Part shown: one piece after another, positions 1 to 64,000 of the stretch | Layout: every line of letters starts with the position of its first letter | Position numbering within the stretch: the stretch's first letter is position 1 | DNA from: an uncultured bacterium | GTDB taxonomy: Bacteria > Acidobacteriota > Thermoanaerobaculia > Multivoradales > JAHZIX01 | Reading direction: 5' to 3' | Assembly: GCA_965368975.1 (NCBI GenBank) | Contig: CBDUPA010000006.1 | Coordinates: 222,511-286,510, forward strand | DNA length: 64,000 bases | Notes under the pieces: model-generated | Database searches by the model: none | What the model was told of the DNA's origin: nothing | What the model saw: only the letters and a program-made list of their open reading frames with translations | Program-made: the position numbers and the translations under genes

Positions 1-2888
1 ACCCGTCGACGCCACTGGTAGACCATGCGCTGGTCGTCGTCGGGGCGCAGGCGCACGCTGCACACCAGGCCGAGCATCAGTGCCTGGATGAACAGGCGCC
101 AGGCGACCTGGAAGGTGGGCAGCTGCTGCGTGCTGTAGGGCAGGATGGGCTGGAATTGGTGGTAGTCCTGGTGGATGTGCAGCGGTGTGTCGCGCGCCAC
201 CAGGGAGTCGTAGTGCTTGCGCAGCTCGGAGACCTCGCTCAGGTAGTAGACCGGGAAGGCGTTGAGTTCGCTGTAGAAGATCAGCTCGCACGGCTCGTAG
301 GCCTGCACACGGCGCGGCTCGAAGGGGGCGTCGGCATACTGCTGCAGGAAGTCGACCAGCTCCTGGACCACTTCTTCCTCGTGCGGCTGGCCGGTGGTGG
401 TGCAGCCGATGAAGGCATCGCCGTGCGGTTGGTGCAGGTTGACCAACTCGTCGGCCTGGTTCTTGCTGCCCCAGGGCAGGCCCTTCTCGTATAGCTGCTC
501 GAACAGGTCGCGCCGCTTGGGACGATCGTAGTACTTGCCGAGCACGGCGCACAGTGAGTGCCGTTCGATGAAGCCGTCGACGGCGTCTTCCGGATCCTCG
601 ACGAAGGCGGCGGTGCGCCCCTTGTCGCCGCGCAGGGCGTAGAAGGCTTGCGCCGCCAGCTCGTCGCGGAAGTCTTCGAACTCGGCGTTCAACTTGTCGC
701 CGATACGTTGCAGCGTGTCGAGGCCCATGCGCCGCAGCGCGCGGTCGAGCACCAGCTGCAGGCGTTCGATCTTGGTCTCTCGCGCGCGTCCGAGGTAGGG
801 CTCGAGCAGGTCGCCCATCTCGCCCGGTACGTCGATCTCGACGATCACCGATGACTCTTGGGGCTGGGCGTAGAACTCGGCCAGCCGCTGGTACTCGGAC
901 TCGAGCAGGAACATGCGCTCGGCGATGCGTTCGAGGTTGCCGAGCTGGTCGCGCAGGACGTCGCGGATGCCGTCGACGGCGCGCTTGCCCTCGCCGCAGA
1001 TCAGTTCGTTGGCCTCGGCGCGCCAGTAGTCGTAGAAGGCTTCCGAGGCGCGCTGCACGGCGGCCTCGTGGGTGTCGACCGCGGAACCGAAGCCGCGCGA
1101 GGCGCGGTCGGCGTTCTTCAACCGCTTGTGCCAGTTCTGCAGCTCGATGTCGGCGCGTCCGCGCAACTTTTCCTGCTGCTGCTTGAAGTAGTCGCCGTAG
1201 AAGGCCTGGTCGGCGGGACGGTCGAGCAACTCGAGCAGGTCGCGCAGGATGGCCATGACACCTGAGATGCCGACCGCCGGACGGCGGCGGAAGTCCTCGA
1301 TCACCTTGGGCAGCGCCGTGTGCACCTCGTCGATCAGTTCCTTGCGATTCTGCCGGATGCGGCGCACCCAGTCGCCCTCACTGCCCGGGGAGTTGGGGTC
1401 GCCCCACAGGCTGGCGACGCGCTTGAAGACGTCCTCGCCCAGCTCGACGGTGGCCTTGTCGGTGTACATGTTCTCGGCCAGGCCGTTGATCTCTTCCTGG
1501 AAGCGGCGCAAGTGCTGGTAGACGTCGCTGACGTGGCCGCCGGCACCGCTCTGGCGCGCCAGACGGTCGCGGATCTGCCAGTGACGGCGACGACCGGCGT
1601 CGGTCTCGCGGTCGCCCTGGAAGAAGCCGGATTCGAAGCAGAAGCGGTCGCGGTGGTGGGTGATCACGTCCTTGAGACCGCCGACGCGGCCCGGGTCCAT
1701 CAGCCCCACCATCAGCCCCGCCAGGTCGTACTTGCAGCGGTTGAGCAGACGCCAGGACGGGAACACCAGCTTGCTCAGGCCGACGGTGGCAAAGGCGTTG
1801 CGCCACTCGTCGGTGTGCGTTTCCTGGGTGCTGCCGTCGGAGCGCTGCAGGCGGTAGGTGTAGGTGACGGCGCTGCGCAGGTATTGCTCGCGGTTGACGC
1901 GCACGCCCTGCACCCAGCCGGCCATCGGCCCGGCGCCAAAGTCGAGGAAGAGGATCTCCCCCAGCGTGCGGTAGCAGTCGTTGAGGTCGCCCAGGTACTG
2001 GCCGGAGGCGTTGGTGCCCGAAATCAGCACGTAGCGGTCGTACAGGCCGCGGACCTCCTGCGCCACCTCGTTGGGTTGCCAGCGGGCGAGGAAGGGGTGT
2101 GTCAGGTAGTGGTTCAGCTCCAGCAACGCGGCGCAGCCGTTGGCCGCCAGCTTGGGGTAGCTCTGCCCCTGTTCGACGTTCTTGAAGCCGCCGGGCAAGA
2201 CCAGGAAGCCTTCGATCTTGGGCTTGGACGTCGAGCCGAGGGTGCGCCGCACCAGTGCCGCGACGTCGAGCACCATGCCCGAGCCGGTACCGCCGGCCAG
2301 GCCCGCGACGATCACCACGCGCACCGGCGACGAGGTGTCGAGGCGGCCGGAGTCCAGGCGGTTGGAGGTCACCTTGCGGTGGGCGCGGTCGAGGCCACTG
2401 GCGATCAACTCGTGGTTGGTGAAGAAGGCGAGGCGCGACAGCGGCCGGATCTGGCCGGCGCCGGCTTCGATCTGGAAATCCTCGCTCGGCAGAGCGCGCT
2501 CGTCCCACCACTCACGGATCTGCGGATGGTGGATGAGGTTGGGGCCGACGTAGTTCTTGAACTCGATCTTGACGTCGACGCGTTCGTCTTTGTCGAAACT
2601 GAGCGCGCGGTCCAGCGGGCTGCGCCGCTCTTCTTCGGCCGAGACTTCTTTGGAACGCACGTCGGTGTCGATGGACAAGAAGGCGGTGCCGTCGAGCGCA
2701 TCGACCGCGCCGTAGCGCTCCAGCAGCATGCGCCGCAGGTGCAGCAGGGCCTTGGCACCGGTGCCGCCGAGGCCGACGAAGATGGTGCGCGGGTAGATGC
2801 CCTTGTCTCGCTTCCGGGCCTCTTCTTCGAGCTTGCGGGAGTAGTCGTCGTCAACGAATTCACCGACGACTTGATACGGATTGGCCAC
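1..2888 (-). CDS. Large tubulin/FtsZ-like GTPase (Tubulin_2 / FtsZl1-like) with a long, probably helical C-terminal region; 3' end lies outside the window
   Basis: Absent from the ORF track because it has no stop in the window. Manual translation from GTG at 2888 (AAGGAGG RBS upstream) gives ...RTIFVGLGGTGAKALLHL...FLSIDTD and the tubulin signature VIVAGLAGGTGSGM (~2275-2320). The same frame still reads as sense at the window start (DDQRMVYQWRR); the middle was not translated codon by codon. Confidence 0.88.
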   Translation of the reverse strand, partial: MANPYQVVGEFVDDDYSRKLEEEARKRDKGIYPRTIFVGLGGTGAKALLHLRRMLLERYGAVDALDGTAFLSIDTDVRSKEVSAEEERRSPLDRALSFDKDERVDVKIEFKNYVGPNLIHHPQIREWWDERALPSEDFQIEAGAGQIRPLSRLAFFTNHELIASGLDRAHRKVTSNRLDSGRLDTSSPVRVVIVAGLAGGTGSGMVLDVAALVRRTLGSTSKPKIEGFLVLPGGFKNVEQGQSYPKLAANGCAALLELNHYLTHPFLARWQPNEVAQEVRGLYDRYVLISGTNASGQYLGDLNDCYRTLGEILFLDFGAGPMAGWVQGVRVNREQYLRSAVTYTYRLQRSDGSTQETHTDEWRNAFATVGLSKLVFPSWRLLNRCKYDLAGLMVGLMDPGRVGGLKDVITHHRDRFCFESGFFQGDRETDAGRRRHWQIRDRLARQSGAGGHVSDVYQHLRRFQEEINGLAENMYTDKATVELGEDVFKRVASLWGDPNSPGSEGDWVRRIRQNRKELIDEVHTALPKVIEDFRRRPAVGISGVMAILRDLLELLDRPADQAFYGDYFKQQQEKLRGRADIELQNWHKRLKNADRASRGFGSAVDTHEAAVQRASEAFYDYWRAEANELICGEGKRAVDGIRDVLRDQLGNLERIAERMFLLESEYQRLAEFYAQPQESSVIVEIDVPGEMGDLLEPYLGRARETKIERLQLVLDRALRRMGLDTLQRIGDKLNAEFEDFRDELAAQAFYALRGDKGRTAAFVEDPEDAVDGFIERHSLCAVLGKYYDRPKRRDLFEQLYEKGLPWGSKNQADELVNLHQPHGDAFIGCTTTGQPHEEEVVQELVDFLQQYADAPFEPRRVQAYEPCELIFYSELNAFPVYYLSEVSELRKHYDSLVARDTPLHIHQDYHQFQPILPYSTQQLPTFQVAWRLFIQALMLGLVCSVRLRPDDDQRMVYQWRRR

Positions 2889-2916
2889 GGTGTGGACCTC
2901 CTTGTGCGTTCAGGCT

Positions 2917-3498
2917 TCAGCTATCCCGGACGATGGCCAGAGTGTAGATCAGATGGATCAGCCAGGCGCCGCCGAGTACCGCCAACCCTACCCAATACGA
3001 AGAATGCCAGCAGTCGGTCAACCAATGGGCCAGGCCGGCGGTGCCGAGGGCGGTGAGCACGACGGTCAGCGAGATGCCGAGGTGGCGACCGAGCATCGAG
3101 TTGCGGTCCTGGGCGATGAAGCGGCGCTCGAACACGCGCACCAGCAGGAAGAAGAGGAGCACGAGCAGGGTCAGGAAACCGACGCCGATCATCACCTTCT
3201 CCTGCGTCGACGGCGGGCAGCACTCGCCGGCCGGGCAGATGCTGCTGCCGATCAGCTCGGCCAGGGACTCTTCCTCACCGCTGCCGGGTGGGGTGATGTC
3301 TTCCGTGGTCACGTCTTCACTGGTCAAGTCTTCACTGGTGACCGTGGTCGGTGGTGGTGCCGGCTCCGGCCCGGTGGCGGGTTCCTGGGCCGAGAGGGGA
3401 CTGATCGTCAGCAAGAGGCTGATCGTCAGCAAGAGGCTGGTCATCAGCAAGAGGGGGAGCAGGCCGGAGACGTGGGTTCGCGAGTGCGCTGAGATCAT
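2917..3498 (-). CDS. Small membrane protein: signal peptide, Pro/Thr/Glu-rich linker, CPAGECC motif, about 3 TM helices
   Basis: 193-aa ORF with a hydrophobic N-terminus and three hydrophobic C-terminal segments; co-oriented inside the operon. Confidence 0.75.
   Translation of the reverse strand: MISAHSRTHVSGLLPLLLMTSLLLTISLLLTISPLSAQEPATGPEPAPPPTTVTSEDLTSEDVTTEDITPPGSGEEESLAELIGSSICPAGECCPPSTQEKVMIGVGFLTLLVLLFFLLVRVFERRFIAQDRNSMLGRHLGISLTVVLTALGTAGLAHWLTDCWHSSYWVGLAVLGGAWLIHLIYTLAIVRDS
3401..3454. repeat. 18-nt in-frame tandem repeat x3 (LL[T/M][I/T]S-type unit in the signal peptide)
   Basis: ctgatcgtcagcaagagg x2 plus ctggtcatcagcaagagg. Confidence 0.9.
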
Positions 3499-3521
3499 GG
3501 GCTAACCTTTCCTAACATGGA

Positions 3522-5597
3522 TTACCAATCGCTGTTGCCGCGACCGCTGATGCCGCGACCCTTCCAGCCGCGGCGCACGTCGAGCCGGTATTCGAAGCCG
3601 TCGCCATCGCCGTGACCGGTGGCCAGAATCCAGCTGCCGCCGTCCTTGCGCAGCCGGTGACCGGGACGGGCCTTGAACCGAGCGCGCGGCCCCCAGCCGC
3701 GGTGCAGACGGGCACGTACGGCGCCGTCGATGTCGAGGTCACGGCGGCTGAGGCGCGGCAAGCTGAGGCGTGCGTGCTCGACGCCGTCCACCCATACGGT
3801 GTACTGCAAGCGCTGGAAACGCAAGACGGCGAGCAGCACCAGTAGCAATAGACTACCGCCGCCGAGCAGCACCAGCAGCCCGAACAGCTGGCCGTTGTTG
3901 GACAGCACCGCGGCGGCCGGATACTCGGCCCACAGGTACCCTTGCTGGCGACCGCGGAAGAGAGCCGGCAGCTGGGCAGTGCCGTAGATGCCCTGCAGCC
4001 GCGCAGGGTCGATCGCCAGGCTGGTGCGGATGTCGCGCATCTCGGCCACCATGCGGCCGTCGAGCAGGATCTGCGGCGTCAGGGCGACGTCCAGCAGGTG
4101 CTGGCGCCCGCCACCCTTGAGACTACTTGCGACGTCGATCGGCGGCAGGCGGAACAGCACCTCGACCGTCGCGCTGCCCAGTGGCGGCAGCGGGCCGACC
4201 TCGATTGGTGCATCGGCACCGCCGCGCGTAGTCGGGCGGCCTTCGCCCTTGACCAGCCACTGCAGTGGCTCCATCTGCCCGGCGCACACGGCCGACGCCC
4301 AGGGCAGGCGCTGGCGCTCGAACGGCTTGCGCGGCAGCATCACCTGGTTGTGCAGGCTCAGGTGTGCGCTGTCGACGCTCTGGTGGCGCAGCGTGTTGCG
4401 CACCCGGATCTCGGCCAGGCACAGCAGCGCGTCGCCGTACTCGGCGCTACGGTCACAGTTGAGCGCCTGGCCGCCGTGCAGCTGGAAGTCGAGACTCAGC
4501 ACTTCGGTGTCGATCGGTTTGAGGCGTAGAGGCACACCGGCGACATCCGGCAAGGTCGCGCTCGGATCCGCGGTAGCGGCGTGCCCTGCGACCTCGGCGG
4601 CGACGTCGCGCAGCGCAGCGTTCCACAACAAGCCGTCGGCGGTTGGGCCGCTTCCTCCCGTGTTGGCTCCTGCGGGCTCGGTACCGCCGAGGCGGTGGGA
4701 GGCGGCGCTGTCCGGCCGCTCGAAGGCTGAGACATACATGCCGTAGACGAACAGTGACGTGCCGCACATCCAGCTGCAGGTCTGCGCTTCGAGCACCGGA
4801 TAGGTGGCGATCATCTGGATGCGCGGATCGACCTTGAGCGTGTTGTAGAAGGCGAGATTGCGCTGCGCGTCTTCGGCACTGACGCCCGCACCGCCGGTGT
4901 CGACGATGTTATCGGTCACCAGCCAGACGATCGCCTCGCCGATCTCGTCCGTGGCCACCGCGGTCACCGTCTCGATCAGCGCCTGCCGGCTCTCCGTGGT
5001 CAAGTAAGCGGTGCCGTCGACCTGCCTCGGGTGTCCCGGGATCTGCGCCAGCCAGTCGGCGATTTGCGCCGCCGAGGCGGTGGAGACGGGGCGCTCGAAG
5101 GTCAGCTGCTCGGCGCCGGTGAAGCGCTCTACGCTGCCGTCGCCGCCCAGGCGCCAGGCGTGGGCGTTGAACAGCAGGATCTCGAGTTGGATGTCCGTGC
5201 CGACCGGGCTGGCGGCGTCGAGCCAGCGGCCGAGCAGCTGGTGGAAACGTGGCAGCTGGTAGTAGAAGGTGCGCTCGGCACACACGGCGCAGCCGGCGTC
5301 CGGCTGGCGGTTGTAGCCGGGGTACATGCTGCCCGAGTAGTCGAGCATCAGGATCATCTTGGTGGGTGCTGGCGCGTCGCCCGCTGCCCGCCGCCGCCGC
5401 AGCACGCCGCCGGCGCTCGGATCCTCGACGGCACGGAAGCTCTGGCGGCGGATCGTACCGTCGGACAGCATGGCCTCGCTCTCGTCCGGGCACACGCGCA
5501 CACTGGCCTCTGTGACGTGTACCGCAGCCGTGCTGAGCACGACCCAGGCCAACGCGATCCCAAAGCCGCGGAAGCCGCGGATGGTCTCAGAATTCAT
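3522..5597 (-). CDS. vWA (MIDAS) domain membrane protein, paralog A
   Basis: Start re-assigned to ATG at 5597 (MNSETIRG; GGAGG upstream). N-terminal hydrophobic signal, MLDYSGSM MIDAS motif, WLVTDNI, and a C-terminal TM followed by a basic tail. Confidence 0.85.
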   Translation of the reverse strand: MNSETIRGFRGFGIALAWVVLSTAAVHVTEASVRVCPDESEAMLSDGTIRRQSFRAVEDPSAGGVLRRRRAAGDAPAPTKMILMLDYSGSMYPGYNRQPDAGCAVCAERTFYYQLPRFHQLLGRWLDAASPVGTDIQLEILLFNAHAWRLGGDGSVERFTGAEQLTFERPVSTASAAQIADWLAQIPGHPRQVDGTAYLTTESRQALIETVTAVATDEIGEAIVWLVTDNIVDTGGAGVSAEDAQRNLAFYNTLKVDPRIQMIATYPVLEAQTCSWMCGTSLFVYGMYVSAFERPDSAASHRLGGTEPAGANTGGSGPTADGLLWNAALRDVAAEVAGHAATADPSATLPDVAGVPLRLKPIDTEVLSLDFQLHGGQALNCDRSAEYGDALLCLAEIRVRNTLRHQSVDSAHLSLHNQVMLPRKPFERQRLPWASAVCAGQMEPLQWLVKGEGRPTTRGGADAPIEVGPLPPLGSATVEVLFRLPPIDVASSLKGGGRQHLLDVALTPQILLDGRMVAEMRDIRTSLAIDPARLQGIYGTAQLPALFRGRQQGYLWAEYPAAAVLSNNGQLFGLLVLLGGGSLLLLVLLAVLRFQRLQYTVWVDGVEHARLSLPRLSRRDLDIDGAVRARLHRGWGPRARFKARPGHRLRKDGGSWILATGHGDGDGFEYRLDVRRGWKGRGISGRGNSDW

Positions 5598-7587
5598 CGT
5601 GCCTCCGGTCCGCCTGCCGCCGCCGCAAGGGGAGTAGTTCCAGCTGGTAGGAGGTGCCGAGCCCGTCGCGCTCGGTGCTCTCCCAGGCGTGGCCCCCGAC
5701 GCTGCGCACCGTGAAGCCGGAAGCGCCGGTGACGCGCGGCCGGCCGCCGAGGCCCAGCTTGGCGCGGGCGATCGAGCGGCCGTCGGTCTGCAGGTCGCTC
5801 CAGCGCCAGCGTACCAGCCGCACGCGGCCGCGCTCACTGCCATCGATGTGCAGCTGGCGGTAGACCGGGCGCAGCCACCAGGTGATGGCGAGGAAGAGCA
5901 GCACGGCCAGCAGCAGGAGCAGCAGCAACAGCAGCGACGCCGTCTGCGTCGGGTTGTGGACGCCCATCTGCAGGCAGATGCTGGTCGCCAGCTCGTCCGT
6001 GCTCGGGTTGCGGAAGATCGCCGGCATCGCCTCGACGCCGTACACCGAGCCGAGCTGGGCGTCCTCGATCACCATGGCGGTTTCGAGGTCGTAGATGTCG
6101 ACGTGCATGGCGCCGAACATGGCGAAGTACTCGTGCTGCGCGTTCTCCCAATAGTCGGCCAGCGTGTGACGCTCGGTGGTCACCGGGCCGACGTCGAGGA
6201 CGATCGGCAGCGTGCGTCGTTCGCCCGGTGCCAGCGGTTCCTCCAGCAGCTTTTCGGCACGTACACTGCCGGCGCACAGGGGCACCGCGGTGTGCAGGCG
6301 CCGGACCTGCTGGCCGGGTAGCTGGCCGTAGGCGTCGGTGCGGCTGTTGTGCAGGACCAGGCGCAGCGACTCGACGGTGCGGTGGGGCAGCAGGTTCTCG
6401 ATCTCCAGGTCGGCCCGGCACTGGCGCGGCTGGCCGACGCGCGCCGGCGGGCAGCGCACCTCGCTGGCGAAGGCCAGGCGCACCACATCCATGTACGCGG
6501 GCTTGAGCTTGAACGGCTCGCCGGGTGATGGAGACTGTGGATCGGCGAAGGTCTCGAAGATCGCTTGGTGGGCCGATGTGCCGAGGCGGGCGCCCGGATT
6601 CTGCGGCCCGGTGAGCTGCTGGTAGGTGCGTTCGTCGAGCCGCTCGCGACTCGAGTAGTAGAGGCCGTAGACCATCAACGTCTGGTCGCATAGCCACGCG
6701 TCACCACCGGCCGGAGCCCGGTGCAGTGGCCAGGCGTAGACCACTTGCCAGCGTGGATCGGATTCGAGGATGCGGTAGAAGCGGCGGTTGAGTTCCGGCT
6801 CGCGGCCGTCGCCGGTCTCGATGATGTTGTCGGTCACCACCCAGGCGACGCCGTCGCGGGCCTCGTAGCTCTCGAACAGCACGCGCAGCGCTGGAAGTAC
6901 GTGGTCGAGACGCGTTTCGCGCGCGTCGCCGAAGCCGGCGCGGAACGGATCTGCGGGCAAGGTGCCGTGCAACTCGGGTGCGGTCAGCCGCTTCAGCGCC
7001 GCTGCGGCGCCGCGCGGTGCGATCGGCAGGCCACCGTCGAAGGCATTGGTGGCTGGATCGAAGCTGTGAGGCCCGGAGGCGTCGTCCAGCGCGGTACCAT
7101 CCAGCGCGATGACCTGGCGGTTGAACACCAACGTGTGGACCGGGTCGCGTTCGCCGACACCACTCAGCAGCCCGTCGCGCAGCAGGGAGGCAAAGCCTGG
7201 ATGGCTCCACAAGTACTGGCGCTGGCCCGAGTCTCCCGCGTCTGTGCAGCGGCGGAACATGCTGCCCGAGTAGTCCAGCACCAGCGCGTGCAGCAGTGGT
7301 CGTCCGTCGCTGTCCGTGGTCTCAGGTCCCAAAGGCAGGGGCGCACCGTCGAGCAGACCCCCGGCCGTGCGGTCGGCGGCGTCGCGTTCCGGGACCAGTA
7401 CGGCGGCCTGGTTGGCGCGGCATTCGCGCACCTTTTCGGCGCCGAAGACCGACTGCGGCGAGCAGGCGTCGCCAGCACCGCGCGGCTCGAACTGTCCGCA
7501 GCCGGTGACGCTGAGCCCGAGGCACAGGGTGCCCAGCCCCAGGAATCCCAGCCTCAGGAGGCCGACTAGTCGCCGGTGGGCAATCAC
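5587..7587 (-). CDS. vWA (MIDAS) domain membrane protein or lipoprotein, paralog B
   Basis: Start re-assigned to GTG at 7587, overlapping the upstream stop. Lipobox-like SVTGC, VLDYSGSM, WVVTDNI, C-terminal TM; collinear similarity to paralog A. Confidence 0.85.
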   Translation of the reverse strand: MIAHRRLVGLLRLGFLGLGTLCLGLSVTGCGQFEPRGAGDACSPQSVFGAEKVRECRANQAAVLVPERDAADRTAGGLLDGAPLPLGPETTDSDGRPLLHALVLDYSGSMFRRCTDAGDSGQRQYLWSHPGFASLLRDGLLSGVGERDPVHTLVFNRQVIALDGTALDDASGPHSFDPATNAFDGGLPIAPRGAAAALKRLTAPELHGTLPADPFRAGFGDARETRLDHVLPALRVLFESYEARDGVAWVVTDNIIETGDGREPELNRRFYRILESDPRWQVVYAWPLHRAPAGGDAWLCDQTLMVYGLYYSSRERLDERTYQQLTGPQNPGARLGTSAHQAIFETFADPQSPSPGEPFKLKPAYMDVVRLAFASEVRCPPARVGQPRQCRADLEIENLLPHRTVESLRLVLHNSRTDAYGQLPGQQVRRLHTAVPLCAGSVRAEKLLEEPLAPGERRTLPIVLDVGPVTTERHTLADYWENAQHEYFAMFGAMHVDIYDLETAMVIEDAQLGSVYGVEAMPAIFRNPSTDELATSICLQMGVHNPTQTASLLLLLLLLLAVLLFLAITWWLRPVYRQLHIDGSERGRVRLVRWRWSDLQTDGRSIARAKLGLGGRPRVTGASGFTVRSVGGHAWESTERDGLGTSYQLELLPLRRRQADRRHDEF

Positions 7588-9296
7588 GAGACCGTCTCCA
7601 GCTGCAAGCGGTAGCAGTGCACGCTCATCCCCTGGCCCAGGAAGACGTCGCGGCCGAGCAGGGCCAGGCCTTGGGGGGCTTCGTAGGCGCCGGGGACACG
7701 AATTCGTGACGGCGTGCCGAGATCGGCCCAGCCCAGGCCCTGGGCGCCCAGGCGCAGGCCATCCTGGAAGCGGGCCAGGACACCCGCCGAGCACACCAGC
7801 GGTGCTTCGCGCGCGCCCTGCAACCGTTGCTCCGGACCGCGCAACGGTTGGAGCACCGAGGCGGCGCTGCTGTAGCGCGGGAAGATCGCCACCATGCGGT
7901 CGGTCGACACCGCCAGCAGATGGCCACCGATGTTCTGCTGGTGGCGCGAGCCGTGGCCGATGGCGAAACCCATCAGGTCGCCGAGTTCGCCCAGGTCCCG
8001 CCGTTCCCAGCTCCACGGCTCGCCGCGCACGATGTCCGCCAGCGTCGCACGCAGCATCTCGACCCGACCGCCGGTCTCACTCGAGACCCACACTTCCGGC
8101 CGCTCGCGCGGGTCCGGCACCACCTGCAGGGTCGGCAGGCTCGAGGGCTCGAGGTCGAGCGGCGACTCGGGCGTGTAGCGGGTCGGCACCAGCTCGCGCG
8201 GCTCACTGTTTGGCTGCAGCAGTCCGTCTGGCTGCAGCAGTCCGTCTGGCTGCAGCAGTCCGTCTAGCTGCAGCAGTGACGTCAGTACCTCGCGCTCCAG
8301 CATCGACACGGTACCGCGACCGTCGACCCACAGTAGCCGACCGGTGGCGGCGTCGAAGGTGGGCGGGCGCATGACGCCGGGCGCCGGGCAGCGTGCCAGC
8401 AGGGTGCCGGCGGGGTTGAATAGCAGAATCTCTCCGTCCGCGAAGGCCTGTCGTTCCAGGTCCGGGCGGCCCTGCAGCAGTGCGAACAGCACGCCGTCCG
8501 CGCTTCCAGCTGGCTGCAGATCCAGCCCCAGCGGGGGTCCCAGAAACTGGCAGCCGGTATCCGGCGGGTGCGCGCGGGTAGGATGTTCGCTCGCCATGCC
8601 GCGGAAGTAGAGGTAGGGCGCGAGGTCGCGGAATACCGCCTGGTGCGCGGCGGCGACCAGCATGCGCGAGCCGCGAAGGACCGGCGGGTGCAGCACGGCG
8701 TGGGCGGGGTCGGTAGGGTCAGTGGAGCGGTCCGGCCACTCCAGGGGGCGCTGTAGCCGTGGCGTGCCGTCCTGGGCGTCGAAGATGCCGAGCCAGCCGC
8801 GCGCGGTGGTGGCGACCACCTGGCCGCGCACCACGTTGACGCCCACCACGTGATCCTCGGAGGTTCCGACGTCGTCGCCGGCTGCCAGCAGGCTGCGCTG
8901 CCAGCCCTCGCGCAGCACGAAGCGTTGATCGGCGCGCGGCGGGCCAAAGATGTTGCCCAGCGGATCGCGCGGGCTGTGCGCACGCCCGGCACTGCCGCCG
9001 GCCTCGTTCCAATCGAGCAATGAATCGCCGCGCAGGGCGCTGCCGGTGCGAGTCGAGAAGGCACTCCAGGGACGTCGATAGACCTCGGCGGCCGCGGTGC
9101 TCTCCGGCGCTGGCTGGTCGTTCTGCTGCTGAACGGCCTCGTAAGGCCGCGCACAGGCGTCGCACCAACCCAGGGCCGGCAGGAAATGCAGCGGCTGCAC
9201 GGGTTGTGCGCAGTCCGGGTAAGGGCAGCGCTCCGGCGGTCGGAAGCGCCGGTTGTCGGGGTCCCACTCGGGGCCGCTGAGGTGTGGACTCTTCAT
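7584..9296 (-). CDS. Zn-ribbon plus beta-propeller-like hypothetical protein
   Basis: Start at ATG 9296 (MKSPHL; ATGA overlap with the upstream stop). CPYPDC...CDAC cysteine pairs, then beta-rich repeats such as GWLGIFDAQDG and LLWVDGRGTV. Confidence 0.7.
   Translation of the reverse strand: MKSPHLSGPEWDPDNRRFRPPERCPYPDCAQPVQPLHFLPALGWCDACARPYEAVQQQNDQPAPESTAAAEVYRRPWSAFSTRTGSALRGDSLLDWNEAGGSAGRAHSPRDPLGNIFGPPRADQRFVLREGWQRSLLAAGDDVGTSEDHVVGVNVVRGQVVATTARGWLGIFDAQDGTPRLQRPLEWPDRSTDPTDPAHAVLHPPVLRGSRMLVAAAHQAVFRDLAPYLYFRGMASEHPTRAHPPDTGCQFLGPPLGLDLQPAGSADGVLFALLQGRPDLERQAFADGEILLFNPAGTLLARCPAPGVMRPPTFDAATGRLLWVDGRGTVSMLEREVLTSLLQLDGLLQPDGLLQPDGLLQPNSEPRELVPTRYTPESPLDLEPSSLPTLQVVPDPRERPEVWVSSETGGRVEMLRATLADIVRGEPWSWERRDLGELGDLMGFAIGHGSRHQQNIGGHLLAVSTDRMVAIFPRYSSAASVLQPLRGPEQRLQGAREAPLVCSAGVLARFQDGLRLGAQGLGWADLGTPSRIRVPGAYEAPQGLALLGRDVFLGQGMSVHCYRLQLETVS
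8212..8277. repeat. 18-nt in-frame tandem repeat x3.7 (LLQPDG)
   Basis: ggctgcagcagtccgtct x3 plus a partial copy. Confidence 0.9.
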
Positions 9297-10087
9297 CGGC
9301 CGACGATCACCTGCGCGCGTTGGGGTTCTTGGTCGGCACGGGCATAGCGACGTCCGACCACCTTGAGGGCGACGACCAGACCGGCCGCTCCGCCGATATC
9401 CCGGCCGCCGAGGGCGTGGTGGCGGTCGGGGTCGAAACGGGTCTCGAACGGCACGACCGGATCCAAGCGGTACCAGCCCTGGCGCTGGCACAGCTGGCCG
9501 AAGTCGTCGTAGAGCCATCCTCGCAGCCGCTTCACCAGGTCGTCGCCGTGGCCCTCGTGGGCTTGCTGCGCCGCGACGGAAAGGTGGCGCGCCAGCTGGT
9601 TGAGCAGTTCCGGCAGGTCACTGTCCGCCCACGCCGCGAGTCGATCAGCTTCGATCGCCTCCACCAGGCGCTGCAGGCGCGTCAGCATCGGCGCGCCAAA
9701 GTCCTGGTGGAGGCGACGTCGCGCTTCGTCGTCGGCGCACAGTGTTGCCAGCTCGGGTGCTTGCTGGTGTAGTCGCAGCAGCAGCAGGCCGATCTCGCCC
9801 TGCGGTAGGCGTTCCAGATCGTGACGAATGGCCTCGTAGTCGACGCCGCTCTGCGTCTCGGCCGCGGGTTCGGTGGGTTTGGTGCCAGGGTGGCTGCCGG
9901 GATGGTTGTCGGTGGACTGGTTGCCGTTGCCGTCGAGAGAAGCGCTGGTCCTGTCGTCGCGCAGGGCTTGCAGGAGCTGGCGGTCTTCCTCCTGCCGGCG
10001 TTCCAGCCGCCGCAGCCTCCAGCCGAGGAGGCCATAGAGGGCGAGCGCCAGGACGGCGAGCAGGGCGGCGAGCAGGGAGGGCATCAT
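9293..10087 (-). CDS. Membrane-anchored GrpE-like nucleotide exchange factor
   Basis: Start at ATG 10087 (ATGA overlap). N-terminal TM, coiled region, and C-terminal FDPDRHHAL...VVGRRY...RAQVIV resembling the GrpE head (FDP.HEA...GY...R.A.V.V). Confidence 0.72.
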   Translation of the reverse strand: MMPSLLAALLAVLALALYGLLGWRLRRLERRQEEDRQLLQALRDDRTSASLDGNGNQSTDNHPGSHPGTKPTEPAAETQSGVDYEAIRHDLERLPQGEIGLLLLRLHQQAPELATLCADDEARRRLHQDFGAPMLTRLQRLVEAIEADRLAAWADSDLPELLNQLARHLSVAAQQAHEGHGDDLVKRLRGWLYDDFGQLCQRQGWYRLDPVVPFETRFDPDRHHALGGRDIGGAAGLVVALKVVGRRYARADQEPQRAQVIVGR

Positions 10088-13000
10088 GACAGCGGCACTC
10101 CTTTGGATTCCTTGCCATCGGCGACGATCCACAGATCGGCCGGGCCGCGCACCTGGATCACCAGGTCGCTGGCTGGCTCGAACTGGAAGCGCACGTAGGG
10201 TTGATGGTCGCGGTACAGCTCCAGGCGGTCGATCTTCGCTGGCTCTTGCAGGTGCACCTCCGCTGGTAGCTCGGTGTTGCGCTCCAGTCCGGGGACGGTG
10301 CGGAAGCGACGGCGGCCGGCCTTGCGTTGCAGGTCGAAGTTGAGGCGCTGGTGCAGCGTGTTGCGCAGGTGCAGCCAGCGGCCTTCTTCGCGGCTCAGCT
10401 GCCACAGCGCTGCCCCGATGGCGACGCAGTGTTTGGGGTCGAAGGGGACGTCCAGGCTGGCCTTGCCCGAGCTGGCTCTATCCGAAGTCGGGGGTTCGAC
10501 CAGGATCAACGGCGTGTCCGCTGGTCGACGCTGGGCGACGGCTTCTTTGACGCCCTGGCGGATCACCGGCACGCGCACGCCCTGGCCGGTGAACAGCAGG
10601 GTGGTGACCTCGGACCACTGCCAGCCGGCGCGCTCGACGACGCTGTCGAGCAGTGGCAGGACCGCTGCCAGTCGTGTGCTGACCAGGTCCTCGAACGTGG
10701 CGCGGTCGATGGTGGTGGTAAAGTCCGGCTCGGCTGCTGGGCTGGCGTTGCTGGAGATACTGGTGTTGCTGGAGATACTGGTGTTGCTCGAAACATTGGC
10801 CAGGAGAGACGGGCCGAGCTCCAGCGTCAAGCTCGCTTGCTGTGCCTCGGAGAGCCGCTTCTTGGCCACCTCGGCGGCTCGCAGCAAGCCGCTGGCACCG
10901 CTGTAAAGGTCGATCGCCAGATCTTCCAGCTGTTCGTCGCGCCAGCCGGACCACGGTTCCTGGTAGCGCGCGCGCTGCCGGAAGCCGCTCTGGAACTCGC
11001 TGAACAGTCGAGCTTGCAGAGCGTAACGAATCTCGTCGAGCAGCTGTAGAAGCTCGGCCGGGTGGCTCCCGTCGTTCTCACCGCGCACCTGTGCCAGCAG
11101 CCACTCGGCGAGCAGCACGTCGAGGTCGTCGCCGCCCAACCGCCGGCCAGCATTGCTCTTCAACTCGACGGTCACCGGCACGTCCTCGCCGACATCGTTC
11201 GGATCGGTGCCGGCGTAGCGGTCGAGGTCGTGCACTTCGACCGCCGCCAGGTCCGTGGTGCCGCCGCCCATGTCGAAGCACAGCACGCGTTCGATCGGCA
11301 GGAACGGCTCCCCGGCCGCCACCTGGCGCCGCTCACGGGCGTCGACGTAGGCCAGCACCGCGGCGCTGGCTTCGTCGACGCAGCGCTCGGCGAAGAAGGC
11401 GTCGACCTGCACCTGATCGAGGTTGACGCCGACGCTGTGCGCCGTTTCCATGAGCGCCCGGCGCATCGGCTCTGTGACCTCCACCGGGTGGCTGAACACG
11501 GCCTTCTGGAACACCACCCGCTCCCCCTGCAGGCGCAGGTCGCGCTGGGCGTCGGGGTCGAGGAGGGTGACGCCGCGCTCGGCGCGGCCGAGCAGTTCGC
11601 CGATGAAGATATCGAGCAGCTGCTGAGCGCTGTAGCGGGCGCGCTGAAAGCCGTCACCGTGCCGGTAAAGGAAATTGTAGGCGGTCGCCGGATCGCGCGC
11701 GATCACCGTCTTGATGCTGCGCACCAGATTGGCGGGGTCGATACCGGCGGAGTGGTGCGCTTGTTGACCGAAGAGGAAGCGGTTCTGCGCGCCGTCGTGA
11801 GGACTCTCGGCATCCGCCAGAAAGTACATCAGCGACGCCAGCGACGGCCGCCGCTGCTCCAGTTCCAAGAGCAGGGGATAGGCGCGCTCGTCGCCCAGAA
11901 TGCACACCACTGAGCTGGAGGTGCCGAAGTCGATGCCGGCGGCGAAGTGATCGGCGACACGGCCGAACTCGACGCTGATGTCCAGCGCCAGCCCGGTTTC
12001 CAGGCTCCGCCCGGTGTCGTTCTCGGCTGTAGGCGTCCACCCATCGTGCTCCAAAATCAGCCGCCGCTGTCCCCATTCTTCGCCAGCCAAGTGTCGCGGC
12101 CGGAGTTCGGGGTGGACCCGTAGTTCGAGCGTTCGTTCTTCACCGGCCTCCAGCAGGTCGCCCAGTTCGACGCCGCGGATGCTCAGCCAATCGGGCGACC
12201 AGTCCGGATCGGGCACCGGCCGCCAGTCGCCGTCGTGCGGCTGCAGCACATGCAGATCTCCCAAGCGCAGCGGTACCTGGCCGGCATTGCGCACCGTGAG
12301 GGTGTGCTCCTCACGCAGTCGCGAGAACGGAATGGTCAGCTCGGGCGGACCGTGGGTCACCAGCCGAGGTGCGCGCACGACACTGCCGCGCAGCCGGCAG
12401 TCGAGGAGCAGCTCTTCGCCCTGATGACGGCAGCGCAGCTCGATACGGCCATCGAACCAGATGGGTTCGTCCGAGCCGGTACTGGCCGAGCCGATGCTGG
12501 ACGAGCCGATGCTGGCCGAGCCGGTACCGCCCGCCTCGAGGTTGCGCAGCAGCTCCACGTCTTCCTCGCCGCGCAGGTCGATGTGCAGGGTCAACTCGTC
12601 GTTCGCGTCCACCGGCAGGGGCAGGTCCAGAGGTTGCGCATGTAGCAGGCGGGTCGCGTCGAGACGCTGGTGGCCGGCGGGTGTCTCTTCACCCGCGTCG
12701 CGTACCCGGATCTCTAGCAATTCGAGCGCGTCGGCGGATTCGTTGCGCAGCACCAGCGTCTGCCGCACGCCCTGCGCGCGCACCAGCTCGACGGGCAGGA
12801 AGCGGTAGAGCGCACCCCCCGGCAGCAGGCGCGGCTGGCGCACGAGCAGCAGGTCGAGCTCGAGGTTCTGCTGAAAGCTGTCGTGCAGCGTGATCGTGGC
12901 GACCAGTTCCTGACCCGCCTCGGCGTCACGGTCGTAGGCTTGTTGCAGGCGGAAACTGTCGATCGGCAGGTCGAGTCGCTGGGGTTCCCCTCCGGGTGCC

Positions 13001-13320
13001 AGCTGCAGCACGCGCTCGGTCAGTTCGTCGCGCAGGACCCAGGCTGGCAGGGTGCGGATGGTGTCGTCGGTCAGGACCAGCGCGGCGGCGGTGACGCCCT
13101 CGTTGATCAGCTGGACTTGCACGTGGCGGGCGTTGCGCTGCACCGCCACGCGTCCGCTGGTCTCTTGCCAGCTGCCCAAGCGCTGGTTGCCGCCCGCGTC
13201 GGTGCCGGCGGCGCGCCAGCGAACGCGCGTCAACGGCCGACCGCACACCGCGCAGTAGGCGTCGGCCGGGCTGACCGCGTTGGCGCAGCGCGGACAGGTC
13301 GGGCGGTCCGGCGTCGTCAC
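10084..13320 (-). CDS. Atypical Hsp70/DnaK-family ATPase fused to an N-terminal zinc ribbon and Ig-like domains
   Basis: CPRC...CAVC at the N-terminus; Hsp70 motifs GIDFGTSSS, VDEASAAVLAY, FDMGGGTTD, LGGDDLD, AAEVAKKRLS, DPKHCVAIGAA. The C-terminus is too short for a canonical substrate-binding domain and lid. Confidence 0.88.
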   Translation of the reverse strand: MTTPDRPTCPRCANAVSPADAYCAVCGRPLTRVRWRAAGTDAGGNQRLGSWQETSGRVAVQRNARHVQVQLINEGVTAAALVLTDDTIRTLPAWVLRDELTERVLQLAPGGEPQRLDLPIDSFRLQQAYDRDAEAGQELVATITLHDSFQQNLELDLLLVRQPRLLPGGALYRFLPVELVRAQGVRQTLVLRNESADALELLEIRVRDAGEETPAGHQRLDATRLLHAQPLDLPLPVDANDELTLHIDLRGEEDVELLRNLEAGGTGSASIGSSSIGSASTGSDEPIWFDGRIELRCRHQGEELLLDCRLRGSVVRAPRLVTHGPPELTIPFSRLREEHTLTVRNAGQVPLRLGDLHVLQPHDGDWRPVPDPDWSPDWLSIRGVELGDLLEAGEERTLELRVHPELRPRHLAGEEWGQRRLILEHDGWTPTAENDTGRSLETGLALDISVEFGRVADHFAAGIDFGTSSSVVCILGDERAYPLLLELEQRRPSLASLMYFLADAESPHDGAQNRFLFGQQAHHSAGIDPANLVRSIKTVIARDPATAYNFLYRHGDGFQRARYSAQQLLDIFIGELLGRAERGVTLLDPDAQRDLRLQGERVVFQKAVFSHPVEVTEPMRRALMETAHSVGVNLDQVQVDAFFAERCVDEASAAVLAYVDARERRQVAAGEPFLPIERVLCFDMGGGTTDLAAVEVHDLDRYAGTDPNDVGEDVPVTVELKSNAGRRLGGDDLDVLLAEWLLAQVRGENDGSHPAELLQLLDEIRYALQARLFSEFQSGFRQRARYQEPWSGWRDEQLEDLAIDLYSGASGLLRAAEVAKKRLSEAQQASLTLELGPSLLANVSSNTSISSNTSISSNASPAAEPDFTTTIDRATFEDLVSTRLAAVLPLLDSVVERAGWQWSEVTTLLFTGQGVRVPVIRQGVKEAVAQRRPADTPLILVEPPTSDRASSGKASLDVPFDPKHCVAIGAALWQLSREEGRWLHLRNTLHQRLNFDLQRKAGRRRFRTVPGLERNTELPAEVHLQEPAKIDRLELYRDHQPYVRFQFEPASDLVIQVRGPADLWIVADGKESKGVPLS
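10747..10788. repeat. 18-nt in-frame tandem repeat (SSNTSI)
   Basis: gttgctggagatactggt x2 plus a partial copy. Confidence 0.85.
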
Positions 13321-14831
13321 GCGCCTCTCTCCGAGGGGGACTGTGGTTTCGTTCGAGCTTGTGCGTCTGGCGGAGCTTCCCCGTGCAGTGGAGCTTCCCC
13401 GTGCAGCGGAGCTTCAATATCGACGCGCACCAAGTCGCCGTGACGCAGGGCGGGCGAGAGCACGCGATAGCGTCGGCCGTGCGCATCGAGTGGACGCAGC
13501 TGGCCTCCCACCGCGACGCCGTTGACCACCAGCTGCAGGCGCTCCGGCGGCACGCCCTCGTCGAGCACCAGGATGTCCGGCCGGAAGTCGTCGAGCGGCG
13601 TAAACGGAGGAGCTTCGGGCAGATCCTGCAGAGGAGGAGTGCTCGTCGCGGGCTCGTCGTGGCTGGCGGACTGGGGTGAGGGCTGGGGCGCCGGCGTCGG
13701 GGGTACCTGCGTCGGGGGTACCTGCCTCGGAGTCAGGGCTTGTGGCGGGGGCGGTGGTAGTGGTGCGGACGTAGGGGCTGCGTTCTGGGGCGTCGGGTCG
13801 GCGTGCACCGCCGTGGCCAGGTGACGCTTCAAGCTGTTGACGATTTCGCGCTGCGGCCGTTCCTGCAGCCAGTCGCCGTAGCGCTGCGTCAGGTCCGTGT
13901 GCAGTTCCAGGTGCTCGGGGTCCAGCTGCCGGGCGGACAAGCCCTGGCCGTCGAGAAAGCGTCGCAAGTCGTCGAGGGCGTCGGAAGGCCGGCCACCCTC
14001 GCGCAGCAACACCGTCGGCCCCTCACTCCAGCGTACTTCCTGCACCGGCACACCCTGCGAGTCGACGAGTAGCTGCGGCTTGGCGAGACGTTGCCACCAG
14101 GACGGCGGGTCGATCTCGGGCAGCAGGCGCACGCGCACGCGCGTCGCTCGGAGGCGGTGCAGCGACGGATCACTCGAAAGGAAGACATCACAGCCGTGCA
14201 GCTGCAAGTCCGTCGTACCCGTCGCCTGTGCCGCCAGTCCGTAGGCGATGCGCTGTTGCCACGCCCAGGTTTCCGCTCGTGGCGGCTCGACGTTTGCAGG
14301 CAGCTCGTCGAGCCAGGCCTGGAGGATCGCTGGTGTCACGCTCCAAGCGCGCGCCAGCGCGGTGGACGCCGGCACCACCAGCGACCGGAAGGGCTCGATG
14401 ATGCGCAACCAGCCTCCCGCTTCGACGACGATGCGCGTATCGACCGCATCGTGAGACGCGTCGACCACCGCCTGGCGCAGGATTGGCTCGGCCGGCACCA
14501 CCGTCCAGCCCGCTTCGTCCCAGGCTCCGAGCAGCTGCCGTCCGCGCGCCGCATCACGCCAGGCTTCGGGGACCAGCAACAGGTCCGGTCCGCCGCGCCG
14601 CGCCGTCGCCAGGCGCGCGAACTCCGCGCTCATCTGCCGCCAGGCCGCTGCCTCGGTGCTGGACGCCGGCTCGCTGTCCACACTTGACTCGACCGTGATT
14701 TCGACCCCCATCGCCGGGTCCGGCAGGCCGCAGGCGAGGTCCGCATCCAGGGCGGCGAAGAGGTCAAGGTGCGACGGCTCGACGGTGCCCGCGAGGGACC
14801 CGCAGCCGAGCACCAATGGTCTAGGTTTCAC
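13317..14831 (-). CDS. Degenerate Hsp70/actin-fold-like protein with a Pro-rich linker and a small C-terminal beta domain
   Basis: LLLVPEAWRDAARGRQLLGAWDEAGWTVVPAEP resembles Hsp70 VITVPAYFNDAQRQ...AG...EP, and IVVEAGG resembles VYDLGGG. Its stop overlaps the Hsp70 start. Confidence 0.55.
   Translation of the reverse strand: MKPRPLVLGCGSLAGTVEPSHLDLFAALDADLACGLPDPAMGVEITVESSVDSEPASSTEAAAWRQMSAEFARLATARRGGPDLLLVPEAWRDAARGRQLLGAWDEAGWTVVPAEPILRQAVVDASHDAVDTRIVVEAGGWLRIIEPFRSLVVPASTALARAWSVTPAILQAWLDELPANVEPPRAETWAWQQRIAYGLAAQATGTTDLQLHGCDVFLSSDPSLHRLRATRVRVRLLPEIDPPSWWQRLAKPQLLVDSQGVPVQEVRWSEGPTVLLREGGRPSDALDDLRRFLDGQGLSARQLDPEHLELHTDLTQRYGDWLQERPQREIVNSLKRHLATAVHADPTPQNAAPTSAPLPPPPPQALTPRQVPPTQVPPTPAPQPSPQSASHDEPATSTPPLQDLPEAPPFTPLDDFRPDILVLDEGVPPERLQLVVNGVAVGGQLRPLDAHGRRYRVLSPALRHGDLVRVDIEAPLHGEAPLHGEAPPDAQARTKPQSPSERGA
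13372..13415. repeat. 18-nt in-frame tandem repeat (EAPLHG)
   Basis: ggagcttccccgtgcagY x2 plus a partial copy. Confidence 0.85.
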
Positions 14832-14946
14832 GAAGCGGACTCCTGGCTCGTGGACGCGAGAACTCGAGAAGGCTGCGATGGGGTGGCAAGCATGGAAAAC
14901 AGGGTCTCAGTATATCTCGCTGTTCCGGCTGGTAGGCTCTCGTGTC

Positions 14947-16170
14947 ATGGCTCCCTCTTCACAGGAGACGTTACAGCGCAGCGCAATGTTCCACACTCGC
15001 TATACGCAAGCGGGAGGAGAGGAACGCTCCACCGCCGTCGAGACCGCGACACTACGGGCGCACGGGATCGAGGTCGAGGAGTTCCAGCTCGCCAACCAGG
15101 ACGTGCTGAATGCCGGCCGCCTCGCCACCGTGCGCGGTCTCTGGCGTTCGGCCTTCAACCGCCAGGTCTACGAGCAGGTACGGCAATTCTGCCGGCGGGT
15201 TCGGCCGCAGGTGGCGCACGTGCAGAACTTCTGGTGGGCGATGTCACCAGCTGTCCATGCTGCCTGCCACGCCGAAGGTGTCGCCACCGTGCAGACACTG
15301 CGCAACTATCGCCTGCTGTGCGTCAACGCGCTCCTGCAGCGCGAAGGCGCCCCGTGCGAGGCGTGCGTCGGCAAGGCGCCATGGCGCGGCGTGCTGCACC
15401 GCTGCTACCACGGATCGGCCGTGGGCAGTGCCCTGGTGGCGCGCATGATCACGCACAACCGCAGGCGTGCCACCTGGCACCGCGATGTCGACGTCCTGGT
15501 CGCCTTGACGAACTTTGCCCGTGGCAAGTTGATCGAGGGCGGCTTGCCGGCCGAGCGCCTGGTCGTCAAACCCAACTCGGCCCCCGATCCCGGCGCGGCG
15601 ACGCCGCCGGGCCAGGGTGCTGTGTTCCTGGGGCGGTTGTCGGCGGAGAAGGGCCTGCACACCCTGCTCGACGCCTGGCGTTGCCTACCGGAGGTGCCGT
15701 TGACGATTCTCGGCGACGGTCCCTTGCGGGCCGAACTGGAAGCGCGCGTCGCCGAGCCGGAGTTACGGCACGTGCGGTTGCTCGGCCAGCAGCCGGCCGA
15801 CCAGGTCACGGCGGCGGTGCGGGAGAGTGCCTTCCTGGTGATGGCCAGCGAGTGGTATGAGGGTTTTCCCCGCGTGCTGGTGGAGGCCTTCTCCCTCGGG
15901 CGCCCGGCGTTGGTGCCGAAACTTGGTTCGATGGCCGAGATTGTCGACGATGGCCGCACCGGTCTGCACTTCGAGCCGGGCGATGCCGTCAGCCTGGCGG
16001 CGCAGGCATGTCTCTTGGCCGAAGATCGCGATCGACTCCTGCAGCTGGCCACAGCGGCTCGCGCCGAGTACGAGGCTTGCTACACGCCGGATCGCGACGC
16101 CGAGCGCCTGCTGGGGATCTATCGCCAAGCTCTCGATCAGCAGGCGATCAATACGCACCGCGCCCGCTGA
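14947..16170 (+). CDS. Glycosyltransferase family 4 (GT-B)
   Basis: GGEE, FLGRLSAEKG, EWYEGFPRVLVEAFSLGRP, DGRTGLHF. The start is uncertain (ATG 14947 or a slightly later ATG). Confidence 0.9.
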   Translation: MAPSSQETLQRSAMFHTRYTQAGGEERSTAVETATLRAHGIEVEEFQLANQDVLNAGRLATVRGLWRSAFNRQVYEQVRQFCRRVRPQVAHVQNFWWAMSPAVHAACHAEGVATVQTLRNYRLLCVNALLQREGAPCEACVGKAPWRGVLHRCYHGSAVGSALVARMITHNRRRATWHRDVDVLVALTNFARGKLIEGGLPAERLVVKPNSAPDPGAATPPGQGAVFLGRLSAEKGLHTLLDAWRCLPEVPLTILGDGPLRAELEARVAEPELRHVRLLGQQPADQVTAAVRESAFLVMASEWYEGFPRVLVEAFSLGRPALVPKLGSMAEIVDDGRTGLHFEPGDAVSLAAQACLLAEDRDRLLQLATAARAEYEACYTPDRDAERLLGIYRQALDQQAINTHRAR

Positions 16171-17518
16171 GCACCGCCGATAGCGTCCGGCCCAGCAGGT
16201 GCAGGTCGAGCCACAGCGACCAGTTGCGGATGTAGTAGGTGTCCAGCGCCTGCTGCTCGTCGACACCGCCCTCGCTGCGCACCGTTACCTGCCACAGTCC
16301 GGTAATCCCCGGGCGTACGCGTCGACGTAGCTGCCGGAAAGTATCGGTGAAGCGTTGCAGGTGGTAGTCCGGAAACGGTCGGGGCCCCACCAGGCTCATC
16401 TGGCCCAGCACTACGTTGGCCAGCTGTGGCAGCTCGTCGAGCGAGTAGCGGCGCAGGAACTTGCCGATCCAGGGCAGCACACGCGGATCGTCGTGCAGCT
16501 TGTAGCGTTTCTGCCATTGCCGCCGCAACTCGGGGTCGGCATCGAGATGTCGTTCGAGCCGTGCTTCCGCATCGCGGTACATGGTGCGCACCTTCCACAC
16601 CGTGATCCGGTGTCCGCCCAGACCTTCGCGTCGTTGCACGAAGAAGGGCCAGCCCGGATCCGTGATCATCACGGCCAGCGCTGCCAGCAGAATCAGCGGC
16701 AGAGCCAGCAGCAGAAAAAGCGTGCCGGCGGTCAGGTCGAGCGTGCGCTTGAGCAGCCGATTGCGTCGCTGTAGCAGGTTGTTGGTGTACTCGATTCCCA
16801 GCACGCCACCGCCCAGGTTGCGGATCTGCACCCCTTCCACTGGTAGGTCGTCGATCTGGCGGAGCAGAACCAGGTGCCGAAACAGCTGTCGTAGCTGGTC
16901 GAGGGCTTCGGCATAAGGCCGGTTGGCGCGGCGGTCGAAGTGCGAAGGGTCGAGCAGGGCCACCCGGATCCCCGCCTGCGCTGCTTCCTCCGCTTCCCCG
17001 ATCGTCGCCAGCATCGCGACCGCCCGGTACCCCATCTCCGCCGCCTCTTCCCTCAGCTCCGGCGTCACCCCGACCCCGCCGATCACGATCACCGGCTCCG
17101 GCCACCACGTCCAACGCGCCACGATGCGAAGCACCACGCCACGCACCAGCGGCACCACCGCCAGGCTGATGACCGCGGCCAGCGCGAAGGTGATGCGGGA
17201 GTAGAGGTACGGCGTCTGGCTGGCGAAGCTGAGGGCGGCCAGCAGCAGGAACCCAAAGCCGGTCGTCAACACCTGGCGCCGCAGCGTCTCGACCGGCCCG
17301 AGACCGAAGCCGGGGTAGAGGCCGGCGAAGGCGTAGCCGAGCAAGAAGAGAAAGAGCAACGGCCACAGCCCGGAATACAGCGATGGCGGTTGCCCGTGCA
17401 CCGGCAGCGCCCACAGCGCATAGGCGAGAAACGCCGCGAGCGTCAGGCCGAGGGCGTCGGCCGTCAGCAGGATGGCGTTGCGGGCGAGGCGGAAGGGGAG
17501 ATGGCGGACGGGCTTCAC
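16148..17518 (-). CDS. Undecaprenyl-phosphate sugar phosphotransferase (WbaP/WcaJ family)
   Basis: N-terminal TMs; KRTLDL, KVRTM, DPRV..IGKFLRRYSLDELPQL.NV..GQMSLVGPRP, RPGITGLWQV, YIRNWSLWLD. Confidence 0.93.
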   Translation of the reverse strand: MKPVRHLPFRLARNAILLTADALGLTLAAFLAYALWALPVHGQPPSLYSGLWPLLFLFLLGYAFAGLYPGFGLGPVETLRRQVLTTGFGFLLLAALSFASQTPYLYSRITFALAAVISLAVVPLVRGVVLRIVARWTWWPEPVIVIGGVGVTPELREEAAEMGYRAVAMLATIGEAEEAAQAGIRVALLDPSHFDRRANRPYAEALDQLRQLFRHLVLLRQIDDLPVEGVQIRNLGGGVLGIEYTNNLLQRRNRLLKRTLDLTAGTLFLLLALPLILLAALAVMITDPGWPFFVQRREGLGGHRITVWKVRTMYRDAEARLERHLDADPELRRQWQKRYKLHDDPRVLPWIGKFLRRYSLDELPQLANVVLGQMSLVGPRPFPDYHLQRFTDTFRQLRRRVRPGITGLWQVTVRSEGGVDEQQALDTYYIRNWSLWLDLHLLGRTLSAVLSGRGAY

Positions 17519-17533
17519 GCGGGCAGTGTACAG

Positions 17534-20500
17534 TTACTCACCACCCTCGATCTCCACCCGGCCCCCCGCCGAGTAGGCGACGAACTCGGGCGCGTACATC
17601 GACTGTACCTGCGCCGGAGCGGCCTGGAAGCTGCCAGCGGTGGTGGCTCTCAGGCGGTACTTGAAGGTGTACTCGCCGACGGGCAGGCGTTCGAAGAAGA
17701 AGTTGGTGCCGCTGTCGCGCACTTCCTCGTACCACCAGATGCCGAGGTCCCACTGGACGCCCGAACTCAGGGTTTCCGGTTCGAAGCCGGCGGGCCGCGG
17801 ATCGCGCAGGTGGACGTACTCGGCGGCGTGCTTGGAGCGCAGCGAGACCTGGACTTCTACCTGGTCGCCGATCTCGACGCGTGTACCGTCGGCCAGGGGA
17901 CGCAGTACCCAATCGCTGCCGCCGCCAGAACCCGAGCGCTCGCGCTTGAAGTAGGCACGCTCGACGTGGAAGAAGTTGCCGCGTGCTTCCTTCGGCGGAG
18001 TCTCGGTGGAGAAGTGCCAGGTAGCGGAAGCGAAGAGGAAGCCGGGGGTGTCCTTCTCGACCACGATGGTGCTGTCCGTCGCGGGATCGATCTCGTCGCC
18101 TTCGAGCTGCCACTGGACGCCCTTGCCGGTGAAGGTGTCGGGGTCGAACTCGAAGTCGCGTTGCCGGTCGCCGATGCGCACCTGCACGGCTTCGCGCACG
18201 GCCAGCAGGTCTTCAGCCTGCAGGTAGTGAACCAGGCCATAGATGGCTTCGGCGGTGGCGCGGGTGGACTTCCAGTGGTTGAGCTTCTTGTTCAGGAACA
18301 GCCACTGCACCAGGCCGTGACGCAGCTCATTGTCCGGCTGCAGTTCGAGCAGCGCGCGCAGCACGAAGGCGTGGCTCTCGACGGTGTCGTTGTACCAGAG
18401 CCAGGCGCGATCCTCGGGCGCCCAGAAGGTACCCTCGTCCTCGGTGGTCCGGGCGGAGTCGAGGATGCTGTCGAAGACCAGGCGCGCGTCCTCGGTGCGG
18501 TCGGCTCGGTGCAGAGCCAGGCTGAGATAGGCCTTGAGTCGTGGACTGTTGTTCTTCCAGCTCTCGAACGCGGCAGCGAGCATGGTGGCGCGGTCGCCGT
18601 CCGTGAAGTTGTTGCCGGTCCACGATGCGTCGGGGTAGCTAGAGAGCACGTAGCTCATGTACGTGAGGATGTGTGGCGAGGCCTTGCCCTGCTTGAGCTG
18701 CTCGACCAGCTCGCGGTCCCAGTAGCGCTTCATGTAGCCCCAGGCTCGCACGACCATGTCCTTGGGCACCTCGACGCCGAATTCGAGCGCGCGCGAGAAG
18801 CCGTCGAGCAGGTAGAGGGTTATGTAGGTCGAGGGCGGACCGCCAGGCCACCAGGGGAAGCCGCCTTGCGCGGTCTGTGCTTCTCGGAGCTTGGCCAGCG
18901 CTGCCTGGCGCAACTGGCCGGTGCGTCGCGGGTCGAGAACGTTGAGCAGGTCGTACGGGACTTCGCCGCCGCCCTGGGCCATCTGCACCCACGGGGTCTC
19001 TTCGAGCGCCAGCGCGCGGTTCGGATCGGGGCCGTCCCAGGCTTCGAAGACGGTGTCTCGGCTCGACAGCTGCTCGGCCATGCGCGCGACGGCAGGGTAG
19101 TCGCCGTAGAGCGTGGACAAGATGCCGGTGGAGACGAAGCGGTTGAGGGTCTGCTCGGTGCACTCGTAGGGGTAGTCGACCAGGTACGGCAGCGCCTGCA
19201 GCACGCCGTAGAAGAGCTGCGCGTCGAGGGTGACGACCAGCTGCTCTTGCAGCATCGTCGGGTCGGTGCTTGCCGAGCTGGCCTGTGCTGCCAGGTCGGC
19301 GAAGTGCAACTCACGCCGTGCACTCTCGCCTGCGCCGGAGTGCAGGGTGGCGAAGCGCGACTGGATCAGGTGAATGCGGCCAGGTAGCAGAGGTAGGGGG
19401 CGCTGCTCGCCGTCCTGGAAGCTGCCGGCCCGCGCCACGGCGCGCACCACGACCTCCCCGACACCACGCGGGTTGACGAGCGGGAAGGTGAAGGTCGTGC
19501 TGCCGCCCGGGTCGAGCTGGAAGTCGAGGCCACGAGTGTCGGCGGTAGTGAGGCCGAAGTCGGCGAGACGCGACGGCCCCAGCTCGCTCGTGTCTGGGCT
19601 GGTGTCACTGCCGTCTGCCGGGGCGGTGAGCGGAGCGAAGAGGCCGAAGTCGAGTTGCCCTTCGAAGGCTTCGTCACCGGCGTTCTGCACCACCACTTTG
19701 ATCCGTGCTGCGTCGCCTTCGCGCAGGAAGCGGGGCAGGTAGGGGCGCACCAGCAGTTCCTTGACGCTGCGCGTCGTCTTGTGCACGGCACCGCCGCGCA
19801 GGTCCTGGGTGACGGCGTGCGCCCACACATTCCACTCGGTGACCGAGTCGGGGACGGTGAACTCGAAGCTGACGCTGCCGTCATCGCCGGTGAGTAACTG
19901 AGGTACCCAGAAGGCGGTCTCGGCGAAGTCCTTGCGCACGGGCTCCTGCTCTGCGCCCGGCGGTGGCGGTGGAGGGGGTGGTGCATCGTCGACGGAGCTG
20001 AGGGCGCGCAGTTCCTCCTCGGTTCCGACTTCCATCGCCGCACCCACCGCGAGCGACTCGGCGACCATGGGTGCATCGGCGACAGCGATAGCATCCGCTT
20101 CGAACATCGGTGGCGACGGCGCCGACGGGACGCGCATCTTCATGGCACGCGAGCGCGGGCCGATGCCGCCGATACCGAAGTTGTCGAAGTACTTGAGGCG
20201 ATCCGTGCGCAAGGGGCTAGAGCTGGGCAGTTCGCCGAAGCCCTGGTTGTGCTGCCAGGCCATCCAGGCCTGGCCGAGTCCGCTCTCGAGGGTTTGCCAC
20301 TGCGCGTGCGTCGGGTAGAGGGCCTGGACGTCGACCGGGTTGTGGCCAGCGAAGATGTCGAGGCTGCGGTCGTACATGTAGGCCAGAACCTCGGCGGCAC
20401 CAGCGCTCAGGGCCTGCTCGTCGTCACTGCGTACCGTCACCTTCCAGGTCTCGCTCTGTCCGGGGCGCAGACGGTCGCGGAAGGTGGAGAACTCGACCTG

Positions 20501-23500
20501 CAGCCGGCGGTCGTGCCAGGGCACCTGGATGTGCTCTTGCAGGCGTAGCTGCTGGTGATCGCGCAGGCTGGTGAGGGTGACGCTGAAGCCGCCGCGATCG
20601 GCCAGGGTGACCGGGATCTCGATCAGCTGCGGGTCGCGGCCGGCGGTCAGCACTTGGCGGTTCAGGCGTCGCAAGCCGCGGAAGACTTCGAGCACCAGGG
20701 GTTGACCCTCGAGGCCGGAGGCGGCCAGCAGGCGCAGCGTCTCGCCCGCGCGCACGCTGGTCTTTTCGGCCTGCAAGAGGAGCGGCAACCGGGGCGCGCT
20801 GGCGCCCGCTTGCGTCGCGGCGACGATCAAGTCGTTGCAGGTTTCGAATAGGCGGCCGAACGGGTCTTCGGTGTGGTAGCACAGGCGCCAGGCACCGGGC
20901 GGCAAGAGGCCGAGGTCGAGACTCGCGGGCTCCACGTGGTGCTGCAGCTCACCGCGGCTGCGCTCTGGGCCGGCGGGCCAGCCGCGGAGAATGGCCTGCG
21001 TGTGGATCTCGGTACTCCAGCGCGGGCGCAATCGATCACCGGGAGTGGCATAGGGATTCTCTTCGCCGTTCTCTTCTTTGTGCTCTTCATTGGGCCGGGG
21101 CCGCTGGGTCGGCCTATTGATTGGCATGTCGGCTGGTAGCACGACCTCGTCCGGGGCTTGCAGGGGGGCCAGCGTCCAGGTGCCGCTGCCGGCGCGCGCG
21201 ATGCCGTCCAGATCGGTACGTCGCACCGTCACGCGCACCGGATCGCCCTCGACGTAGAAGCCAGCCGCCAGGTCGATACGGGCATCGACGGCGCTGAAGC
21301 CGAGATGGAAGGTCCGCGAGCCGGAGCGGGTCTCGCCGCCCTCGTCCGTGACGTCGACATCCAGACGATAGCGGTAGGTGACCCCGTCTTCAGCGTCGCG
21401 TTCGTCGGCTTCGGGAGTGAAGTTGACGTCGAAGGTACCGTCGTCGGCCAGCGTGCCGCTGCCGTCGGCGATCACCTGTTCCTCGCCACCTGGTGCGCCG
21501 CCCCACCAGAACCACCAGGGCGGGAAGCGCGGTACACGCGTGACGCGCCAGCTCACCTCGCCGGCATTCACCGGCAGGCCGAAGTAGTAGCGGGCCTCGG
21601 CGGTCAGCTCGGCCGGCCGGTTGAGGCGCAAGGGCTCGGCAGCGTCCTGCACCGTCACCTCGAAGGTCGGACGCTTGTACTCCTCCACCTGGATCGACGT
21701 CCAGCCCTGGCCTGCGGCGGACAGGCTCCAGGAGCCGAGCAAGCGACCGGCCGGGATGTTGAACGTACCAGCAGCGCTGCCAAAGGCGTTGGTGCGCACC
21801 GTGACCTCGGCCGCTTCCTGGCCGTTGGCATCTTCCAGCCGCACGGTCAGGTGGTGATCCGGCAAGGTCTTGAACTCGCCGTTCTCGGCGTGGCCTCGGT
21901 AGACCACGGCTTTCCAGTGCACCTGCTGGCCGGGCCGGTAGATGCTGCGGTCGGTGTAGAGCAGCGCCCGCGTGACGACTTCGTTGCTGTCGTAGATGGG
22001 GCGCACCCACATGTGCTCGGCGCCGATCGCCACATCCTGACCGTGGCGTCCCAGCAGGGCGAACGGACCGTCCCCCAGCGCCGATGCTGGAAAGAGCGCA
22101 CGACCGTCCTCGCCGGTACGTCGCGTCGCCGCGAGCTGGTGGCCGCCTCGGTTCCAGTTGAGCTTGTAGAAGCTGACCCCGGCGCCTTCGAGCAGGTCGC
22201 CGGTGGCACCCGAGCGGGCCGTGACCTCGAAGCGGCGCGCGCCGTCTTCGTCCAGCTGGCGCATCAGCAAGACCAGATCCCCGACGATCACGTTGACCGC
22301 GGTGCGCCGGCTGCCGTGCTTGGAAGAACTGAACTCCAAGAAGCCGCGGTTGGTCGAGGCGGCGATCACGTACAGGCCGGGTTCGAGCGTCTCGGGCAGG
22401 GTCACGTAGGCTAGATGGTTACGGTAGTCGCGTGTCGGCGGCAGTTCGACGTCCCAGGCGTCGATGTAGTCGTGGTTCTCCAGGATGTTGGGAATCTCGC
22501 TGCTGTCCGGTAGCAGCGAGCGACCGGTCGCGCCATCGACCTGCGCGAAGAGGTTGACGGGGTAGGCGCGGAAGTAGAGCGCTTCCAGGTTCTTGTAGTT
22601 CACCTGGATCGAGCGGCGGCCGGGGGCGTCGCTCTTCATGGTGGTGAGGTTGTACTCGGGTACCTCAATGCGCGCGATCAGCTCTTTGCAGCGGATGCCG
22701 CCAGGACTCTGCGGGTGGGCCTCGCGGCCCTGCCGCGCGAGCTCGCGGGCTTGGATCAACGCACCGGGGGTGTCGAGCTGTTGCACGAAGGTCGCCAGCT
22801 GCCACTGGCCGTAGGACCACCAGGCATGCTCTTGACCCAGCTGGTCGAGCCGTGCCGCCAGGTCTTCGCGCAGCAGCGCGCGGTCGCCGTCCTTGTCGAA
22901 GTGATACCAGAGCTGTTCGGCACGCGCCCGATGAGCCTCGAACGCCGCCTCCGGACGCTTGTGCTGCCGGTGCCAAGCTTCCAGGTCGGCCAGCACCGCG
23001 CTCAGACGGCGCAGGGGATGGCCGTCAAGGCCGTCGAGCGGAGCGTCCAGTGCCGAGATCGACGCCCCGGCGAGCAACTCACTGACGTCCAGGCGCCAGG
23101 TCAGGCTCGAGCTGTCCGCCGGCCAGTAGCTGCTGTTGGCCAGCAGCTCCGCCCACAGGTAGCTCGCCGTGTCGCGCAGCGTGCCACGAATGTGCGGCGG
23201 GAACTGGTTGGGGTCGATGTACTCGTCGAGCTCGCCGATCGGCGTCGCGCCCCAGGCTTCGCGTTGTGCCCACACGTCCTGGTAGGCACGGTGGGCCTCG
23301 TCCAGGAGCTGGTCGAGCGTCCAGGCCTTGAGGTCGAGCTCATCGCTCGTCGACTCGACACGCTCGCGTTGACGGATCTCCCAGGAATACGCCTGGATGT
23401 AGGAGGTCAGCGCGTGCGCATAGTACAGCTGCACCGGCAACCCTAGCTTGGGCTCTACAGGCCAGGGCTCGGCCCGTAGATCGCGCACCGCCGTCTCAAA

Positions 23501-23809
23501 GCCGTGAAGCCCGATACGTAGCTGCGTGCGACGGATCAAGGCTCGTCCCTGGTACTCCTCGTCGCCCATCTGCCGCGCCTCGATCAGCAGCTTCTCGACC
23601 TGGTCCAGTGCGGCCTGGTACTTGTGCTCCTCGATCAGCTGGTCGACGGCTTGCCAGCGAGCGTCGTAGGTCATGGTGTCCTCCTGAGCCGAACCGTCCG
23701 GAATCAGTGTTTCCAGCGCAATGAGACGGGTGTCGATCCCCAGTCTTACCACGAAGACGGTGACCCCGAGGACGGCGGCGAGTACGAACCATTTCAACGA
23801 TCGGCGCAT
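17534..23809 (-). CDS. Bacterial alpha-2-macroglobulin family protein
   Basis: ATG at 23809 with an AAGGAGG RBS. MG2 motif YTDRSIYRPGQ, EEYKRPTFEV, RKDFAETAFWVPQL, thioester-type motif YPYECTEQ, and C-terminal QSMYAPEF. Confidence 0.93.
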   Translation of the reverse strand: MRRSLKWFVLAAVLGVTVFVVRLGIDTRLIALETLIPDGSAQEDTMTYDARWQAVDQLIEEHKYQAALDQVEKLLIEARQMGDEEYQGRALIRRTQLRIGLHGFETAVRDLRAEPWPVEPKLGLPVQLYYAHALTSYIQAYSWEIRQRERVESTSDELDLKAWTLDQLLDEAHRAYQDVWAQREAWGATPIGELDEYIDPNQFPPHIRGTLRDTASYLWAELLANSSYWPADSSSLTWRLDVSELLAGASISALDAPLDGLDGHPLRRLSAVLADLEAWHRQHKRPEAAFEAHRARAEQLWYHFDKDGDRALLREDLAARLDQLGQEHAWWSYGQWQLATFVQQLDTPGALIQARELARQGREAHPQSPGGIRCKELIARIEVPEYNLTTMKSDAPGRRSIQVNYKNLEALYFRAYPVNLFAQVDGATGRSLLPDSSEIPNILENHDYIDAWDVELPPTRDYRNHLAYVTLPETLEPGLYVIAASTNRGFLEFSSSKHGSRRTAVNVIVGDLVLLMRQLDEDGARRFEVTARSGATGDLLEGAGVSFYKLNWNRGGHQLAATRRTGEDGRALFPASALGDGPFALLGRHGQDVAIGAEHMWVRPIYDSNEVVTRALLYTDRSIYRPGQQVHWKAVVYRGHAENGEFKTLPDHHLTVRLEDANGQEAAEVTVRTNAFGSAAGTFNIPAGRLLGSWSLSAAGQGWTSIQVEEYKRPTFEVTVQDAAEPLRLNRPAELTAEARYYFGLPVNAGEVSWRVTRVPRFPPWWFWWGGAPGGEEQVIADGSGTLADDGTFDVNFTPEADERDAEDGVTYRYRLDVDVTDEGGETRSGSRTFHLGFSAVDARIDLAAGFYVEGDPVRVTVRRTDLDGIARAGSGTWTLAPLQAPDEVVLPADMPINRPTQRPRPNEEHKEENGEENPYATPGDRLRPRWSTEIHTQAILRGWPAGPERSRGELQHHVEPASLDLGLLPPGAWRLCYHTEDPFGRLFETCNDLIVAATQAGASAPRLPLLLQAEKTSVRAGETLRLLAASGLEGQPLVLEVFRGLRRLNRQVLTAGRDPQLIEIPVTLADRGGFSVTLTSLRDHQQLRLQEHIQVPWHDRRLQVEFSTFRDRLRPGQSETWKVTVRSDDEQALSAGAAEVLAYMYDRSLDIFAGHNPVDVQALYPTHAQWQTLESGLGQAWMAWQHNQGFGELPSSSPLRTDRLKYFDNFGIGGIGPRSRAMKMRVPSAPSPPMFEADAIAVADAPMVAESLAVGAAMEVGTEEELRALSSVDDAPPPPPPPPGAEQEPVRKDFAETAFWVPQLLTGDDGSVSFEFTVPDSVTEWNVWAHAVTQDLRGGAVHKTTRSVKELLVRPYLPRFLREGDAARIKVVVQNAGDEAFEGQLDFGLFAPLTAPADGSDTSPDTSELGPSRLADFGLTTADTRGLDFQLDPGGSTTFTFPLVNPRGVGEVVVRAVARAGSFQDGEQRPLPLLPGRIHLIQSRFATLHSGAGESARRELHFADLAAQASSASTDPTMLQEQLVVTLDAQLFYGVLQALPYLVDYPYECTEQTLNRFVSTGILSTLYGDYPAVARMAEQLSSRDTVFEAWDGPDPNRALALEETPWVQMAQGGGEVPYDLLNVLDPRRTGQLRQAALAKLREAQTAQGGFPWWPGGPPSTYITLYLLDGFSRALEFGVEVPKDMVVRAWGYMKRYWDRELVEQLKQGKASPHILTYMSYVLSSYPDASWTGNNFTDGDRATMLAAAFESWKNNSPRLKAYLSLALHRADRTEDARLVFDSILDSARTTEDEGTFWAPEDRAWLWYNDTVESHAFVLRALLELQPDNELRHGLVQWLFLNKKLNHWKSTRATAEAIYGLVHYLQAEDLLAVREAVQVRIGDRQRDFEFDPDTFTGKGVQWQLEGDEIDPATDSTIVVEKDTPGFLFASATWHFSTETPPKEARGNFFHVERAYFKRERSGSGGGSDWVLRPLADGTRVEIGDQVEVQVSLRSKHAAEYVHLRDPRPAGFEPETLSSGVQWDLGIWWYEEVRDSGTNFFFERLPVGEYTFKYRLRATTAGSFQAAPAQVQSMYAPEFVAYSAGGRVEIEGGE

Positions 23810-23903
23810 GACGGACCTCCTTGCCTCATTAGACACGACTGGAGCATCCGAGGAAACCGCCCCGTTCCGTCATGAGCCTATTGCTTGGTCGAGAACAGCC
23901 TTG

Positions 23904-25160
23904 TCAGCCGTCCAGGTAGTTCTTTGCTCCCCGGACTTCCTCGAGAACAGTCGGATCTTTGTCCGACGCGAGCGCCTCGTCCAGCACCCGTCGCGCCGCG
24001 TCACTTCCCAAACGTCCCAACGCCCAGGCCGCGTGACCGCGCACGACGGGTGACGGATTGGACGCCAGCGCCTCCGCCAGGGCCGGCACGTAGCGTTCTT
24101 CACCGCCCCCTTGACTGCCCTCTTGACTGCCCTTTTGACTGCGGTGAGCCATGGCCAAGGTCGCGTTGCGCTGCAAACCATCGAGACGAGCGCGTTGCAT
24201 GGCGCTGCCGCGGAAGCGCTCCTTGTACTCGTGCTCGTCGAGACGCAATAGCTGGATGAGATCGAGATCGGCGCGTTGTGGGGCGAGGTGGAGGTCAGGG
24301 TGGTCGGCGGCAGGGGAGTCGCGGATGTTCCAGGGGCAAACGTCCTGGCAGATGTCACAGCCGAAGACCCAGCCATCGAGCTTGTCGCGCCACTCCGGCG
24401 GGATGGCGCCGCGGTGTTCGATGGTCCAGTAGCTGATGCAGCGGTTGGCGTCGAGGCGGTAGGGTTCGCGCAGGGCGTCAGTGGGGCAGGCGTCGAGGCA
24501 GCGGGTACAGCGGCCGCACAGGTCGGTCAGGGGTTCCGAAACGGACTGGGGCTCCATCTCGGCATTCGGCTCCACCTCCAGCGTCAAGAAGATCTCACCG
24601 AGCAAGAACCACGAGCCTTGACGACTCAGCAGGCAGGTGTTCTTGCCCGTCACGCCGATACCGGCGCGGGCGGCCAGGGCACGTTCCAGGACGGGACCGG
24701 TGTCGACGTAGATGCGCGTGTCGCAGCCGGGGAAGGCTTGGCGGATGCGCTTGGCCAGCTTCTTGAGCCGCTTGCCCATCAGGTTGTGGTAGTCACGGCC
24801 GTGGGCGTAGCGGGCGACCTTGGGCCACAGGTCATTGTCCGGGGCCGCAGCGGTGGGTGCCTCGCCTTGGAGGGGGCTGTATTGCAGGGCGACGCAGAGC
24901 GCCGCGCGGGCGCCCTCGAGCACCTTGGCCGGTTCGAGCCGCTCCTCGACGCGCTCGGCGAGGTAACCCATGCCGGCGTGTTCGCCGCGCTCCAACCAAC
25001 GCAAGAACGCGCCGCCCTGCTCACCGAACGGCTCCAAAGTCGCAACGCCGGCGCGGTCGAAGCCGGCGTCGCGGGCCCACTCCTCGAGCAAGCTGGGAGT
25101 GAGCAAACTAGGCGTGAGCAAGTTCGAGGTGAGCAGGGTGGCGCGCTCTTGGGAGCTCAT
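23904..25160 (-). CDS. queG: tRNA epoxyqueuosine(34) reductase
   Basis: YA.GRDYH, VDTGPVLER, CGRCTRCLDACPT, CISYWTIE, FGCDICQDVCPWN, and a HEAT-like C-terminus. Confidence 0.95.
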   Translation of the reverse strand: MSSQERATLLTSNLLTPSLLTPSLLEEWARDAGFDRAGVATLEPFGEQGGAFLRWLERGEHAGMGYLAERVEERLEPAKVLEGARAALCVALQYSPLQGEAPTAAAPDNDLWPKVARYAHGRDYHNLMGKRLKKLAKRIRQAFPGCDTRIYVDTGPVLERALAARAGIGVTGKNTCLLSRQGSWFLLGEIFLTLEVEPNAEMEPQSVSEPLTDLCGRCTRCLDACPTDALREPYRLDANRCISYWTIEHRGAIPPEWRDKLDGWVFGCDICQDVCPWNIRDSPAADHPDLHLAPQRADLDLIQLLRLDEHEYKERFRGSAMQRARLDGLQRNATLAMAHRSQKGSQEGSQGGGEERYVPALAEALASNPSPVVRGHAAWALGRLGSDAARRVLDEALASDKDPTVLEEVRGAKNYLDG

Positions 25161-25199
25161 GCTTCCCTGCGAATCAGGGCGTGTCAGCTCAGGATCGTG

Positions 25200-26033
25200 T
25201 CAGGGGCAGGTCGCGAAAGCCGAAGTGTCGGTCACTGCATCGGCGGGCTTACCCAGCTCGTTGAAGTAGCTGCGGCTCTCGAAGGTCTCCAGGTCGATGA
25301 CAGTCAACGTGTATTCGACGTCGGTGGCCGCGGCGGCGAAGACCCAGTAGTGGTCGTTGTAACTGCAGCCGTCCAGTACCTTGACCAGCATTTCCCAGTT
25401 GCTCGGATCGAAGAAGTAGAACGTGGTCGAGTCTTCCGAGCGGTTGCCGGCCAGGCGTCCGATACCGGTTTGACCGTTGGCCCTGCGCCAGTCCACGAAG
25501 ACGCAGAAGCGGCCCAGGTTGAGCGCGTTCGAATCGTCGCCATCGTCGGACAGATAGACCTCGTCGCCGAGGAAGCAAGAAGACGGCACTGGCTGGCCGT
25601 CGCCAGTGATCTGGTTGAGAACCAGGCCGGCTTCGCCTGCTGCAGAGCCGGTGGTGACCACGTGATAGACCACGCCGGCCACCATCTGGATCGTGATCGC
25701 CGAGAAGCCGGTACCGGCGATGGAGTCGTCGCTGGCGGCGACCAGATTGTCGAGCGGCCGAGCCGGATCGAAGCGCCCGGCATAGAGCGCCAGGAAGCCG
25801 TCGAACGCCTGGTTGCTGGTGATCGTGTATTCGCCGCTCTGGTCGACGAAGAGGGCCAGCGAACTATAGGTGACGACCTCACCCGAGAGCCCCGAGAGGT
25901 CCTCCGATGGCCGGTTCCAGGTGTTGGCGGTCGAGGCCGTGTCGTCGTTCCATTGGAAGGTGTCTGCGACAGCGGCGGGGGTCAGGGCCAGCAGCGCCAG
26001 GGCGGCGAGCGTCAGGAAGCAGCGCGGTGTCAT
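25200..26033 (-). CDS. Secreted protein: PPC-like N-terminal domain plus a ~100-aa C-terminal domain also found in 44995..47937
   Basis: Signal peptide; C-terminal FYFFDPSNWEMLVKVLDGC..NDHYWVFAAAATDVEYTLTVID matches the two C-terminal repeats of the 980-aa protein. Confidence 0.8.
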   Translation of the reverse strand: MTPRCFLTLAALALLALTPAAVADTFQWNDDTASTANTWNRPSEDLSGLSGEVVTYSSLALFVDQSGEYTITSNQAFDGFLALYAGRFDPARPLDNLVAASDDSIAGTGFSAITIQMVAGVVYHVVTTGSAAGEAGLVLNQITGDGQPVPSSCFLGDEVYLSDDGDDSNALNLGRFCVFVDWRRANGQTGIGRLAGNRSEDSTTFYFFDPSNWEMLVKVLDGCSYNDHYWVFAAAATDVEYTLTVIDLETFESRSYFNELGKPADAVTDTSAFATCP

Positions 26034-26193
26034 GAAGGAGTCTCCTCTCGGAAGGTTTCAGCTCTGCATGGAGTGTATAACAAGCAGGTGCGGTCCGGGA
26101 TCGAACTGCAAAAGTATAACCCGGCGGGCTAGAATCCGTTTGTCTAAAGGACGGCTCTTGCCCACGCCCCTGATAACCGACAGGAGATCCAAC

Positions 26194-27600
26194 ATGAAGC
26201 CGGTTCCCATCCTTGTCGCCGTTGGCGCACTCGTCGCTGTGCTGGCGATCTGCGTTTCTTCGTCCTTGGCCAGCTCCGCCGAGCCCGTGTCCTCCGAAAC
26301 GGTGCCAGAGCAGAGGGTCGCCTTGTTGACAACGGAGGGCGACGGAGCGAGCTATTGGCCACGCTGGCGCGGGCCGTCGGGACAGGGGCAGGTCGAGGAC
26401 ATGGGCTATGTCGATACCTGGTCGAGTACCGAGAATGTGCTGTGGAAGAGTGTTGTGCCTGGCCGCGGCAACTCGTCGCCGATTGTCTGGGGTGACCGCA
26501 TCTTCGTGACCGCTTCGTACAAGGGCGGCGATCGGCGGGCGATCTTTGCCTTCGATCGCGGTACTGGCGAACAGATCTGGGTTGTCGATGTACCTTCCGA
26601 TGCGCGTGACGAGGACTATCACCCCAAGAACTCTCTGGCTTCTTCGACGCCGACCACGGATGGCGAACTCGTCTACGGCTACTTCGGCAACGATGGCGTG
26701 ATGGCGGTGGACTTCGACGGCAAGGTCGTCTGGCACCAGCCGCTCGGTCTATTCAACGCCTTCCACGGCACGGCCTCGTCGCCGCTGCTGTACAAGGACC
26801 GGCTCATCGTGGTCCAGGACGCGCGCAACAATGCCTTCATCGCGGCCTTCGACAAGAAAACCGGCGAGGAGCTGTGGCGCACCAAGCGGCGGGCGCAGGT
26901 GGGGTGGAACACGCCGATTCCCGTGCGCGTCGAGGGGCAGGACCAGATCGTGGTCAGCAGCATGCAGCAGGTGATCGCCTACGACCCACAGACCGGGCTC
27001 GAAATTTGGCACGCGCGCGGCAACACCTTCGAGGCCATTCCGACACCGGTGGTTGGGCACGATCTCATCTACGCATCGTCGGGTCGTGCGGGTCCGACCC
27101 TGGCGATTCGGCCGTTGCGCGGGGACGGCCACCGTTCGGGCAAGAGCCCCAAGGCCGAGATCGTCTGGCGTGCGTCCAAGGGTTCGCCCTTCGTGCCGTC
27201 GCCAATTCTCGACGGCGACCATCTCTTCATGGTCAATGACATGGCCAGCATCGCCACCTGCTACGACGCGCGCAGCGGCGAAGTGCTGTGGCAGGGACGC
27301 CTGGGCCGCGCCAGCCGCGAAGGGTTCTCGGCCTCGCCTGTGCTAGTGGGGAACAAGGTCTACTTCACCAATGACGAGGGCGTCACTTTCGTGCTCGCTT
27401 CCGGCGCCGAGTTCGAGATCCTGCACACGAACGATCTCGAAGAACCGGTGCTCGCCTCGCCAGCCCTGGTCGATGGCATTTGGTACTTCCGTACCGCCAG
27501 GCACCTGCTGGCGATCGGGCGGCCTGAATCTTCTGAGACTGGATCTTCTTTGACTCAATCTTCGTTGATTCAGGCCACCCCCGCTCAGGGTGCCCGCTAG
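26194..27600 (+). CDS. PQQ-like beta-propeller repeat protein, secreted
   Basis: Start re-assigned to ATG 26194 (AGGAG RBS). Signal peptide, WPRWRGP, SSPIVWGDRIF, and repeated D..TGE..W motifs. Confidence 0.9.
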   Translation: MKPVPILVAVGALVAVLAICVSSSLASSAEPVSSETVPEQRVALLTTEGDGASYWPRWRGPSGQGQVEDMGYVDTWSSTENVLWKSVVPGRGNSSPIVWGDRIFVTASYKGGDRRAIFAFDRGTGEQIWVVDVPSDARDEDYHPKNSLASSTPTTDGELVYGYFGNDGVMAVDFDGKVVWHQPLGLFNAFHGTASSPLLYKDRLIVVQDARNNAFIAAFDKKTGEELWRTKRRAQVGWNTPIPVRVEGQDQIVVSSMQQVIAYDPQTGLEIWHARGNTFEAIPTPVVGHDLIYASSGRAGPTLAIRPLRGDGHRSGKSPKAEIVWRASKGSPFVPSPILDGDHLFMVNDMASIATCYDARSGEVLWQGRLGRASREGFSASPVLVGNKVYFTNDEGVTFVLASGAEFEILHTNDLEEPVLASPALVDGIWYFRTARHLLAIGRPESSETGSSLTQSSLIQATPAQGAR

Positions 27601-29831
27601 CAGTCTTCTTCGGCCGGCACATCCCACACGTTGCCACCGGTCAGGTTCTGCCAAGAGTTTGAGCTGGCGTGCCGGTTGCGGCGCTGTTCGAGCCAGCGAC
27701 GGCCGTGGATTCGCACATTGACCAGGTCCTGAGCGCTGAGGTCGTCGAAGCCGTCCTGGCGTAGCGCACGAATGAGGTCTGCGTCGACACCGTGGATGCG
27801 GAAGCGCACCAGATCCTGAGGACTCAGCTGCGCGTAGCCTTCGTTGGCCAGGCCGCGGATGAATTCCGCCGATACGTTGTGGACGCGGAAGCGCACCAGA
27901 TACTCACTGGAGAGTCCCTGGTAGCCGAGGCTCGTCAGCTGCTCCAGGTAGTCTACGTTGACTCCGTGGACTCGGAAACGCACCAGATACTCGCCCGAGA
28001 GCTGCTCATAGCCGGCTGTCCGCAAGGTCTCGATGAAGTCCGGTGACACGCCGTGGATGCGGAAGCGCACCGCCTGTTCCAGGCTTAGATCATCGTAACC
28101 TGCGTCCGCCATGGCGCCCAGGAACTCCGGTGTCGCCTCGTGAATGCGCAGCTTGACCAGTTGCGCTGGGGACACATCGTTGTAACCCAAAGCGGTGAGT
28201 TGACGGATCATCTCCGCACTGACGTCGTGGATGCGGAAGCGCACCAGATCCTTCAGCGCCAGGCCGTCGTAGCCCAGCGTCGTGAGTTCGTCCAGGAAAG
28301 ACCGCGAGACGTCGAACAGAGCCAACTTGGCTTGCTGTTCGGTCGACAGCGGGTCATAGCCGCGGCGCTCCAGGTCCCGGGCGTAGTCAGCGTTGGGTTC
28401 GAACCGATAGGTCCCGCCACCTTCGTTGCCGGTGCTACCACTGCCGTTGAAGCGGCCCTCGAAGACGAAGGTGCCAGCGTCGCGGCGCAGCTCGAAGCGA
28501 GTGTCGGGGCCTCCAATCTGACCCGAGAACTCGGTCAGCGGCAAGGTAGAGCCGTGGAACCAATGCTCGTCGCCGTCGTCGACCCGCAGTTGCAGCCACA
28601 GCTGATCTTGCTTGATCTCGGCGCTCCAACTGCCACCGGCCGGTAGCTCGCCAAAGTCCACGCGGTCGGGTTCTTGGGACGGTTCCGGGTAGGGCTCGGG
28701 CGAAGGTTCCGGGCCGAAATTCACTTCCGAAGTCTCGAGCTCCATTGGGTCGGGACCCGGCGCTGCGTGCGCACCACTGAGCTGCACCGTCACGCCGGCG
28801 CCCAGCACCAGCACCACGAGAAGACCGGCGAGCCAAGCTTCGGGACGGCTCTTCGGAGCCTCGGCCGGTAGTAGCAACCGACGCACGCGGCCGAGCAGGG
28901 AGTGACCTTCCATGCCGCCGTCAGCCGCCATCGCCAGGCGTAGCGGCACGCGCAGCGTTTCCAGCTGTGTCAACGCGCGTGCGTACTCCACGCGGTCACC
29001 GCACAGCTGCACTGCCAGATCGTCGCAGCAGTGCTCGCGCTCGACCCGTACTCGCCGCGACAGCCACCACACCGCGGGGTGGTAAAAGAGCAGCGTCTCG
29101 ACCGCCGTCTGGAGCAGGTTGACCAAGTAGTCGTGGCGCCGCACGTGCGCCAGCTCGTGTGCCAGGATCGACTCGAGCTGCCGCGGTGTCAGGCCGGTGA
29201 ATGTGCTCACCGGCACTAGCACCACCGGCCGCAGCCAGCCCACTACCGCCGGTACCGGCGCCAGCGTCGACGCCAGCAACCGCACTGGACGCGTCACGCC
29301 CAGGCGGTCGGACAATTCGTCGAGGCGAGCTTGCCAAGCCTCGTCCGCCGGCCGCGTACCCTGACGGCGCAGCCGTTGCACCAGCCACCAACCGCCCGTC
29401 TGGCGCGCTGCCAGTAGCACCACGCCCGCCAGCCACGCTGCGAGCAGCCAGGGCAGAACCGGTTCCAGCTGGGACAGGCTCGGTACCCAGTTCGAGGCTG
29501 CCGGCACGGCGCCGGGTCGTGTCGCTCGCGCATCGTTCGCTGACAGGGTTGCAACGCTGAGTTTCGTGGGGGCCGCCGTCGAGGCACTCGCCTCGTCCGT
29601 CGCCGAGATCGCTCGCGCGGCAGTCCAGGCCTGCCAGGTGGTCGCCACCGGCAGAGCGAGCATCAGCATCAGGCCGCCGCCGGCCACGGCGTAGCGCACC
29701 CGCGCGTTGGTGCGCCGCAGGGCTGCCAAGACACCTCCAATCAGCAGAGCTACCAACGTACCTTGCCACAGAAAGTGCACCAGGGCCCAAGCCACCGCCT
29801 GCATCGCTTCATTCGATTCCCACACCATCAT
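27597..29831 (-). CDS. BlaR1/MecR1-like M56 metallopeptidase with a C-terminal ~35-aa repeat sensor region
   Basis: HFLWQG, HELAHVRRHD zinc motif, REHCCDD; repeats of LV[R/K][F/L]R[I/V]H[G/D/N/E]V. Confidence 0.9.
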   Translation of the reverse strand: MMVWESNEAMQAVAWALVHFLWQGTLVALLIGGVLAALRRTNARVRYAVAGGGLMLMLALPVATTWQAWTAARAISATDEASASTAAPTKLSVATLSANDARATRPGAVPAASNWVPSLSQLEPVLPWLLAAWLAGVVLLAARQTGGWWLVQRLRRQGTRPADEAWQARLDELSDRLGVTRPVRLLASTLAPVPAVVGWLRPVVLVPVSTFTGLTPRQLESILAHELAHVRRHDYLVNLLQTAVETLLFYHPAVWWLSRRVRVEREHCCDDLAVQLCGDRVEYARALTQLETLRVPLRLAMAADGGMEGHSLLGRVRRLLLPAEAPKSRPEAWLAGLLVVLVLGAGVTVQLSGAHAAPGPDPMELETSEVNFGPEPSPEPYPEPSQEPDRVDFGELPAGGSWSAEIKQDQLWLQLRVDDGDEHWFHGSTLPLTEFSGQIGGPDTRFELRRDAGTFVFEGRFNGSGSTGNEGGGTYRFEPNADYARDLERRGYDPLSTEQQAKLALFDVSRSFLDELTTLGYDGLALKDLVRFRIHDVSAEMIRQLTALGYNDVSPAQLVKLRIHEATPEFLGAMADAGYDDLSLEQAVRFRIHGVSPDFIETLRTAGYEQLSGEYLVRFRVHGVNVDYLEQLTSLGYQGLSSEYLVRFRVHNVSAEFIRGLANEGYAQLSPQDLVRFRIHGVDADLIRALRQDGFDDLSAQDLVNVRIHGRRWLEQRRNRHASSNSWQNLTGGNVWDVPAEEDC

Positions 29832-30247
29832 CGTTCGTCTCCTTCGCCGGCCTGGGTCTGCATATCGTCGAGCAGCCGGCGTATTTGTGCCAGCTCGGCC
29901 TCGGATGCCGGCTGGCTGGCCAGCGCCTGCATCACCAGCCGTCCGGCCGAACCGCCGAAGGCGCGGTCGACCAGGTCGTCCAGCAGGTGGCGCTGTGTGT
30001 CTTCTTCACTGATGCGGGGCTGGTACACGTGCGCACGCTGCGAGGCGTCGCGCACCACCAGGCCCTTGTCGGTCATGATCTGCAGCAGCTTGAGCACCGT
30101 CGTGTAGCCGACGTTTGCACGCCGGGACAGCTCCTCGTGGACCTGTCGCACCGTGCTGGCTCCGCGTTGCCACAGTACCCGTAGGATGCCGAGTTCGGCG
30201 TCCGTGGGTCGTGGAAGGGTCGTGATTGCCGCGGTCGTTTGTGCCAT
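29828..30247 (-). CDS. BlaI/MecI/CopY family transcriptional repressor
   Basis: PTDAEL.IL.VLW, YTTVLKLLQIM..KGLV, AFGGSA..LV; coupled to the M56 gene. Confidence 0.93.
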   Translation of the reverse strand: MAQTTAAITTLPRPTDAELGILRVLWQRGASTVRQVHEELSRRANVGYTTVLKLLQIMTDKGLVVRDASQRAHVYQPRISEEDTQRHLLDDLVDRAFGGSAGRLVMQALASQPASEAELAQIRRLLDDMQTQAGEGDER

Positions 30248-30340
30248 GGTGAGGAGAGATTATACGAAGGTCTTCGTAATGTCAACGAAATCCTTCGTAG
30301 TTTCATCTGTGCGGTGCTCCGATCGTGATCGGTAAGACTC

Positions 30341-31636
30341 TTACCGGCGGCGTTCGGCCGCCAGGCGGGCGACCGGTACGGCCAGGAGGAGCGTCAAGAT
30401 ACCCGCGAGCACGGCCAGCAGCGCCTCGTTGGGCAAAGGCATGCCGGTCGCGCCCGCGAACGCCTTGGCAATGCCGACGACGCCGAGCAGTACCGTCGCC
30501 GCTACCACCGGCGCCAAGAGCACGTTGGCGAATCTGCTGTTGAGTGCGTCGCCCATCAGCTTGCGGTCGTTGACCGTCAGTAGCAGGAAGACCGCCACCA
30601 GAGGTAGCAGAATGCCGTTGAGCGCCTGCGCAAGCAGAATCGCCGGCACCGGACGGACATCGGCCAGTCCGAAGCCGATACCAACCGCCAGGACCGCCAG
30701 CCAGACGCCGCGGAAGCGCAGTGAAGTTGGTGCCCAGCTCTCATCTTCCTCCGAAGAGGCGAAGAGGCTGCGCGCGGTGACCGCCGCGGCCAGCGGCGCC
30801 GTCACTGCCGACGACAAGCCCGCAGCCAGCAAGCCGGCTGCGAACAGTGTGCGTGCCCACGGACCCAGGCGCGCGTCGAGCACCGCGGCCAGCGCGTCGA
30901 ACGAGAAATTCCCTTGCACCGCCGTGCCGACCACCAGGATGCCCATCGAGATGAGGCCGCCCAGGAAGACCGCCACCGCCAGACCCAGGCGGACCTCGCC
31001 CAGCGTCTGGTCACGCGCCAGGCCGGAGCCCAGGAAGAGGTTGTAGGGCACCACCGTCGTGCCGACCAGGCCGATCACCAGCAACCCGGCGCCATTCGGC
31101 AGGCTGGGCACTATCAAGCCGCGTACGAGGTCGGAGAGCGGCGGTGCCAGGCGTATCGAGGTGACCAGGAACGCGACGCTCATCACCGCCACCAGCAAGC
31201 TCAAGCTCGGCGCCACCTGGCGCGGCGACCCGAGGCCGAGCAGCAACACCGCGACGCCGCCGCACAACAGCGTCAAGGTGGTACGCGACAGGTCCCAGCC
31301 CAGTGCCGCACCCGCCACGCCGCCCAGAATGTTGCCTGCCTCGTAGGCGGCGCAGCCCAGCACGATGGCGCCAAGCACTACCGCCAACACGATCACGCCC
31401 TTCCAGCCCCCTTGGTAGCGGGCGCGCAGAGCCTGTCCCAGATTGCGTCCCGAGGCGACCGTCAAGCGTGCGCTGGCCTCCTGCAGCACCAGGCAGGCGA
31501 TGGTCGAGAAGCCGAGTGCCCACAGCAGAGCATAGCCATGCCCTGCCCCCGCGGACGCCGCCGTGGCCACCGTGCCGGGGCCAATAAAGGCTGCAGCGAT
31601 GATCGACCAGAAGAGGATGGAGAGTAGTTTCCTCAA
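30341..31636 (-). CDS. NRAMP-like divalent cation transporter family protein
   Basis: AAFIGPGTV..A..AGA..GY.LLW, GTTVVPYNLFL, and about 11 TMs. Confidence 0.85.
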   Translation of the reverse strand: MRKLLSILFWSIIAAAFIGPGTVATAASAGAGHGYALLWALGFSTIACLVLQEASARLTVASGRNLGQALRARYQGGWKGVIVLAVVLGAIVLGCAAYEAGNILGGVAGAALGWDLSRTTLTLLCGGVAVLLLGLGSPRQVAPSLSLLVAVMSVAFLVTSIRLAPPLSDLVRGLIVPSLPNGAGLLVIGLVGTTVVPYNLFLGSGLARDQTLGEVRLGLAVAVFLGGLISMGILVVGTAVQGNFSFDALAAVLDARLGPWARTLFAAGLLAAGLSSAVTAPLAAAVTARSLFASSEEDESWAPTSLRFRGVWLAVLAVGIGFGLADVRPVPAILLAQALNGILLPLVAVFLLLTVNDRKLMGDALNSRFANVLLAPVVAATVLLGVVGIAKAFAGATGMPLPNEALLAVLAGILTLLLAVPVARLAAERRR

Positions 31637-31661
31637 GACGATTCCCTCAAGACGACATATC

Positions 31662-32864
31662 TCACCGCAGCTTCACCCCATACGGCTTGAGCGCCTGACG
31701 CGCGACGACCGTCTTGTGGACCTCGTCCGGTCCATCGTAAATGCGTGCGCCGCGTTCCTGAGTGTAAAACCAGGAGAGCACCGTATCGTCCGTGACGCCC
31801 AGCGCTCCGTGCACCTGCACCGCGCGGTCGATCACGCGCATCATCACGCCGGCAACATAGAACTTGATCGTGGAAATGAAGGGTCGAGCTGCTCTAGCGC
31901 CGTTGCGGTCGATCTCCCACGCCGCGCGCAGCACCATCAGCCGCGACGCATCGATCTCCGCCCGGCTCTCGGCAATCCAGTTCTGCACCGTCTGCCGCTG
32001 CGCCAGCGGTTCCCCGGGCGACAGCTCCCGGCTTGCCGCGCGCCGGCACATCAGGTCGAAGCTGCGCTCGCAGATACCAATCCAGCGCATGCAGTGGTGG
32101 ATGCGTCCCGGTCCAAGCCGGGCCTGGGCGATCGCGAAGCCGGCGCCCGCCAGGCCCAACAGGTTCGTGCGCGGCACCCGGCAATGCCGGTAGCGCACCT
32201 CCGCGTGACTCGCCCAGCCGTCACCCACGTGGCCGAATACCGGGATGTTGCGCACGAGCTCGAAACCTTCCGTGTCCGTCGGCACCAGAATCTGGCTCGC
32301 CCGCTGGTGCGCCGCCGCTTGCGGTTCCGTCACCGCCATCACCACCGCGAACGCGGCGCCGTCCGCCGAGCTGGTGAACCACTTGTGTCCGTCGATCACC
32401 CAATCGTCACCGTCAGTCACCGCGATGGTGTCCAGGTTGACCGGGTTCGAGCCCGCCAAGTGTGGCTCGGTCATCGAAAAACAGCTGCGGATGCGTCCGT
32501 CGAGCAGCGGCGCCAGGAAGCGCTCCTGCTGCGCCGGGGTCCCGTACTCGATCAGAATCTCCATGTTGCCCGCGTCCGGCGCCTGGCAATTGCAGGCGTA
32601 GTGCCCGAAGGGCGAGCGTCCCAGCTGCTCACTGAGCAAGCCATGCTCCAGCACCGACAACCCGAGCCCGCCATGCGTCGTCGGAATCTGCGGCAGCCAG
32701 AGCCCAAGCTCTCGCGCCATCTCACGCTTCGCGGCCAGCATCTTCTCGGCGGCGCTGAAGGGGCCGTGCAGGTACTCCGCCTCCAGCGGGATCAGCTCCG
32801 CGTCCACAAAGGTGCGGGCACGGTCAAGGAGCTGCTGCATCTCGGGCGAGGGGGCGAAGTTCAT
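31662..32864 (-). CDS. Acyl-CoA dehydrogenase family protein
   Basis: Start at ATG 32864 (MNFAPS). NCQAPDAGNME, FSMTEP, GHKWF, RLGPGRIHHCMR, RIYDGPDEVH. Confidence 0.93.
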   Translation of the reverse strand: MNFAPSPEMQQLLDRARTFVDAELIPLEAEYLHGPFSAAEKMLAAKREMARELGLWLPQIPTTHGGLGLSVLEHGLLSEQLGRSPFGHYACNCQAPDAGNMEILIEYGTPAQQERFLAPLLDGRIRSCFSMTEPHLAGSNPVNLDTIAVTDGDDWVIDGHKWFTSSADGAAFAVVMAVTEPQAAAHQRASQILVPTDTEGFELVRNIPVFGHVGDGWASHAEVRYRHCRVPRTNLLGLAGAGFAIAQARLGPGRIHHCMRWIGICERSFDLMCRRAASRELSPGEPLAQRQTVQNWIAESRAEIDASRLMVLRAAWEIDRNGARAARPFISTIKFYVAGVMMRVIDRAVQVHGALGVTDDTVLSWFYTQERGARIYDGPDEVHKTVVARQALKPYGVKLR

Positions 32865-33808
32865 GGAGCGTCTCCGGGGCCGTCGTTCAGCGTGATGCGG
32901 ATGGCGTCGCGGACGGCTTGCCAGGTCTCGGGGCTGGGGGAGCCGGAGCGGAGGTCGGCGAGGGTGGCTTCGTCCAAGTTGGCGCCCTGTTGGTTGGCGA
33001 GAGAAGCGGCGCGGACGAGGTAGTCGGGATGGTCGATCAGGTGCTCGGGGTCTTCGCGGTGGCTCAGGAGATGAGCCCAGGCGATCCACTGGCCGAAGTC
33101 GAAGGCGTCGCGCAGGGCAGGGTCTGAATCGATCTTGCTTTCGATTCTTTCAGCCCCGTCTGCGAGGGTTTCCTGGGTCTCGAGAGATTCCCAGAGGCCG
33201 CCTCGATCATCCCAGTCGTCGCTCGAGGTCAAGTTCCGAATGAGCTGGAATTCGATCCCCACATCTGGAGTCTCGGCCGCCAAAGTCCACCTCCATTCGA
33301 CGAGTCGAACCCCCAGCCGGAAGGCAGCTCTCCGGTTGACACTGGTCGGCACATACCCCGTCCGGCTGCGTGTCCGGTTCCAGTCGTGCGCGAACTCGAG
33401 ATCCCCAAGTTCTTCTACCCCGGGTGATGCTGGTGTCGAAGCTCCCGTCAGCCAGCGCAAGGTCGGCGTCTGCAGCAGCAAGACCGTCAAGCCCGCCGCC
33501 ACCAGAGTCCCGATCATCCAGAACCGCGACGAGCGAGGAAACCTCAGGACATTGTCCGGCCGACCTCCCCCCTCAGTGGATTCCATCGGCCCTGACGCGC
33601 CGTCCCAGGCTTCTTCTTCGGCCTGGAACGCTGCCGCATCCGCGAAGACCTCCGCGCAGTCCCCACAGCGCGCCAGGTGCGCCACCACGCGCGCCTTGAC
33701 GTCCCCTTCCAGCCGTCCTTCCAAGAAGGCGGCCAGCTGCTGCGCATCCGGATGCTCCGGTGGCGGCGTGGTCGGGGTGCCCGTAGGGGCTGAGGTGGTC
33801 GTCGTCAA
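32861..33808 (-). CDS. zf-HC2 (ZAS) anti-sigma factor with one TM
   Basis: HP...LAAFLEG...HLARCGDC followed by a TM; directly downstream of an ECF sigma. Confidence 0.85.
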   Translation of the reverse strand: MTTTTSAPTGTPTTPPPEHPDAQQLAAFLEGRLEGDVKARVVAHLARCGDCAEVFADAAAFQAEEEAWDGASGPMESTEGGGRPDNVLRFPRSSRFWMIGTLVAAGLTVLLLQTPTLRWLTGASTPASPGVEELGDLEFAHDWNRTRSRTGYVPTSVNRRAAFRLGVRLVEWRWTLAAETPDVGIEFQLIRNLTSSDDWDDRGGLWESLETQETLADGAERIESKIDSDPALRDAFDFGQWIAWAHLLSHREDPEHLIDHPDYLVRAASLANQQGANLDEATLADLRSGSPSPETWQAVRDAIRITLNDGPGDAP

Positions 33809-33843
33809 GTCAAAGTCTCCTCGTACAGCGCAACCCGTGGATC

Positions 33844-34713
33844 CTACCCTGTTTCCTGGTGGTGAGCTCGAGAGCCGTCTTCTGCTGCGCCAAGCACCAC
33901 ATGAATCTCGCCCCCGCTCCAGCCCAGTGTTTCCAGGACCGCCTCACCTTCTAGCCCGGCGGCCTCCAGATGTCGGCGCAGAACCCGCAAACACTTGTCC
34001 ATCCGGCTGTACATCGACCGCTGTTTGAGTTCCAGCGTGCGTGCGATCAGCGCCAGCGTCATTCCCTGGCGGAAGTGCAGCTCCAGCAGCAGCCGGTCGT
34101 CATCGTCCAGTGTCGTGAGCGCTTCCTCCAAGGCCACTTGCGTTCGTTCCTGCGTCGACGCCCGCTCCGCGTCCCGCAAGCCTTGTTGCGGATCACCTGC
34201 GGAGTCCGTTCCAGCCGGCAGACGCTCCAGCGTCTCCTCCCCCAAGTACTGCCGAGGCGGCCGTTCCGGCAGCTGCGCTGCGATGTCGCGCAGCTGCGCC
34301 GCCGTCTCGTCTACTTGGAAATTCGTCCGCAAGACCTCGATCGCCTCCTCCACCGTGTACCGGTCGCGCACCACCAAGCGTTCCAGTCTCACCGCCGCTT
34401 CCCCCAAACGCCGCGCCGCCACCGTCGGCCGCCACTTGCCCCAGCGGCTGTTGCGGAAGTCGCGCGACAGGTTCTGCACCACCGTGTTGAGGTAAGTCGT
34501 AAAAGCGCTCTCGCCCCGGAACTTCCTCAGAATTCCGTATTCGTCCTCTATTAGCTTGAGATGGACATAGGAGCGGAATTCCTCGCACAGGTCGCCAAGC
34601 AGGCCATGGCGTCGGCATGCAAAGGCCACGATGCGCTCGAGTCGATCCAGATGCTCGACGAACAGCGCTTCCGCGTCGGACTTCGTGCGGACGGAGGGAG
34701 AAGAGGGCGTCAC
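33844..34713 (-). CDS. ECF-type RNA polymerase sigma factor (module 1)
   Basis: Region 2 (FRGESAFTTYL..VV.N..RDF) and region 4 (L...DRLLL.L.F..G......IA..L), with an internal insertion. Confidence 0.9.
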   Translation of the reverse strand: MTPSSPSVRTKSDAEALFVEHLDRLERIVAFACRRHGLLGDLCEEFRSYVHLKLIEDEYGILRKFRGESAFTTYLNTVVQNLSRDFRNSRWGKWRPTVAARRLGEAAVRLERLVVRDRYTVEEAIEVLRTNFQVDETAAQLRDIAAQLPERPPRQYLGEETLERLPAGTDSAGDPQQGLRDAERASTQERTQVALEEALTTLDDDDRLLLELHFRQGMTLALIARTLELKQRSMYSRMDKCLRVLRRHLEAAGLEGEAVLETLGWSGGEIHVVLGAAEDGSRAHHQETG

Positions 34714-34746
34714 GAGCGGATTCTAATGGAATTGAAATCAGGACTG

Positions 34747-34771
34747 GTAATTCCGGTTCGGTGTCCGTCTC
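34747..34771 (+). promoter_or_regulatory. Putative ECF promoter GTAAT-N10-TGTCCGTCTC upstream of CHAT gene 1
   Basis: gtaat tccggttcgg tgtccgtctc; the same motif and spacing recur at 39030..39054. Confidence 0.55.
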
Positions 34772-34859
34772 TCCGCGAATGGTATGCTGCGCGAAGCCGA
34801 AATTCTTTCAGTTGTGTTAACGCCCCTTGCTCAGGTCTTGGCGATGTCAGAAGGATTCC

Positions 34860-37800
34860 ATGAGTTATCGCGTCTTTGCAGGCTGTTTCACTGTTGCACT
34901 TTCGGTCGTGGGTTGGGCGCTGCTACGACCGTCCGGTCCGGAGGTGCCCGCACGGACAACGTTGCTGCGTGTGAGTCTCGACCAGGAGCACGCGCTCTGT
35001 CTGCCCAGTCTGGACACCCGGCGTTCGTTGCCGGAGTACGACTGTGAAGCTGGCCATCTGCAACGTAGGGCCCGGCCGACCCGCACCCGCGGTGGAGCCA
35101 CTTTCGCGGATCCACATGCCGACGGCGTTTCCGACCTGGTCTACTCTCCCAAGTACCCAGATCTGTTGGCCCACGCCGTGCGCAAGCTGGAGGATGCTAT
35201 CTACGTGGTGGAGGCCGACCCTGTGGCGACTGCACAGCGCTTCAACGATCTGGCGGCGGCCTACTTCCAGCGCGCCCTGCAGCGCGACGCCCCCCTCGAC
35301 CTGCTGCGCTCCCTGGACGCCCTTGAGCAAGCGCACGGCCTCGATCCGGATAGCGCCTATATCCACTTCAATCGCGCTACCGTGCTGCAGTTGCTCAACC
35401 TGCGTCACCGCGCCGTCGAAGCTTGGCAGCGCTACTTGCAGCTGGACACCGCCGCGCCGTGGGCAGACGAGGCGCGCGAGATGCTCGAGGTGGCGCAGCT
35501 CGACCCCTACGAAGCGTGGAGTTCACAAGCGGTCGAGGCGGCGATCGATGCTGGGGATGTCCAGAGTCTGGACATGCTGCTCGCCGGTTATGAAGGTCGA
35601 GCCCGCGAACTGGTGGACCTGTGGTTGCAAGACTGGGCTGGGAACCAGCTCGACGGCAAGGAAGCACTGGCGGTCGAGGCGCTACGGCGAGCAGAGGTGC
35701 TGGCGCAGTGGGTCGCCGCAGCGAATGGCGATACCTGGGCCGGAGATGTAGTGCGCATCGTCCAGGAGGCCGAAGGCGCGACCGCCTCCGCACTAGCCGA
35801 AGCGCATCGGCTGTACCAAGAGGCCCTCCCTCTGCTCACTCGGGACAGCGCTGCGGCTCTTGCCGGCCTGCGCGCAGCCCGCGACCGCTTCCAGGCCGCC
35901 GGTCATCCCGGCGCGCTTCGAGCCCAGCTGTACATCGATCTCGGTGTCCACTTCTTCGACGAGGAGAACAAGAACCTACCCGCCCTGCGTGCCGCCTACC
36001 AGCAGCTCCGCGCGCGCTGCGCCCCTGCCTACCTCCACTTCCTGGTCGAGCTGGACCTGCTCGAAGCTCTGGCGCACATGCAGGAGTTTCAGCTCGCCGC
36101 CGCGCGGGCGCTCCTGGTTCCCGCCCTGGAGGAGGCGGTCCGTTTGGGTGAGTTCGGTCTGGAACGTCAGGGGCGGGCCTACCTCGCTGAGCTGCAAGAC
36201 TGGCTCGGTGATCCCGAGGCTGCCTGGACCACTCGCTTCGCCAACCTCACCTTCCTCGACCGCTACCGGCCCGAAGGCGTACACGAGGTTCTCGCCGAAG
36301 CCGCCTTCAGCCTGGCGCGCGCCGAGATGCCCCATGCGGCACTGCAGTTTCTGGAAGAAGCCGAGGCGCGTCTCGACCTGACGCAGAGGGACGACCTGCA
36401 GATCCTCCCCTTGCTGCGGCGCGCGCAGCTGTCCGCCCAGCTGGCGCGCTTCGCGGCAGCCGAGGGGAGCTTGCACCGTGGTCGCGCCTACCTGGACGCC
36501 GTCGGCCCCGAGCTGCGACCGCGCTACGAGGCTGAGATCGGTATGCTCGAGGCGCTGCTGCACCGCGAGGAGGATCCCGAGGCGGCCCTCCGTGCTCTGG
36601 ACCGCGTGATCGAGGCCTTCGAGGGCACGAATCGCATCCTGCAGCTGGAAGCCCAGCTGGCCCGCGGCGACCTGCTCGCCCGCCAGGGCGCCCCGCTGGC
36701 CGCCGTCCAAGATCTGCAAGCCGCGCTCGACACCTACCGCGAGCTGCGGGCGAGCGACGAGCTCGATTCGTGGACCCGCCTGCGCTTCTTCGAGCAGAGC
36801 CGCGCCGGTTTCGAGAGCTTGATCCTCTGTTACCTGCAGCTCGAGGACCCCGCCGCCGCCCTCGAGGTCAGCGAGCAACTGCGCGCGCGGGTCCTCCTGG
36901 ACCAGACTCTCGGCAGTCTGCAGGGTCTCGACCCCGAGTCCGCCCGCGCCCAGCCCCTGAGTTCCAGCGACATCCTGGCGCGCCAGCCCGCTGGGGTCAC
37001 CGTGCTCTCCACCCTGGTCCTGCCGGACCGCCTAGTCGTCTTGCGTCTGCAGGAGGGGCGAGTCACCGTCAGCGATTTCACCGAGCCCTGGCTGCGCGGT
37101 CGTGATTTCCGAACCGGCCTGCGTCTGGCGGTGCAAGCGCAGCATCCGAGCTCTGGCAAGTCGCCGGCCGAGGTCACCGAAGCCGCGCGCTACGTTGCAC
37201 GCGCGCTAGGTGTCGACAGCACCACGCTGCCGCTGGACGGCTCCCTGGTAGTGATCCCCGACCACAGCCTGCATCAGCAACCCTTCGCCGCCCTGTATCT
37301 CTCGGACGGCTCGGAAACCGGCGACGAGCTGTTGGTCCAGCGCCATTCCGTCGGAGTCGCGCTCAGCCTCTCCCTGCTGTTGCAGAGCCCTTCCGGCACC
37401 CCCAGCCGCTGGCAGCGCTTGGTGGCGGAGTCCGAGGTTGGCGAATCCGTCTCGGCGTTGATCGTGGGTAATCCCGCCATGGCCGAGTCTCTCGAAGCCG
37501 CCGAAGAGGAAGCCCGCCAGATCGCCGCCCTGTACCCGAACTCCACCCTGCTGCTCGGTCCTCAAGCCACCCGCGACGCCGTACTCGGCGCCCTGGCCAC
37601 GAGCCCCCGCGTGGTGCACCTGGCGACCCACGGGTTCAGCAATATCCACCAGCCGCAGCAGGCCTACCTCCAGCTGGCTGAGCAAGGCGACGCCGAGGAC
37701 CGGCTCTCGGCTGCCGACCTCTATTCGCTGCAACTGCCCACCACCGATCTGGTGGTCCTGGCGGCCTGCGATACCGGCGTTGGCGATTTCGACAGCGTTG

Positions 37801-38045
37801 AAGGCCCGTTACACCTGGCGCGTCCCTTCGTGGCGTCCGGTGTGCCGTACGTGGTGGCAACGCTGTGGAAGGTGGACGACGAGGTGGCGCAGCGGGTGAT
37901 GGTGGAGTTTCATCGAGAACTGCGTCGCGGCATCGAGCCGCGGCAGGCGCTGCGGGCGGCGCAGCGCGTCGCCCTGGCCCAGTTAGTCGATGCTGACGAC
38001 AAAGCCGACGTGGCGGCGATCGTCCTGATCGAGTCCGGGAGCTAG
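34860..38045 (+). CDS. TPR-CHAT domain protein (caspase-like protease), module 1
   Basis: N-terminal hydrophobic anchor from ATG 34860, TPR-like helices, and CHAT motifs VIPD..L...PFAAL, HLATHG (His), LAACDTG (Cys), TLWKVDD. Confidence 0.92.
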   Translation: MSYRVFAGCFTVALSVVGWALLRPSGPEVPARTTLLRVSLDQEHALCLPSLDTRRSLPEYDCEAGHLQRRARPTRTRGGATFADPHADGVSDLVYSPKYPDLLAHAVRKLEDAIYVVEADPVATAQRFNDLAAAYFQRALQRDAPLDLLRSLDALEQAHGLDPDSAYIHFNRATVLQLLNLRHRAVEAWQRYLQLDTAAPWADEAREMLEVAQLDPYEAWSSQAVEAAIDAGDVQSLDMLLAGYEGRARELVDLWLQDWAGNQLDGKEALAVEALRRAEVLAQWVAAANGDTWAGDVVRIVQEAEGATASALAEAHRLYQEALPLLTRDSAAALAGLRAARDRFQAAGHPGALRAQLYIDLGVHFFDEENKNLPALRAAYQQLRARCAPAYLHFLVELDLLEALAHMQEFQLAAARALLVPALEEAVRLGEFGLERQGRAYLAELQDWLGDPEAAWTTRFANLTFLDRYRPEGVHEVLAEAAFSLARAEMPHAALQFLEEAEARLDLTQRDDLQILPLLRRAQLSAQLARFAAAEGSLHRGRAYLDAVGPELRPRYEAEIGMLEALLHREEDPEAALRALDRVIEAFEGTNRILQLEAQLARGDLLARQGAPLAAVQDLQAALDTYRELRASDELDSWTRLRFFEQSRAGFESLILCYLQLEDPAAALEVSEQLRARVLLDQTLGSLQGLDPESARAQPLSSSDILARQPAGVTVLSTLVLPDRLVVLRLQEGRVTVSDFTEPWLRGRDFRTGLRLAVQAQHPSSGKSPAEVTEAARYVARALGVDSTTLPLDGSLVVIPDHSLHQQPFAALYLSDGSETGDELLVQRHSVGVALSLSLLLQSPSGTPSRWQRLVAESEVGESVSALIVGNPAMAESLEAAEEEARQIAALYPNSTLLLGPQATRDAVLGALATSPRVVHLATHGFSNIHQPQQAYLQLAEQGDAEDRLSAADLYSLQLPTTDLVVLAACDTGVGDFDSVEGPLHLARPFVASGVPYVVATLWKVDDEVAQRVMVEFHRELRRGIEPRQALRAAQRVALAQLVDADDKADVAAIVLIESGS

Positions 38046-38084
38046 CCGGGGCGGTTCAATGGTTGGATTAGAAAGGAGTCTGCA

Positions 38085-39023
38085 ATGGTTGCTTTGGAAG
38101 TGATTCTTTCCGGCTTGTTGATCGTGTCCCCGGAAGTACCGGATACGAGTAACCCGCCGAAGTTTGGCAAGGTGCAAGTCTACATGGTCCAATCGTCAGC
38201 CCACCCTCACGATCCACAGCTACTGATTCCGCAGCAGTACATTCTTGACATGGCTTCACTGCCTACGTTCTGCGATTCAACGGAAGACCCGGTTGTCTGC
38301 AAAGTCTCGAACAAGATGGTTGAACTCCTGGGGCTGCAAGCCGGCAAGGTCGAGCTGGCAGGCAGCTCCCCTGTTTGCACGACGCCGTCGCCCTCGACCT
38401 GGGGAGATTTCTGCTACGTGCTGCCGATTAACCGTGTGCAGTACACGAGTGGTGCGGGGAACCCCAAGGTCGATGGACTGGACACGAGCAGAGTTGCGGC
38501 TCACACTAGCTCCAAGCTCACTCTAGAGTCCGGGGCTCTCTCGAGCGCTCACTGCCCTGTAGCCTACGAGGTCGAGTTCACTGCGGGAAGCCCACATCGG
38601 CAGACCCTGGCAGAGCATGCGCGGCTGCGGGTCCAGGTCGCCGCGGCTCCGAAGGTCGCGCTGAGTGATTCGAGCGGGACTCACGAAATCCAGTTGAAAG
38701 CGGACGCAGGAGCGATCTCTTTGGCGTACCACAACGCGGCCACTACCACGGGCTCTCATTTTGGGGCGTTCTTTCCATTGCTGAGACATGGTTTCGGGGC
38801 GGCCCACCCAAGGTTGAGCGGAGTTGCAAACCAGGTGGTGCCCCCGGCGACGCCCCCGCAACCGTCGCCTCTGTTGCCTGCTTGGTTTCAGTCCCGAGTC
38901 TGCGACTTCAGAATGCCTACTACGGCACCTGCTGCAACGGAACAAGCCCCCTTGGAGTTGTACTCCCTTACTGGATCCCTCTGCCCGCTCATCCGCGCCG
39001 ATCCAATTACCGATGGCGGTTAG
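38085..39023 (+). CDS. Hypothetical protein, paralog of 40874..41764
   Basis: AAAGGAG RBS; shares [L/F][S/T]GL, H.P.L, Q..A...R, F..F..L and C-terminal CP.IR motifs with the 296-aa ORF. Confidence 0.75.
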   Translation: MVALEVILSGLLIVSPEVPDTSNPPKFGKVQVYMVQSSAHPHDPQLLIPQQYILDMASLPTFCDSTEDPVVCKVSNKMVELLGLQAGKVELAGSSPVCTTPSPSTWGDFCYVLPINRVQYTSGAGNPKVDGLDTSRVAAHTSSKLTLESGALSSAHCPVAYEVEFTAGSPHRQTLAEHARLRVQVAAAPKVALSDSSGTHEIQLKADAGAISLAYHNAATTTGSHFGAFFPLLRHGFGAAHPRLSGVANQVVPPATPPQPSPLLPAWFQSRVCDFRMPTTAPAATEQAPLELYSLTGSLCPLIRADPITDGG

Positions 39024-39029
39024 AGGGCT

Positions 39030-39099
39030 GTAATCTCCCCTCGATGTCCGTCTCCAAGGTCGATTCAACCAAGGAACGACCTAAAAGGAGACGGACATC
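39030..39099 (+). promoter_or_regulatory. Putative ECF promoter overlapping a 13-bp inverted repeat that pairs with the RBS of 39100
   Basis: gtaat ctcccctcga tgtccgtctc; gatgtccgtctcc (39043-39055) is the exact reverse complement of ggagacggacatc (39087-39099). Confidence 0.6.
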
Positions 39100-40704
39100 A
39101 TGCGTTCCAAGACCCTCATCTCACTCTGTATCGCCTTCCTGGCTCTGTTGTTCCCTGCCGGTGCCGATGCTGCTTGCGGCGCCTGCGATGAGCCCGCGCC
39201 TGGGGAAATCTGCAGTATCTCGGTGGCAGGTATCTCTGGCTCGTCCAACGATGTGGTTGGCGGTCCCAAGTGCGTCAGAGTGGAGAATCTCAACCGCCTG
39301 GCCTTCGACATCCGGGTCGACAAGGAAACGGAACTCAAAGACCACCCTGACCTCTCTCAGGTGTTTCTCAATCCCGGAGCCCTGCTGAAGCAGCGGAAGG
39401 AAGTGGAAAAGGAGAAGGCCGAGCTGGATAAGAAGTCCACGGAGGCAAGGACGACCGGCGCGGAGACCGAGAGCAGGTTCCTGAATCTCCCTGCCCCGAG
39501 TTCCGGCATTCGAGGGGAGCCAGGCGAAGACCAGCCGCTGACATATCGCTTGGTAGAGCCGACCCAGATCGAGAGTTTCGTGGGGCAGTTCGAGGATCAG
39601 AATCGGGCTCTCGAGTACCAGGTTTGGGGCAGCCTCAATGATCTCTACGCTAGTTACTCGAAGCTCTCTCAAGAGGTCAGTACGAAGGCCGACGGAGTCA
39701 AGTCAGCCCTCGAGACGGTTGAGACTGCCCAGATCGAGATCGCTGAGCTTGTCAGGCAGAGTGACGGGCATCTTCAGCGCGGTGGGGCGGCAGAACTTCT
39801 GAAGGCGATGGACCCCGTGAAGACGAAAACCAGCTCGGCTATGGCCCACAGCTGGCCGGGGGATCTACAGAAGCTCCGGGAAGGCATCGAAGCTCTGCAA
39901 AGCACCGCGCGTGACCTCCGGCGGCCGATTCTTCGCTTTTGTGCATTGGGCCAGGAGGACGAGTGCTTTGATCGCTACGACAAGCTGGTTGAGGATCTTC
40001 TCCCATCACTGTTGACGACAGTCGACGGACTGGCAGAGGGAGGAGAAAAGCACAAGGTCTTCCAGGAAGGTCAGAAAGCGCTGACAATGTGGTTTGGGAT
40101 CATGGGCTCGTTGAACGAACAGAGCTTCCGAGCCGAACAGTGTGCCGACTGCGGCCCTCCGTTCTCCAAGCAGAAGACCCACACCATCAAGATGGTTCGC
40201 CTCGACCGCCTGAACAAGGATGCCAAACCCGAGACCTTCACGCTGGTGACCGTGGAATGTCCGCAGAGCTTCACCACCAGCTTCGGCTTCTCGATCGCCG
40301 GCCTCTCGGAGCGCAACTTCAAGTTCGTCGATGCCAAGGCGGATGATGGCTCGCTCGAGCAACAGATCGGCTTCGAACAGAAGTCCGATGAACAGGTCAA
40401 CGCCGTGCTGCTCCTGAATGCGCTCCTGGCATCGAACGACTGGGGCAGCTTCTACGCCAGCGTCGGTCCGACGTTGGAGCTGAACAACGCGGATTCCGGC
40501 GTCCATCTGGGCTTCGCCGCCGGTATCTCCTACGGCATCCGCGAGAACTGGCTCCTGACCTTGGGTGCCCAGATCGGCCGCGTGCGCGACCTTGCCGGAG
40601 GCTTCTCCCCGGGCGATGTGGTGCCGCAGGGGCTCAACGAGCCGCCCACCGAGGAAAGCTGGAAGACGAGCTGGGCCGTCATGTTCAGCTACAAGGTCAA
40701 CTAG
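39100..40704 (+). CDS. Secreted protein with a helical/coiled-coil middle and a beta-rich, outer-membrane-barrel-like C-terminus
   Basis: Signal peptide (ADA), several Cys pairs, alternating-pattern strands, and terminal WAVMFSYKVN. Confidence 0.75.
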   Translation: MRSKTLISLCIAFLALLFPAGADAACGACDEPAPGEICSISVAGISGSSNDVVGGPKCVRVENLNRLAFDIRVDKETELKDHPDLSQVFLNPGALLKQRKEVEKEKAELDKKSTEARTTGAETESRFLNLPAPSSGIRGEPGEDQPLTYRLVEPTQIESFVGQFEDQNRALEYQVWGSLNDLYASYSKLSQEVSTKADGVKSALETVETAQIEIAELVRQSDGHLQRGGAAELLKAMDPVKTKTSSAMAHSWPGDLQKLREGIEALQSTARDLRRPILRFCALGQEDECFDRYDKLVEDLLPSLLTTVDGLAEGGEKHKVFQEGQKALTMWFGIMGSLNEQSFRAEQCADCGPPFSKQKTHTIKMVRLDRLNKDAKPETFTLVTVECPQSFTTSFGFSIAGLSERNFKFVDAKADDGSLEQQIGFEQKSDEQVNAVLLLNALLASNDWGSFYASVGPTLELNNADSGVHLGFAAGISYGIRENWLLTLGAQIGRVRDLAGGFSPGDVVPQGLNEPPTEESWKTSWAVMFSYKVN

Positions 40705-40718
40705 TCACGCACTGCTGT

Positions 40719-40750
40719 CCGGCGCCCGGAACGGGGCGCCGGCTGCTTTT
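40719..40750 (+). terminator. Probable intrinsic terminator
   Basis: ccggcgccc / gggcgccgg stem followed by ctgctttt, just after the stop of 39100..40704. Confidence 0.5.
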
Positions 40751-40873
40751 CCCTGCCGCCCGCCGTGATCCATCGGCCGACCGGCTGACGCTTGGCCGTT
40801 TCCGTCACTTCAACTCTCCAATGGAGCAGCTCTCGCTGACATTGCTCCCCGCGCGGAGCAGAAAGGAATTGTC

Positions 40874-41764
40874 ATGCCTTTTACACTGGATGTGATTTTC
40901 ACTGGGCTTTGTGTCGCCGTCCACGACACGACCCATCAGAGACTCGATGTCCTGGTCATGGATGCCAGCAGCAACGCCCACCAGAACGAGGGGATGCGTC
41001 CTCATACGCCCTTCCTGGTGGCGGACATCGAGGATCGAGGGTTGGTCTCGAACGGCTTTACCAAAGTCGGGAAGCCCAAGCTCACGGCCACCGGTAGTCT
41101 GGTGCAGCGCTACACGCCCCCACGCAAGCGGTTCGTGTTCCACGGTGCCAGCAACGCGCTCGACCTGGAAGATACGCACTCGGCAGCTTTGGAGGCAGCC
41201 AATGCAAAGCTCCCAACTTCCGGTCAAGAATCGGACATCTACTGGCTCCTGCGGCTCGCCAAGCTCGGAGGGGGCTTCGCGCAGGTCAAGGCGGAGCACA
41301 TGAGCCCCAGCTCGAAGGTCCACTCGATTTACTCCTTCACCCACGGGGTCGCCGGCTGCTATTCGCTGGCCATGGACTCCAAGAGCAGCACGAGTCCGGT
41401 TGTCGCCTGGGATTTCGCCAAGGAAGCGATAGGTTCACCGGTCGTCCACACCCAGGCCATGGCAGACCGCTTGCGGGTGCACTTGGAGGTCTCCGGTGCA
41501 GAAGTCGACATCCGCTCCGAGGATTCGATGGAGGGGTTCAAGATCATTCCTCCCAAGTGGAAGACGACGACTACGATAGTCATCGGCAATGTCGACAACG
41601 ATCTCGCCGAGCGTGAGAACGAGAAAATACGCGACTTCCGCTGGTTCTACGAGCTGGTTGACATGCCGCCGGCTCTCTCGGATCGACCGATTCCCAAAGC
41701 TTCGGCGAGCCCCCCTTCCGGTTCCGGCGTCGTATGCCCGATTATCCGGATGGAAGCACCATGA
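40874..41764 (+). CDS. Hypothetical protein, paralog of 38085..39023
   Basis: AAAGGA RBS; IFTGLC, HTPFL, QAMADRLR, DFRWFYEL, CPIIR. Confidence 0.78.
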   Translation: MPFTLDVIFTGLCVAVHDTTHQRLDVLVMDASSNAHQNEGMRPHTPFLVADIEDRGLVSNGFTKVGKPKLTATGSLVQRYTPPRKRFVFHGASNALDLEDTHSAALEAANAKLPTSGQESDIYWLLRLAKLGGGFAQVKAEHMSPSSKVHSIYSFTHGVAGCYSLAMDSKSSTSPVVAWDFAKEAIGSPVVHTQAMADRLRVHLEVSGAEVDIRSEDSMEGFKIIPPKWKTTTTIVIGNVDNDLAERENEKIRDFRWFYELVDMPPALSDRPIPKASASPPSGSGVVCPIIRMEAP

Positions 41765-42651
41765 GCGGTACTACGAGACTTTCTGCGGTCAGCTCGCAGC
41801 GGGGTTCAAGAACCGTGTCGCGCTCCATCTTGCGCACGATCCGAGTCGTTCCCGAGCCGGATCCCAAGAATCCACGCTGCGGTTGTCTGGCGATCTCGCC
41901 GCTGTGCCGTCGCGAGTTTTCTTGTAAGGAGCTGCAACCCTATTGGGAGTCGATCGAAGCGCTTCATCCGAGTGTCTTGCACATCCAGGGGGAGGATCCC
42001 TGCACCGGTGCCGTGGTGGACCCGCAGGACTTCGACGTCGATCCGCCAGCGAATGGAAGGGTCTTCTACCTCCTGACGGCAGCGCACTGCGTATCCGGTG
42101 TCCGCGCGTGTGAGAGCTTCGATCCCAAGGCCTACGTCGGACGGAGTATCCAGACTGATGTTCGAGAGCAGGTGGGATCCTGTGAGGACCTGCGTTCTCA
42201 GATGCTCTTGCAGGGGAATGCCGTGATCAGGTACGTCGACTTCCAGCGGGACCTGCTCTTGTTGGAGGTACCGGCGAGCGGGTCTCGAGTTCCCACCGTA
42301 GTAACGGCCAAGATGGGAGGGCCTGAGCAGGCATTTCGGGGCTTCACGATTTCCTACCCAACCGACCCCGAGCCGTGCACCTTCTTGAGTGGTCTACTTC
42401 GCAGGGCCGCTTCAATGTTGTCCTTCTTTCGATCTGACCGTGACCCTGACCCGAGGGCACGGGTCACGGTCGTGGACTGCCATTGGGCCCAGAGAGCACT
42501 GTGCGGCCGGGCCGCGTGGAGAGGCACCGTGCAGGTCGGCTACCTGGGCGAGGGAAGTTCGGGTGCTCCGCTCTTCGACGGCGAAGGCAAGCTACGCGGC
42601 GTGTTGGTGGATATCGACTCGGACGACAGGCCGGTCTTCGCACCCTTGTAG
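41761..42651 (+). CDS. Trypsin-like serine protease
   Basis: LTAAHC (His), RDLLLL (Asp), GSSGAPLF (Ser); ATGA overlap with the previous gene. Confidence 0.82.
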   Translation: MSGTTRLSAVSSQRGSRTVSRSILRTIRVVPEPDPKNPRCGCLAISPLCRREFSCKELQPYWESIEALHPSVLHIQGEDPCTGAVVDPQDFDVDPPANGRVFYLLTAAHCVSGVRACESFDPKAYVGRSIQTDVREQVGSCEDLRSQMLLQGNAVIRYVDFQRDLLLLEVPASGSRVPTVVTAKMGGPEQAFRGFTISYPTDPEPCTFLSGLLRRAASMLSFFRSDRDPDPRARVTVVDCHWAQRALCGRAAWRGTVQVGYLGEGSSGAPLFDGEGKLRGVLVDIDSDDRPVFAPL

Positions 42652-43310
42652 TTCGGGGTGGTAAGCACAAGTCGTGAATGGCCGGAAACACGAAGGCGAC
42701 CGAGAGCGGTCCTGGGCATTCCGGGTGAGAGGTGAGCGGTAGAGAGGACAAGGCACTAATGAGTTACGTCGACTTCGTTACCATGACATAGCTCGACGCC
42801 CACGCCTCGAATCTCAGCTAGACGCGGAGAAGGCCTTCTTGGATCTGCCATATAGACTACTTGGACTGCTTCCGCAGGACTGGCGATCAGGCGACGCAGG
42901 AGGCTACTTCCGACCCTAAGCTCCCGCGCCAAACGCGAAGATCATCACGTTCGGTCTAGTAGAGCTAAGTATCCAGATCAGTGACTGTTGCTCGGTTCCC
43001 TTCGGGGTAACGGGGGCAGTCGCGAGGACGTGTTCACTGGCCAGTACTTCGCTCTTGGTCAGGTAGCTTCTGGATGCCACCACGTTCCGCGATATCGCTG
43101 GGCTACGAACTCTCGCTACGGTATCGGCCACCACAGCAAGGCCATCGGAGACTCTTCCGGACTTTCCCTTCATCCCAAGTCCCCCTCCCTCCGCGCAGCT
43201 TTTACCCCTCCCGCTGCTCTTACGGCCCCGACAATCCCCGCAGTGTTCCCCACAGAGGTAACCCGTCCCCGGCAACCAAGCCGAAACTGCGTTGCCCGAA
43301 GGAGAACACC

Positions 43311-43442
43311 ATGCTCAACCTCATCCCGATCCTCCCCTTCGACCCCCTCGGCCGCGGTGCCGCTCTCGACCCCAACGGCCGTGGTGCCGCACTCGATCCC
43401 AATGGCCGTGGTGCCGCGCTCGACCCCAACGGTTCACCGTGA
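43311..43442 (+). CDS. 43-aa repeat peptide MLNLIPILPFDPLG(RGAALDPNG)3SP
   Basis: AAGGAG RBS 6 nt upstream of the ATG; three 27-nt repeats differing only at synonymous third positions; a terminator follows directly. Confidence 0.85.
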   Translation: MLNLIPILPFDPLGRGAALDPNGRGAALDPNGRGAALDPNGSP

Positions 43443-43448
43443 CACTTG

Positions 43449-43475
43449 ACGCGCCGGTTCGCCGGCGCGTTTTTT
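43449..43475 (+). terminator. Intrinsic terminator after the peptide gene
   Basis: acgcgccgg-ttcg-ccggcgcgt followed by ttttt. Confidence 0.88.
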
Positions 43476-43552
43476 GCTTTTGCCACGCACCCCGGGATCC
43501 AGCTACACTCGAAGGCTAGTAAACTCTTGTGCCTTTGGAGGAGACTTTACCG

Positions 43553-44830
43553 ATGCACATCAGTAGGGAGATCCTGGAAGCCTTCGAGCGCGGGGCGATC
43601 CCGGCTCGCGAGCTGTTGGACTTGATGCGTGAGCACCTGCTCGAGCTGTGCCCGGAGTGTCGGGACGAGGCGCGGGTGTTTGCGGGGCAGAAGCACTTCC
43701 ACCGCTTCCTGACCATCCTACCGGCGTTGCAGGCGCGCTGGCGCCTGGCGCGGCAGGCGGAGGAGCGGGAGCAGGTGCTGGCCCAGAAGTGGATGGACGA
43801 GCTGCGGCGGTTGCCGGCCGCGGAGCAGCTGGGGCGGGTGGAGCGGGCGCGGACGCGGTTTCGCGGGGTGGCGGTGGCGCGGTTGATGCTGGACCAGGCC
43901 CGGGCCTCGACGCCGATGGACCCGGACGGCGAGCAGCGCTGGGCACAGATGGCGGAGCGGGCGTGCGTGCAGCGGCTCGACGAGGCGCCGGAGATCCTGG
44001 CGCTGGCGGCGGCGCACCAGGCGAATGCGTACCGGCTGCGCAATCGCGACGACCAGGCGCTGGCGTTCTTCGACATCGCGCACCACTTGCTCGGGTTCGT
44101 CACCGACCTGCCGACCATCGCGGAAATCCTCAGCTTGCAAGGGTCCTTGTTCATGGACCAGCGCCGGTTCGACCAGGCCGACGCGTGCTTCCGACGGGTG
44201 CTGCGGCTGCACCAGATCGTGCCGGACGAAGTGCAGCAGGGGCGGACGCTGGTGCAGCTGGGCAACAACCACTACTTCGCGGGGCAGTTCACCGCGGCGA
44301 TGGAGGCGACGCAGGCGGCGCTCCGGCACTTGAGCGAGGCGGACGGGTATCCGTACATCTGTGCGCGGCACAACCAGGTTCTGTACCTGGATGCGGCGGG
44401 GCATCACGTCGAGGCGATGGAACACTATCGCCAGCTGTTGCCCTTGCTGGCGCGCCAGAAAGAAGCACGGCTGCAGCTGGCGGGCAGCTGGCTGGCGGGC
44501 AAGATCGCTGGCGGACTGGGTCGCGACGTCGAGGCGGAGCAGTGGTTGCTGCAGACACGCCAGGAGTTCTTGGCGCGCGGTGACGGTTATGACGCGGCCC
44601 TGGTGGCCTTGGACCTGATGGCACTGTGGGAGCGGCAGCAGCGGGTGGGCGAGCTACAGCAACTGGTGGCCGAGACCCTGCCAGTGCTGCGCGGCTACAA
44701 GCTCGACCACGAGGCCAGCCAGGCGATCGAGGTGCTGCAGCGGGTCCTGGGGCGCGGGCGGGTGTCCATGGCGCTGCTGCGTGGACTGGCGCTGCAGCTG
44801 CATCACGCGCGTCGTCGGCTGCGACGTTGA
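43553..44830 (+). CDS. Soluble TPR protein with an N-terminal zinc-finger-like (H-x4-C-x2-C) segment
   Basis: GGAGGAG RBS before ATG 43553; HLLELCPEC; multiple TPR-like helix pairs; no TM or catalytic motif seen. Confidence 0.82.
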   Translation: MHISREILEAFERGAIPARELLDLMREHLLELCPECRDEARVFAGQKHFHRFLTILPALQARWRLARQAEEREQVLAQKWMDELRRLPAAEQLGRVERARTRFRGVAVARLMLDQARASTPMDPDGEQRWAQMAERACVQRLDEAPEILALAAAHQANAYRLRNRDDQALAFFDIAHHLLGFVTDLPTIAEILSLQGSLFMDQRRFDQADACFRRVLRLHQIVPDEVQQGRTLVQLGNNHYFAGQFTAAMEATQAALRHLSEADGYPYICARHNQVLYLDAAGHHVEAMEHYRQLLPLLARQKEARLQLAGSWLAGKIAGGLGRDVEAEQWLLQTRQEFLARGDGYDAALVALDLMALWERQQRVGELQQLVAETLPVLRGYKLDHEASQAIEVLQRVLGRGRVSMALLRGLALQLHHARRRLRR

Positions 44831-44877
44831 GCTGTCGGTGGTCGTGGCCATCGGAAATCGTGCGATCCAGATTCGAG

Positions 44878-44905
44878 GTGAGAGAACGGGGCGAGTGGCG
44901 GCAGT
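44878..44905 (+). promoter_or_regulatory. GTGAGAG-N17-CAGT putative ECF promoter
   Basis: gtgagag aacggggcgagtggcgg cagt, about 90 nt upstream of 44995. Confidence 0.55.
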
Positions 44906-44994
44906 CGGGAATAGACGGGCGAGCAATTTTGCTAGAATGCCATAGCTTGACGCCCAGTCGCCCGTCGCCATCGATCTGAACAGGGAGAAGACCC

Positions 44995-47937
44995 GTGCGC
45001 TATCACTCCGCCCTCGCCTCTATTCTGACCGCAGTCCTGCTGAGCTGTTTCTACATGACCTCCGCTCAAGCCCAGGCGATCCTCCGCGTACCGCAAGAAA
45101 TCGCGGGGCTGCAGCAGGCGATCAACAGCATTCCGAACGGCGGCATCATCGAGATCAGTGCTGGTACCTACCCGGCACCGGCGAACGGTTTCCGCATCCG
45201 CAACCTGAACAAGACCTTCACCATCCGGGCGGTTGGTGGCCAGGTGACGCTGGATGGCGAGGGCAGCAAGCCGATCCTGCGCATCGAGAATGGCCAGCGG
45301 GTCATCCTGCAGGGACTGTCCTTCCGCGACGGCGTCGGGACGTCCGAGACCGACGCGGGCGCGGTGACCATCGACGGCGCCGAGGTCAGCATCCTCGATT
45401 GCCAGTTCGACAACAACCGCACGCAGACGCCGACCACCGGCGGCGGTGCGGTGCGCATCTTCGAGGACTCGCTGGTGTCGATCGTCGACTCGCAATTCCG
45501 CGACAACTCGTCGAACAACCGGGGTGGGGCCGTGGCGGTCGGCTTCTCGGTCGCCTACATCCTGCGTTCTACCTTCGAGCGCAACCGCGTCAACCTGCCG
45601 GGGCATGCCAGCGGCTCGCCGGGTGGCGCGATCTACGTGCAGGACGGCAAGCTGCGGGTGTACGACTCGCACTTCGAGGACAACCAGGCCGGCTGGACCG
45701 GTGGCGCCATCTACGCGTTTGGCACCTGGAACAATCCGGTGACCGTGCCGGCCGCCGAGGTGTTGATCGTCAACTCTGAGTTCCGCGGCAACTTCGCGCT
45801 ATCGGATCCGGGCAGTCCGCCGCCGGGTGTGACGGTGGGTGGTGCGCTGCACGCCGAGGACCAGACGGCGATGCGCGTCTACCAAAGCCGTTTCTTCGAG
45901 AACTTTGCCGAGCGTGGTGGCGGTGCGGATGCGTACCGCGCGCTGCTCGAGATCCAGGATTCCGTGTTCCGCGGCAACTTCGCGACCAACCCCACCAGCG
46001 GTTCTGGCGGCACCCTGCACGCGGTGTCGTCGGACTTCAACGATCCCTCCACCAACTTCGGCGCCATCAACCGACCGCCGGCACAGCTGATTGTCCGCAA
46101 CACGCTGCTGCAGGGGCGCTTCGGAGCGACCGGCGTGGCCGCGGTCAACGGTGGCTGCCTGAGCGCTGCTGGCGACCAGACTCGCATGACGGGGGCGGGC
46201 GTGCCGGCGAATGGTAGCGCGGCCGACAATCGCGCCGTCGTGCGTCTGGACGGCGTCGTGTTCCACAACTGCGACGTCGAGCGACCGGCCGCCAGTGCCG
46301 GCGGATTTGGTGGCGGCGTGAACGTCAACCTGGTCAATCTGGCGATCGAGGACTCGCTGTTCCTGGAATGCGACGCGATGGGCCAAGGTAGTGCCGGCGG
46401 TGGCCTGGCGATGTTCAACGACAGCATCGTCAACCTGCAGCGCACGACCTTTGCCGACAACTCTTCCGAGCGCTTCGGCGGTGCCGTGCACGTGTCCGAC
46501 TCACGCTTCGACGTCACTGCCAGCGAGTTCTTCGGTAACGAGATCAGCCCCGGCGAGTCCGAGATCGTCAACCAGAGTCGGGGTGCTGCCATCTTCTCGA
46601 TTCCGACGCAGCGCGACGTCACCGGGTCGATCAGCAACAGCTTGTTCAGCAACAACATCGGCCTGCCCGTCTTCGAGGTCGACAACGACAATGGCCCGGT
46701 CAACGCGCTGCGTTACAACAACAACCGGTTCTTCAACAACACCTTCGGCAGCAAGGTGTTCACCAACATCCTGGTCGATCGCGCCGGCTCGACCGTGGCG
46801 CAGCTCAACGGCATGGTGGTCAACCGCGCCGGTGCCGGCAACAGCGACAAGAGCACCAGCAACAACACCGCGCTGGGCAGTGCGCCGGCGGAGGGCACGG
46901 TCCACGCCGTACCGTCGACGGTGCACACCGGCGACAGCGCCAAAGCGACGAATCCGTCCTTCCTGGCGAGTGCCTGGGCTCGCGGGACCGCGCGTCTCGA
47001 CGGTGTCACGCTCAACGGCTTCAGCGACCTGCGTTCGACCACCGCCACCGGCAACCACGCGCTGCAGATCGGGTCGAGCACCGTCGACAACCTGAACTTG
47101 TCCGCCAGCAGCTGCACCACCGGTGCTCTCCTGTGCCTCAACGGCGAGCGTTTCCGCGGCGACATCGCGTGGCAGGACTTCAGCCGGCGCAGCGGCCTGG
47201 GCAACGCCGAGCAACTGACCAACGACACCGGCTACTTCTGGTTCTTCCGCGACACCAACGTCGAGGTGGTGACCAAGGCGCTCAACGGCACCAACAACAA
47301 CGGTCACTACTGGTTGTTCGCTGGCGCGCTATCCAACGTCGAGTACAAGCTGACCGTGCTCGACGAAGTCACCGGTCGCGTGCAGGACTACTTCAACCCA
47401 CTGCGCAACTTCGCCAGCCTGGGCGACACCACCGCCTTTCCCGACGACCTCGAGCGGCCCGTGGCGCTGAGCCCGGCAGATGCTGATATCGAGGCCGAAC
47501 CGCGCTGGCGCACCGGCGTCCTCGCCATTCCGGCCGGCGGCCTGGACGGTGGCGAGAGTACGATTTCCGAAGGTACGCAGACGGCCGACAAGGCTGCGTG
47601 CAGCACCACGGACACGACCCTGTGCCTGAACCAGAACCGCTTCGAGATCACCGTCGAGTGGCGTGACTTCGGCAACCGCACCGGCGTTGGCAATGCCGTA
47701 CAGTTGACCAGCGACACCGGCTTCTTCTGGTTTTTCAAGGACACCAACGTCGAAGTCGTGATCAAGGTGCTCAACGGCACGAGCATCAACCAGCACTACT
47801 GGGTGTTCTACGGTGCGCTGTCGAACGTCGAATACACCATCCGCGTCACCGACACCGAGACCGGCTTCGTCAAGACGTACTTCAACCCGCTGCGCAACTT
47901 CGCCAGCGTCGGAGACACCACGGCGATTCCCGAGTGA
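44995..47937 (+). CDS. Secreted parallel beta-helix (F..N / GGA repeat) protein with two C-terminal ~100-aa domains
   Basis: Signal peptide; many F..N....GGA[I/V] repeats; duplicated DTG[Y/F]FWFF.DTNVEVV.K.LNG..N.HYW.F.GALSNVEY domain. Confidence 0.88.
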   Translation: MRYHSALASILTAVLLSCFYMTSAQAQAILRVPQEIAGLQQAINSIPNGGIIEISAGTYPAPANGFRIRNLNKTFTIRAVGGQVTLDGEGSKPILRIENGQRVILQGLSFRDGVGTSETDAGAVTIDGAEVSILDCQFDNNRTQTPTTGGGAVRIFEDSLVSIVDSQFRDNSSNNRGGAVAVGFSVAYILRSTFERNRVNLPGHASGSPGGAIYVQDGKLRVYDSHFEDNQAGWTGGAIYAFGTWNNPVTVPAAEVLIVNSEFRGNFALSDPGSPPPGVTVGGALHAEDQTAMRVYQSRFFENFAERGGGADAYRALLEIQDSVFRGNFATNPTSGSGGTLHAVSSDFNDPSTNFGAINRPPAQLIVRNTLLQGRFGATGVAAVNGGCLSAAGDQTRMTGAGVPANGSAADNRAVVRLDGVVFHNCDVERPAASAGGFGGGVNVNLVNLAIEDSLFLECDAMGQGSAGGGLAMFNDSIVNLQRTTFADNSSERFGGAVHVSDSRFDVTASEFFGNEISPGESEIVNQSRGAAIFSIPTQRDVTGSISNSLFSNNIGLPVFEVDNDNGPVNALRYNNNRFFNNTFGSKVFTNILVDRAGSTVAQLNGMVVNRAGAGNSDKSTSNNTALGSAPAEGTVHAVPSTVHTGDSAKATNPSFLASAWARGTARLDGVTLNGFSDLRSTTATGNHALQIGSSTVDNLNLSASSCTTGALLCLNGERFRGDIAWQDFSRRSGLGNAEQLTNDTGYFWFFRDTNVEVVTKALNGTNNNGHYWLFAGALSNVEYKLTVLDEVTGRVQDYFNPLRNFASLGDTTAFPDDLERPVALSPADADIEAEPRWRTGVLAIPAGGLDGGESTISEGTQTADKAACSTTDTTLCLNQNRFEITVEWRDFGNRTGVGNAVQLTSDTGFFWFFKDTNVEVVIKVLNGTSINQHYWVFYGALSNVEYTIRVTDTETGFVKTYFNPLRNFASVGDTTAIPE

Positions 47938-47999
47938 GGAACCTTTCGCAGGGTCGACTTCGTATACTGTTGCAGACCCCCCAACTCGGAGGTACTGCC

Positions 48000-48683
48000 A
48001 TGCGAAGCTTCGACCCTCGCCTTGCGATCCCCGCCGCGGCCCTGTGGATGACCGTCCTGTTGGCGCTGCTCGTCCTGCTGACGCTGTCGCCCGCTGCTAC
48101 GTATGCCGCCACGGACGGCGAGCTGAGCCAGGCCATCCGCGCCAACGACATCGACGCCGTGCGCGCCCACGGCCCGGACGTGCTGCCGCAGTTGGCCTAC
48201 CTGTACCGCGACGAAGAGAGCGTCGCGACGCGGGCGCAGATCGCGTGGATCTTCTACCGTCTGGGCTGGCCGTCCGTCGAAGCGCGCGACGCCTTGCTGG
48301 CGGATGTGCACACCGATGACGAGACGCTACGGCTGCAGGTGCAGTACGCGCTCAGCCGGGTGAGCAGCGACGAAGTAGTGGTGGATGTGTTGCTGGAGAA
48401 TCTGCAACACGACACCAATCCGCTCTTTCGCGACAAGGCGGCGTGCAGTCTGGCCAACGACCAGATCCACCTGACCGAGACGCAGCGGGTGCGCTTGTTC
48501 CGCAAGTTGATCGACTTGCTGGAAGCGCCGGACGGCGAGACCCGGTCGTTGGCGATTCGGGTGTTGCAGCAGTACACGGGGCAGGCGAAGGGCTTCCATC
48601 CCGGCTTCCCGCTGGGGCATCGATTGGCGGCGGTGGAGCGTTGGCGCACGTGGGTCGCTGAGTATGAGCGGGAGGTGCTGTGA
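48000..48683 (+). CDS. Exported HEAT-repeat protein
   Basis: ATG at 48000 with a GGAGG RBS; hydrophobic N-terminus; HEAT-like D...R..A..AL repeats. Confidence 0.72.
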   Translation: MRSFDPRLAIPAAALWMTVLLALLVLLTLSPAATYAATDGELSQAIRANDIDAVRAHGPDVLPQLAYLYRDEESVATRAQIAWIFYRLGWPSVEARDALLADVHTDDETLRLQVQYALSRVSSDEVVVDVLLENLQHDTNPLFRDKAACSLANDQIHLTETQRVRLFRKLIDLLEAPDGETRSLAIRVLQQYTGQAKGFHPGFPLGHRLAAVERWRTWVAEYEREVL

Positions 48684-49771
48684 TGCACCGTCTCGCGAAA
48701 CTCGCCCTGGCCGCGTTCCTCGTGCCGTCCGTCCTGGGGGCGCAGGGAGAGCGTGAGCCACGATTCGAACCTCCGGTTGGCGATGCCGAACCGGTGTTCT
48801 CGCTGCTCGCGGGCCATGACTTCGAGCGCCAGGCGGACGCCGGGCCAGACACCTTCCGCGTCTACGAGCAGGCGCGCGGACACGTGCAGCGCACCTGGCA
48901 CTTCCGCTTCGACGGTGACTACGCGCTCGAGATCGCCGACGTGCCGGGCGATGGCAACTTCCCGGAGCTGCAGGGCTACTTCGATCCGCGCACGGGTGGC
49001 CAAGTCTTCGTCCACTTCGCCTTCCTGGTCACCGACCCCGCCGAGAGCTTCAATGTCGCCCTCGCTGGCCCTGGCTGGTTCTCCTTGCAGCCGCACGGCA
49101 TCGGCTTCTGGCTAGAGAACCGTGACGGCATGTTGGTGCACCACTCGGACAGCATTCCCAAGAAGCTCCTGCCGCTCGACGGCTACACCTGGTACCAGGT
49201 GGATCTCTTCTACGATGTTGACAGCGGTAGCTACGACCTGGCGATCTTCCAGGAAGGCGATCCGCAGCCGCGCGTGTCGTTGAGCGGCCAGCCGAACGCG
49301 ACCGCGTTCCCGGGCTCGATCGTCGACAAGTTCTCGTTCATCGGTGATCGTGGCTCGGACACCTCGGCGGTGACCTACTACGTCGACGACATCGTCATTG
49401 CCGCTGACCGGGAGGTTCGGCCGCCGGCCTTCGTGGCGCCGGCACGGCGCAGGCTCTTCGTCGAATTGTTCGGTGGGCCCGTCGACGACGCCGAGCGCGC
49501 GGCCGTGCTCGACTCACCGCCGGACCTTGCGGCGCAGCGCGTCTTCCACGACGCGCCGGCCGCCGTCGACCGCTACGCCGATGCTCTCCTGCTCGACGGC
49601 GCCCCGGCTGCGGCGTTGGAGCTGTACCAGCAACTCCTCGAAGTGCCGCAAGCGCCACGCGCCGCGCTACTGCTCAAGATGGCGGACGCCTACTACCTGC
49701 TCGGCGACCTGCAGGCCGAGCAGCAGCTACGCGAGGCGATCTACGGTTCGATCGAAGCGCGCGGCGACTGA
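48680..49771 (+). CDS. Secreted hypothetical protein, beta-sandwich-like region plus a C-terminal TPR
   Basis: Signal peptide, aromatic beta-rich core, and terminal LLKMADAYYLLGD; overlaps the previous stop. Confidence 0.7.
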   Translation: MMHRLAKLALAAFLVPSVLGAQGEREPRFEPPVGDAEPVFSLLAGHDFERQADAGPDTFRVYEQARGHVQRTWHFRFDGDYALEIADVPGDGNFPELQGYFDPRTGGQVFVHFAFLVTDPAESFNVALAGPGWFSLQPHGIGFWLENRDGMLVHHSDSIPKKLLPLDGYTWYQVDLFYDVDSGSYDLAIFQEGDPQPRVSLSGQPNATAFPGSIVDKFSFIGDRGSDTSAVTYYVDDIVIAADREVRPPAFVAPARRRLFVELFGGPVDDAERAAVLDSPPDLAAQRVFHDAPAAVDRYADALLLDGAPAAALELYQQLLEVPQAPRAALLLKMADAYYLLGDLQAEQQLREAIYGSIEARGD

Positions 49772-49793
49772 GCTGGCCAGTGCTGCGGGCGAT

Positions 49794-50648
49794 TCAGCGC
49801 CGCGCGGCGCCGTGCCGGAAGCGCCGCACCGCCAGGGACACCAGGAAGACCGCGGCGGCGGTCAGCACGATCGCCGGTTCGGGGCTGATCTGACTGCCGT
49901 AGACGACGATCCGCGGTACCGTGGTGAGCAGGATCGCCAGCACCACGGAGGCGCAGATCATCGGCGCTAGCCGCCGTAAGTGGTGACCAGCGGTGACCGC
50001 CGGCAGGCTGAGCAGCGCGATGACCAGGATCAGGCCGACCACCTGCGTCAAGGTGATAACCGTCAGGGCAACCAGGATCAACATCACCAGCTCAGTGCCG
50101 AGCAGCGAGACCCCTTGCAGTTCGGCTTGCTCGGGGTCCAGGCAGATGGCCAGGAAACGCTTGTGGAAGATCAGCGCGGTGACCACGATGACGACGTCGA
50201 GCGCGGTCATCAGGACGACATCGTGCCAGCTGACGAAGGACAGGTTGCCGAACAGGTAGCCCATCAGTTCGGTCTGGTAGCCGGGCGTCAGCTTGATCAG
50301 CAAAATGCCGACCGCCATACCGACCGCCCACAGGGCACCGATCAAAGTATCGGCACGCTCACGCACGCGCAGGTGGAGCACCGCTAGGAGAGCGGCGGCG
50401 AGCACCGAGACCAGGGCGGCACCGTGGATCGGCAGCAGCCAGTCGAAGATAGTGGGGTAGTGGTAGCGCAGGTAGATCGCGGCGCCCAGGCCGCCAACCG
50501 CTACGTGTGCGATGGCACCGCCCAGGAAGACGATGCGACGGGTTACCACGTAGGGGCCAATGACACCGCAGGCGAGTCCAGCGAGCACGCCAGCGAGCAG
50601 GCCGGTGAGCAGCAGTGGGTTGGCGGAGAGGTCGAGGAAGAAACTCAT
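49794..50648 (-). CDS. Zn/Mn ABC transporter permease (ZnuB-like)
   Basis: G.YVV.RR..F...IAH, YLFGN, VVG.ILV.ALL..PA; multiple TMs. Confidence 0.92.
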   Translation of the reverse strand: MSFFLDLSANPLLLTGLLAGVLAGLACGVIGPYVVTRRIVFLGGAIAHVAVGGLGAAIYLRYHYPTIFDWLLPIHGAALVSVLAAALLAVLHLRVRERADTLIGALWAVGMAVGILLIKLTPGYQTELMGYLFGNLSFVSWHDVVLMTALDVVIVVTALIFHKRFLAICLDPEQAELQGVSLLGTELVMLILVALTVITLTQVVGLILVIALLSLPAVTAGHHLRRLAPMICASVVLAILLTTVPRIVVYGSQISPEPAIVLTAAAVFLVSLAVRRFRHGAARR

Positions 50649-51436
50649 CGATCGTGTCCGTGTGCAGCCTCGAGGCGCTGGAACTCCCCGCCGTAAATGC
50701 GGGCCATCAGCTGGGGGGACACCGTCTCGCCCTCGACGCGGCTGAGTGTGTGGTCGATGCTGACCACCGTGTGGGTGTGCGCCAGTGCCAGCGAAATGTC
50801 GTGCGTCACCATCACCAGCGCCATCGAGTTCCCCAGGTCGGCCAGGAGCTCGAAGAGTTCCTCCTCACGCCGGGGGTCGATGCCGGTGGTCGGTTCGTCG
50901 AGCAGCAATAGCTGGGCGTCGGCCACCAAGGCTCGGGCGATCAGGACGCGCTGGCGCTGGCCTCCGCTGAGCGTCGCCAGGGGCCGCTCGGCCAGGTCGG
51001 CGGTGCCGGTGCGGGCGAGGGCGTTGCGAGCGGCGTCGATGTCGGCGCGACGGTAACTGGGTCCCCAGGACGACGTCTTGAGCCGTCCCATCAGCACAAT
51101 GTCGAGCGCCGTCGCCGGTACCGTCGGGTCGACCCGTGCCTGCTGCGGCACGTAGCCGATGCGGTGCCGTGACGCGTGCGGGGGTACCCCGAACACGCGG
51201 ACGGTGCCAGCCTGCGGCTCGAGCAGGCCGAGCAGAATCTTGAGCAGCGTCGTCTTGCCGCCGCCGTTGGGACCGATGATGCCGAGGAATTCGTGCTCGC
51301 GGATGCACAGGTCGACGTTGCTGAGCGTCGGTTCGCTCTGCTCGGCGCCCGGATAGGCGAAGGTGACGCCGCGGATCTCGACGGCCAGCGGCGCGTCCGC
51401 CCGCGCGTGTACTGGGGATTCTGCGGCCTCTTTCAT
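50645..51436 (-). CDS. Zn/Mn ABC transporter ATP-binding protein (ZnuC-like)
   Basis: GPNGGGKTT, IGYVPQ, LSGGQRQR, LLLDEP, VTHD. Confidence 0.94.
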   Translation of the reverse strand: MKEAAESPVHARADAPLAVEIRGVTFAYPGAEQSEPTLSNVDLCIREHEFLGIIGPNGGGKTTLLKILLGLLEPQAGTVRVFGVPPHASRHRIGYVPQQARVDPTVPATALDIVLMGRLKTSSWGPSYRRADIDAARNALARTGTADLAERPLATLSGGQRQRVLIARALVADAQLLLLDEPTTGIDPRREEELFELLADLGNSMALVMVTHDISLALAHTHTVVSIDHTLSRVEGETVSPQLMARIYGGEFQRLEAAHGHDR

Positions 51437-51446
51437 GGACGGCCTT

Positions 51447-52358
51447 TCATGAGCAAGGCGCCTCGAACGAGGCTACCAAGGCCGCTGCCGTGCGGCGCAG
51501 CGCTGTCTCGACGTCGGCGTTCAGGGGATCCAACGTTACCGTACAACCACCGAGAGCTGCGGCCACCGCTTCGGCGGCACGGCTGGTGACTTGGGGTTGC
51601 ACGAAGACCACCCGCAGACCCTGGCGTCGTGCGGTCCGCAAGACCGCGGTCAACTCAGCGTCGGTGGGCGGCTTGCCCTCGACCTCAATGGCGACTTGCT
51701 GCAATTCGTAGGCGTCGGCGAAGTGTCCCCAGGACGGGTGGAAGACGAGGAAGGAGCCGCCGGCATAGGGCGCCAGCTGCCGGCGCAGCTCGTCGTCCAG
51801 GGCGTGCAGTCGGGTGTCGAGAGCGACGGCCCGCTGGCGGTAGGCAGTGCAGGCATCCGGGTCGAGCTGGCACAGCATGTCGGTGATCGGCGCCGCCTGC
51901 TGGCGCAGGTCCGACGGGCTGAGCCAGCTGTGCGGGTCGTCGGCGCCGTGCGCGTGGCCGTGACCGTGGTGTCCAGTCGAGGACCGGCTCGCCGGGGCCT
52001 GGTCCGAGGGGCGCTGGTCGAACACGGGCAGACCGGCGTCGCCGAGCGCGTCGAACCACGGGCCGTCCTCGAACGGCACGCCGATTCGCAGATAGGCGCG
52101 CGCCGCCAGCACGCGGCTCATCTCATGGTCGCCGGGCAGGAAGGTCTCCGGGCTGGCGCCGGGCTTGACCAGCACCCGCACGTTCACCTCCTCGCCGCCG
52201 ATCTGCTCCACCAGCCAGGCCTGAGGCGGCAGGCTGACGGCGATCGTCAGGGTGTCCAGTCGCGTCTCGCTGGTCGGCGGGCTGGTGCAGCCGTAAGCTG
52301 TCAAGGCAGCGAAGGCCCAGGCCGTCACGAGCCAGCGAGGAAGAGATACTGAAGTCAT
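51447..52358 (-). CDS. Zn/Mn ABC transporter substrate-binding lipoprotein (ZnuA-like)
   Basis: Lipobox AYGC, His-rich loop GHHGHGHAHG, DPHSWLSP, FHPSW.HFA. Confidence 0.92.
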   Translation of the reverse strand: MTSVSLPRWLVTAWAFAALTAYGCTSPPTSETRLDTLTIAVSLPPQAWLVEQIGGEEVNVRVLVKPGASPETFLPGDHEMSRVLAARAYLRIGVPFEDGPWFDALGDAGLPVFDQRPSDQAPASRSSTGHHGHGHAHGADDPHSWLSPSDLRQQAAPITDMLCQLDPDACTAYRQRAVALDTRLHALDDELRRQLAPYAGGSFLVFHPSWGHFADAYELQQVAIEVEGKPPTDAELTAVLRTARRQGLRVVFVQPQVTSRAAEAVAAALGGCTVTLDPLNADVETALRRTAAALVASFEAPCS

Positions 52359-52361
52359 CTG

Positions 52362-52387
52362 GAAAATGATACTAGGATCTCAATTTC
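52362..52387. promoter_or_regulatory. Imperfect AT-rich palindrome, possible Zur/Fur-family operator
   Basis: gaaaatgatactaggatctcaatttc directly upstream of the znuA-like start; spacing is one base longer than a 7-1-7 box. Confidence 0.35.
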
Positions 52388-52434
52388 ATGGCAACCAACA
52401 TTCCCTTACCGTCGAGGGCGTGCGCGTAGACACG

Positions 52435-52462
52435 AAAAAGGGCCCGGAGGCAGCTCCGGGCC
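52435..52462 (-). terminator. Intrinsic terminator of the META gene
   Basis: Minus strand ggcccggag-ctgc-ctccgggcc-cttttt. Confidence 0.8.
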
Positions 52463-52499
52463 AGTGACGTTGCACGGAAGTTCGGAGTCTCGCGGAGCT

Positions 52500-53186
52500 C
52501 TACTTCTTCACGGATTTGAAGCGCATCGCCATCTCGGTTCCGGCCCACAGCAACTCGAGGTTCTTGCCGTCGGTCGTGAACCGTTCGGCGGCCTCGAGAC
52601 CCTGGAAGAAGCGCCGCTCCTGCTCCATCACGCCCGCAGGCTCAGGGCAGTACATCTCAGTGTGGACGATGGGACCGATGTCGATGCGATCCTTCGCAGT
52701 GAGGTAGCTGCCGCCGTAGGCATTGCAGCCGCCCGAGCCCGAGGCGCTGGTCTCGGAGAAGTTCAGCGTCACGCGGGTACCCGGAATCACCGGATCCTGG
52801 CGGCGCCCGATGCGGAACTCGACGAGCTCCCAGGATGTATCGGCGAGAGGCAGCAGGCCAGCGTCCGCGGCTTCGGCCAGGCCGGTAGGCGGCATGAGGC
52901 TGAGCACACGCACCTGCACTTGGTGTGGGCCGGCGAGGTCGACGACGGTGATGCTGCGCGGGATGGATTGGACCTGGAAGCTCTGCTGGATGCTGAACGG
53001 GCTGATGACCTGCAATGGTCCCGGCACCCAGTAGAGCGTGTGGACGGGCGGAATCGGCTTGGGGTTCTGCTCGAGCCAGATCGCGACCTGGTTGCTCGGG
53101 GTTTCGCCCTGGGCATGGATGATGATGGTGTTGTCGATGGCGACGGCGCTGTAGCGCTTGGCGAGGGCGAGTTGCTTGATGCTCAT
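52500..53186 (-). CDS. META (HslJ-like) domain protein with an extra ~95-aa N-terminal beta domain, copy 1
   Basis: LADTSWEL, SGSGGCNAYGGSY, T.MYC...MEQE..F...L; no signal peptide or lipobox. Confidence 0.88.
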   Translation of the reverse strand: MSIKQLALAKRYSAVAIDNTIIIHAQGETPSNQVAIWLEQNPKPIPPVHTLYWVPGPLQVISPFSIQQSFQVQSIPRSITVVDLAGPHQVQVRVLSLMPPTGLAEAADAGLLPLADTSWELVEFRIGRRQDPVIPGTRVTLNFSETSASGSGGCNAYGGSYLTAKDRIDIGPIVHTEMYCPEPAGVMEQERRFFQGLEAAERFTTDGKNLELLWAGTEMAMRFKSVKK

Positions 53187-53239
53187 GGAAGTCTCCTGAT
53201 GAGTTGAGAGCGGTTGAGGAGGTGTCCTTACGCTCTATA

Positions 53240-53267
53240 CCTGTCGCCAGGGACTAGCTTCTCTCAC
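53240..53267 (-). promoter_or_regulatory. GTGAGAG-N17-CAGG putative ECF promoter
   Basis: Minus strand gtgagag aagctagtccctggcga cagg. Confidence 0.6.
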
Positions 53268-53326
53268 CTCGGCTGAGATTTCTCAATCGTGCTGGCGAGG
53301 GGAGCGGCTAATAGACCGGCGAAGAC

Positions 53327-53367
53327 AAACAAAAAGGAGGATCTCGACAAGCACAGGCATCTTCCTT
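53327..53367 (-). terminator. Probable intrinsic terminator after 53406..54071
   Basis: Minus strand aaggaagat...atcctcctt followed by tttgttt. Confidence 0.55.
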
Positions 53368-53405
53368 ACTGTCATGTCGCGATCGGAAGTCTCTGGCATC
53401 TTCGT

Positions 53406-54071
53406 TCAGCAGTTCCCATCTGGGCAGTCAATAGCCTCCCAACTACCGGATTGTAGGGGTGTAGACTCTCCGGGTTTTCCTAGCACAATGTTACATACGA
53501 GGACGTTCTTCAGGAGAGTTGTGTCGAACTGAACTTCCAGGGTGTAGTTCACTAAGTTGCCATCTACGGAGAAACGACCTCTGAGTGTTCCGGGGCCGGC
53601 GCTTTGGTATTGAGCGGGGTCCGTTACATGCCTAACCCAAGAGGCTGGGTTGCTAGGCTCATTGGAACCAAAGAAGAATTCCTCTGGGCCACCCGAGATG
53701 CTAAGGATCTCCCCTGCTCTGGCATACTGGGCTCCAACGAACGCGTCTCTCACTCGCCATTCACTAGTGAAGACAGAGTAGTCTGGCTCCGCAATCCAGC
53801 TTGTTTGGTCAGTATTGCATGTGATGTATTGGCCTTGTTGATGTATGGTGAATTGCCTTCCAGGAGGTAGTGAGCCTCCTATCGTATTGTCATCGTTGTA
53901 GGATGCTAGAGTCGGGCTCCAAATCGGGGAGCCCACAGATTCCACCTCAAACGTGACGGCTTTCTCAGCATGCAGTATAGGTTTGATTCTCTCTCCTATG
54001 TGAGTGGTTGGGATTGAATCCGGCGCGTTGACTACTTTCCATCTGCGGAATAGAGTTGTTTTTCTAGACAT
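53406..54071 (-). CDS. Hypothetical 'GSWxA' family protein, two tandem domains
   Basis: AAGGAG RBS, AT-richer sequence; LFRRWKV...SWIAE then VFTSEWRV...GSWEAIDCPDGNC. Confidence 0.78.
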   Translation of the reverse strand: MSRKTTLFRRWKVVNAPDSIPTTHIGERIKPILHAEKAVTFEVESVGSPIWSPTLASYNDDNTIGGSLPPGRQFTIHQQGQYITCNTDQTSWIAEPDYSVFTSEWRVRDAFVGAQYARAGEILSISGGPEEFFFGSNEPSNPASWVRHVTDPAQYQSAGPGTLRGRFSVDGNLVNYTLEVQFDTTLLKNVLVCNIVLGKPGESTPLQSGSWEAIDCPDGNC

Positions 54072-54188
54072 GAAGATTATTCTCCTTTATTAGTGATGTT
54101 CCCTGGTTGCCTTTTGGATTCCTGTTTCCGATTGCAGGCGTGTCGATCTACGTCTTCTAGTTGGATATCAACTAGTGTGTATTGATGT

Positions 54189-54216
54189 ACTGCTCTGTTG
54201 AACGGAAACCTCTCAC
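54189..54216 (-). promoter_or_regulatory. GTGAGAG-N17-CAGT putative ECF promoter
   Basis: Minus strand gtgagag gtttccgttcaacagag cagt. Confidence 0.62.
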
Positions 54217-54478
54217 TGGTGTTTGGAGATATCCCGGATTGAGTGGTGCTACTGTCGAGTTGTTCATGGGGTCGCTTGTGGCAAGCTGTTTCAGGTGGGT
54301 TGTGCTACTGAAGGGGTAGAGAGGGATTCTGGGTTCGCAAGTCTTGATCGCAATTTCGTGCGTATTTCCTGGCTCTGTTGATGGGGGTGGCGTATTGGCT
54401 CCTGTCGGCACGACTGTGGGCCAGAGAGAGAGCTATGGTTCCGTGGCTGGAGGTCAAAGATCTTGGGTGTTACGACCG

Positions 54479-54523
54479 CAAAGCAAGAAGGAGGATGCCG
54501 GCGGTGCCGGACATCCTCCTTCT
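54479..54523 (-). terminator. Hairpin/terminator after META copy 2
   Basis: agaaggaggatg ... catcctccttct 12-bp arms with an inner ccggc/gccgg stem. Confidence 0.7.
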
Positions 54524-54545
54524 GTGTACTGCGGAAGGGTTGCTG

Positions 54546-55244
54546 CTACTTCTCGAGAGCCCTGAACCGCAGCGCCCGCTCGCCGTCCTGCCAGAACAGA
54601 CGCAGTCCCTTGCCGTCAGCAGTGAAAGTCTCCGCGGCTTCAAGCCCCTGGAAGTAGAGCTGTTCCTGCTCCATGCGTCCCGGCGGTTCGGGGCAGAACA
54701 TGCGGGTACTGCCCATCGGGCCGATGTCGATGCTGTCGCCGGAGGCGAAGTAGCTGCCGAAGTAGGTGTTGCAACCACCCGAGCCGGAGACGCCGCCGCG
54801 ATCGTCGAAGTCGAGGGTGATGCGCGTGCCGTCGATGACGGGGATCTGTTGGCGCCCGACGACGAACTCCGTCAGCTGCCAGGAGGTGCCGGCCAGGGGT
54901 AGGGATGCGGCTTCGGCGGTCAGTGCCTGGCTGTCAGCGGTTGTCGAAGGCAGACCGATCGGACGTACGTGGACTTGGTGCGAACCGGCCAGGTCGACCA
55001 CGGTGATGCTGCGCGGGAGCGCGCTGACCTGGAAGCTCTGCCGGACCTTGAACGGACTGACGACGGGCAGCCAGCCCGGCACCCAGTAGAGATAGTGGAT
55101 CGCTGGCTCGACGTCTTCGGGTCCTTGTTCCAGCCAGATTGCGGTCTGGCTGGAGGGGGTCTCGCCTTCGGCGAAGAGGATGATGGTGTTGCCGATGGCG
55201 ACGGCGCTGTAGCGCTGGGCGAGAGCGAGTTGCTTGAGGCTCAT
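54546..55244 (-). CDS. META (HslJ-like) domain protein with an extra N-terminal domain, copy 2
   Basis: Close paralog of 52500..53186 (MS[I/L]KQLALA.RYSAVAI; SGSGGCN.Y.GSY; MEQE..F.QGLEAAE). Confidence 0.88.
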   Translation of the reverse strand: MSLKQLALAQRYSAVAIGNTIILFAEGETPSSQTAIWLEQGPEDVEPAIHYLYWVPGWLPVVSPFKVRQSFQVSALPRSITVVDLAGSHQVHVRPIGLPSTTADSQALTAEAASLPLAGTSWQLTEFVVGRQQIPVIDGTRITLDFDDRGGVSGSGGCNTYFGSYFASGDSIDIGPMGSTRMFCPEPPGRMEQEQLYFQGLEAAETFTADGKGLRLFWQDGERALRFRALEK

Positions 55245-55293
55245 GGTGGGTCTCCTGAGTTGAGCAGTGGTTGCGAAGGGGCACTACTGCTCT

Positions 55294-55321
55294 ACTGCCG
55301 GGGCCAGCCGAGTCCTCTCAT
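55294..55321 (-). promoter_or_regulatory. ATGAGAG-N17-CAGT putative ECF promoter
   Basis: Minus strand atgagag gactcggctggccccgg cagt. Confidence 0.58.
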
Positions 55322-55384
55322 CTTGTTTCGGAGGTTCTCGCCAAGACGAGGGCTACCGGTGGTCAGAAGGGGGGTAAGGGACAG

Positions 55385-55418
55385 AAAAAGAGGATGCCTG
55401 GTTCTCCCGGGCATCCTC
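55385..55418 (-). terminator. Intrinsic terminator after 55453..55848
   Basis: Minus strand gaggatgcc ... ggcatcctc followed by ttttt. Confidence 0.75.
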
Positions 55419-55452
55419 CGAGCCTGCGGCTGAGACTTCGAGTCTCTACTTC

Positions 55453-55848
55453 TCAGCAACTGCCATCGGGGCAATCCGTGGCCTCCCAGCTGCCGACCTC
55501 GTCCGGGTTGCCATCGGGGCTCCGGTCAAAGAACGAAGCAGAGAGTCGGGGCTGTCCGGCAGGGTCGTCATAGATCTTCATCTGAAATCCCGCGGGCTTC
55601 AGGGTTCCAGTGTCGTCTCGGAAGAGTAAGTCTCCGTCGACGAGGTTACTATCTGCTAGGTACTGCGCCCTTACGATCTGATGATCGCACCATGAGGGGG
55701 CACGTTCTTCCCTGTCCAGGTTGACTGCGCAAGAAAAGGTGAAGAAATCCCCAACGGCTGTGAAAGTGACCTTCTCACCGAAATGAGAATAGAAACGCGG
55801 TGATAATCTATCGACTCGCCAAGTGCTCTCGAAATCTTCCATTGCCAT
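55453..55848 (-). CDS. Hypothetical 'GSWxA' family protein
   Basis: AAGGAG RBS; DFESTWRV..YSHFGEKV...GSWEATDCPDGSC. Confidence 0.78.
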   Translation of the reverse strand: MAMEDFESTWRVDRLSPRFYSHFGEKVTFTAVGDFFTFSCAVNLDREERAPSWCDHQIVRAQYLADSNLVDGDLLFRDDTGTLKPAGFQMKIYDDPAGQPRLSASFFDRSPDGNPDEVGSWEATDCPDGSC

Positions 55849-55962
55849 GGTCGCTCCTTTTCTTGTTTTTCGGAATTTATCTGCAAACTAAACTCTCTGC
55901 GCCTTTGATCGCAGTCGCCTGCTGCTATCCAACTTCCGGCTGCTGGATCACGTGCCCGCCTC

Positions 55963-56334
55963 TTATCCGCCCTCATCCGTTGCTACCCAACTCCCTGCCT
56001 GCCGTATTCCTTTCCGTGACGAAGCAGCCTCGGCGTCATCGACTTGGCAATCCAGCACCTTCCTGCCCGGATTCGGCTGACTGATCGTGATCACGTATAT
56101 GTGTGGGCCGCCGTTGAACGGGAAGTTGCCGCGGATCTCGTGCTCGGTGGGGTAATACGTACCGGTTCTCGTGGGCTCTCCCCAGGTGCGAAGGGTTTCG
56201 TCATGCGGGCGTACGTCGAAAGTCACGTTGTTGTCTTCTGCAACCGTGATACGGATACGCTCCTTCAGGTGTGAGTAGGGTTCGTTCTGAACGTTCCCAA
56301 TCTTCCAGTTCTTCTCGAACTCGTTCTTAGGCAT
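55963..56334 (-). CDS. Hypothetical 'GSWxA' family protein
   Basis: AAGGA RBS; EFEKNWKI..YSHLKERI...GSWVATDEGG. Confidence 0.78.
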   Translation of the reverse strand: MPKNEFEKNWKIGNVQNEPYSHLKERIRITVAEDNNVTFDVRPHDETLRTWGEPTRTGTYYPTEHEIRGNFPFNGGPHIYVITISQPNPGRKVLDCQVDDAEAASSRKGIRQAGSWVATDEGG

Positions 56335-56380
56335 GATCGATCCTTTTCTCAGAAGTCATATCAAGTGGAACTACTTGAGT

Positions 56381-56408
56381 ACTGCCCCGCGAAGATCGGA
56401 CCTCTCAC
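56381..56408 (-). promoter_or_regulatory. GTGAGAG-N17-CAGT putative ECF promoter
   Basis: Minus strand gtgagag gtccgatcttcgcgggg cagt. Confidence 0.62.
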
Positions 56409-56453
56409 TCGAAAGCGAGAAATCCTGACGACCTGCATAGCGGAGAAGAGGTT

Positions 56454-59400
56454 TCAGCGCCAGTCGCCCTGCAAGACGAAAGCTGCCCAGAAGTAGGGGT
56501 GCCTCCGTCGTGGATCGGAGCGCAGGGAGAGTTGAGCACTGCGCAGAGCTGCAGCCGGGCGCAGGCCTTGCTGTAAGAGGGCACGATAGAAGCGCTCCAT
56601 CAGTTCGGCGGTGGCTCGATCTTGAACCTGCCACAAGCTAGAGACGACTCTGGGGGTGCCGGCGTGGAAGAAGGCATGCGTGAGGCCGAGCAAGCCTTCT
56701 CCGCGAATCTCCTCGCCAAGGGCAGTGCTACAGCCAGAAAGTACGACCAGCTCGGCGTCGAGGCGTAGGTGGTAGAGGTCGGATAGGCCGAGGAAACCGT
56801 CTTGAGGCTGGCATTGCTCATCGAGCCGGGAAAGAATCAGGCCGGAAAGCTCTGGATGGAGAGTGTCGATGCGGCCGTGAGTGGCGAAGTGGATGATCTG
56901 GTAGCCGGTCAGCCCGCCCTGCAACACAGCATCGCGACTGGCAGCAAACCCGAGGGCCAGATGAGTCTGTCCGGGCGGCTGCAGGGAGGCAACGACTTCG
57001 GCTTCTTGTCGGCTGGCGCTGAGGCGAGGTAGTTCCTCGGACTCGGCTCGGGTTGCACTCCGCTCGACACGGCTGAGCTGGACGGGAGCCGGCTCCATAC
57101 CGTGGCAGCGGGGGTCGCGCGGGCCGAAGACCGGATCCGCGAAGATGGCTGTGCGGTTGGATGGGGCCTGCGATGCACCTCGTTGCCGTTGCAGCGCCAG
57201 TGCCGAAGCGGATGCCAGGTGGACCACCTCATAGTGCTCCAGTAGCAGCCCGCCTCGCGGGTGCGGCAGTACCGCGAAGGGTAGGTATTGCAGGGCACCA
57301 TCGGGGACGACGGCTAAGCGGCGAATCTCCGAGCCGAGATCCGTCAGAGCAGGAGCCAGAATCAAGTGGGCGAGCTGCGCGGCTTCTGTAGCGCCGGCAC
57401 CACCGGCCTCGACGGCCTTGAGCCCATTCCAGGTCTCTCTTGCTAGCTGCTCGAGGCGCTGACGCGGTGGCAGTTCGAAGACATCGATGCCAGCGGTGGT
57501 GACTCGCCATACAAAACTGCGCCGCTCGCCCAGGGCATATTCGAGCAGTGCGGTTTCGGGGTCCAGCAACTCAACCACTTCGCTTGCTGTCACGACGGGC
57601 GGAACAGCCGGGGCGGCTGAGCCAGGATCGAGCTGCCGCAGGCGAGCCTCGACCAGATCCAGATCGACAAGCAGCTCTTGCAACTGCTGTTCAGTCTGTC
57701 GCCGCACTTCGAGATCTTCGGTGCGCCGTTCCTGTCGGTCGGCGACAGCGCGCAACTGGCGCTGCAGTCGCCGGCGCTGCTGCTGCAGCTCTCGGAACTG
57801 TGGCGTCTTTGCGACCAAGTCGCTACCCGGAGTCGTACGCTCTTCGTCTGCGCGTGCGAGCAAGTCGAGCAACGTTCGCGAGCGCGAGCGCTCACTGATC
57901 TCGAGGGCAGTACGCTGGTGCCCTGCGTTCGGCTCCAGCTCGTGGCGCGCGACGTGAAACTCGATAGCGAGCTCGAAGACTTGAGCGCGAGACGCAAAGA
58001 AGATGGCCTTTAGGCGTGGGTGCACGATCTCGAGGCGCAGCGACTCGGCGAGAGAGCGCGCTTCTTCGAGATAGCTGCCAGCGCGTTGCAGCCGTGCTGT
58101 CGCCCCCTCCGGGAGGGCTTCTCGGAGCCCGGCGCCTTCTAGGTCGACCCCATCCATCTCAACCGCGGCGAGCGCACCCAGGCTGCGCACCAGAGCAAGG
58201 GGGTCACCACGTTGGCGCTGTAAGTGGACGCTGCGCCCCAAGGCTTCGATGGCCTCATCATCGCGCCCGGTAGCTGCCAGAGCGATACCGACGTAGCGCA
58301 AGGTGGTGCCTTCCCCATTCACCAAGCCGAGTTGCCGGTAGAGCACCAACGCCTGATCGAGCTGTACCAGAGCTTGTGTTGTGTCGCCCTGCTCCAACAA
58401 GGTTTCGGCCAAGGCGCGGTGGCTGGATGCACGTTGCTGGACACGGCCGAGGCTTTCGGCAGCTGTTACTGCCAGCGCATGGGTATCGAGGGCAAGCTGC
58501 AGTTCTCCCAGCTCGCGGTACGCGCGTGCCAGCAGGTTCAGGATCATGATCTCGTTGATCCGATGCCCTGTGCGCCGACGTAGCTCCAGCGCTTGCTCGA
58601 GGAAGGCCCGTGCTCGTCGGGACTCGCCGACGGTCAAGTAGGCGGCACCCAAGTTGGAAAGCAGTATGCCACGCAGACGAAGCTCGGTGGAGGGCACAAT
58701 CTCGAGAGTCTGCTCGTAGAGTTCCAGGGCTTGCTGGAACTCGCCGAGACGGCGATGCACCACCGCGATGTTGTTCTGGGTCTGTGCAATTTCCAGCGGG
58801 TTGCCGAACTGCCGGCGCAGATCAAGGGCCCCATGGTAGTGCTCCAGCGCTGCGTCCGGGAGATCCTGTAGATCATAGACGCCGCCCAGGTTGTTGAGCA
58901 TCAGCGCTTCGTACCATCGGTCGCCCAGGTCTTGGAAGCGCGTGCGCAGGAAGCTGTAGCAGGTGGCGGCGGTCTCCAGGTCACCATGGATGTGCACGAC
59001 CAGGCACAGGTTGTTCCGGGTCAGCGCCTCGTCCCGTTCCAGACCTAACGCACGCCACAGATCCAGGGCACTCTGGAACTCCACGCGCGCGTTTTCCAGC
59101 TTTCCTAGTTGCATGAACGCGTAGCCCAAACCGTTGCGTACCGCAGCTACGCGCCAGGGCTCTTCCAGCTCTGTCCAGAGGGCCAGGGCTCTCTCGAAGG
59201 TTGCCACAGCCGTTTCCGTCTCACCCATCTCCAAGCGCAGCAAGGCCATCGCATGCAGAGTTTCCGCCTGCCGCCGCGGTTGCTCCAGGCTGCGCCACAG
59301 GCCCAGCGCCTCCACATAAGCGGTCAACGCCTGGTGGTTGCCTTCCTGCGTGCCGAGGGGGCGCAGCCGACCGGCACGTGCCACGGCGGCCCAGGCTCGA

Positions 59401-59867
59401 CTGGCCTCTGGAGTCAGTTCGTTCGCCGGTACGCAGTGCACGGAATAGGTACCGGGAGCGGCACCTGGAGATGCAGGGCGCACGTACAAGCGGAAGGACT
59501 GTCCAGCACCGTCGAAGTGGATCAGCTCTTCGCCCCAGTGCAGGGTTGGCTGATCGTAGACCGTACGCTGTCCGTCTGCGGCTTCCAGCTCCAGGACTAC
59601 GTCGAGCTGTTGTTGCTCGACGCGCAGCAACAGCGTCCCAGTCGTCGCCAGGTCGTAGACGTGCTGCACGTCGCCGGCTAGAGAATGGGTGAGCGGCTCC
59701 GAGGTGCACAGCTCGCCAGGCCGAACCGGATCGTCGGGTTCGCCGAGATAGTTGGTCTCGGACGTCGATGCCAGCGGTCCGAGGACAAGCAAGCTGACGA
59801 GCAAGACCGGCAAGACAGCCGAGGTGATCGACCGGCTCGGTGAGCAGCGAGAAAGAGATGCGGGCAT
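56454..59867 (-). CDS. TPR-CHAT domain protein (caspase-like protease), module 2
   Basis: Signal/TM, a PPC-like beta domain, many NNLG..Y TPRs, and CHAT motifs VVPDGALQYLPF, HFATHG (His), LSGCSTA (Cys), SLWQVQD, HPYFWAAFVL.G. Confidence 0.94.
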   Translation of the reverse strand: MPASLSRCSPSRSITSAVLPVLLVSLLVLGPLASTSETNYLGEPDDPVRPGELCTSEPLTHSLAGDVQHVYDLATTGTLLLRVEQQQLDVVLELEAADGQRTVYDQPTLHWGEELIHFDGAGQSFRLYVRPASPGAAPGTYSVHCVPANELTPEASRAWAAVARAGRLRPLGTQEGNHQALTAYVEALGLWRSLEQPRRQAETLHAMALLRLEMGETETAVATFERALALWTELEEPWRVAAVRNGLGYAFMQLGKLENARVEFQSALDLWRALGLERDEALTRNNLCLVVHIHGDLETAATCYSFLRTRFQDLGDRWYEALMLNNLGGVYDLQDLPDAALEHYHGALDLRRQFGNPLEIAQTQNNIAVVHRRLGEFQQALELYEQTLEIVPSTELRLRGILLSNLGAAYLTVGESRRARAFLEQALELRRRTGHRINEIMILNLLARAYRELGELQLALDTHALAVTAAESLGRVQQRASSHRALAETLLEQGDTTQALVQLDQALVLYRQLGLVNGEGTTLRYVGIALAATGRDDEAIEALGRSVHLQRQRGDPLALVRSLGALAAVEMDGVDLEGAGLREALPEGATARLQRAGSYLEEARSLAESLRLEIVHPRLKAIFFASRAQVFELAIEFHVARHELEPNAGHQRTALEISERSRSRTLLDLLARADEERTTPGSDLVAKTPQFRELQQQRRRLQRQLRAVADRQERRTEDLEVRRQTEQQLQELLVDLDLVEARLRQLDPGSAAPAVPPVVTASEVVELLDPETALLEYALGERRSFVWRVTTAGIDVFELPPRQRLEQLARETWNGLKAVEAGGAGATEAAQLAHLILAPALTDLGSEIRRLAVVPDGALQYLPFAVLPHPRGGLLLEHYEVVHLASASALALQRQRGASQAPSNRTAIFADPVFGPRDPRCHGMEPAPVQLSRVERSATRAESEELPRLSASRQEAEVVASLQPPGQTHLALGFAASRDAVLQGGLTGYQIIHFATHGRIDTLHPELSGLILSRLDEQCQPQDGFLGLSDLYHLRLDAELVVLSGCSTALGEEIRGEGLLGLTHAFFHAGTPRVVSSLWQVQDRATAELMERFYRALLQQGLRPAAALRSAQLSLRSDPRRRHPYFWAAFVLQGDWR

Positions 59868-59956
59868 TGTCCTCGAAGGCTACACGGCCGCCTGGAGCCT
59901 GGCAAGGTCGAGCTGGTGAGCCCTGTCGGTGGGTACTCGCCGCAAGTCTTCTCAGC

Positions 59957-60523
59957 TCAGGGCTGGAAGGTAATCTCCAACATTGGCGGATAGATCGACT
60001 CTCGGCTCCAGAAGTCGAGATTCCCCTGGTCCGCGACCGTTGCCAGCCCCAGCGTATAGATGCCGTTGCCGGTGATTGCGCCCGTAACATCGATCTCGTG
60101 CCAGGTATCCGCGGCCAGCGGCACGGGCACCGGCGCCGACCACTGCACGGCCAGCGAGGCATTGTTGAAGTTGATCGTGCTCTCATTCCACAGCGTGTCC
60201 GCCATGCGGTACACCGTCACGGGCTGGGTGAGTGTCCGGTCCTGCGTGCGCAATCGCAGCTTCGCAGAGGTCTGGCTATTGGGGCACGCCGCTTGCCACG
60301 CTTGATTCGCCTTCGTCATCAGGCAAGCAAAGACATCATGATAGGTGCCCTCAGGCACGAAGGCGACCGTATACTCCCTGCCTCTCTGGAATTTTGTTTC
60401 GTCGTGCAATACTCCACATGCTTGCGCCTGTAGGTGCTCTGCACAAGGCAGTAGGCAGAACACGAGGATCAGAGCGAATCGCCACCAAAGTCCCGGCACT
60501 GCCCAGCCGGGCAAGCTGTTCAT
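59957..60523 (-). CDS. Secreted protein with a CBM96/DNRLRE-like domain, possibly partial
   Basis: SAKLRL, W.E..I.FNN, W.EIDVT.AI.GNG, F.SRE...P.L.I. Confidence 0.65.
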   Translation of the reverse strand: MNSLPGWAVPGLWWRFALILVFCLLPCAEHLQAQACGVLHDETKFQRGREYTVAFVPEGTYHDVFACLMTKANQAWQAACPNSQTSAKLRLRTQDRTLTQPVTVYRMADTLWNESTINFNNASLAVQWSAPVPVPLAADTWHEIDVTGAITGNGIYTLGLATVADQGNLDFWSRESIYPPMLEITFQP

Positions 60524-61335
60524 CGAATCTCCCCCAAGACCAAGGGTTGCTCAACAACATATTCATAAGGCTGGGGTTGCACGACACCATCAACAACCGG
60601 GAAGATCTTGACAACTTGATAACTGGCCGAACCTCGCGGGACTCCGAGGAGAAGCACCGTGTCCCCGATCTCTTCCTTGAAGAAGCCATTGTCCTGCCTC
60701 TCTGCACACAGTCTGATTTCACCTACTGTCAAGTCGTAATCCCTAGTGAAATATTCAATCGACGCCCCTTTATTAGTGGACAAACTCTCGCCGGAGAGGG
60801 CGTCATCGACATGCAGGAACGTTAGGACTTCACCGACAACGCGCGTGGCGAGGCGGCCGCTACCGTGAACACCAGCTTCGATCCCGGTTATCTTCAGCAC
60901 TACTGCCAAATAGGACCTATCTACCAGTTGCGCGATGGTTGGACGCGGGGCTAACCCTTCGACTTCAGTTGGAAGGATCAAAGATGTGGGTCCCATGGTT
61001 CCACTTTCCCTCGCAGACACGCAGTCCCCAGAGTCAGACTGATCTCCACCCAAAAGAGTGGTGCGATCACTCAGACCCAAGATCTCCTGCATCTCCTTCT
61101 GCATTTCTGCTTTCATTCCGAGCAGGTCTAACTCGGCTTGGGTCAAAGTCAGGAAAGACTCTATGACTGATGCGGGAAGCCATTCGACGCGGCCCGACTC
61201 GATGTCCCTCTGAACGACTGCATCCAATACGTGGAGTTCGTCGGTCCAAACAACTTGTTGCTCGGACGCTTCAACTGAGGTCCCATCTGGGTGCTGGAGT
61301 AGGAGCAGAAGGACAATGGGAACTATTCTTCGCAT
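60520..61335 (-). CDS. Secreted hypothetical protein
   Basis: AGGAG RBS, signal-like N-terminus, AT-richer sequence; ATGA overlap with the next gene. Confidence 0.7.
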   Translation of the reverse strand: MRRIVPIVLLLLLQHPDGTSVEASEQQVVWTDELHVLDAVVQRDIESGRVEWLPASVIESFLTLTQAELDLLGMKAEMQKEMQEILGLSDRTTLLGGDQSDSGDCVSARESGTMGPTSLILPTEVEGLAPRPTIAQLVDRSYLAVVLKITGIEAGVHGSGRLATRVVGEVLTFLHVDDALSGESLSTNKGASIEYFTRDYDLTVGEIRLCAERQDNGFFKEEIGDTVLLLGVPRGSASYQVVKIFPVVDGVVQPQPYEYVVEQPLVLGEIR

Positions 61336-61500
61336 GAAACTCTCCTGTTTTGGAATTTTAGTCCAGCAGGACTTGGCGGAGGATAGTTGTGCGTACCTTC
61401 CCCGTCAATGCCTTCATTGAGTACTTTATCTGTCAGTCTTTCTTGTTTGCGATTGACTTAAATCCCCGGGAGCACCTCGCGGCGGTGCGAAGAACGCTAC

Positions 61501-62217
61501 TCACTCCCGCGGCAGGATTCGGCAGGAGTAGCTACGGGTGGCCGGCTCGGCTCCTCCGATACTCTTGCCAATGCTGAGCTGCAGTTGATAGTCCCCGGCC
61601 TGCAGCTGCGAAGAGTGGACACTGACGGTCAGGTTGCCCAGCGCGTCGGCCGTCAGGCCGCTGGCCTGCCAGATCACGGTACCGTCTGGGGCACGGAGTT
61701 CCGCCGAGACCTGGCTCACGGCCGCGTCCAGTTGGGCTGCCAGCACGATCCAGCCGGGTTCGGCGGGCAAGCGTATGCGCTGGGTCGGCGCGCTGCCGGC
61801 TTCGGGCGCGCTACGCTCGGCGTCGAGATAGGTGATCAAGGTGCCGGCTTGCGGGGCTTGGGCGGATTCCAGCTGGCTTCGGGTTTGAGACAGCTCGCCC
61901 TGCAGCTGGCGCAGCTGCCAGCCAAGCGCGGCCGGCAGGAGAAGCAGGAGGGCCAGGGCGGCGAGCACCAGGGCGGGACGCTGCTGTGGCCAGCGTGCTA
62001 GCCGTGACCACAGACTCAGGGTGGCGGTGACCTTGGCGACGTCCTCGGCCGCGGCCTGCTTGAGGCCCAGCTGCAGCTGCTCGGCGGCTTCTAGCTCGTC
62101 GAGGCATTGAGCACAGCCGAGGTAGTGCTCCTCGAAGCGCGCGGCTTCGTCCTCGTTGAGCTGGGCGAGCAGGTAGCGGTCGATGAGGCGCTCGCGCTCG
62201 ATGGTGGTGTGGTCCAT
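61501..62217 (-). CDS. zf-HC2 (ZAS) anti-sigma factor with a TM, coiled coil and C-terminal Ig-like domain
   Basis: YLL..L...E...FEEHYLGCAQC, a TM, and L..GDY.L.L. Confidence 0.88.
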   Translation of the reverse strand: MDHTTIERERLIDRYLLAQLNEDEAARFEEHYLGCAQCLDELEAAEQLQLGLKQAAAEDVAKVTATLSLWSRLARWPQQRPALVLAALALLLLLPAALGWQLRQLQGELSQTRSQLESAQAPQAGTLITYLDAERSAPEAGSAPTQRIRLPAEPGWIVLAAQLDAAVSQVSAELRAPDGTVIWQASGLTADALGNLTVSVHSSQLQAGDYQLQLSIGKSIGGAEPATRSYSCRILPRE

Positions 62218-62301
62218 GGCTATCTTCCGTTCCGGATGGGGCTCCGTTAGGGCAAGAGAGGGCCCAGAGCAGAGCTGTGGTGCCGGTCTCTCTATCTCTT
62301 G

Positions 62302-62329
62302 ACTGTCGTCAAAGCTCCGTTTCTCTCAC
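62302..62329 (-). promoter_or_regulatory. GTGAGAG-N17-CAGT putative ECF promoter between the sigma and anti-sigma genes
   Basis: Minus strand gtgagag aaacggagctttgacga cagt. Confidence 0.65.
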
Positions 62330-62353
62330 GAGTGTGTGGGACTTTGAGTGCGC

Positions 62354-62962
62354 TCATCCCGGGCCGCGTGCCCAGCCGGCGGCTTCGAGGAGCTTCTTGA
62401 AGCGCTGGCGGGCACGGTACAGGACGCGGTCGAAGTGCTCGGGCGACAGCTCCAGATCGGTACAGATGTCGAGTTTGTCGTCTTCCGCCAGGTAGGTGCG
62501 GTAGAGGATCTGCCGGTCGCGGTCGGTCTTCAGTTCACCGATCAGACGGCGCACCAGCCGCGCACGCTGGTGCTGCTCGATGCGCTGCTGCTGAACGGGC
62601 GCCGCGTCGAGCCGGCCATCCACTGCCGCGTCGACGGCTTCGCTGTCCGCTTCGGTGCGCCGCCGGCTGTGCTTGCGCCACTTGGCGCGCAGCAGGTTGC
62701 GGGCGGTACCACGCAGAAAGCCGATGAAAGCTTCAGGCTGCTCGAGGCCGGGGCCGCGCAGGCGCTCCAGCACAATGCGGAAGGTCTCTTGGTGCAGGTC
62801 TTCGGCTTCTTCCGGCCGTGCTCCTGCCCGGCGTAGCAGGAAGAGGATGCCGCGGCTGAAGTGGTGTACCAACTCGCTCTCGGCGTCGCGGTCGCCGGAC
62901 TGGATGCGCCGCACCAGATCGCACGTGTCGTCGGACGCAGCGCGCGTTGAGATGTCCGCCAT
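62354..62962 (-). CDS. ECF-type RNA polymerase sigma factor (module 2)
   Basis: LV.RI..GD..AE..L, AEDL.QETF, and region 4 ending LYRARQRFKKL. Confidence 0.92.
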   Translation of the reverse strand: MADISTRAASDDTCDLVRRIQSGDRDAESELVHHFSRGILFLLRRAGARPEEAEDLHQETFRIVLERLRGPGLEQPEAFIGFLRGTARNLLRAKWRKHSRRRTEADSEAVDAAVDGRLDAAPVQQQRIEQHQRARLVRRLIGELKTDRDRQILYRTYLAEDDKLDICTDLELSPEHFDRVLYRARQRFKKLLEAAGWARGPG

Positions 62963-62988
62963 GCGCGAATCCTAGCACTGCCCTCTCT

Positions 62989-64000
62989 CTACCAGCGGAT
63001 GGATAGGATCTCCGCCGGCAGACCACCGTTTTCGAGATAGTCGATCCAGGCCCCTTGTTCGGGGCGCAGCTGGTCATTCGGACCTTTGACCTCGTAAAGG
63101 ACGAAGCCGGGCTCCGCGTCGCGCAGCACGAAGAGGTCGGGCAGGCCACAGCGGTAACGGCGCACGTCACGGCTCAGGCGATCGCAGACGTGGGCCAAGT
63201 GCTCGCCGCGCAGGTGTGGCAACACAAGGTCGAGGTTGCGCCGCAGCTGCGACCCCCAAGAGACGAGGGCGTTGGCGACGCCCTGCTTGGCGGTCCAGAT
63301 CTGTTCCAGGCGCGGTCGCAGGTCGGTTTCGCGGCGCAGCTCATCCAGGCGTTGCGCGATGGCATCGCGCCGCTGGCGGCGGAACTCCGGCCGGTGCAGG
63401 TCGATGGGGCCAAGCTGGAAAGGATGCTGGAAGGCTCTGGGCACGGGGGCGAAGATGATGTCCCAGAAGGCGAGGCCGAAGAGGCTCTTCCATAGGCTGT
63501 TCTCGGCGAAGCAGCCAGCTTGCCCGGCCGCTGCCAACGTTTCGAGCACGGCGCTCTCGATGGTGCCGGCTGGTGGCGCGTCGAGGTGTAGCTGCAGGTA
63601 CCGGCGGCGCGGCTTGCGGGCGCTACCGAAGCGGGCGCCCAGGCGACGGTAGAGACGGTCGCGGAAGGCTGGAGCGAAGACGGCCTCGGTCTCGTCGCGC
63701 GGATCCTCGGCGATCTCACCGCACAGCTCGATGGCGCCGCGCGCGTCGCCGCTCGCGGCCAGCAGGCGTGCCTGGCGTTCGCGTGCGGGTGGTGCGTGGG
63801 CTTGCCGGTAGCAGGCCAGCGCGTCCTCGACGCGGCCGCGCCGCTCCAGGTGGCGGCCAATGTGGTGGAGCAGGCTGTCGAGCACGCGTCGGGCACTGGG
63901 ATGCCAGTCCTCGGCGTGCTCCAGGACGTGGCGTGTCAACTGCCAGGCGGTGTCCCTGTCGGCGGTGTCCCTGTCGGCGGTGTCCCTGTCGGCGGTGTCC
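62989..64000 (-). CDS. VRR-NUC domain (FAN1-like) nuclease; 5' end lies outside the window
   Basis: EN.LW..LFGL.FWDIIF, G.PDL, EVKGPNDQL...Q..W (PD-(D/E)xK motif). Confidence 0.9.
   Translation of the reverse strand, partial: DTADRDTADRDTADRDTAWQLTRHVLEHAEDWHPSARRVLDSLLHHIGRHLERRGRVEDALACYRQAHAPPARERQARLLAASGDARGAIELCGEIAEDPRDETEAVFAPAFRDRLYRRLGARFGSARKPRRRYLQLHLDAPPAGTIESAVLETLAAAGQAGCFAENSLWKSLFGLAFWDIIFAPVPRAFQHPFQLGPIDLHRPEFRRQRRDAIAQRLDELRRETDLRPRLEQIWTAKQGVANALVSWGSQLRRNLDLVLPHLRGEHLAHVCDRLSRDVRRYRCGLPDLFVLRDAEPGFVLYEVKGPNDQLRPEQGAWIDYLENGGLPAEILSIRW
63946..64000. repeat. 15-nt perfect tandem repeat, at least x3.7 (DRDTA on the minus strand)
   Basis: ggcggtgtccctgtc repeated up to the window end. 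Confidence 0.92.

Follow-up and report, generated by a model that had tools for sequence, protein, structure and literature searches.

The closest described relatives of the locus analysed here are the FtsZl1/Tubulin_2-vWA operons of Makarova and Koonin (2010, Biol Direct 5:33; PMC2875224), whose 'FtsZ-like' group is equated with Tubulin_2 in the relevant section of PMC9871819, and for which the sections of the original paper on these operons propose a role in membrane remodelling rather than in division. A second set is formed by the DO-GTPase/GAP1-N2 conflict systems of Kaur, Burroughs, Iyer and Aravind (2020, eLife 9:e52696; PMC7159879), which are described there as enriched in social or multicellular bacteria. 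In Synechocystis, finally, the Tubulin_2 protein sll0445 and the FtsA/actin-fold ATPase sll0446 co-fractionate, and the mutants lose phototactic motility, according to the part of PMC9880817 that treats this cluster.

Like the FtsZl1-vWA operons as outlined in PMC2875224, the present locus combines a divergent FtsZ/tubulin-superfamily GTPase carrying long extensions with membrane-associated proteins of vWA type (putatively so in our case) that contain a DxSxS motif and with several uncharacterised membrane proteins. However, Hsp70, DnaK and GrpE do not figure in the main text of that paper but are present here, and conversely our operon has none of the kinases, P-loop GTPases and OmpA-like proteins that the paper lists; families A1-A2 and B1-B9, which are described in its Additional Files only, may include some of the operon proteins. 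The DO-GTPase systems as presented in PMC7159879 resemble the locus in that they pair tubulin homologues with vWA proteins, or HSP70 with GrpE (in some cases along with another protein that is HSP70 only), and contain Zn-ribbons and TM components located near the membrane. The statement in the preliminary description that no known system couples such a GTPase to an Hsp70-GrpE pair therefore needs qualifying, since Kaur et al. predicted both themes, albeit separately and, in the sections concerned, always around a DO-GTPase.

The window, that is the whole stretch of 64,000 nucleotides that was analysed, contains in positions 1 to 14831 eight co-oriented open reading frames, all on the minus strand (Table 1). 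Eight is the number given earlier and it is correct for the part of the cluster that lies in the window, but the full cluster has ten genes and extends about 3.7 kb beyond the left edge. Retrieval of this sequence completed g8, the gene of which ends 882 bases left of the window, and added two further co-oriented genes after it, g9 and g10. With refined starts the first six genes are indeed joined by overlaps, namely stop/start overlaps of the GTGA type at g1/g2 and g4/g5 and of the ATGA type at g2/g3 and g3/g4, and an overlap of 11 nt at g5/g6; g6 and g7 are separated by 23 nt, g7 and g8 by 28 nt. The local neighbours of the operon are ordinary chromosomal genes (glycosyltransferases, alpha-2-macroglobulin, QueG), as they are in locus L012 (pyruvate kinase, poly(A) polymerase), and no integrase or phage gene was seen adjoining it. 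The DUF4350/GldG-like genes found 3' of the operon are conserved beside it in 0 of 80 loci. A CHAT-domain gene lies at a distance of 20 kb, and in-frame tandem repeats of 15/18 nt are enriched within the operon genes (7 arrays in 15 kb versus 3 in 49 kb).

Table 1. Genes of the cluster, in order of transcription, with positions in the window.
Gene	Position	Strand	Length (aa)	Features
g1	13317..14831	-	504	first gene; family-specific
g2	10084..13320	-	1078	Zn-ribbon, Ig-like, Hsp70 ATPase
g3	9293..10087	-	264	TM anchor, GrpE-like C-terminal beta domain
g4	7584..9296	-	570	Zn-ribbon and probable beta-propeller; cytoplasmic
g5	5587..7587	-	666	vWA-like, one TM segment
g6	3522..5597	-	691	vWA-like, TM segment
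g7	2917..3498	-	193	small 3-TM protein
g8	1..2888	-	1256	Tubulin_2 GTPase; first 962 aa within window
g9, g10	left of window	-		periplasmic; C-terminal TM anchor each; g10 weakly transglutaminase-like

That g8 is a tubulin-like GTPase with an intact GGTGSG motif is confirmed by its match to Pfam Tubulin_2 (PF13809; E 2.7e-58; score 198 bits, cut-off 27), in which residues 36-391 align with model positions 1-352 of 356 and which was obtained again when the genome was scanned; the tubulin fold is in this sense a profile-based assignment. The protein carries the motif AGLAGGTGSGM, and G199, G200, T201, G202 and G204 as well as G41, G42 and G44 show no variation among 34 orthologues, while the conserved residues N293, D304 and E311 are candidates for the catalytic acidic residue of the T7 loop. 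The GTPase domain is followed by about 800 aa that match no database entry, and the C-terminus is GYF_2-like with PPPL motifs on its flanks. Sixty clusters align to at least 90% of the length of g8 with identities of 31-60%, and many of these clusters carry PF14237; cyanobacterial Tubulin_2 proteins cover only 18-24% of it. No solved relative was found by profile search of the PDB sequences (best match TubZ, E 0.23), and all ten cluster proteins lack a Walker A motif. Directly upstream of g8, also in all 15 further group I loci with sequence available on that side, lies g7, the earlier assignment of which as a small TM protein agrees with its hydropathy: a signal-like segment and an outer stretch that is acidic/Pro-rich and bears a Cys motif precede three TM helices. 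g7 is homologous to protein p6 of clade 2 (hhalign Prob 96.2, E 2.5e-9).

The ATPase g2 matches Pfam HSP70 (E 1.6e-13), and its five ATPase motifs (GIDFGTSNS, DEATAA, DMGGGTTD, LLFTGQ..R.P and DPK.CVA.GAA) are invariant or nearly so in 33 family members. A CxxC..CxxC motif marks the N-terminus (Zn_Ribbon_1 E 0.012, below cut-off), so that both the Zn-ribbon and the Hsp70 ATPase of the original label stand, and between them lies a beta-rich, Ig-like region of about 440 aa; in the clade-2 counterpart of g2 Pfam detects an Ig-like domain (E 6e-8). The best-scoring stretch of the HSP70 match stops at model position 352 of 599, and the nucleotide-binding domain is followed by a C-terminal domain of only 94 aa, with no canonical substrate-binding domain in the protein. 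Against the NCBIfam DnaK/HscA models g2 scores nowhere near the cut-offs (58 bits versus 648 for DnaK), and the family is small, with 37 full-length relatives among 5.8 billion clusters.

The GrpE-like nature of g3 is supported through relatives, but the window's own protein has no Pfam match. It consists of a TM segment (residues 4-22), a disordered linker, a helical region and the C-terminal beta domain; one of seven orthologues matches Pfam GrpE (E 3.2e-6), and hhalign links g3 over 63 columns (Prob 80.5, E 1.3e-5) to a clade-2 family with a member that matches GrpE above cut-off (2e-8). GrpE was not found among the PDB sequences with the g3 profile. Where present, g3 always directly follows the Hsp70 gene; it was not found in three of five split-type genomes, and the putative exchange factor is thus dispensable. 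The description of g4 as a Zn-ribbon propeller likewise gains support from relatives, as its own match to PQQ_2 reaches an E value of only 0.017 but hhalign connects it (E 4.6e-4) with protein p4 of L077, which matches both Pfam PQQ_2 (5.7e-8) and DZR. Its Zn-ribbon motif, CPYP.C..C..C, has invariant cysteines at positions 24, 45 and 48, and the protein weakly matches ribosomal Zn-ribbons.

The label of g1 as a degenerate Hsp70 found no support in the tests that were run. Alignment with the g2 family by hhalign gave P 0.11 and 0.15, none of 27 g1-family members scanned, including that of the window, matches a Hsp70/actin-fold Pfam family, and no match was obtained among the PDB sequences. Nor does g1 match any entry of Pfam, NCBIfam or PADLOC. 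It comprises an N-terminal domain of about 330 aa, a proline-rich linker and a small beta-rich C-terminal domain, and its atlas model (pLDDT 0.31) is too poor for use. The family has 44 representatives among 1.84 billion proteins, and orthologues lie upstream of g2 in L005, L008, L018, L174, L175 and L177.

The paralogues g5 and g6 are 26-27% identical. g5 has a lipoprotein-type signal (ending VTGC), an extracytoplasmic vWA-like domain with a DYSGSM motif, a beta-rich region and one TM segment, after which hydropathy places a cytoplasmic tail that is about 98 aa long and ends in DEF; g6 is built alike, with a signal/anchor and about 99 aa of tail that end in SDW, and its start agrees with the existing gene call P0164 (100% identity, 100% coverage). 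The residues D86, S88, G89, S90 and M91 of the DxSGS motif are invariant in a 13-row alignment and nearly invariant among 52 sequences, and g6 aligns with its clade-2 counterpart (hhalign Prob 96.9, E 1.7e-10). The motif supports the view of the membrane proteins g5 and g6 as vWA-like, but the vWA fold itself was matched neither by Pfam (0 of 63 family members) nor among the PDB sequences nor by hhalign with a bona fide VWA protein. The protein-atlas neighbours of P0159, which is 56% identical to g6, are VWA clusters at 0.85-0.87, below the bar of 0.9, and count as a lead only. g10 resembles Transglut_core (E 6e-4, 20.5 bits, below the cut-off of 23) and was not found in four of five genomes searched, which argues that the periplasmic enzymes are accessory.

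By hydropathy the vWA-like domains are outside, each of the two proteins having a single TM segment and some 100 aa of tail in the cytoplasm, and the tubulin, Hsp70 and propeller proteins are free of hydrophobic segments, an arrangement that fits the trans-envelope machine proposed earlier. The four single-pass membrane proteins g5, g6, g9 and g10 have in common a conserved acidic-aromatic C-terminus on the cytoplasmic side: a C-terminal W or F after acidic or polar residues is present in 13 of 13 g5/g6-family proteins, 6 of 6 g9 and 7 of 7 g10 proteins.

The proximity of Hsp70 and GrpE genes to tubulin-like and vWA genes is conserved elsewhere. Order and strand of g1-g8 are kept in L005, L008, L013 (which lacks g1) and L018, four genomes that belong to Acidobacteriota, Myxococcota and a Pseudomonadota MAG, and up to the contig end in L004 and L006. 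In ten further g8-bearing genomes, whose tubulin gene and Hsp70 module are on separate contigs (through lack of linkage or truncation of a contig), the g2 family occurs once each (10/10, E<=1e-20), the unlinked g2 sitting with g1, g4 and a vWA-like gene. Altogether the g2 family is present in 15 of 15 genomes that have a g8 orthologue, and of the 401 genomes examined in its phylum, G000 alone has a g2 match, and it alone a full-length match to g8. Close relatives are spread over different phyla. Moreover, Tubulin_2 recurs with a large Hsp70 and a GrpE-like protein in three more distant Tubulin_2 clades with varying gene orders: Hsp70, GrpE, DZR-propeller, vWA-like homologue, 3-TM protein and Tubulin_2 in L077, L071, L067 and L053 (Pfam Hsp70 2e-44 and GrpE 2e-8 in the clade of L077), Tubulin_2 followed by Hsp70 and then a GrpE-like gene in L075, and the same theme in G090. 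Envelope enzymes are encoded nearby in other clades: L077 has an M23 peptidase, and L188 and L075 have trypsin-like peptidases. An Hsp70 gene lies within the fetched flanks of 23 of 80 Tubulin_2 loci; it is missing near about 36 loci of the Ignavibacteria type, and 0 of 4 such genomes have a g2-family match, so that the coupling of tubulin and Hsp70 is confined to certain clades.

Taken together, the sequence data point to an envelope-spanning machine of uncharacterised kind that recurs in many distant bacteria. We infer its binding steps and cellular role from gene content and order, conservation, co-occurrence, topology and the tail motif. Module A would comprise g2 as a cytoplasmic ATPase, in which Zn-ribbon and Ig-like domains take the place of a substrate-binding domain, g3 as its putative membrane-tethered GrpE-like exchange factor, the Zn-ribbon propeller g4, g1, and one or two single-pass proteins (g5/g6) predicted to expose a MIDAS-bearing vWA-like domain outside and a tail inside. 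Module B would consist of the GTPase g8 and of g7, probably an anchor or nucleator of the polymer, in some genomes joined by the presumably periplasmic g9 and g10 with their C-terminal TM anchors. We consider it likely that the two modules work together. In the mechanism we propose, the outer vWA-like domains would bind a ligand or an envelope partner, and the tails of g5, g6, g9 and g10 would dock on a cytoplasmic component through their common C-terminus. The ATP cycle of Hsp70 and GrpE may then assemble, remodel or dismantle the g8 polymer or its links to the tails, so that the polymer would position envelope proteins and enzymes or gather them into clusters. To this reading, a dedicated two-module envelope-spanning system that works in the manner proposed around a membrane-associated tubulin-superfamily polymer, we assign a probability of roughly 0.45. 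Its purpose is likely to be the organisation or remodelling of the envelope or cell surface and not cell division. The bolder claim of a new class of trans-envelope cytoskeletal machine, in which a private Hsp70/GrpE cycle drives a membrane-anchored tubulin-superfamily polymer wired to vWA-like receptors and envelope enzymes through acidic-aromatic tails, is doubtful for now.

But could the operon instead serve in conflict with phages or other invaders? Outer vWA-like or cytoplasmic sensors would then detect the invader, and the Hsp70 and tubulin NTPases would multimerise as a threshold switch or physical barrier. In bacteria with a social or multicellular life this would end in containment or in cell suicide. 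Kaur et al. place both tubulin with vWA and HSP70 with GrpE in predicted conflict systems (PMC7159879), the vWA-like gene is duplicated and diverged, and the tandem repeats and the CHAT-domain gene mentioned above agree with such a role. The very patchy occurrence of g2 and g8 within the phylum, together with close relatives in different phyla, fits it equally well as it fits envelope organisation. However, the systems of Kaur et al. are defined by a DO-GTPase, GAP1 and a FNIII-repeat protein, none of which was found in the operon. The genome's two matches to the DO-GTPase family (PF19993) are on contigs C46 and C4 and not on C6, tblastn searches with the two proteins gave no match, either in the window or in any of the fetched loci, and no GAP1- or FNIII-named family of Pfam, which should include GAP1 models, is matched by the ten cluster proteins. 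Lacking a DO-GTPase, the operon does not qualify as the GTPase-centred tubulin or Hsp70 conflict system of the literature. In addition, PADLOC is matched by 0 of the 10 proteins, none of which has a Walker A motif, the operon encodes no recognisable toxic effector (nuclease, pore-former or NADase), and the ordinary chromosomal surroundings, with neither integrase nor phage gene alongside, also speak against a conflict system, which we regard as rather unlikely.

Outer vWA-like domains are typical adhesion modules, and the host phyla include the gliding Myxococcota, both of which would suit an accessory system serving motility on surfaces, pili or adhesion, in which a tubulin-like polymer and an actin-fold ATPase position the surface machinery, as has been suggested for the Synechocystis unit sll0443-sll0449. 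In the part of PMC9880817 on the Synechocystis cluster, phototaxis is lost in sll0445, sll0446 and sll0447 mutants, and the gene products fractionate together with proteins of pilus assembly. A CRP site is predicted for the unit, and LexA is said to control it. Yet its partners are likened to g2, g3 and g7 by description only, the cyanobacterial Tubulin_2 corresponds to a minor part of g8, the downstream DUF4350/GldG-like genes are not conserved with the operon, and pilus or gliding genes are absent from it, which makes this explanation improbable. Chance juxtaposition of general chaperones with a Tubulin_2/vWA operon could be invoked on the ground that the Hsp70 module is absent beside the tubulin gene in five of nine close loci with adequate flanks. 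It is clearly disfavoured, and we give it hardly any credence: the g2 family is small, lacks a substrate-binding domain and accompanies g8 in 15 of 15 genomes with an orthologue of the latter, and it gave no match in the remaining 400 genomes sampled from the phylum; starts and stops overlap throughout the first six genes, and the Tubulin_2/Hsp70/GrpE triad recurs in differing orders in distant clades.

For Tubulin_2, which has no solved relative by profile search, the sole mutant data found concern the one cyanobacterial cluster (PMC9880817, in its relevant part). The locus described here defines a compact and conserved group of partners (3-TM protein, private Hsp70 and its GrpE-like factor, Zn-ribbon propeller, and single-pass vWA-like proteins with a common tail motif) and so makes the hitherto vague association of FtsZ-like with vWA genes amenable to reconstitution. 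Should the Hsp70 cycle control the tubulin-like polymer, this would be a new mode of regulation of a prokaryotic cytoskeleton; should the system be one of defence, it would add to the predicted tubulin/Hsp70 conflict systems a branch that does without a DO-GTPase.

How, then, does the envelope-spanning system that we favour relate to those already described? In the DO-GTPase systems the tubulin and HSP70-GrpE themes are, according to the sections of PMC7159879 on these systems, non-overlapping and found mostly in Firmicutes and Actinobacteria, whereas the present operon unites them and occurs in Acidobacteriota, Myxococcota and other phyla. The Synechocystis unit sll0443-sll0449 resembles it in that Tubulin_2 lies beside an ATPase of the actin/Hsp70 superfamily and a coiled-coil protein, a likeness to g2 and g3 by description; no vWA-like or propeller partner is reported in that part of PMC9880817. 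As in the DnaK-GrpE pair, a Hsp70 nucleotide-binding domain with all ATPase motifs is followed by a gene with a GrpE-beta-domain-like product. Different from DnaK, however, g2 replaces the substrate-binding domain by N-terminal Zn-ribbon and Ig-like domains, and different from GrpE, g3 is membrane-anchored and missing in some genomes; a J-domain protein is absent from the operon but is encoded beside the tubulin gene in L012. Functional parallels to the proposed machine are the integrin-type outside-in coupling to the cytoskeleton and the Hsc70-driven disassembly of protein lattices in eukaryotes.

The minus-strand open reading frames that fill window positions 1 to 14831 bear out the preliminary description of this stretch as eight co-oriented genes (g1 to g8 in transcription order), the first six of which are joined by overlapping start and stop codons (GTGA, ATGA, ATGA and GTGA, then an 11-nt overlap). 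To refine the gene starts, start-codon positions were considered together with orthologue alignments. Left of the window edge follow two further genes, g9 and g10, and then a gap of about 200 bases. A scan with one genome per species yielded 80 Tubulin_2 loci, 18 of them from close relatives, and genes beyond g10 are kept beside the system in none of the 80; DUF4350/GldG-like downstream genes were rejected as members of the system, with matches in 0 of 80 loci. The window corresponds to G000:C6:222511-286510; its source genome (G000, 7.13 Mb in 59 contigs) is 99.3% complete, and G+C across the operon stretch is 65-72%. Promoter and terminator scans of the operon gave no excess over shuffled sequence; in two soil DNA sequencing runs only 0.09 of the words were present, and no RNA run was listed.

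In-frame tandem repeats with units of 15 or 18 nt lie within g7, g4, g2 and g1. Seven arrays scoring at least 60 fall within the operon's 15 kb as compared to three in the remaining 49 kb of the window, and those in the g2 alignment are insertions unique to G000. The surroundings also hold a bacterial alpha-2-macroglobulin gene 2.7 kb from the operon, a CHAT-domain gene 20 kb from it and, downstream, a gene for a secreted protein that consists mostly of Cys-Gly-Ser-Ala repeats (…CGGSAC…) and has no Pfam match.

Coordinates of the operon genes and of other features discussed in the text (window numbering unless a locus is named; L002, flanking DNA of the window; other L numbers, fetched loci; G, genome; C, contig)
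Feature	Location	Strand	Length or remark
g1	13317-14831	-	504 aa
g2	10084-13320	-	1078 aa
g3	9293-10087	-	264 aa
g4	7584-9296	-	570 aa
g5	5587-7587	-	666 aa
g6	3522-5597	-	691 aa
g7	2917-3498	-	193 aa
g8	from 2888, past left edge	-	1256 aa at full length; ends 882 bases left of window
g9	L002:15951-16988	co-oriented with operon	~345 aa; outside window
g10	L002:14755-15951	co-oriented with operon	~398 aa; outside window
Tandem repeat arrays	3298-3339, 3401-3454, 8211-8277, 10742-10788, 12471-12527, 13370-13415, 13694-13730		
Cytoplasmic tails	3525-3830 (g6); 5590-5895 (g5); L002:14755-15951 (g10); L002:15951-16988 (g9)		whole gene for g10 and g9
Alpha-2-macroglobulin gene	17534-23836		2100 aa
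CHAT-domain gene	34827-38045		1072 aa
Cys-Gly-Ser-Ala repeat protein	L002:12807-13676		289 aa
Second Tubulin_2 gene of G000	G000:C12:124014-125060 (L189/L195)		open frame of 1336 aa
PF19993 (DO-GTPase2) genes of G000	G000:C46:6579-7148; G000:C4:32599-33204 (L192, L193)		
DnaJ and kinase genes, Myxococcales MAG	L012:14084-17947		
g2-like frame, Desulfonema magnum (G416, NZ_CP061800.1)	C1:1969376-1970587		948 aa
Peptidase genes beside Tubulin_2	L077:15863-16963; L188:15948-16775; L075:8833-9885		

That g8 is a tubulin-like GTPase was confirmed by its match to Pfam Tubulin_2 across the entire model (E 2.7e-58); the GGTGSG signature is kept, its glycines being invariant among 34 orthologues. About 800 further residues of g8 match nothing in any library, and a profile search of PDB sequences found no solved structure related to it by sequence. 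Its C-terminus has PPPL motifs on its flanks and aligns with a stretch that stored Pfam matches call GYF_2 in many orthologues. At 31-60% identity, g8 can be aligned over 90% or more of its length with 60 protein clusters, and those named by source comprise Acidobacteriota, Thermoanaerobaculia, Myxococcota, Deltaproteobacteria and Pseudomonadota MAGs. The adjoining g7 is a small membrane protein with three TM helices and an outer-side Cys motif. G000 carries a second Tubulin_2 gene (Pfam E 8.9e-42), for which no partner genes were detected within about 10 kb.

The reading of g2 as a Zn-ribbon-Ig-Hsp70 protein largely holds: its CxxC..CxxC N-terminus leads into a beta-rich region of about 440 residues, after which comes the Hsp70 ATPase domain (Pfam E 1.6e-13), with all five ATPase motifs conserved in 33 family members. 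The protein ends in a 94-aa C-terminal domain and is devoid of a substrate-binding domain, and it scores 58 bits against NCBIfam DnaK models whose cut-offs exceed 600. Several domain labels derive from transitive profile links. For g3, described as a TM-GrpE-like protein, the N-terminal TM segment is evident, whereas the GrpE likeness of the C-terminal 60 residues (beta domain) is transitive only: the window's own g3 has no direct match, one of seven orthologues matches Pfam GrpE (3.2e-6), and the family aligns (hhalign E 1.3e-5, Prob 80.5) with its equivalent in a distant clade, a member of which matches Pfam GrpE above cut-off at 2e-8. The Zn-ribbon motif assigned to g4 is present and conserved, and its propeller is suggested by a weak alignment (E 4.6e-4) to a relative bearing Pfam DZR and PQQ_2. 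By contrast, the label of degenerate Hsp70 for g1 is unsupported by the tests applied, since no profile method linked it to Hsp70 and its atlas model is unusable; the g1 family is a small one (44 representatives in 1.84 billion proteins). Against PDB sequences, profiles of g1, g3, g4 and the g5/g6 pair gave nothing useful, and that of the GrpE-like proteins of distant Pyrinomonadaceae loci (clade 2) gave coiled coils only.

The association of Tubulin_2, vWA-like and Hsp70 genes recurs elsewhere. The window's gene order is found in four other loci (L005, L008, L013 and L018, with L013 lacking g1 by the same test), and in two whose contigs end early (L004, L006) it agrees as far as the sequence reaches. 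In L007 and L009-L012, five loci whose flanks are adequate, only g7-g8 stand at the site, with g9-g10 after them in L009-L011. When whole genomes were searched with the g2-family profile, ten of ten, namely the five with g7-g8 only and five in which the context is cut or absent, contained one g2 orthologue, full or contig-limited, accompanied by g1, g4 and a vWA-like gene where flanks exist. It follows that the system divides into module A (g1-g6) and module B (g7-g10), which are fused in G000, split elsewhere, and co-occur in 15 of 15 genomes. Accessory parts are g3 (found in two of five split-type genomes) and g10 (in one of five genomes searched). Within the phylum of G000, a g2 match (E<=1e-10) was found in 1 of 401 genomes and a full-length g8 match likewise in one alone, in both cases G000 itself, counts that stem from differing search modes and related genomes and do not amount to a formal test. 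A metagenome scan with the g2 alignment returned generic Hsp70 genes, one of 80 loci (L084) being relevant. In L012, from a Myxococcales MAG, the genes after g7-g8 encode a response-regulator/DnaJ/TPR protein and a PEGA-domain Ser/Thr kinase; the window's operon lacks this J-domain connection to Hsp70.

The vWA identity proposed for g5 and g6 draws on a motif of the outer domain and on atlas neighbours. These paralogues (26-27% identity) each begin with a signal or lipoprotein sequence and have an outer domain that includes a conserved W.VTDN strand, followed by a single TM segment and some 100 aa of cytoplasmic tail. The DxSGS motif of the outer domain does not vary across 13 aligned sequences and hardly varies in a set of 52; the atlas neighbours all bear VWA names but stay under the tool's own bar, and Pfam matches none of 63 family members. 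Both g9 and g10 start with a signal-like segment and are anchored by a TM segment at the C-terminus, and g10 shows a weak, below cut-off transglutaminase-like match (E 6e-4). In all four single-pass proteins the cytoplasmic C-terminus is an aromatic residue after acidic or polar ones (13/13 in the g5/g6 family, 6/6 in g9, 7/7 in g10). In G000 the ends of g5, g6, g9 and g10 read …DEF, …SDW, …RKF and …REF, a motif kept in every orthologue examined, and five of seven clade-2 vWA-like proteins end in D(D/T)FLD. Judged from sequence, these common C-termini suggest a single docking site on a cytoplasmic component, which would link module A with module B. The idea that g1, g2 and the g5/g6 tails have one small C-terminal adaptor domain in common was rejected (hhalign P 0.011-0.089 over 9-20 columns).

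At greater distance, the clade-2 loci (L077, L071, L067, L053) share one seven-gene order: a Zn-ribbon protein, an Ig-like plus Hsp70 protein (1070 aa, Pfam 2e-44), GrpE (2e-8), a DZR-propeller, a g5/g6 homologue (hhalign Prob 96.9, E 1.7e-10), a g7 homologue (Prob 96.2, E 2.5e-9) and Tubulin_2 (1101 aa). In G090, a genome of the same phylum as G000, the Tubulin_2 (1304 aa) is accompanied by two Hsp70 genes, the second of them degenerate and bearing Ig-like and DZR domains, and by GrpE-like, propeller and vWA-like genes; in Latescibacterota loci Tubulin_2 is followed by a 1033-aa Hsp70 and a GrpE-like coiled-coil protein. Altogether, the fetched flanks contain an Hsp70 homologue in 23 of the 80 loci, yet the large Ignavibacteria/Bacteroidota group of Tubulin_2 loci has none nearby, and g2-family matches were found in none of four genomes of that type. 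The link of Tubulin_2 to Hsp70, which thus recurs in several distant clades, is real yet restricted to some clades. In Desulfonema magnum a g2-profile match (E 6.9e-13) about 22 kb from a Tubulin_2 gene may be a loosely linked form of the same theme. Peptidase genes (M23 or trypsin-like) adjoin Tubulin_2 in three distant clades; in the window's clade the corresponding place is taken by g9 and by g10 with its weak transglutaminase likeness.

But what would such an assembly do? We favour a trans-envelope machine, with a probability of about 0.45, in which g7 would anchor a Tubulin_2 polymer, the polymer would organise the vWA-like receptors, and sometimes periplasmic enzymes, via their tails, and a private Hsp70/GrpE cycle would remodel the assembly. 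A conflict system of the kind predicted by Kaur et al. 2020 (PMC7159879) would fit the patchy spread across phyla and the in-frame repeats, but the operon has neither an effector nor mobile-element neighbours, none of its ten proteins matches PADLOC, and a DO-GTPase is absent (no tblastn match in any locus, Walker A motif in 0 of 10 proteins); we hold this explanation to be somewhat less likely. Since two PF19993 genes lie on other contigs of G000, the genome may carry a GTPase-centred system of that type as well.

The sole mutant data found for a Tubulin_2 cluster come from Synechocystis, where sll0445-0447 mutants lose phototaxis (PMC9880817); the likeness is via Tubulin_2. A motility or adhesion apparatus is in our opinion improbable, and a chance juxtaposition is scarcely credible. 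For FtsZl1/vWA operons, in which many of the membrane partners were left unnamed, Makarova and Koonin 2010 (PMC2875224) proposed membrane remodelling. Hsp70, DnaK and GrpE go unmentioned in the main text of that paper, whose supplementary tables may hold some of these families. A description of the present gene combination was not found in the literature searched, although the supplements of that paper and of Kaur et al. 2020 may list similar neighbourhoods. Taken together, the operon is a real and conserved new form of Tubulin_2/vWA and tubulin/Hsp70 systems, which are poorly understood, and is defined well enough for direct testing. Different from the systems in the text of Kaur et al., where tubulin plus vWA and HSP70 plus GrpE form separate themes of DO-GTPase/GAP1-N2 systems, it unites the two.

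Follow-up and report, generated by a model that had tools for sequence, protein, structure and literature searches.

The window analysed here, a 64,000-nucleotide stretch of Acidobacteriota DNA, contains a gene for a 43-residue peptide built from three identical nine-residue units, followed by a gene for a tetratricopeptide repeat (TPR) protein. The question raised by this locus is whether the two form a peptide signal and its receptor and, if so, what the receptor controls. The elements of the locus are as follows:

43300-43304, + strand: Shine-Dalgarno-like AGGAG, seen in the sequence 6 nt ahead of the ATG of the peptide gene
43311-43442, + strand: peptide gene, 43 aa (P0016), with a short hydrophobic N-terminus, a degenerate FDPLG, (RGAALDPNG)x3 and SP
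43353-43433, + strand: three exact 27-nt units, each encoding RGAALDPNG (TRF)
43448-43481, + strand: computed intrinsic-terminator-like hairpin and U-run, 3' of the peptide gene
43480-43509, + strand: sigma-70-like promoter match TTGCCA-18-TACACT ahead of the TPR gene, a consensus match only
43553-44830, + strand: receptor-like gene with an anti-sigma domain and TPRs, 425 aa, predicted soluble
43553-43792, + strand: predicted ZAS-type anti-sigma domain, residues 1-80, candidate zinc ligands H2, H28, C33 and C36
43940-44827, + strand: TPR sensor region, approximately residues 130-425 (Pfam TPR_1, TPR_12, TPR_2)

The peptide gene extends from the ATG at 43311 to the TGA at 43440-43442. Its translation, MLNLIPILPFDPLGRGAALDPNGRGAALDPNGRGAALDPNGSP, can be written as MLNLIPILPFDPLG(RGAALDPNG)x3SP and matched no family in Pfam or NCBIfam. 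The strong ribosome-binding site and the dedicated terminator ascribed to it by the original prediction are both present. The terminator hairpin (43448-43471) contains 10 base pairs, of which 8 are G-C, stands directly ahead of TTTTGCTTTT and has a folding energy of -22.6 kcal/mol (z -2.7). It is retained when the whole of 43290-43490 is folded, a stretch with a z of -1.0. An Rfam scan of 42500-45100 returned no family match and a single sub-threshold sRNA match (E 0.26). Between the hairpin and the TPR gene, one sigma-70-like promoter match was found, against 0.3 expected in shuffles.

TRF detects a 27-nt period with 3.5 copies at 43339-43432, and the degenerate FDPLG stands directly ahead of the three exact units. 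When the DNA copies are compared, 5 of the 27 columns vary and all five are synonymous third codon positions, in agreement with the earlier statement that the copies differ only at silent sites; random placement would yield this with a chance of about (1/3)^5 (hand arithmetic). The RGAALDPNG repeats are under purifying selection. The short hydrophobic leader that had been reported corresponds to LNLIPILPF; it is short and lacks a basic n-region, and therefore does not constitute a canonical Sec signal.

The TPR gene begins with the ATG at 43553, 110 nt 3' of the peptide gene. Its 425-residue product exceeds the Pfam cut-offs for TPR_1, TPR_12 and TPR_2, has no signal peptide and is predicted to be soluble because no 19-residue window exceeds a mean hydropathy of 1.18. 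The distance and the solubility thus agree with the initial description, but the protein is not composed of TPRs throughout: its N-terminal ~80 residues are, by profile comparison, a ZAS-type zinc anti-sigma domain. Searched against the PDB, the profile of this region finds ChrR best (E 8e-7, residues 3-79), then DdvA, RslA and RsiW. The suggested resemblance to the anti-sigmas of the window holds at the level of the domain, with an hhalign probability of 95.5% to a zf-HC2 anti-sigma encoded there, whereas the motif itself, H-x4-C-x2-C (H28, C33, C36), is one residue longer than the classical HxxxCxxC. Pfam zf-HC2 matches 6 of 57 family members and does not match the window protein. The alignment of these 57 sequences, assembled from the loci and the source of all conservation figures, shows no variation at C33 and C36 and at least 90% conservation at H2 and H28. 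Its H...H-x-C-x2-C columns fall on the residues H, H, C and C of ChrR, which we take to be the zinc ligands of that protein.

In the TPR region, R161 is invariant, N158 and W313 are nearly so, and TPR_12 is present in 57/57 members. The TPR profile matches peptide-binding TPR proteins in the PDB (LGN/Pins, with LGN at E 1e-17, and kinesin light chain), while Rap105 (8rte) at E 9e-8 lies well below generic TPR proteins.

A family HMM run on this genome identifies 15 members above 300 bits, the next match scoring 126 bits. Small ORFs were screened as 131,866 stop-to-stop segments of 20-160 aa, of which 64 carry the motif [ILMVFTYA]DP[NDIT]G. Ten of these 64 are found on the coding strand of nine of the 15 family genes, at most 700 nt ahead of them; a tenth paralog, C23, is paired with a convergent DPxG small ORF. 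Adjacent DPxG ORFs thus occur at 10 of the 15 paralogs, against about 0.05 expected by chance (hand arithmetic), and are absent at five. Of the 11 DPxG small ORFs, 9-10 have, on visual inspection, a GGAG/AGGAG Shine-Dalgarno-like site ahead of them. The C23 peptide, (RSAMIDPNG)x4, varies between copies at four sites, 4/4 of them synonymous third positions. RGxxΦDP[ND]G is common to the three closest paralogs. The C6 unit RGAALDPNG and the C23 unit RSAMIDPNG are the most alike of the peptides, yet their TPR paralogs are distant (26% identity over a partial protein); divergence of the peptides thus does not simply track that of the receptors. About half of the DPxG ORFs of this genome, including C27, C21 and C12b, have little or no hydrophobic leader. 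Because a canonical signal or leader is lacking in the window peptide and in paralogs, such short, leader-poor forms may act inside the cell or may be decaying.

The pairing is conserved in other Acidobacteriota. The homolog set comprises 71 non-redundant genes, obtained from 86 HMM hits by removal of duplicates and of genes for which fewer than 700 nt were available upstream. Under the strict motif, combined with a hydrophobic N-terminus, a partner lies upstream on the same strand in 32/71, upstream antisense in 0/71 and downstream in 9/71. With the relaxed motif D[PD]xG, the corresponding counts among the 71 are 42 upstream, 2 upstream antisense and 11 downstream, with 3 downstream antisense. 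Eight of the downstream hits (L017-L020, L029, L037, L041 and L042) and the antisense hits at L055 and L063 are like pro-peptides in another orientation. An upstream partner is missing in 29/71 (relaxed) to 39/71 (strict) homologs. The expectation that DPxG small ORFs would stand beside TPR homologs is therefore borne out at 10 of 15 paralogs and 32-42 of 71 homologs.

The upstream small proteins share one anatomy: a signal peptide, a Trp-rich (Trp/Leu-rich) helix and one to five C-terminal xΦDP[N/D]G units. Full-length pro-peptides in other genomes measure 77-135 aa, and almost all partners there carry a clear Sec-type signal peptide. The motif sits at the extreme C-terminus in 14 of 32 peptides, no more than three residues from the end in 18/32, and is repeated in 13/32. 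Among 53 occurrences, DP[ND]G is followed by a stop in 14 and by Arg in 12, which fits the proposed cleavage at Arg. Repeat copies also differ mainly at silent sites in L073 (6 of 7 variable sites synonymous) and L080 (4 of 5), the exceptions being exchanges between N and D. When the 43 regions that precede peptide genes were searched for k-mers and two-block motifs, no -35/-10 pair proved to be shared, only the Shine-Dalgarno hexamer GAGGAG, the most widely shared hexamer (17/43). For the L038 pro-peptide, the nearest protein clusters are Acidobacteriota 'hypothetical proteins' with scores of 0.86-0.87, which serve as leads only. In metagenome protein space, the TPR family has 6,626 cluster representatives at E<=1e-30; the family goes under no other names in sources than 'hypothetical' or 'TPR repeat protein'. 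The peptide-TPR pair of the window is a single representative of a large family of the Acidobacteriota (Thermoanaerobaculia and Holophagales) that has no annotation.

The neighbourhoods suggest what the receptor may control. In eight cases, the 3' end of a clade-specific ECF sigma gene (Sigma70_r2 and r4_2) lies -19 to +156 nt from the predicted start codon of a TPR gene of the family; four more cases are probable, in addition to locus C2 of the same genome. The gene order peptide-sigma-TPR is found at L022, L031, L072, L077 and C2. The window copy has no adjoining sigma gene: the closest ones, at 33844-34713 and 62354-62962, each have their own anti-sigma. Likely partners are the clade sigmas elsewhere in the genome (C2:253032-253619, C13:5714-6313 and C13:6685-7281). 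In some relatives (two at L055, one at L063, and P0014), an XRE-type HTH_3 domain replaces the anti-sigma domain on the family TPR, and DPxG peptides adjoin these genes as well. All-against-all clustering of the neighbours in 16 regions of this genome and 49 related loci recovers only sigma, XRE-like HTH and housekeeping clusters as recurrent. The predicted peptide-TPR switch outside Firmicutes, possibly acting through an ECF sigma, is supported by the pairing, the ZAS domain and the sigma genes of related loci; the window copy itself lacks an adjoining sigma gene.

The anatomy of the genes, the selection on the repeats, the anti-sigma homology, the conserved pairing and the adjacency of sigma genes in relatives are established. 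A switch in which a peptide acts through a TPR protein on an ECF sigma is the best reading of them because sigma genes directly precede the TPR genes in related loci, and an RRNPP-like peptide-receptor switch with sigma-factor sequestration as its output is considered to have slightly better than even chances. According to this model, the small gene would encode a pro-peptide in which activity resides in the C-terminal xxΦDP[N/D]G unit, present here in three copies (RGAALDPNG), and the neighbouring gene a cytoplasmic receptor with a TPR domain fused to a zinc anti-sigma domain. The pro-peptide, including the short form of the window, would be exported and then cut after the Arg following each unit, or would end at its own C-terminus. 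The resulting short peptide may be re-imported, for example by an Opp/Dpp-type transporter, and may bind in the TPR groove. Five genes for the corresponding binding protein (PF00496) are present in this genome; such genes are common in bacteria and occur in 11 of 14 control genomes. Binding would alter the hold of the anti-sigma domain on the ECF sigma and thereby turn a regulon on or off, the direction being a matter of inference.

Other explanations place the small proteins differently. ECF sigma operons often contain genes under their control, and on this general knowledge the small proteins could be secreted products with roles in the envelope, adhesion or antimicrobial action, co-regulated with sigma and anti-sigma, while the TPR domain senses something else. 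A length of 77-135 aa with a conserved Trp-rich helix likewise exceeds what the carrier of a short peptide needs. However, the sole element common to all forms is the short ΦDP[ND]G, which ends the protein or occurs in tandem and whose repeats are under selection, and the window form is reduced to this unit with everything else lost. Loci with no sigma gene, and those with an HTH as output domain, keep the pairing as well, and in the window the peptide and TPR genes have a terminator between them. Secreted products of this kind are unlikely. Alternatively, the receptor could recognize, within the cell, the C-terminal DPNG units of a peptide that is not exported or has no leader. The peptide would then serve as a cis-encoded anti-anti-sigma, or the pair would report secretion load, with no cell-to-cell signalling. 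This would suit the predicted cytoplasmic location of the receptor and the lack of a canonical signal peptide in the window peptide and several paralogs, but an intracellular ancestral state is hard to square with the Sec-type signals of nearly all partners elsewhere, and we rate purely internal binding as distinctly unlikely.

Two further explanations concern the small ORF alone. Multi-core RiPP precursors carry tandem cores, which the identical units of the window peptide resemble, and a trypsin-like peptidase gene (41734-42651; Trypsin_2, 34.5 bits) lies upstream; the TPR protein would then be a maturation or immunity part. The RiPP-like system that had been put forward nevertheless fails, since no conserved modification enzyme is located near the loci: across the 65 regions clustered, no modification enzyme, peptidase or exporter recurs. 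The peptidase gene stands 660 nt from the peptide gene and is not conserved at other peptide-TPR loci, and its proposed part as the processing enzyme is abandoned together with the precursor reading, to which we assign a very low probability. The repeated codons, with a terminator 5 nt after the small ORF and the TPR gene beyond it, could also indicate an attenuator leader peptide that controls the TPR gene. Against this, folding of 43290-43490 leaves the terminator in place and reveals no competing antiterminator, Rfam gives no family match, and the homologs are signal-peptide proteins of 77-135 aa whose genes, at some loci, follow the TPR gene or converge on it. Attenuation is rejected as scarcely credible.

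The favoured peptide-receptor switch can be compared with several known systems. Rap-Phr belongs to the RRNPP(A) systems of Bacillota, which include tandemly duplicated Phr pro-peptides (PMC11343458, PMC10075063). Measured against these systems, the module here is alike in that a small pro-peptide gene adjoins the gene of a cytoplasmic TPR receptor, the putative active unit is C-terminal and sometimes tandem, and many paralogous pairs occur per genome; some relatives also have the XRE-HTH and TPR architecture. By analogy, Rap-Phr may be the closest in logic, with a TPR domain controlling an N-terminal helical, protein-binding output domain. In contrast to RRNPP(A), the host is a Gram-negative-type Acidobacteriota, the predicted output is a zinc anti-sigma domain, most peptide genes precede the receptor gene and the motif is ΦDP[ND]G. 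The window protein has neither the N-terminal HTH of Rgg, NprR, PlcR, PrgX and AimR nor the three-helix bundle of Rap, and its TPR similarity to Rap is no better than that to generic TPR proteins. The ZAS proteins (ChrR, RsrA, RslA, RsiW and DdvA) share with the module, besides the aligned ligand columns, an ECF sigma gene directly upstream, here in related loci and paralog C2. They differ in motif spacing, in the adjacent sigma gene that the window copy lacks, and in the sensor, which is a cupin or a membrane or periplasmic domain there and a cytoplasmic TPR here.

In the DegS-RseA-sigmaE pathway, C-terminal peptides of outer-membrane proteins signal the release of an ECF sigma from its anti-sigma. 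The sensor DegS is a PDZ protease of the periplasm, and the anti-sigma factor is lost through proteolytic breakdown. The use of a short C-terminal peptide motif as a signal to an ECF sigma/anti-sigma pair may be analogous, whereas here the anti-sigma domain and a cytoplasmic TPR domain form one protein and a dedicated neighbouring gene supplies the peptide. ECF42 sigma factors carry a C-terminal TPR extension fused to the sigma itself and resemble the module in having a cytoplasmic TPR domain that regulates an ECF sigma factor, but differ from it in lacking an anti-sigma factor or a peptide gene (PMC7826278). The passages of this ECF classification that concern tetratricopeptide, Acidobacteria and soluble anti-sigmas do not include the present family; the ECF-group tables in its supplements might list the sigma clade. 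Among the papers searched, none described this module and none joined 'RRNPP' with 'Acidobacteri'. The RRNPP_detector survey was confined to complete genomes of Firmicutes (PMC10075063).

Genetically encoded peptide pheromones with TPR receptors in the cytoplasm are regarded as a hallmark of Bacillota, and Gram-negative bacteria are described as using small molecules (PMC10075063). The present module points to a type of peptide signalling that has hitherto been known from Gram-positive bacteria alone. A broader proposal, which we advance tentatively and at somewhat less than even chances, is that Thermoanaerobaculia and Holophagales run a paralog-rich peptide-pheromone network. In this network, secreted xxΦDPNG would switch TPR receptors with interchangeable outputs (anti-sigma or XRE HTH), the pherotype would be set by the 3-5 residues before DPNG, and the window gene would be a stripped-down cassette; quorum sensing of the RRNPP import-and-bind type would then be documented outside Bacillota for the first time. 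In conclusion, a gene logic of the Bacillota type is found in the Acidobacteriota, an abundant and poorly cultured phylum of soil and sediment, with up to 15 copies per genome. If confirmed, the switch would extend peptide quorum sensing to diderm bacteria and add a dedicated peptide ligand as a new type of input to ECF sigma/anti-sigma signalling. It would also provide a rule for recognizing signal-receptor pairs in metagenomes: a C-terminal ΦDP[ND]G beside an H..HxxxxCxxC-TPR gene.

The window carries a repeat-peptide gene followed by a gene for a TPR protein.

43311–43442 (+): peptide gene, 43 aa, encoding MLNLIPILPFDPLGRGAALDPNGRGAALDPNGRGAALDPNGSP
43448–43471: hairpin of 10 pairs, 8 of them G-C, followed by a U-run, resembling an intrinsic terminator
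43553–44830 (+): TPR gene, 425 aa, with its ATG 110 nt beyond the peptide gene

The small repeat gene described in the original prediction is real: the frame, an AGGAG 6 nt 5′ of the ATG and the terminator-like hairpin (−22.6 kcal/mol, z −2.7) are all found. Tandem Repeats Finder reports a period of 27 nt in 3.5 copies (43339–43432). Across the three exact RGAALDPNG units, 5 of 27 columns vary, every one synonymous and at a third codon position, the silent pattern noted earlier. The repeats are coding and under selection. The 43-aa peptide matches no family in Pfam or NCBIfam, and the Atlas clusters nearest to a typical pro-peptide of the family (that of locus L038) are unnamed Acidobacteriota proteins, a lead only.

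In the window’s own genome (G000, 7.1 Mb), the TPR protein gives 16 tblastn matches, and a family HMM gives 15 members above 300 bits, the next match scoring 126 bits. A six-frame scan of stop-to-stop segments of 20–160 aa finds [ILMVFTYA]DP[NDIT]G in 64 of 131,866 segments. Ten of the 64 precede nine of the 15 family genes on the same strand at a distance of no more than 700 nt, with a calculated chance expectation of about 0.05. A tenth gene, on contig C23 (4166–5584), is paired with a convergent small gene.

G000:C23:5617–5886 (−): small gene encoding a canonical signal peptide and then (RSAMIDPNG)x4, beginning 33 nt beyond the end of C23:4166–5584

All four differences among these repeats are synonymous. 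The remaining five of the 15 paralogs have no DPxG small ORF in the same scan. SD-like sites precede 9–10 of 11 small ORFs by eye. The three closest paralogs (38–40% identity) have RGxxΦDP[ND]G in common, where Φ is hydrophobic, and the two most similar peptides, those of the window and of C23, accompany distant receptors; the C23 gene is the window peptide’s closest analogue, yet stands beside a distant TPR paralog. No family TPR gene lies within about 4 kb of an orphan DPNG/DPDG small ORF (G000:C1:682133–682288, +; …SAMIDPNGLSSAIDPDGR), which adjoins two small ORFs that by eye look like a VapBC-type pair.

The pairing extends beyond G000. When 185,579 species, each represented by a single genome, are scanned for the pattern, 49 loci result, all in records titled Acidobacteria/Acidobacteriota, Thermoanaerobaculia or Holophagales, and 19 of 41 related genomes (G000 included) give a match at E ≤ 1e-30. 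Outside G000 the best match reaches 35% identity, so no close ortholog of the window copy is present among the 41 related genomes searched. The TPR family, which sources name only ‘hypothetical’ or ‘TPR repeat protein’, numbers 6,626 representatives at E ≤ 1e-30; the best 150 of these are all full-length and score at least 424 bits. Dropping duplicates (identical first 200 residues) and ORFs preceded by fewer than 700 nt reduces 86 HMM-positive ORFs to 71. Under a strict test (ORF of 25–140 aa, hydrophobic N-terminus, DP[ND]G), a partner lies upstream on the same strand in 32/71, upstream antisense in 0/71 and downstream in 9/71; with a relaxed motif, D[PD]xG, the counts are 42 upstream, 2 upstream antisense, 11 downstream and 3 downstream antisense. 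Eight downstream matches (loci L017–L020, L029, L037, L041 and L042) and the antisense matches at L055 and L063 clearly belong to the same kind of protein, differently oriented. At L061 the downstream match is the peptide that precedes the next TPR gene, and two relaxed downstream matches, one at L048 and one at L055, look spurious. Between 29 (relaxed) and 39 (strict) of the 71 homologs have no upstream partner. The search proposed in the original prediction, for DPxG small ORFs beside TPR homologs, thus finds them at nine of 15 genes upstream plus the C23 case in G000 and at 32–42 of 71 elsewhere, and the pairing is conserved when set against the antisense controls.

A typical partner of 77–135 aa combines a signal peptide of Sec type with an amphipathic stretch rich in Trp and Leu and with one to five ΦDP[ND]G units, as in QDMGPFVDP[D/N]GRH x5 (L073), GGLMDPNG x4 (L087) and xYIDPNG x4 (L038). 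In 14 of the 32 strict cases the last unit stands at the exact C-terminus and in 18 it lies at most three residues from the end; 13 have at least two units. Of 53 occurrences of the unit, 48 have I, M or V just before it, 14 a stop just after it and 12 an Arg there. Next to these three-part partners the window’s 43-aa gene is thus a minimal form that retains a short hydrophobic start and the units, and nothing else.

The TPR protein had been described as soluble and all-TPR. No membrane-like segment is found in it, and TPR_1, TPR_12 and TPR_2 exceed Pfam cut-offs; its N-terminus is not TPR but anti-sigma-like. Across 57 aligned homologs, C33 and C36 never vary, and H2 and H28 are each retained in at least 90%. 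A profile of residues 1–80, compared with all solved structures, matches anti-sigma factors best: ChrR (2q1z_B, 2z2s_B; E 8e-7, residues 3–79), DdvA (E 1e-3), RslA (3hug_B; E 0.014) and RsiW (E 0.014). The family’s H/H/C/C columns align, with a one-residue gap, onto the H/H/C/C of ChrR, which we take to be its zinc ligands. The predicted resemblance to the window’s own anti-sigma factors is borne out by hhalign, with 95.5% probability to a zf-HC2 protein (33500–33808, minus strand) that passes the PF13490 cut-off. Pfam zf-HC2 is detected in only 6 of 57 family members, the window protein not among them. The conserved H/C residues, the ChrR-led matches and the hhalign match indicate that the window protein joins a soluble zinc domain of anti-sigma type to a TPR domain. 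Against PDB, the profile of the whole protein ranks generic peptide-binding TPR proteins (LGN/Pins, kinesin light chain) first, with the RRNPP member Rap105 far below them (E 9e-8).

When all neighbouring ORFs are clustered, one recurrent partner emerges apart from the peptide: ECF sigma factors of ~175 aa that form a separate clade and pass the Pfam cut-offs for Sigma70_r2 and r4_2. Of 20 such ORFs in the loci, eight have their ends between −19 and +156 nt from where a family TPR gene was called to start (L022 twice, L031, L045, L058, L072, L077, L088). Four more (L024, L026, L047, L052) abut TPR ORFs whose starts are probably called too far upstream. Two G000 loci carry clade genes.

G000:C2:252700–254988: peptide, sigma and TPR genes, in that order
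G000:C13:5714–7281 (−): two tandem ECF sigma genes with no adjacent anti-sigma/TPR gene

The C13 pair lies beside an LptF/G-like permease gene, syntenic with the sigma–TPR arrays of relatives (L022, L024, L045, L047, L052). Profile evidence and gene order thus indicate that the N-terminal domain is homologous to anti-sigma domains and that sigma adjacency is present. The window’s ECF sigma genes (33844–34713 and 62354–62962) each have their own zf-HC2-type anti-sigma neighbour. The second recurrent neighbour, at nine loci, is an XRE-like HTH protein of ~150 aa (~130–210 aa across L021, L027, L033, L034, L036, L038, L044, L049 and L060), below Pfam cut-offs and on the opposite strand. It is convergent just downstream in most of them, whereas in L038 it lies upstream; in that sub-family the receptor may have it as a separate partner that binds DNA. 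In L055 (two genes), L063 and the database protein P0014, HTH_3 (above the Pfam cut-off in L055:5247 and P0014) replaces the anti-sigma domain, and DPxG peptides also adjoin these genes. Domain assignments thus indicate that the output domain is a module exchanged on one and the same TPR.

Other features of the window surround the pair.

34827–42651 (+): CHAT-to-trypsin block of five same-strand genes
33844–34713 (−): unusually long ECF-type sigma factor, 289 aa
44995–47937 (+): 980-aa secreted protein directly 3′ of the TPR gene; its repeats are of the Chlamydia PMP type and its C-terminal module is duplicated
52500–53186 (−) and 54546–55244 (−): paralogous ~230-aa genes, both starting MS[IL]KQLALA[KQ]RYSAVAI

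First in the block is a CHAT-domain protein of 1072 aa (PF12770, E 5e-54), weakly like TPR-CHAT Csx29, followed by three proteins without Pfam families (one with a signal peptide) and a Trypsin_2 peptidase; GC3 of its last four genes is 0.67–0.76 vs ~0.85 in neighbours. Divergent from the CHAT gene, the long sigma factor (NCBIfam sigma70-ECF over residues 15–249; Pfam finds region 4 only) has a zf-HC2 anti-sigma factor of 315 aa (32861–33808) as its partner. A regulatory link between the TPR and PMP-repeat genes is possible. The ~1.4 kb between the paralogous genes holds no ORF passing the codon-composition filter.

The best-supported reading is a peptide–receptor switch that follows RRNPP logic. 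In it, a dedicated gene for a pro-peptide would supply a short C-terminal ligand, to be exported and then cleaved after Arg, with no cleavage where DPNG is terminal. The re-imported ligand would be bound by the cytoplasmic TPR domain, which would control the N-terminal protein-binding domain. As that domain is of anti-sigma type, the output would be an ECF sigma factor released or captured by it. That the short window form is exported, that the peptide is cut and re-imported, and that it binds the receptor are inferences, as is the sign of the response. G000 has five Opp/Dpp-type binding-protein genes, a family also present in 11 of 14 control genomes. Several observations weaken this reading: the window peptide lacks a canonical signal peptide and some paralog peptides have no signal peptide at all, five of 15 paralogs and 29–39 of 71 homologs elsewhere show no upstream partner, the two most similar peptides accompany distant receptors, and no shared promoter of the peptide genes was found.

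A co-regulated secreted product that is no ligand is unlikely, though it keeps some weight. Binding of an unexported peptide inside the cell is quite unlikely. The RiPP-like system of the original prediction is highly improbable: no tailoring enzyme recurs among the clustered neighbours, and the trypsin-like gene (41734–42651), once proposed to process the peptide, is not conserved at other loci, so that neither proposal is supported. An attenuator leader is barely conceivable, as the hairpin still forms in the fold of the entire peptide-ORF region and no competing antiterminator is found there.

The RRNPP-like switch operates most like Rap-Phr, but here the controlled part is an anti-sigma domain; the likeness to RRNPP lies in working logic, and the effector domain sets the system apart from membership. 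As a zinc anti-sigma (ZAS) factor the receptor is only partly classical, with H-x4-C-x2-C spacing vs HxxxCxxC and no sigma gene beside the window copy. Passages of RRNPP surveys treat such systems as Firmicutes/Bacillota features; by one passage, PMC10075063 analysed complete Firmicutes genomes only. In PMC9765709, on RRNPP, the terms Acidobacteria, Proteobacteria, Gram-negative and anti-sigma do not occur, and a literature search returned no paper with both ‘RRNPP’ and ‘Acidobacteri’. PMC11343458 describes phage Rap-Phr systems with tandemly duplicated pheromone pro-peptides. Passages of the ECF classification (PMC7826278) list soluble anti-sigma factors in 10 groups, ECF42 with TPR extensions and ECF267 with a TPR-bearing FecR-like protein; the present family is not described in those passages. 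In conclusion, the core of the predicted switch, possibly acting through an ECF sigma factor, stands on the conserved pairing, the anti-sigma-type domain and sigma adjacency in relatives and at C2, while its sigma link has no counterpart beside the window copy. The evidence supports a peptide and a TPR anti-sigma-type receptor outside Firmicutes that would work like RRNPP.
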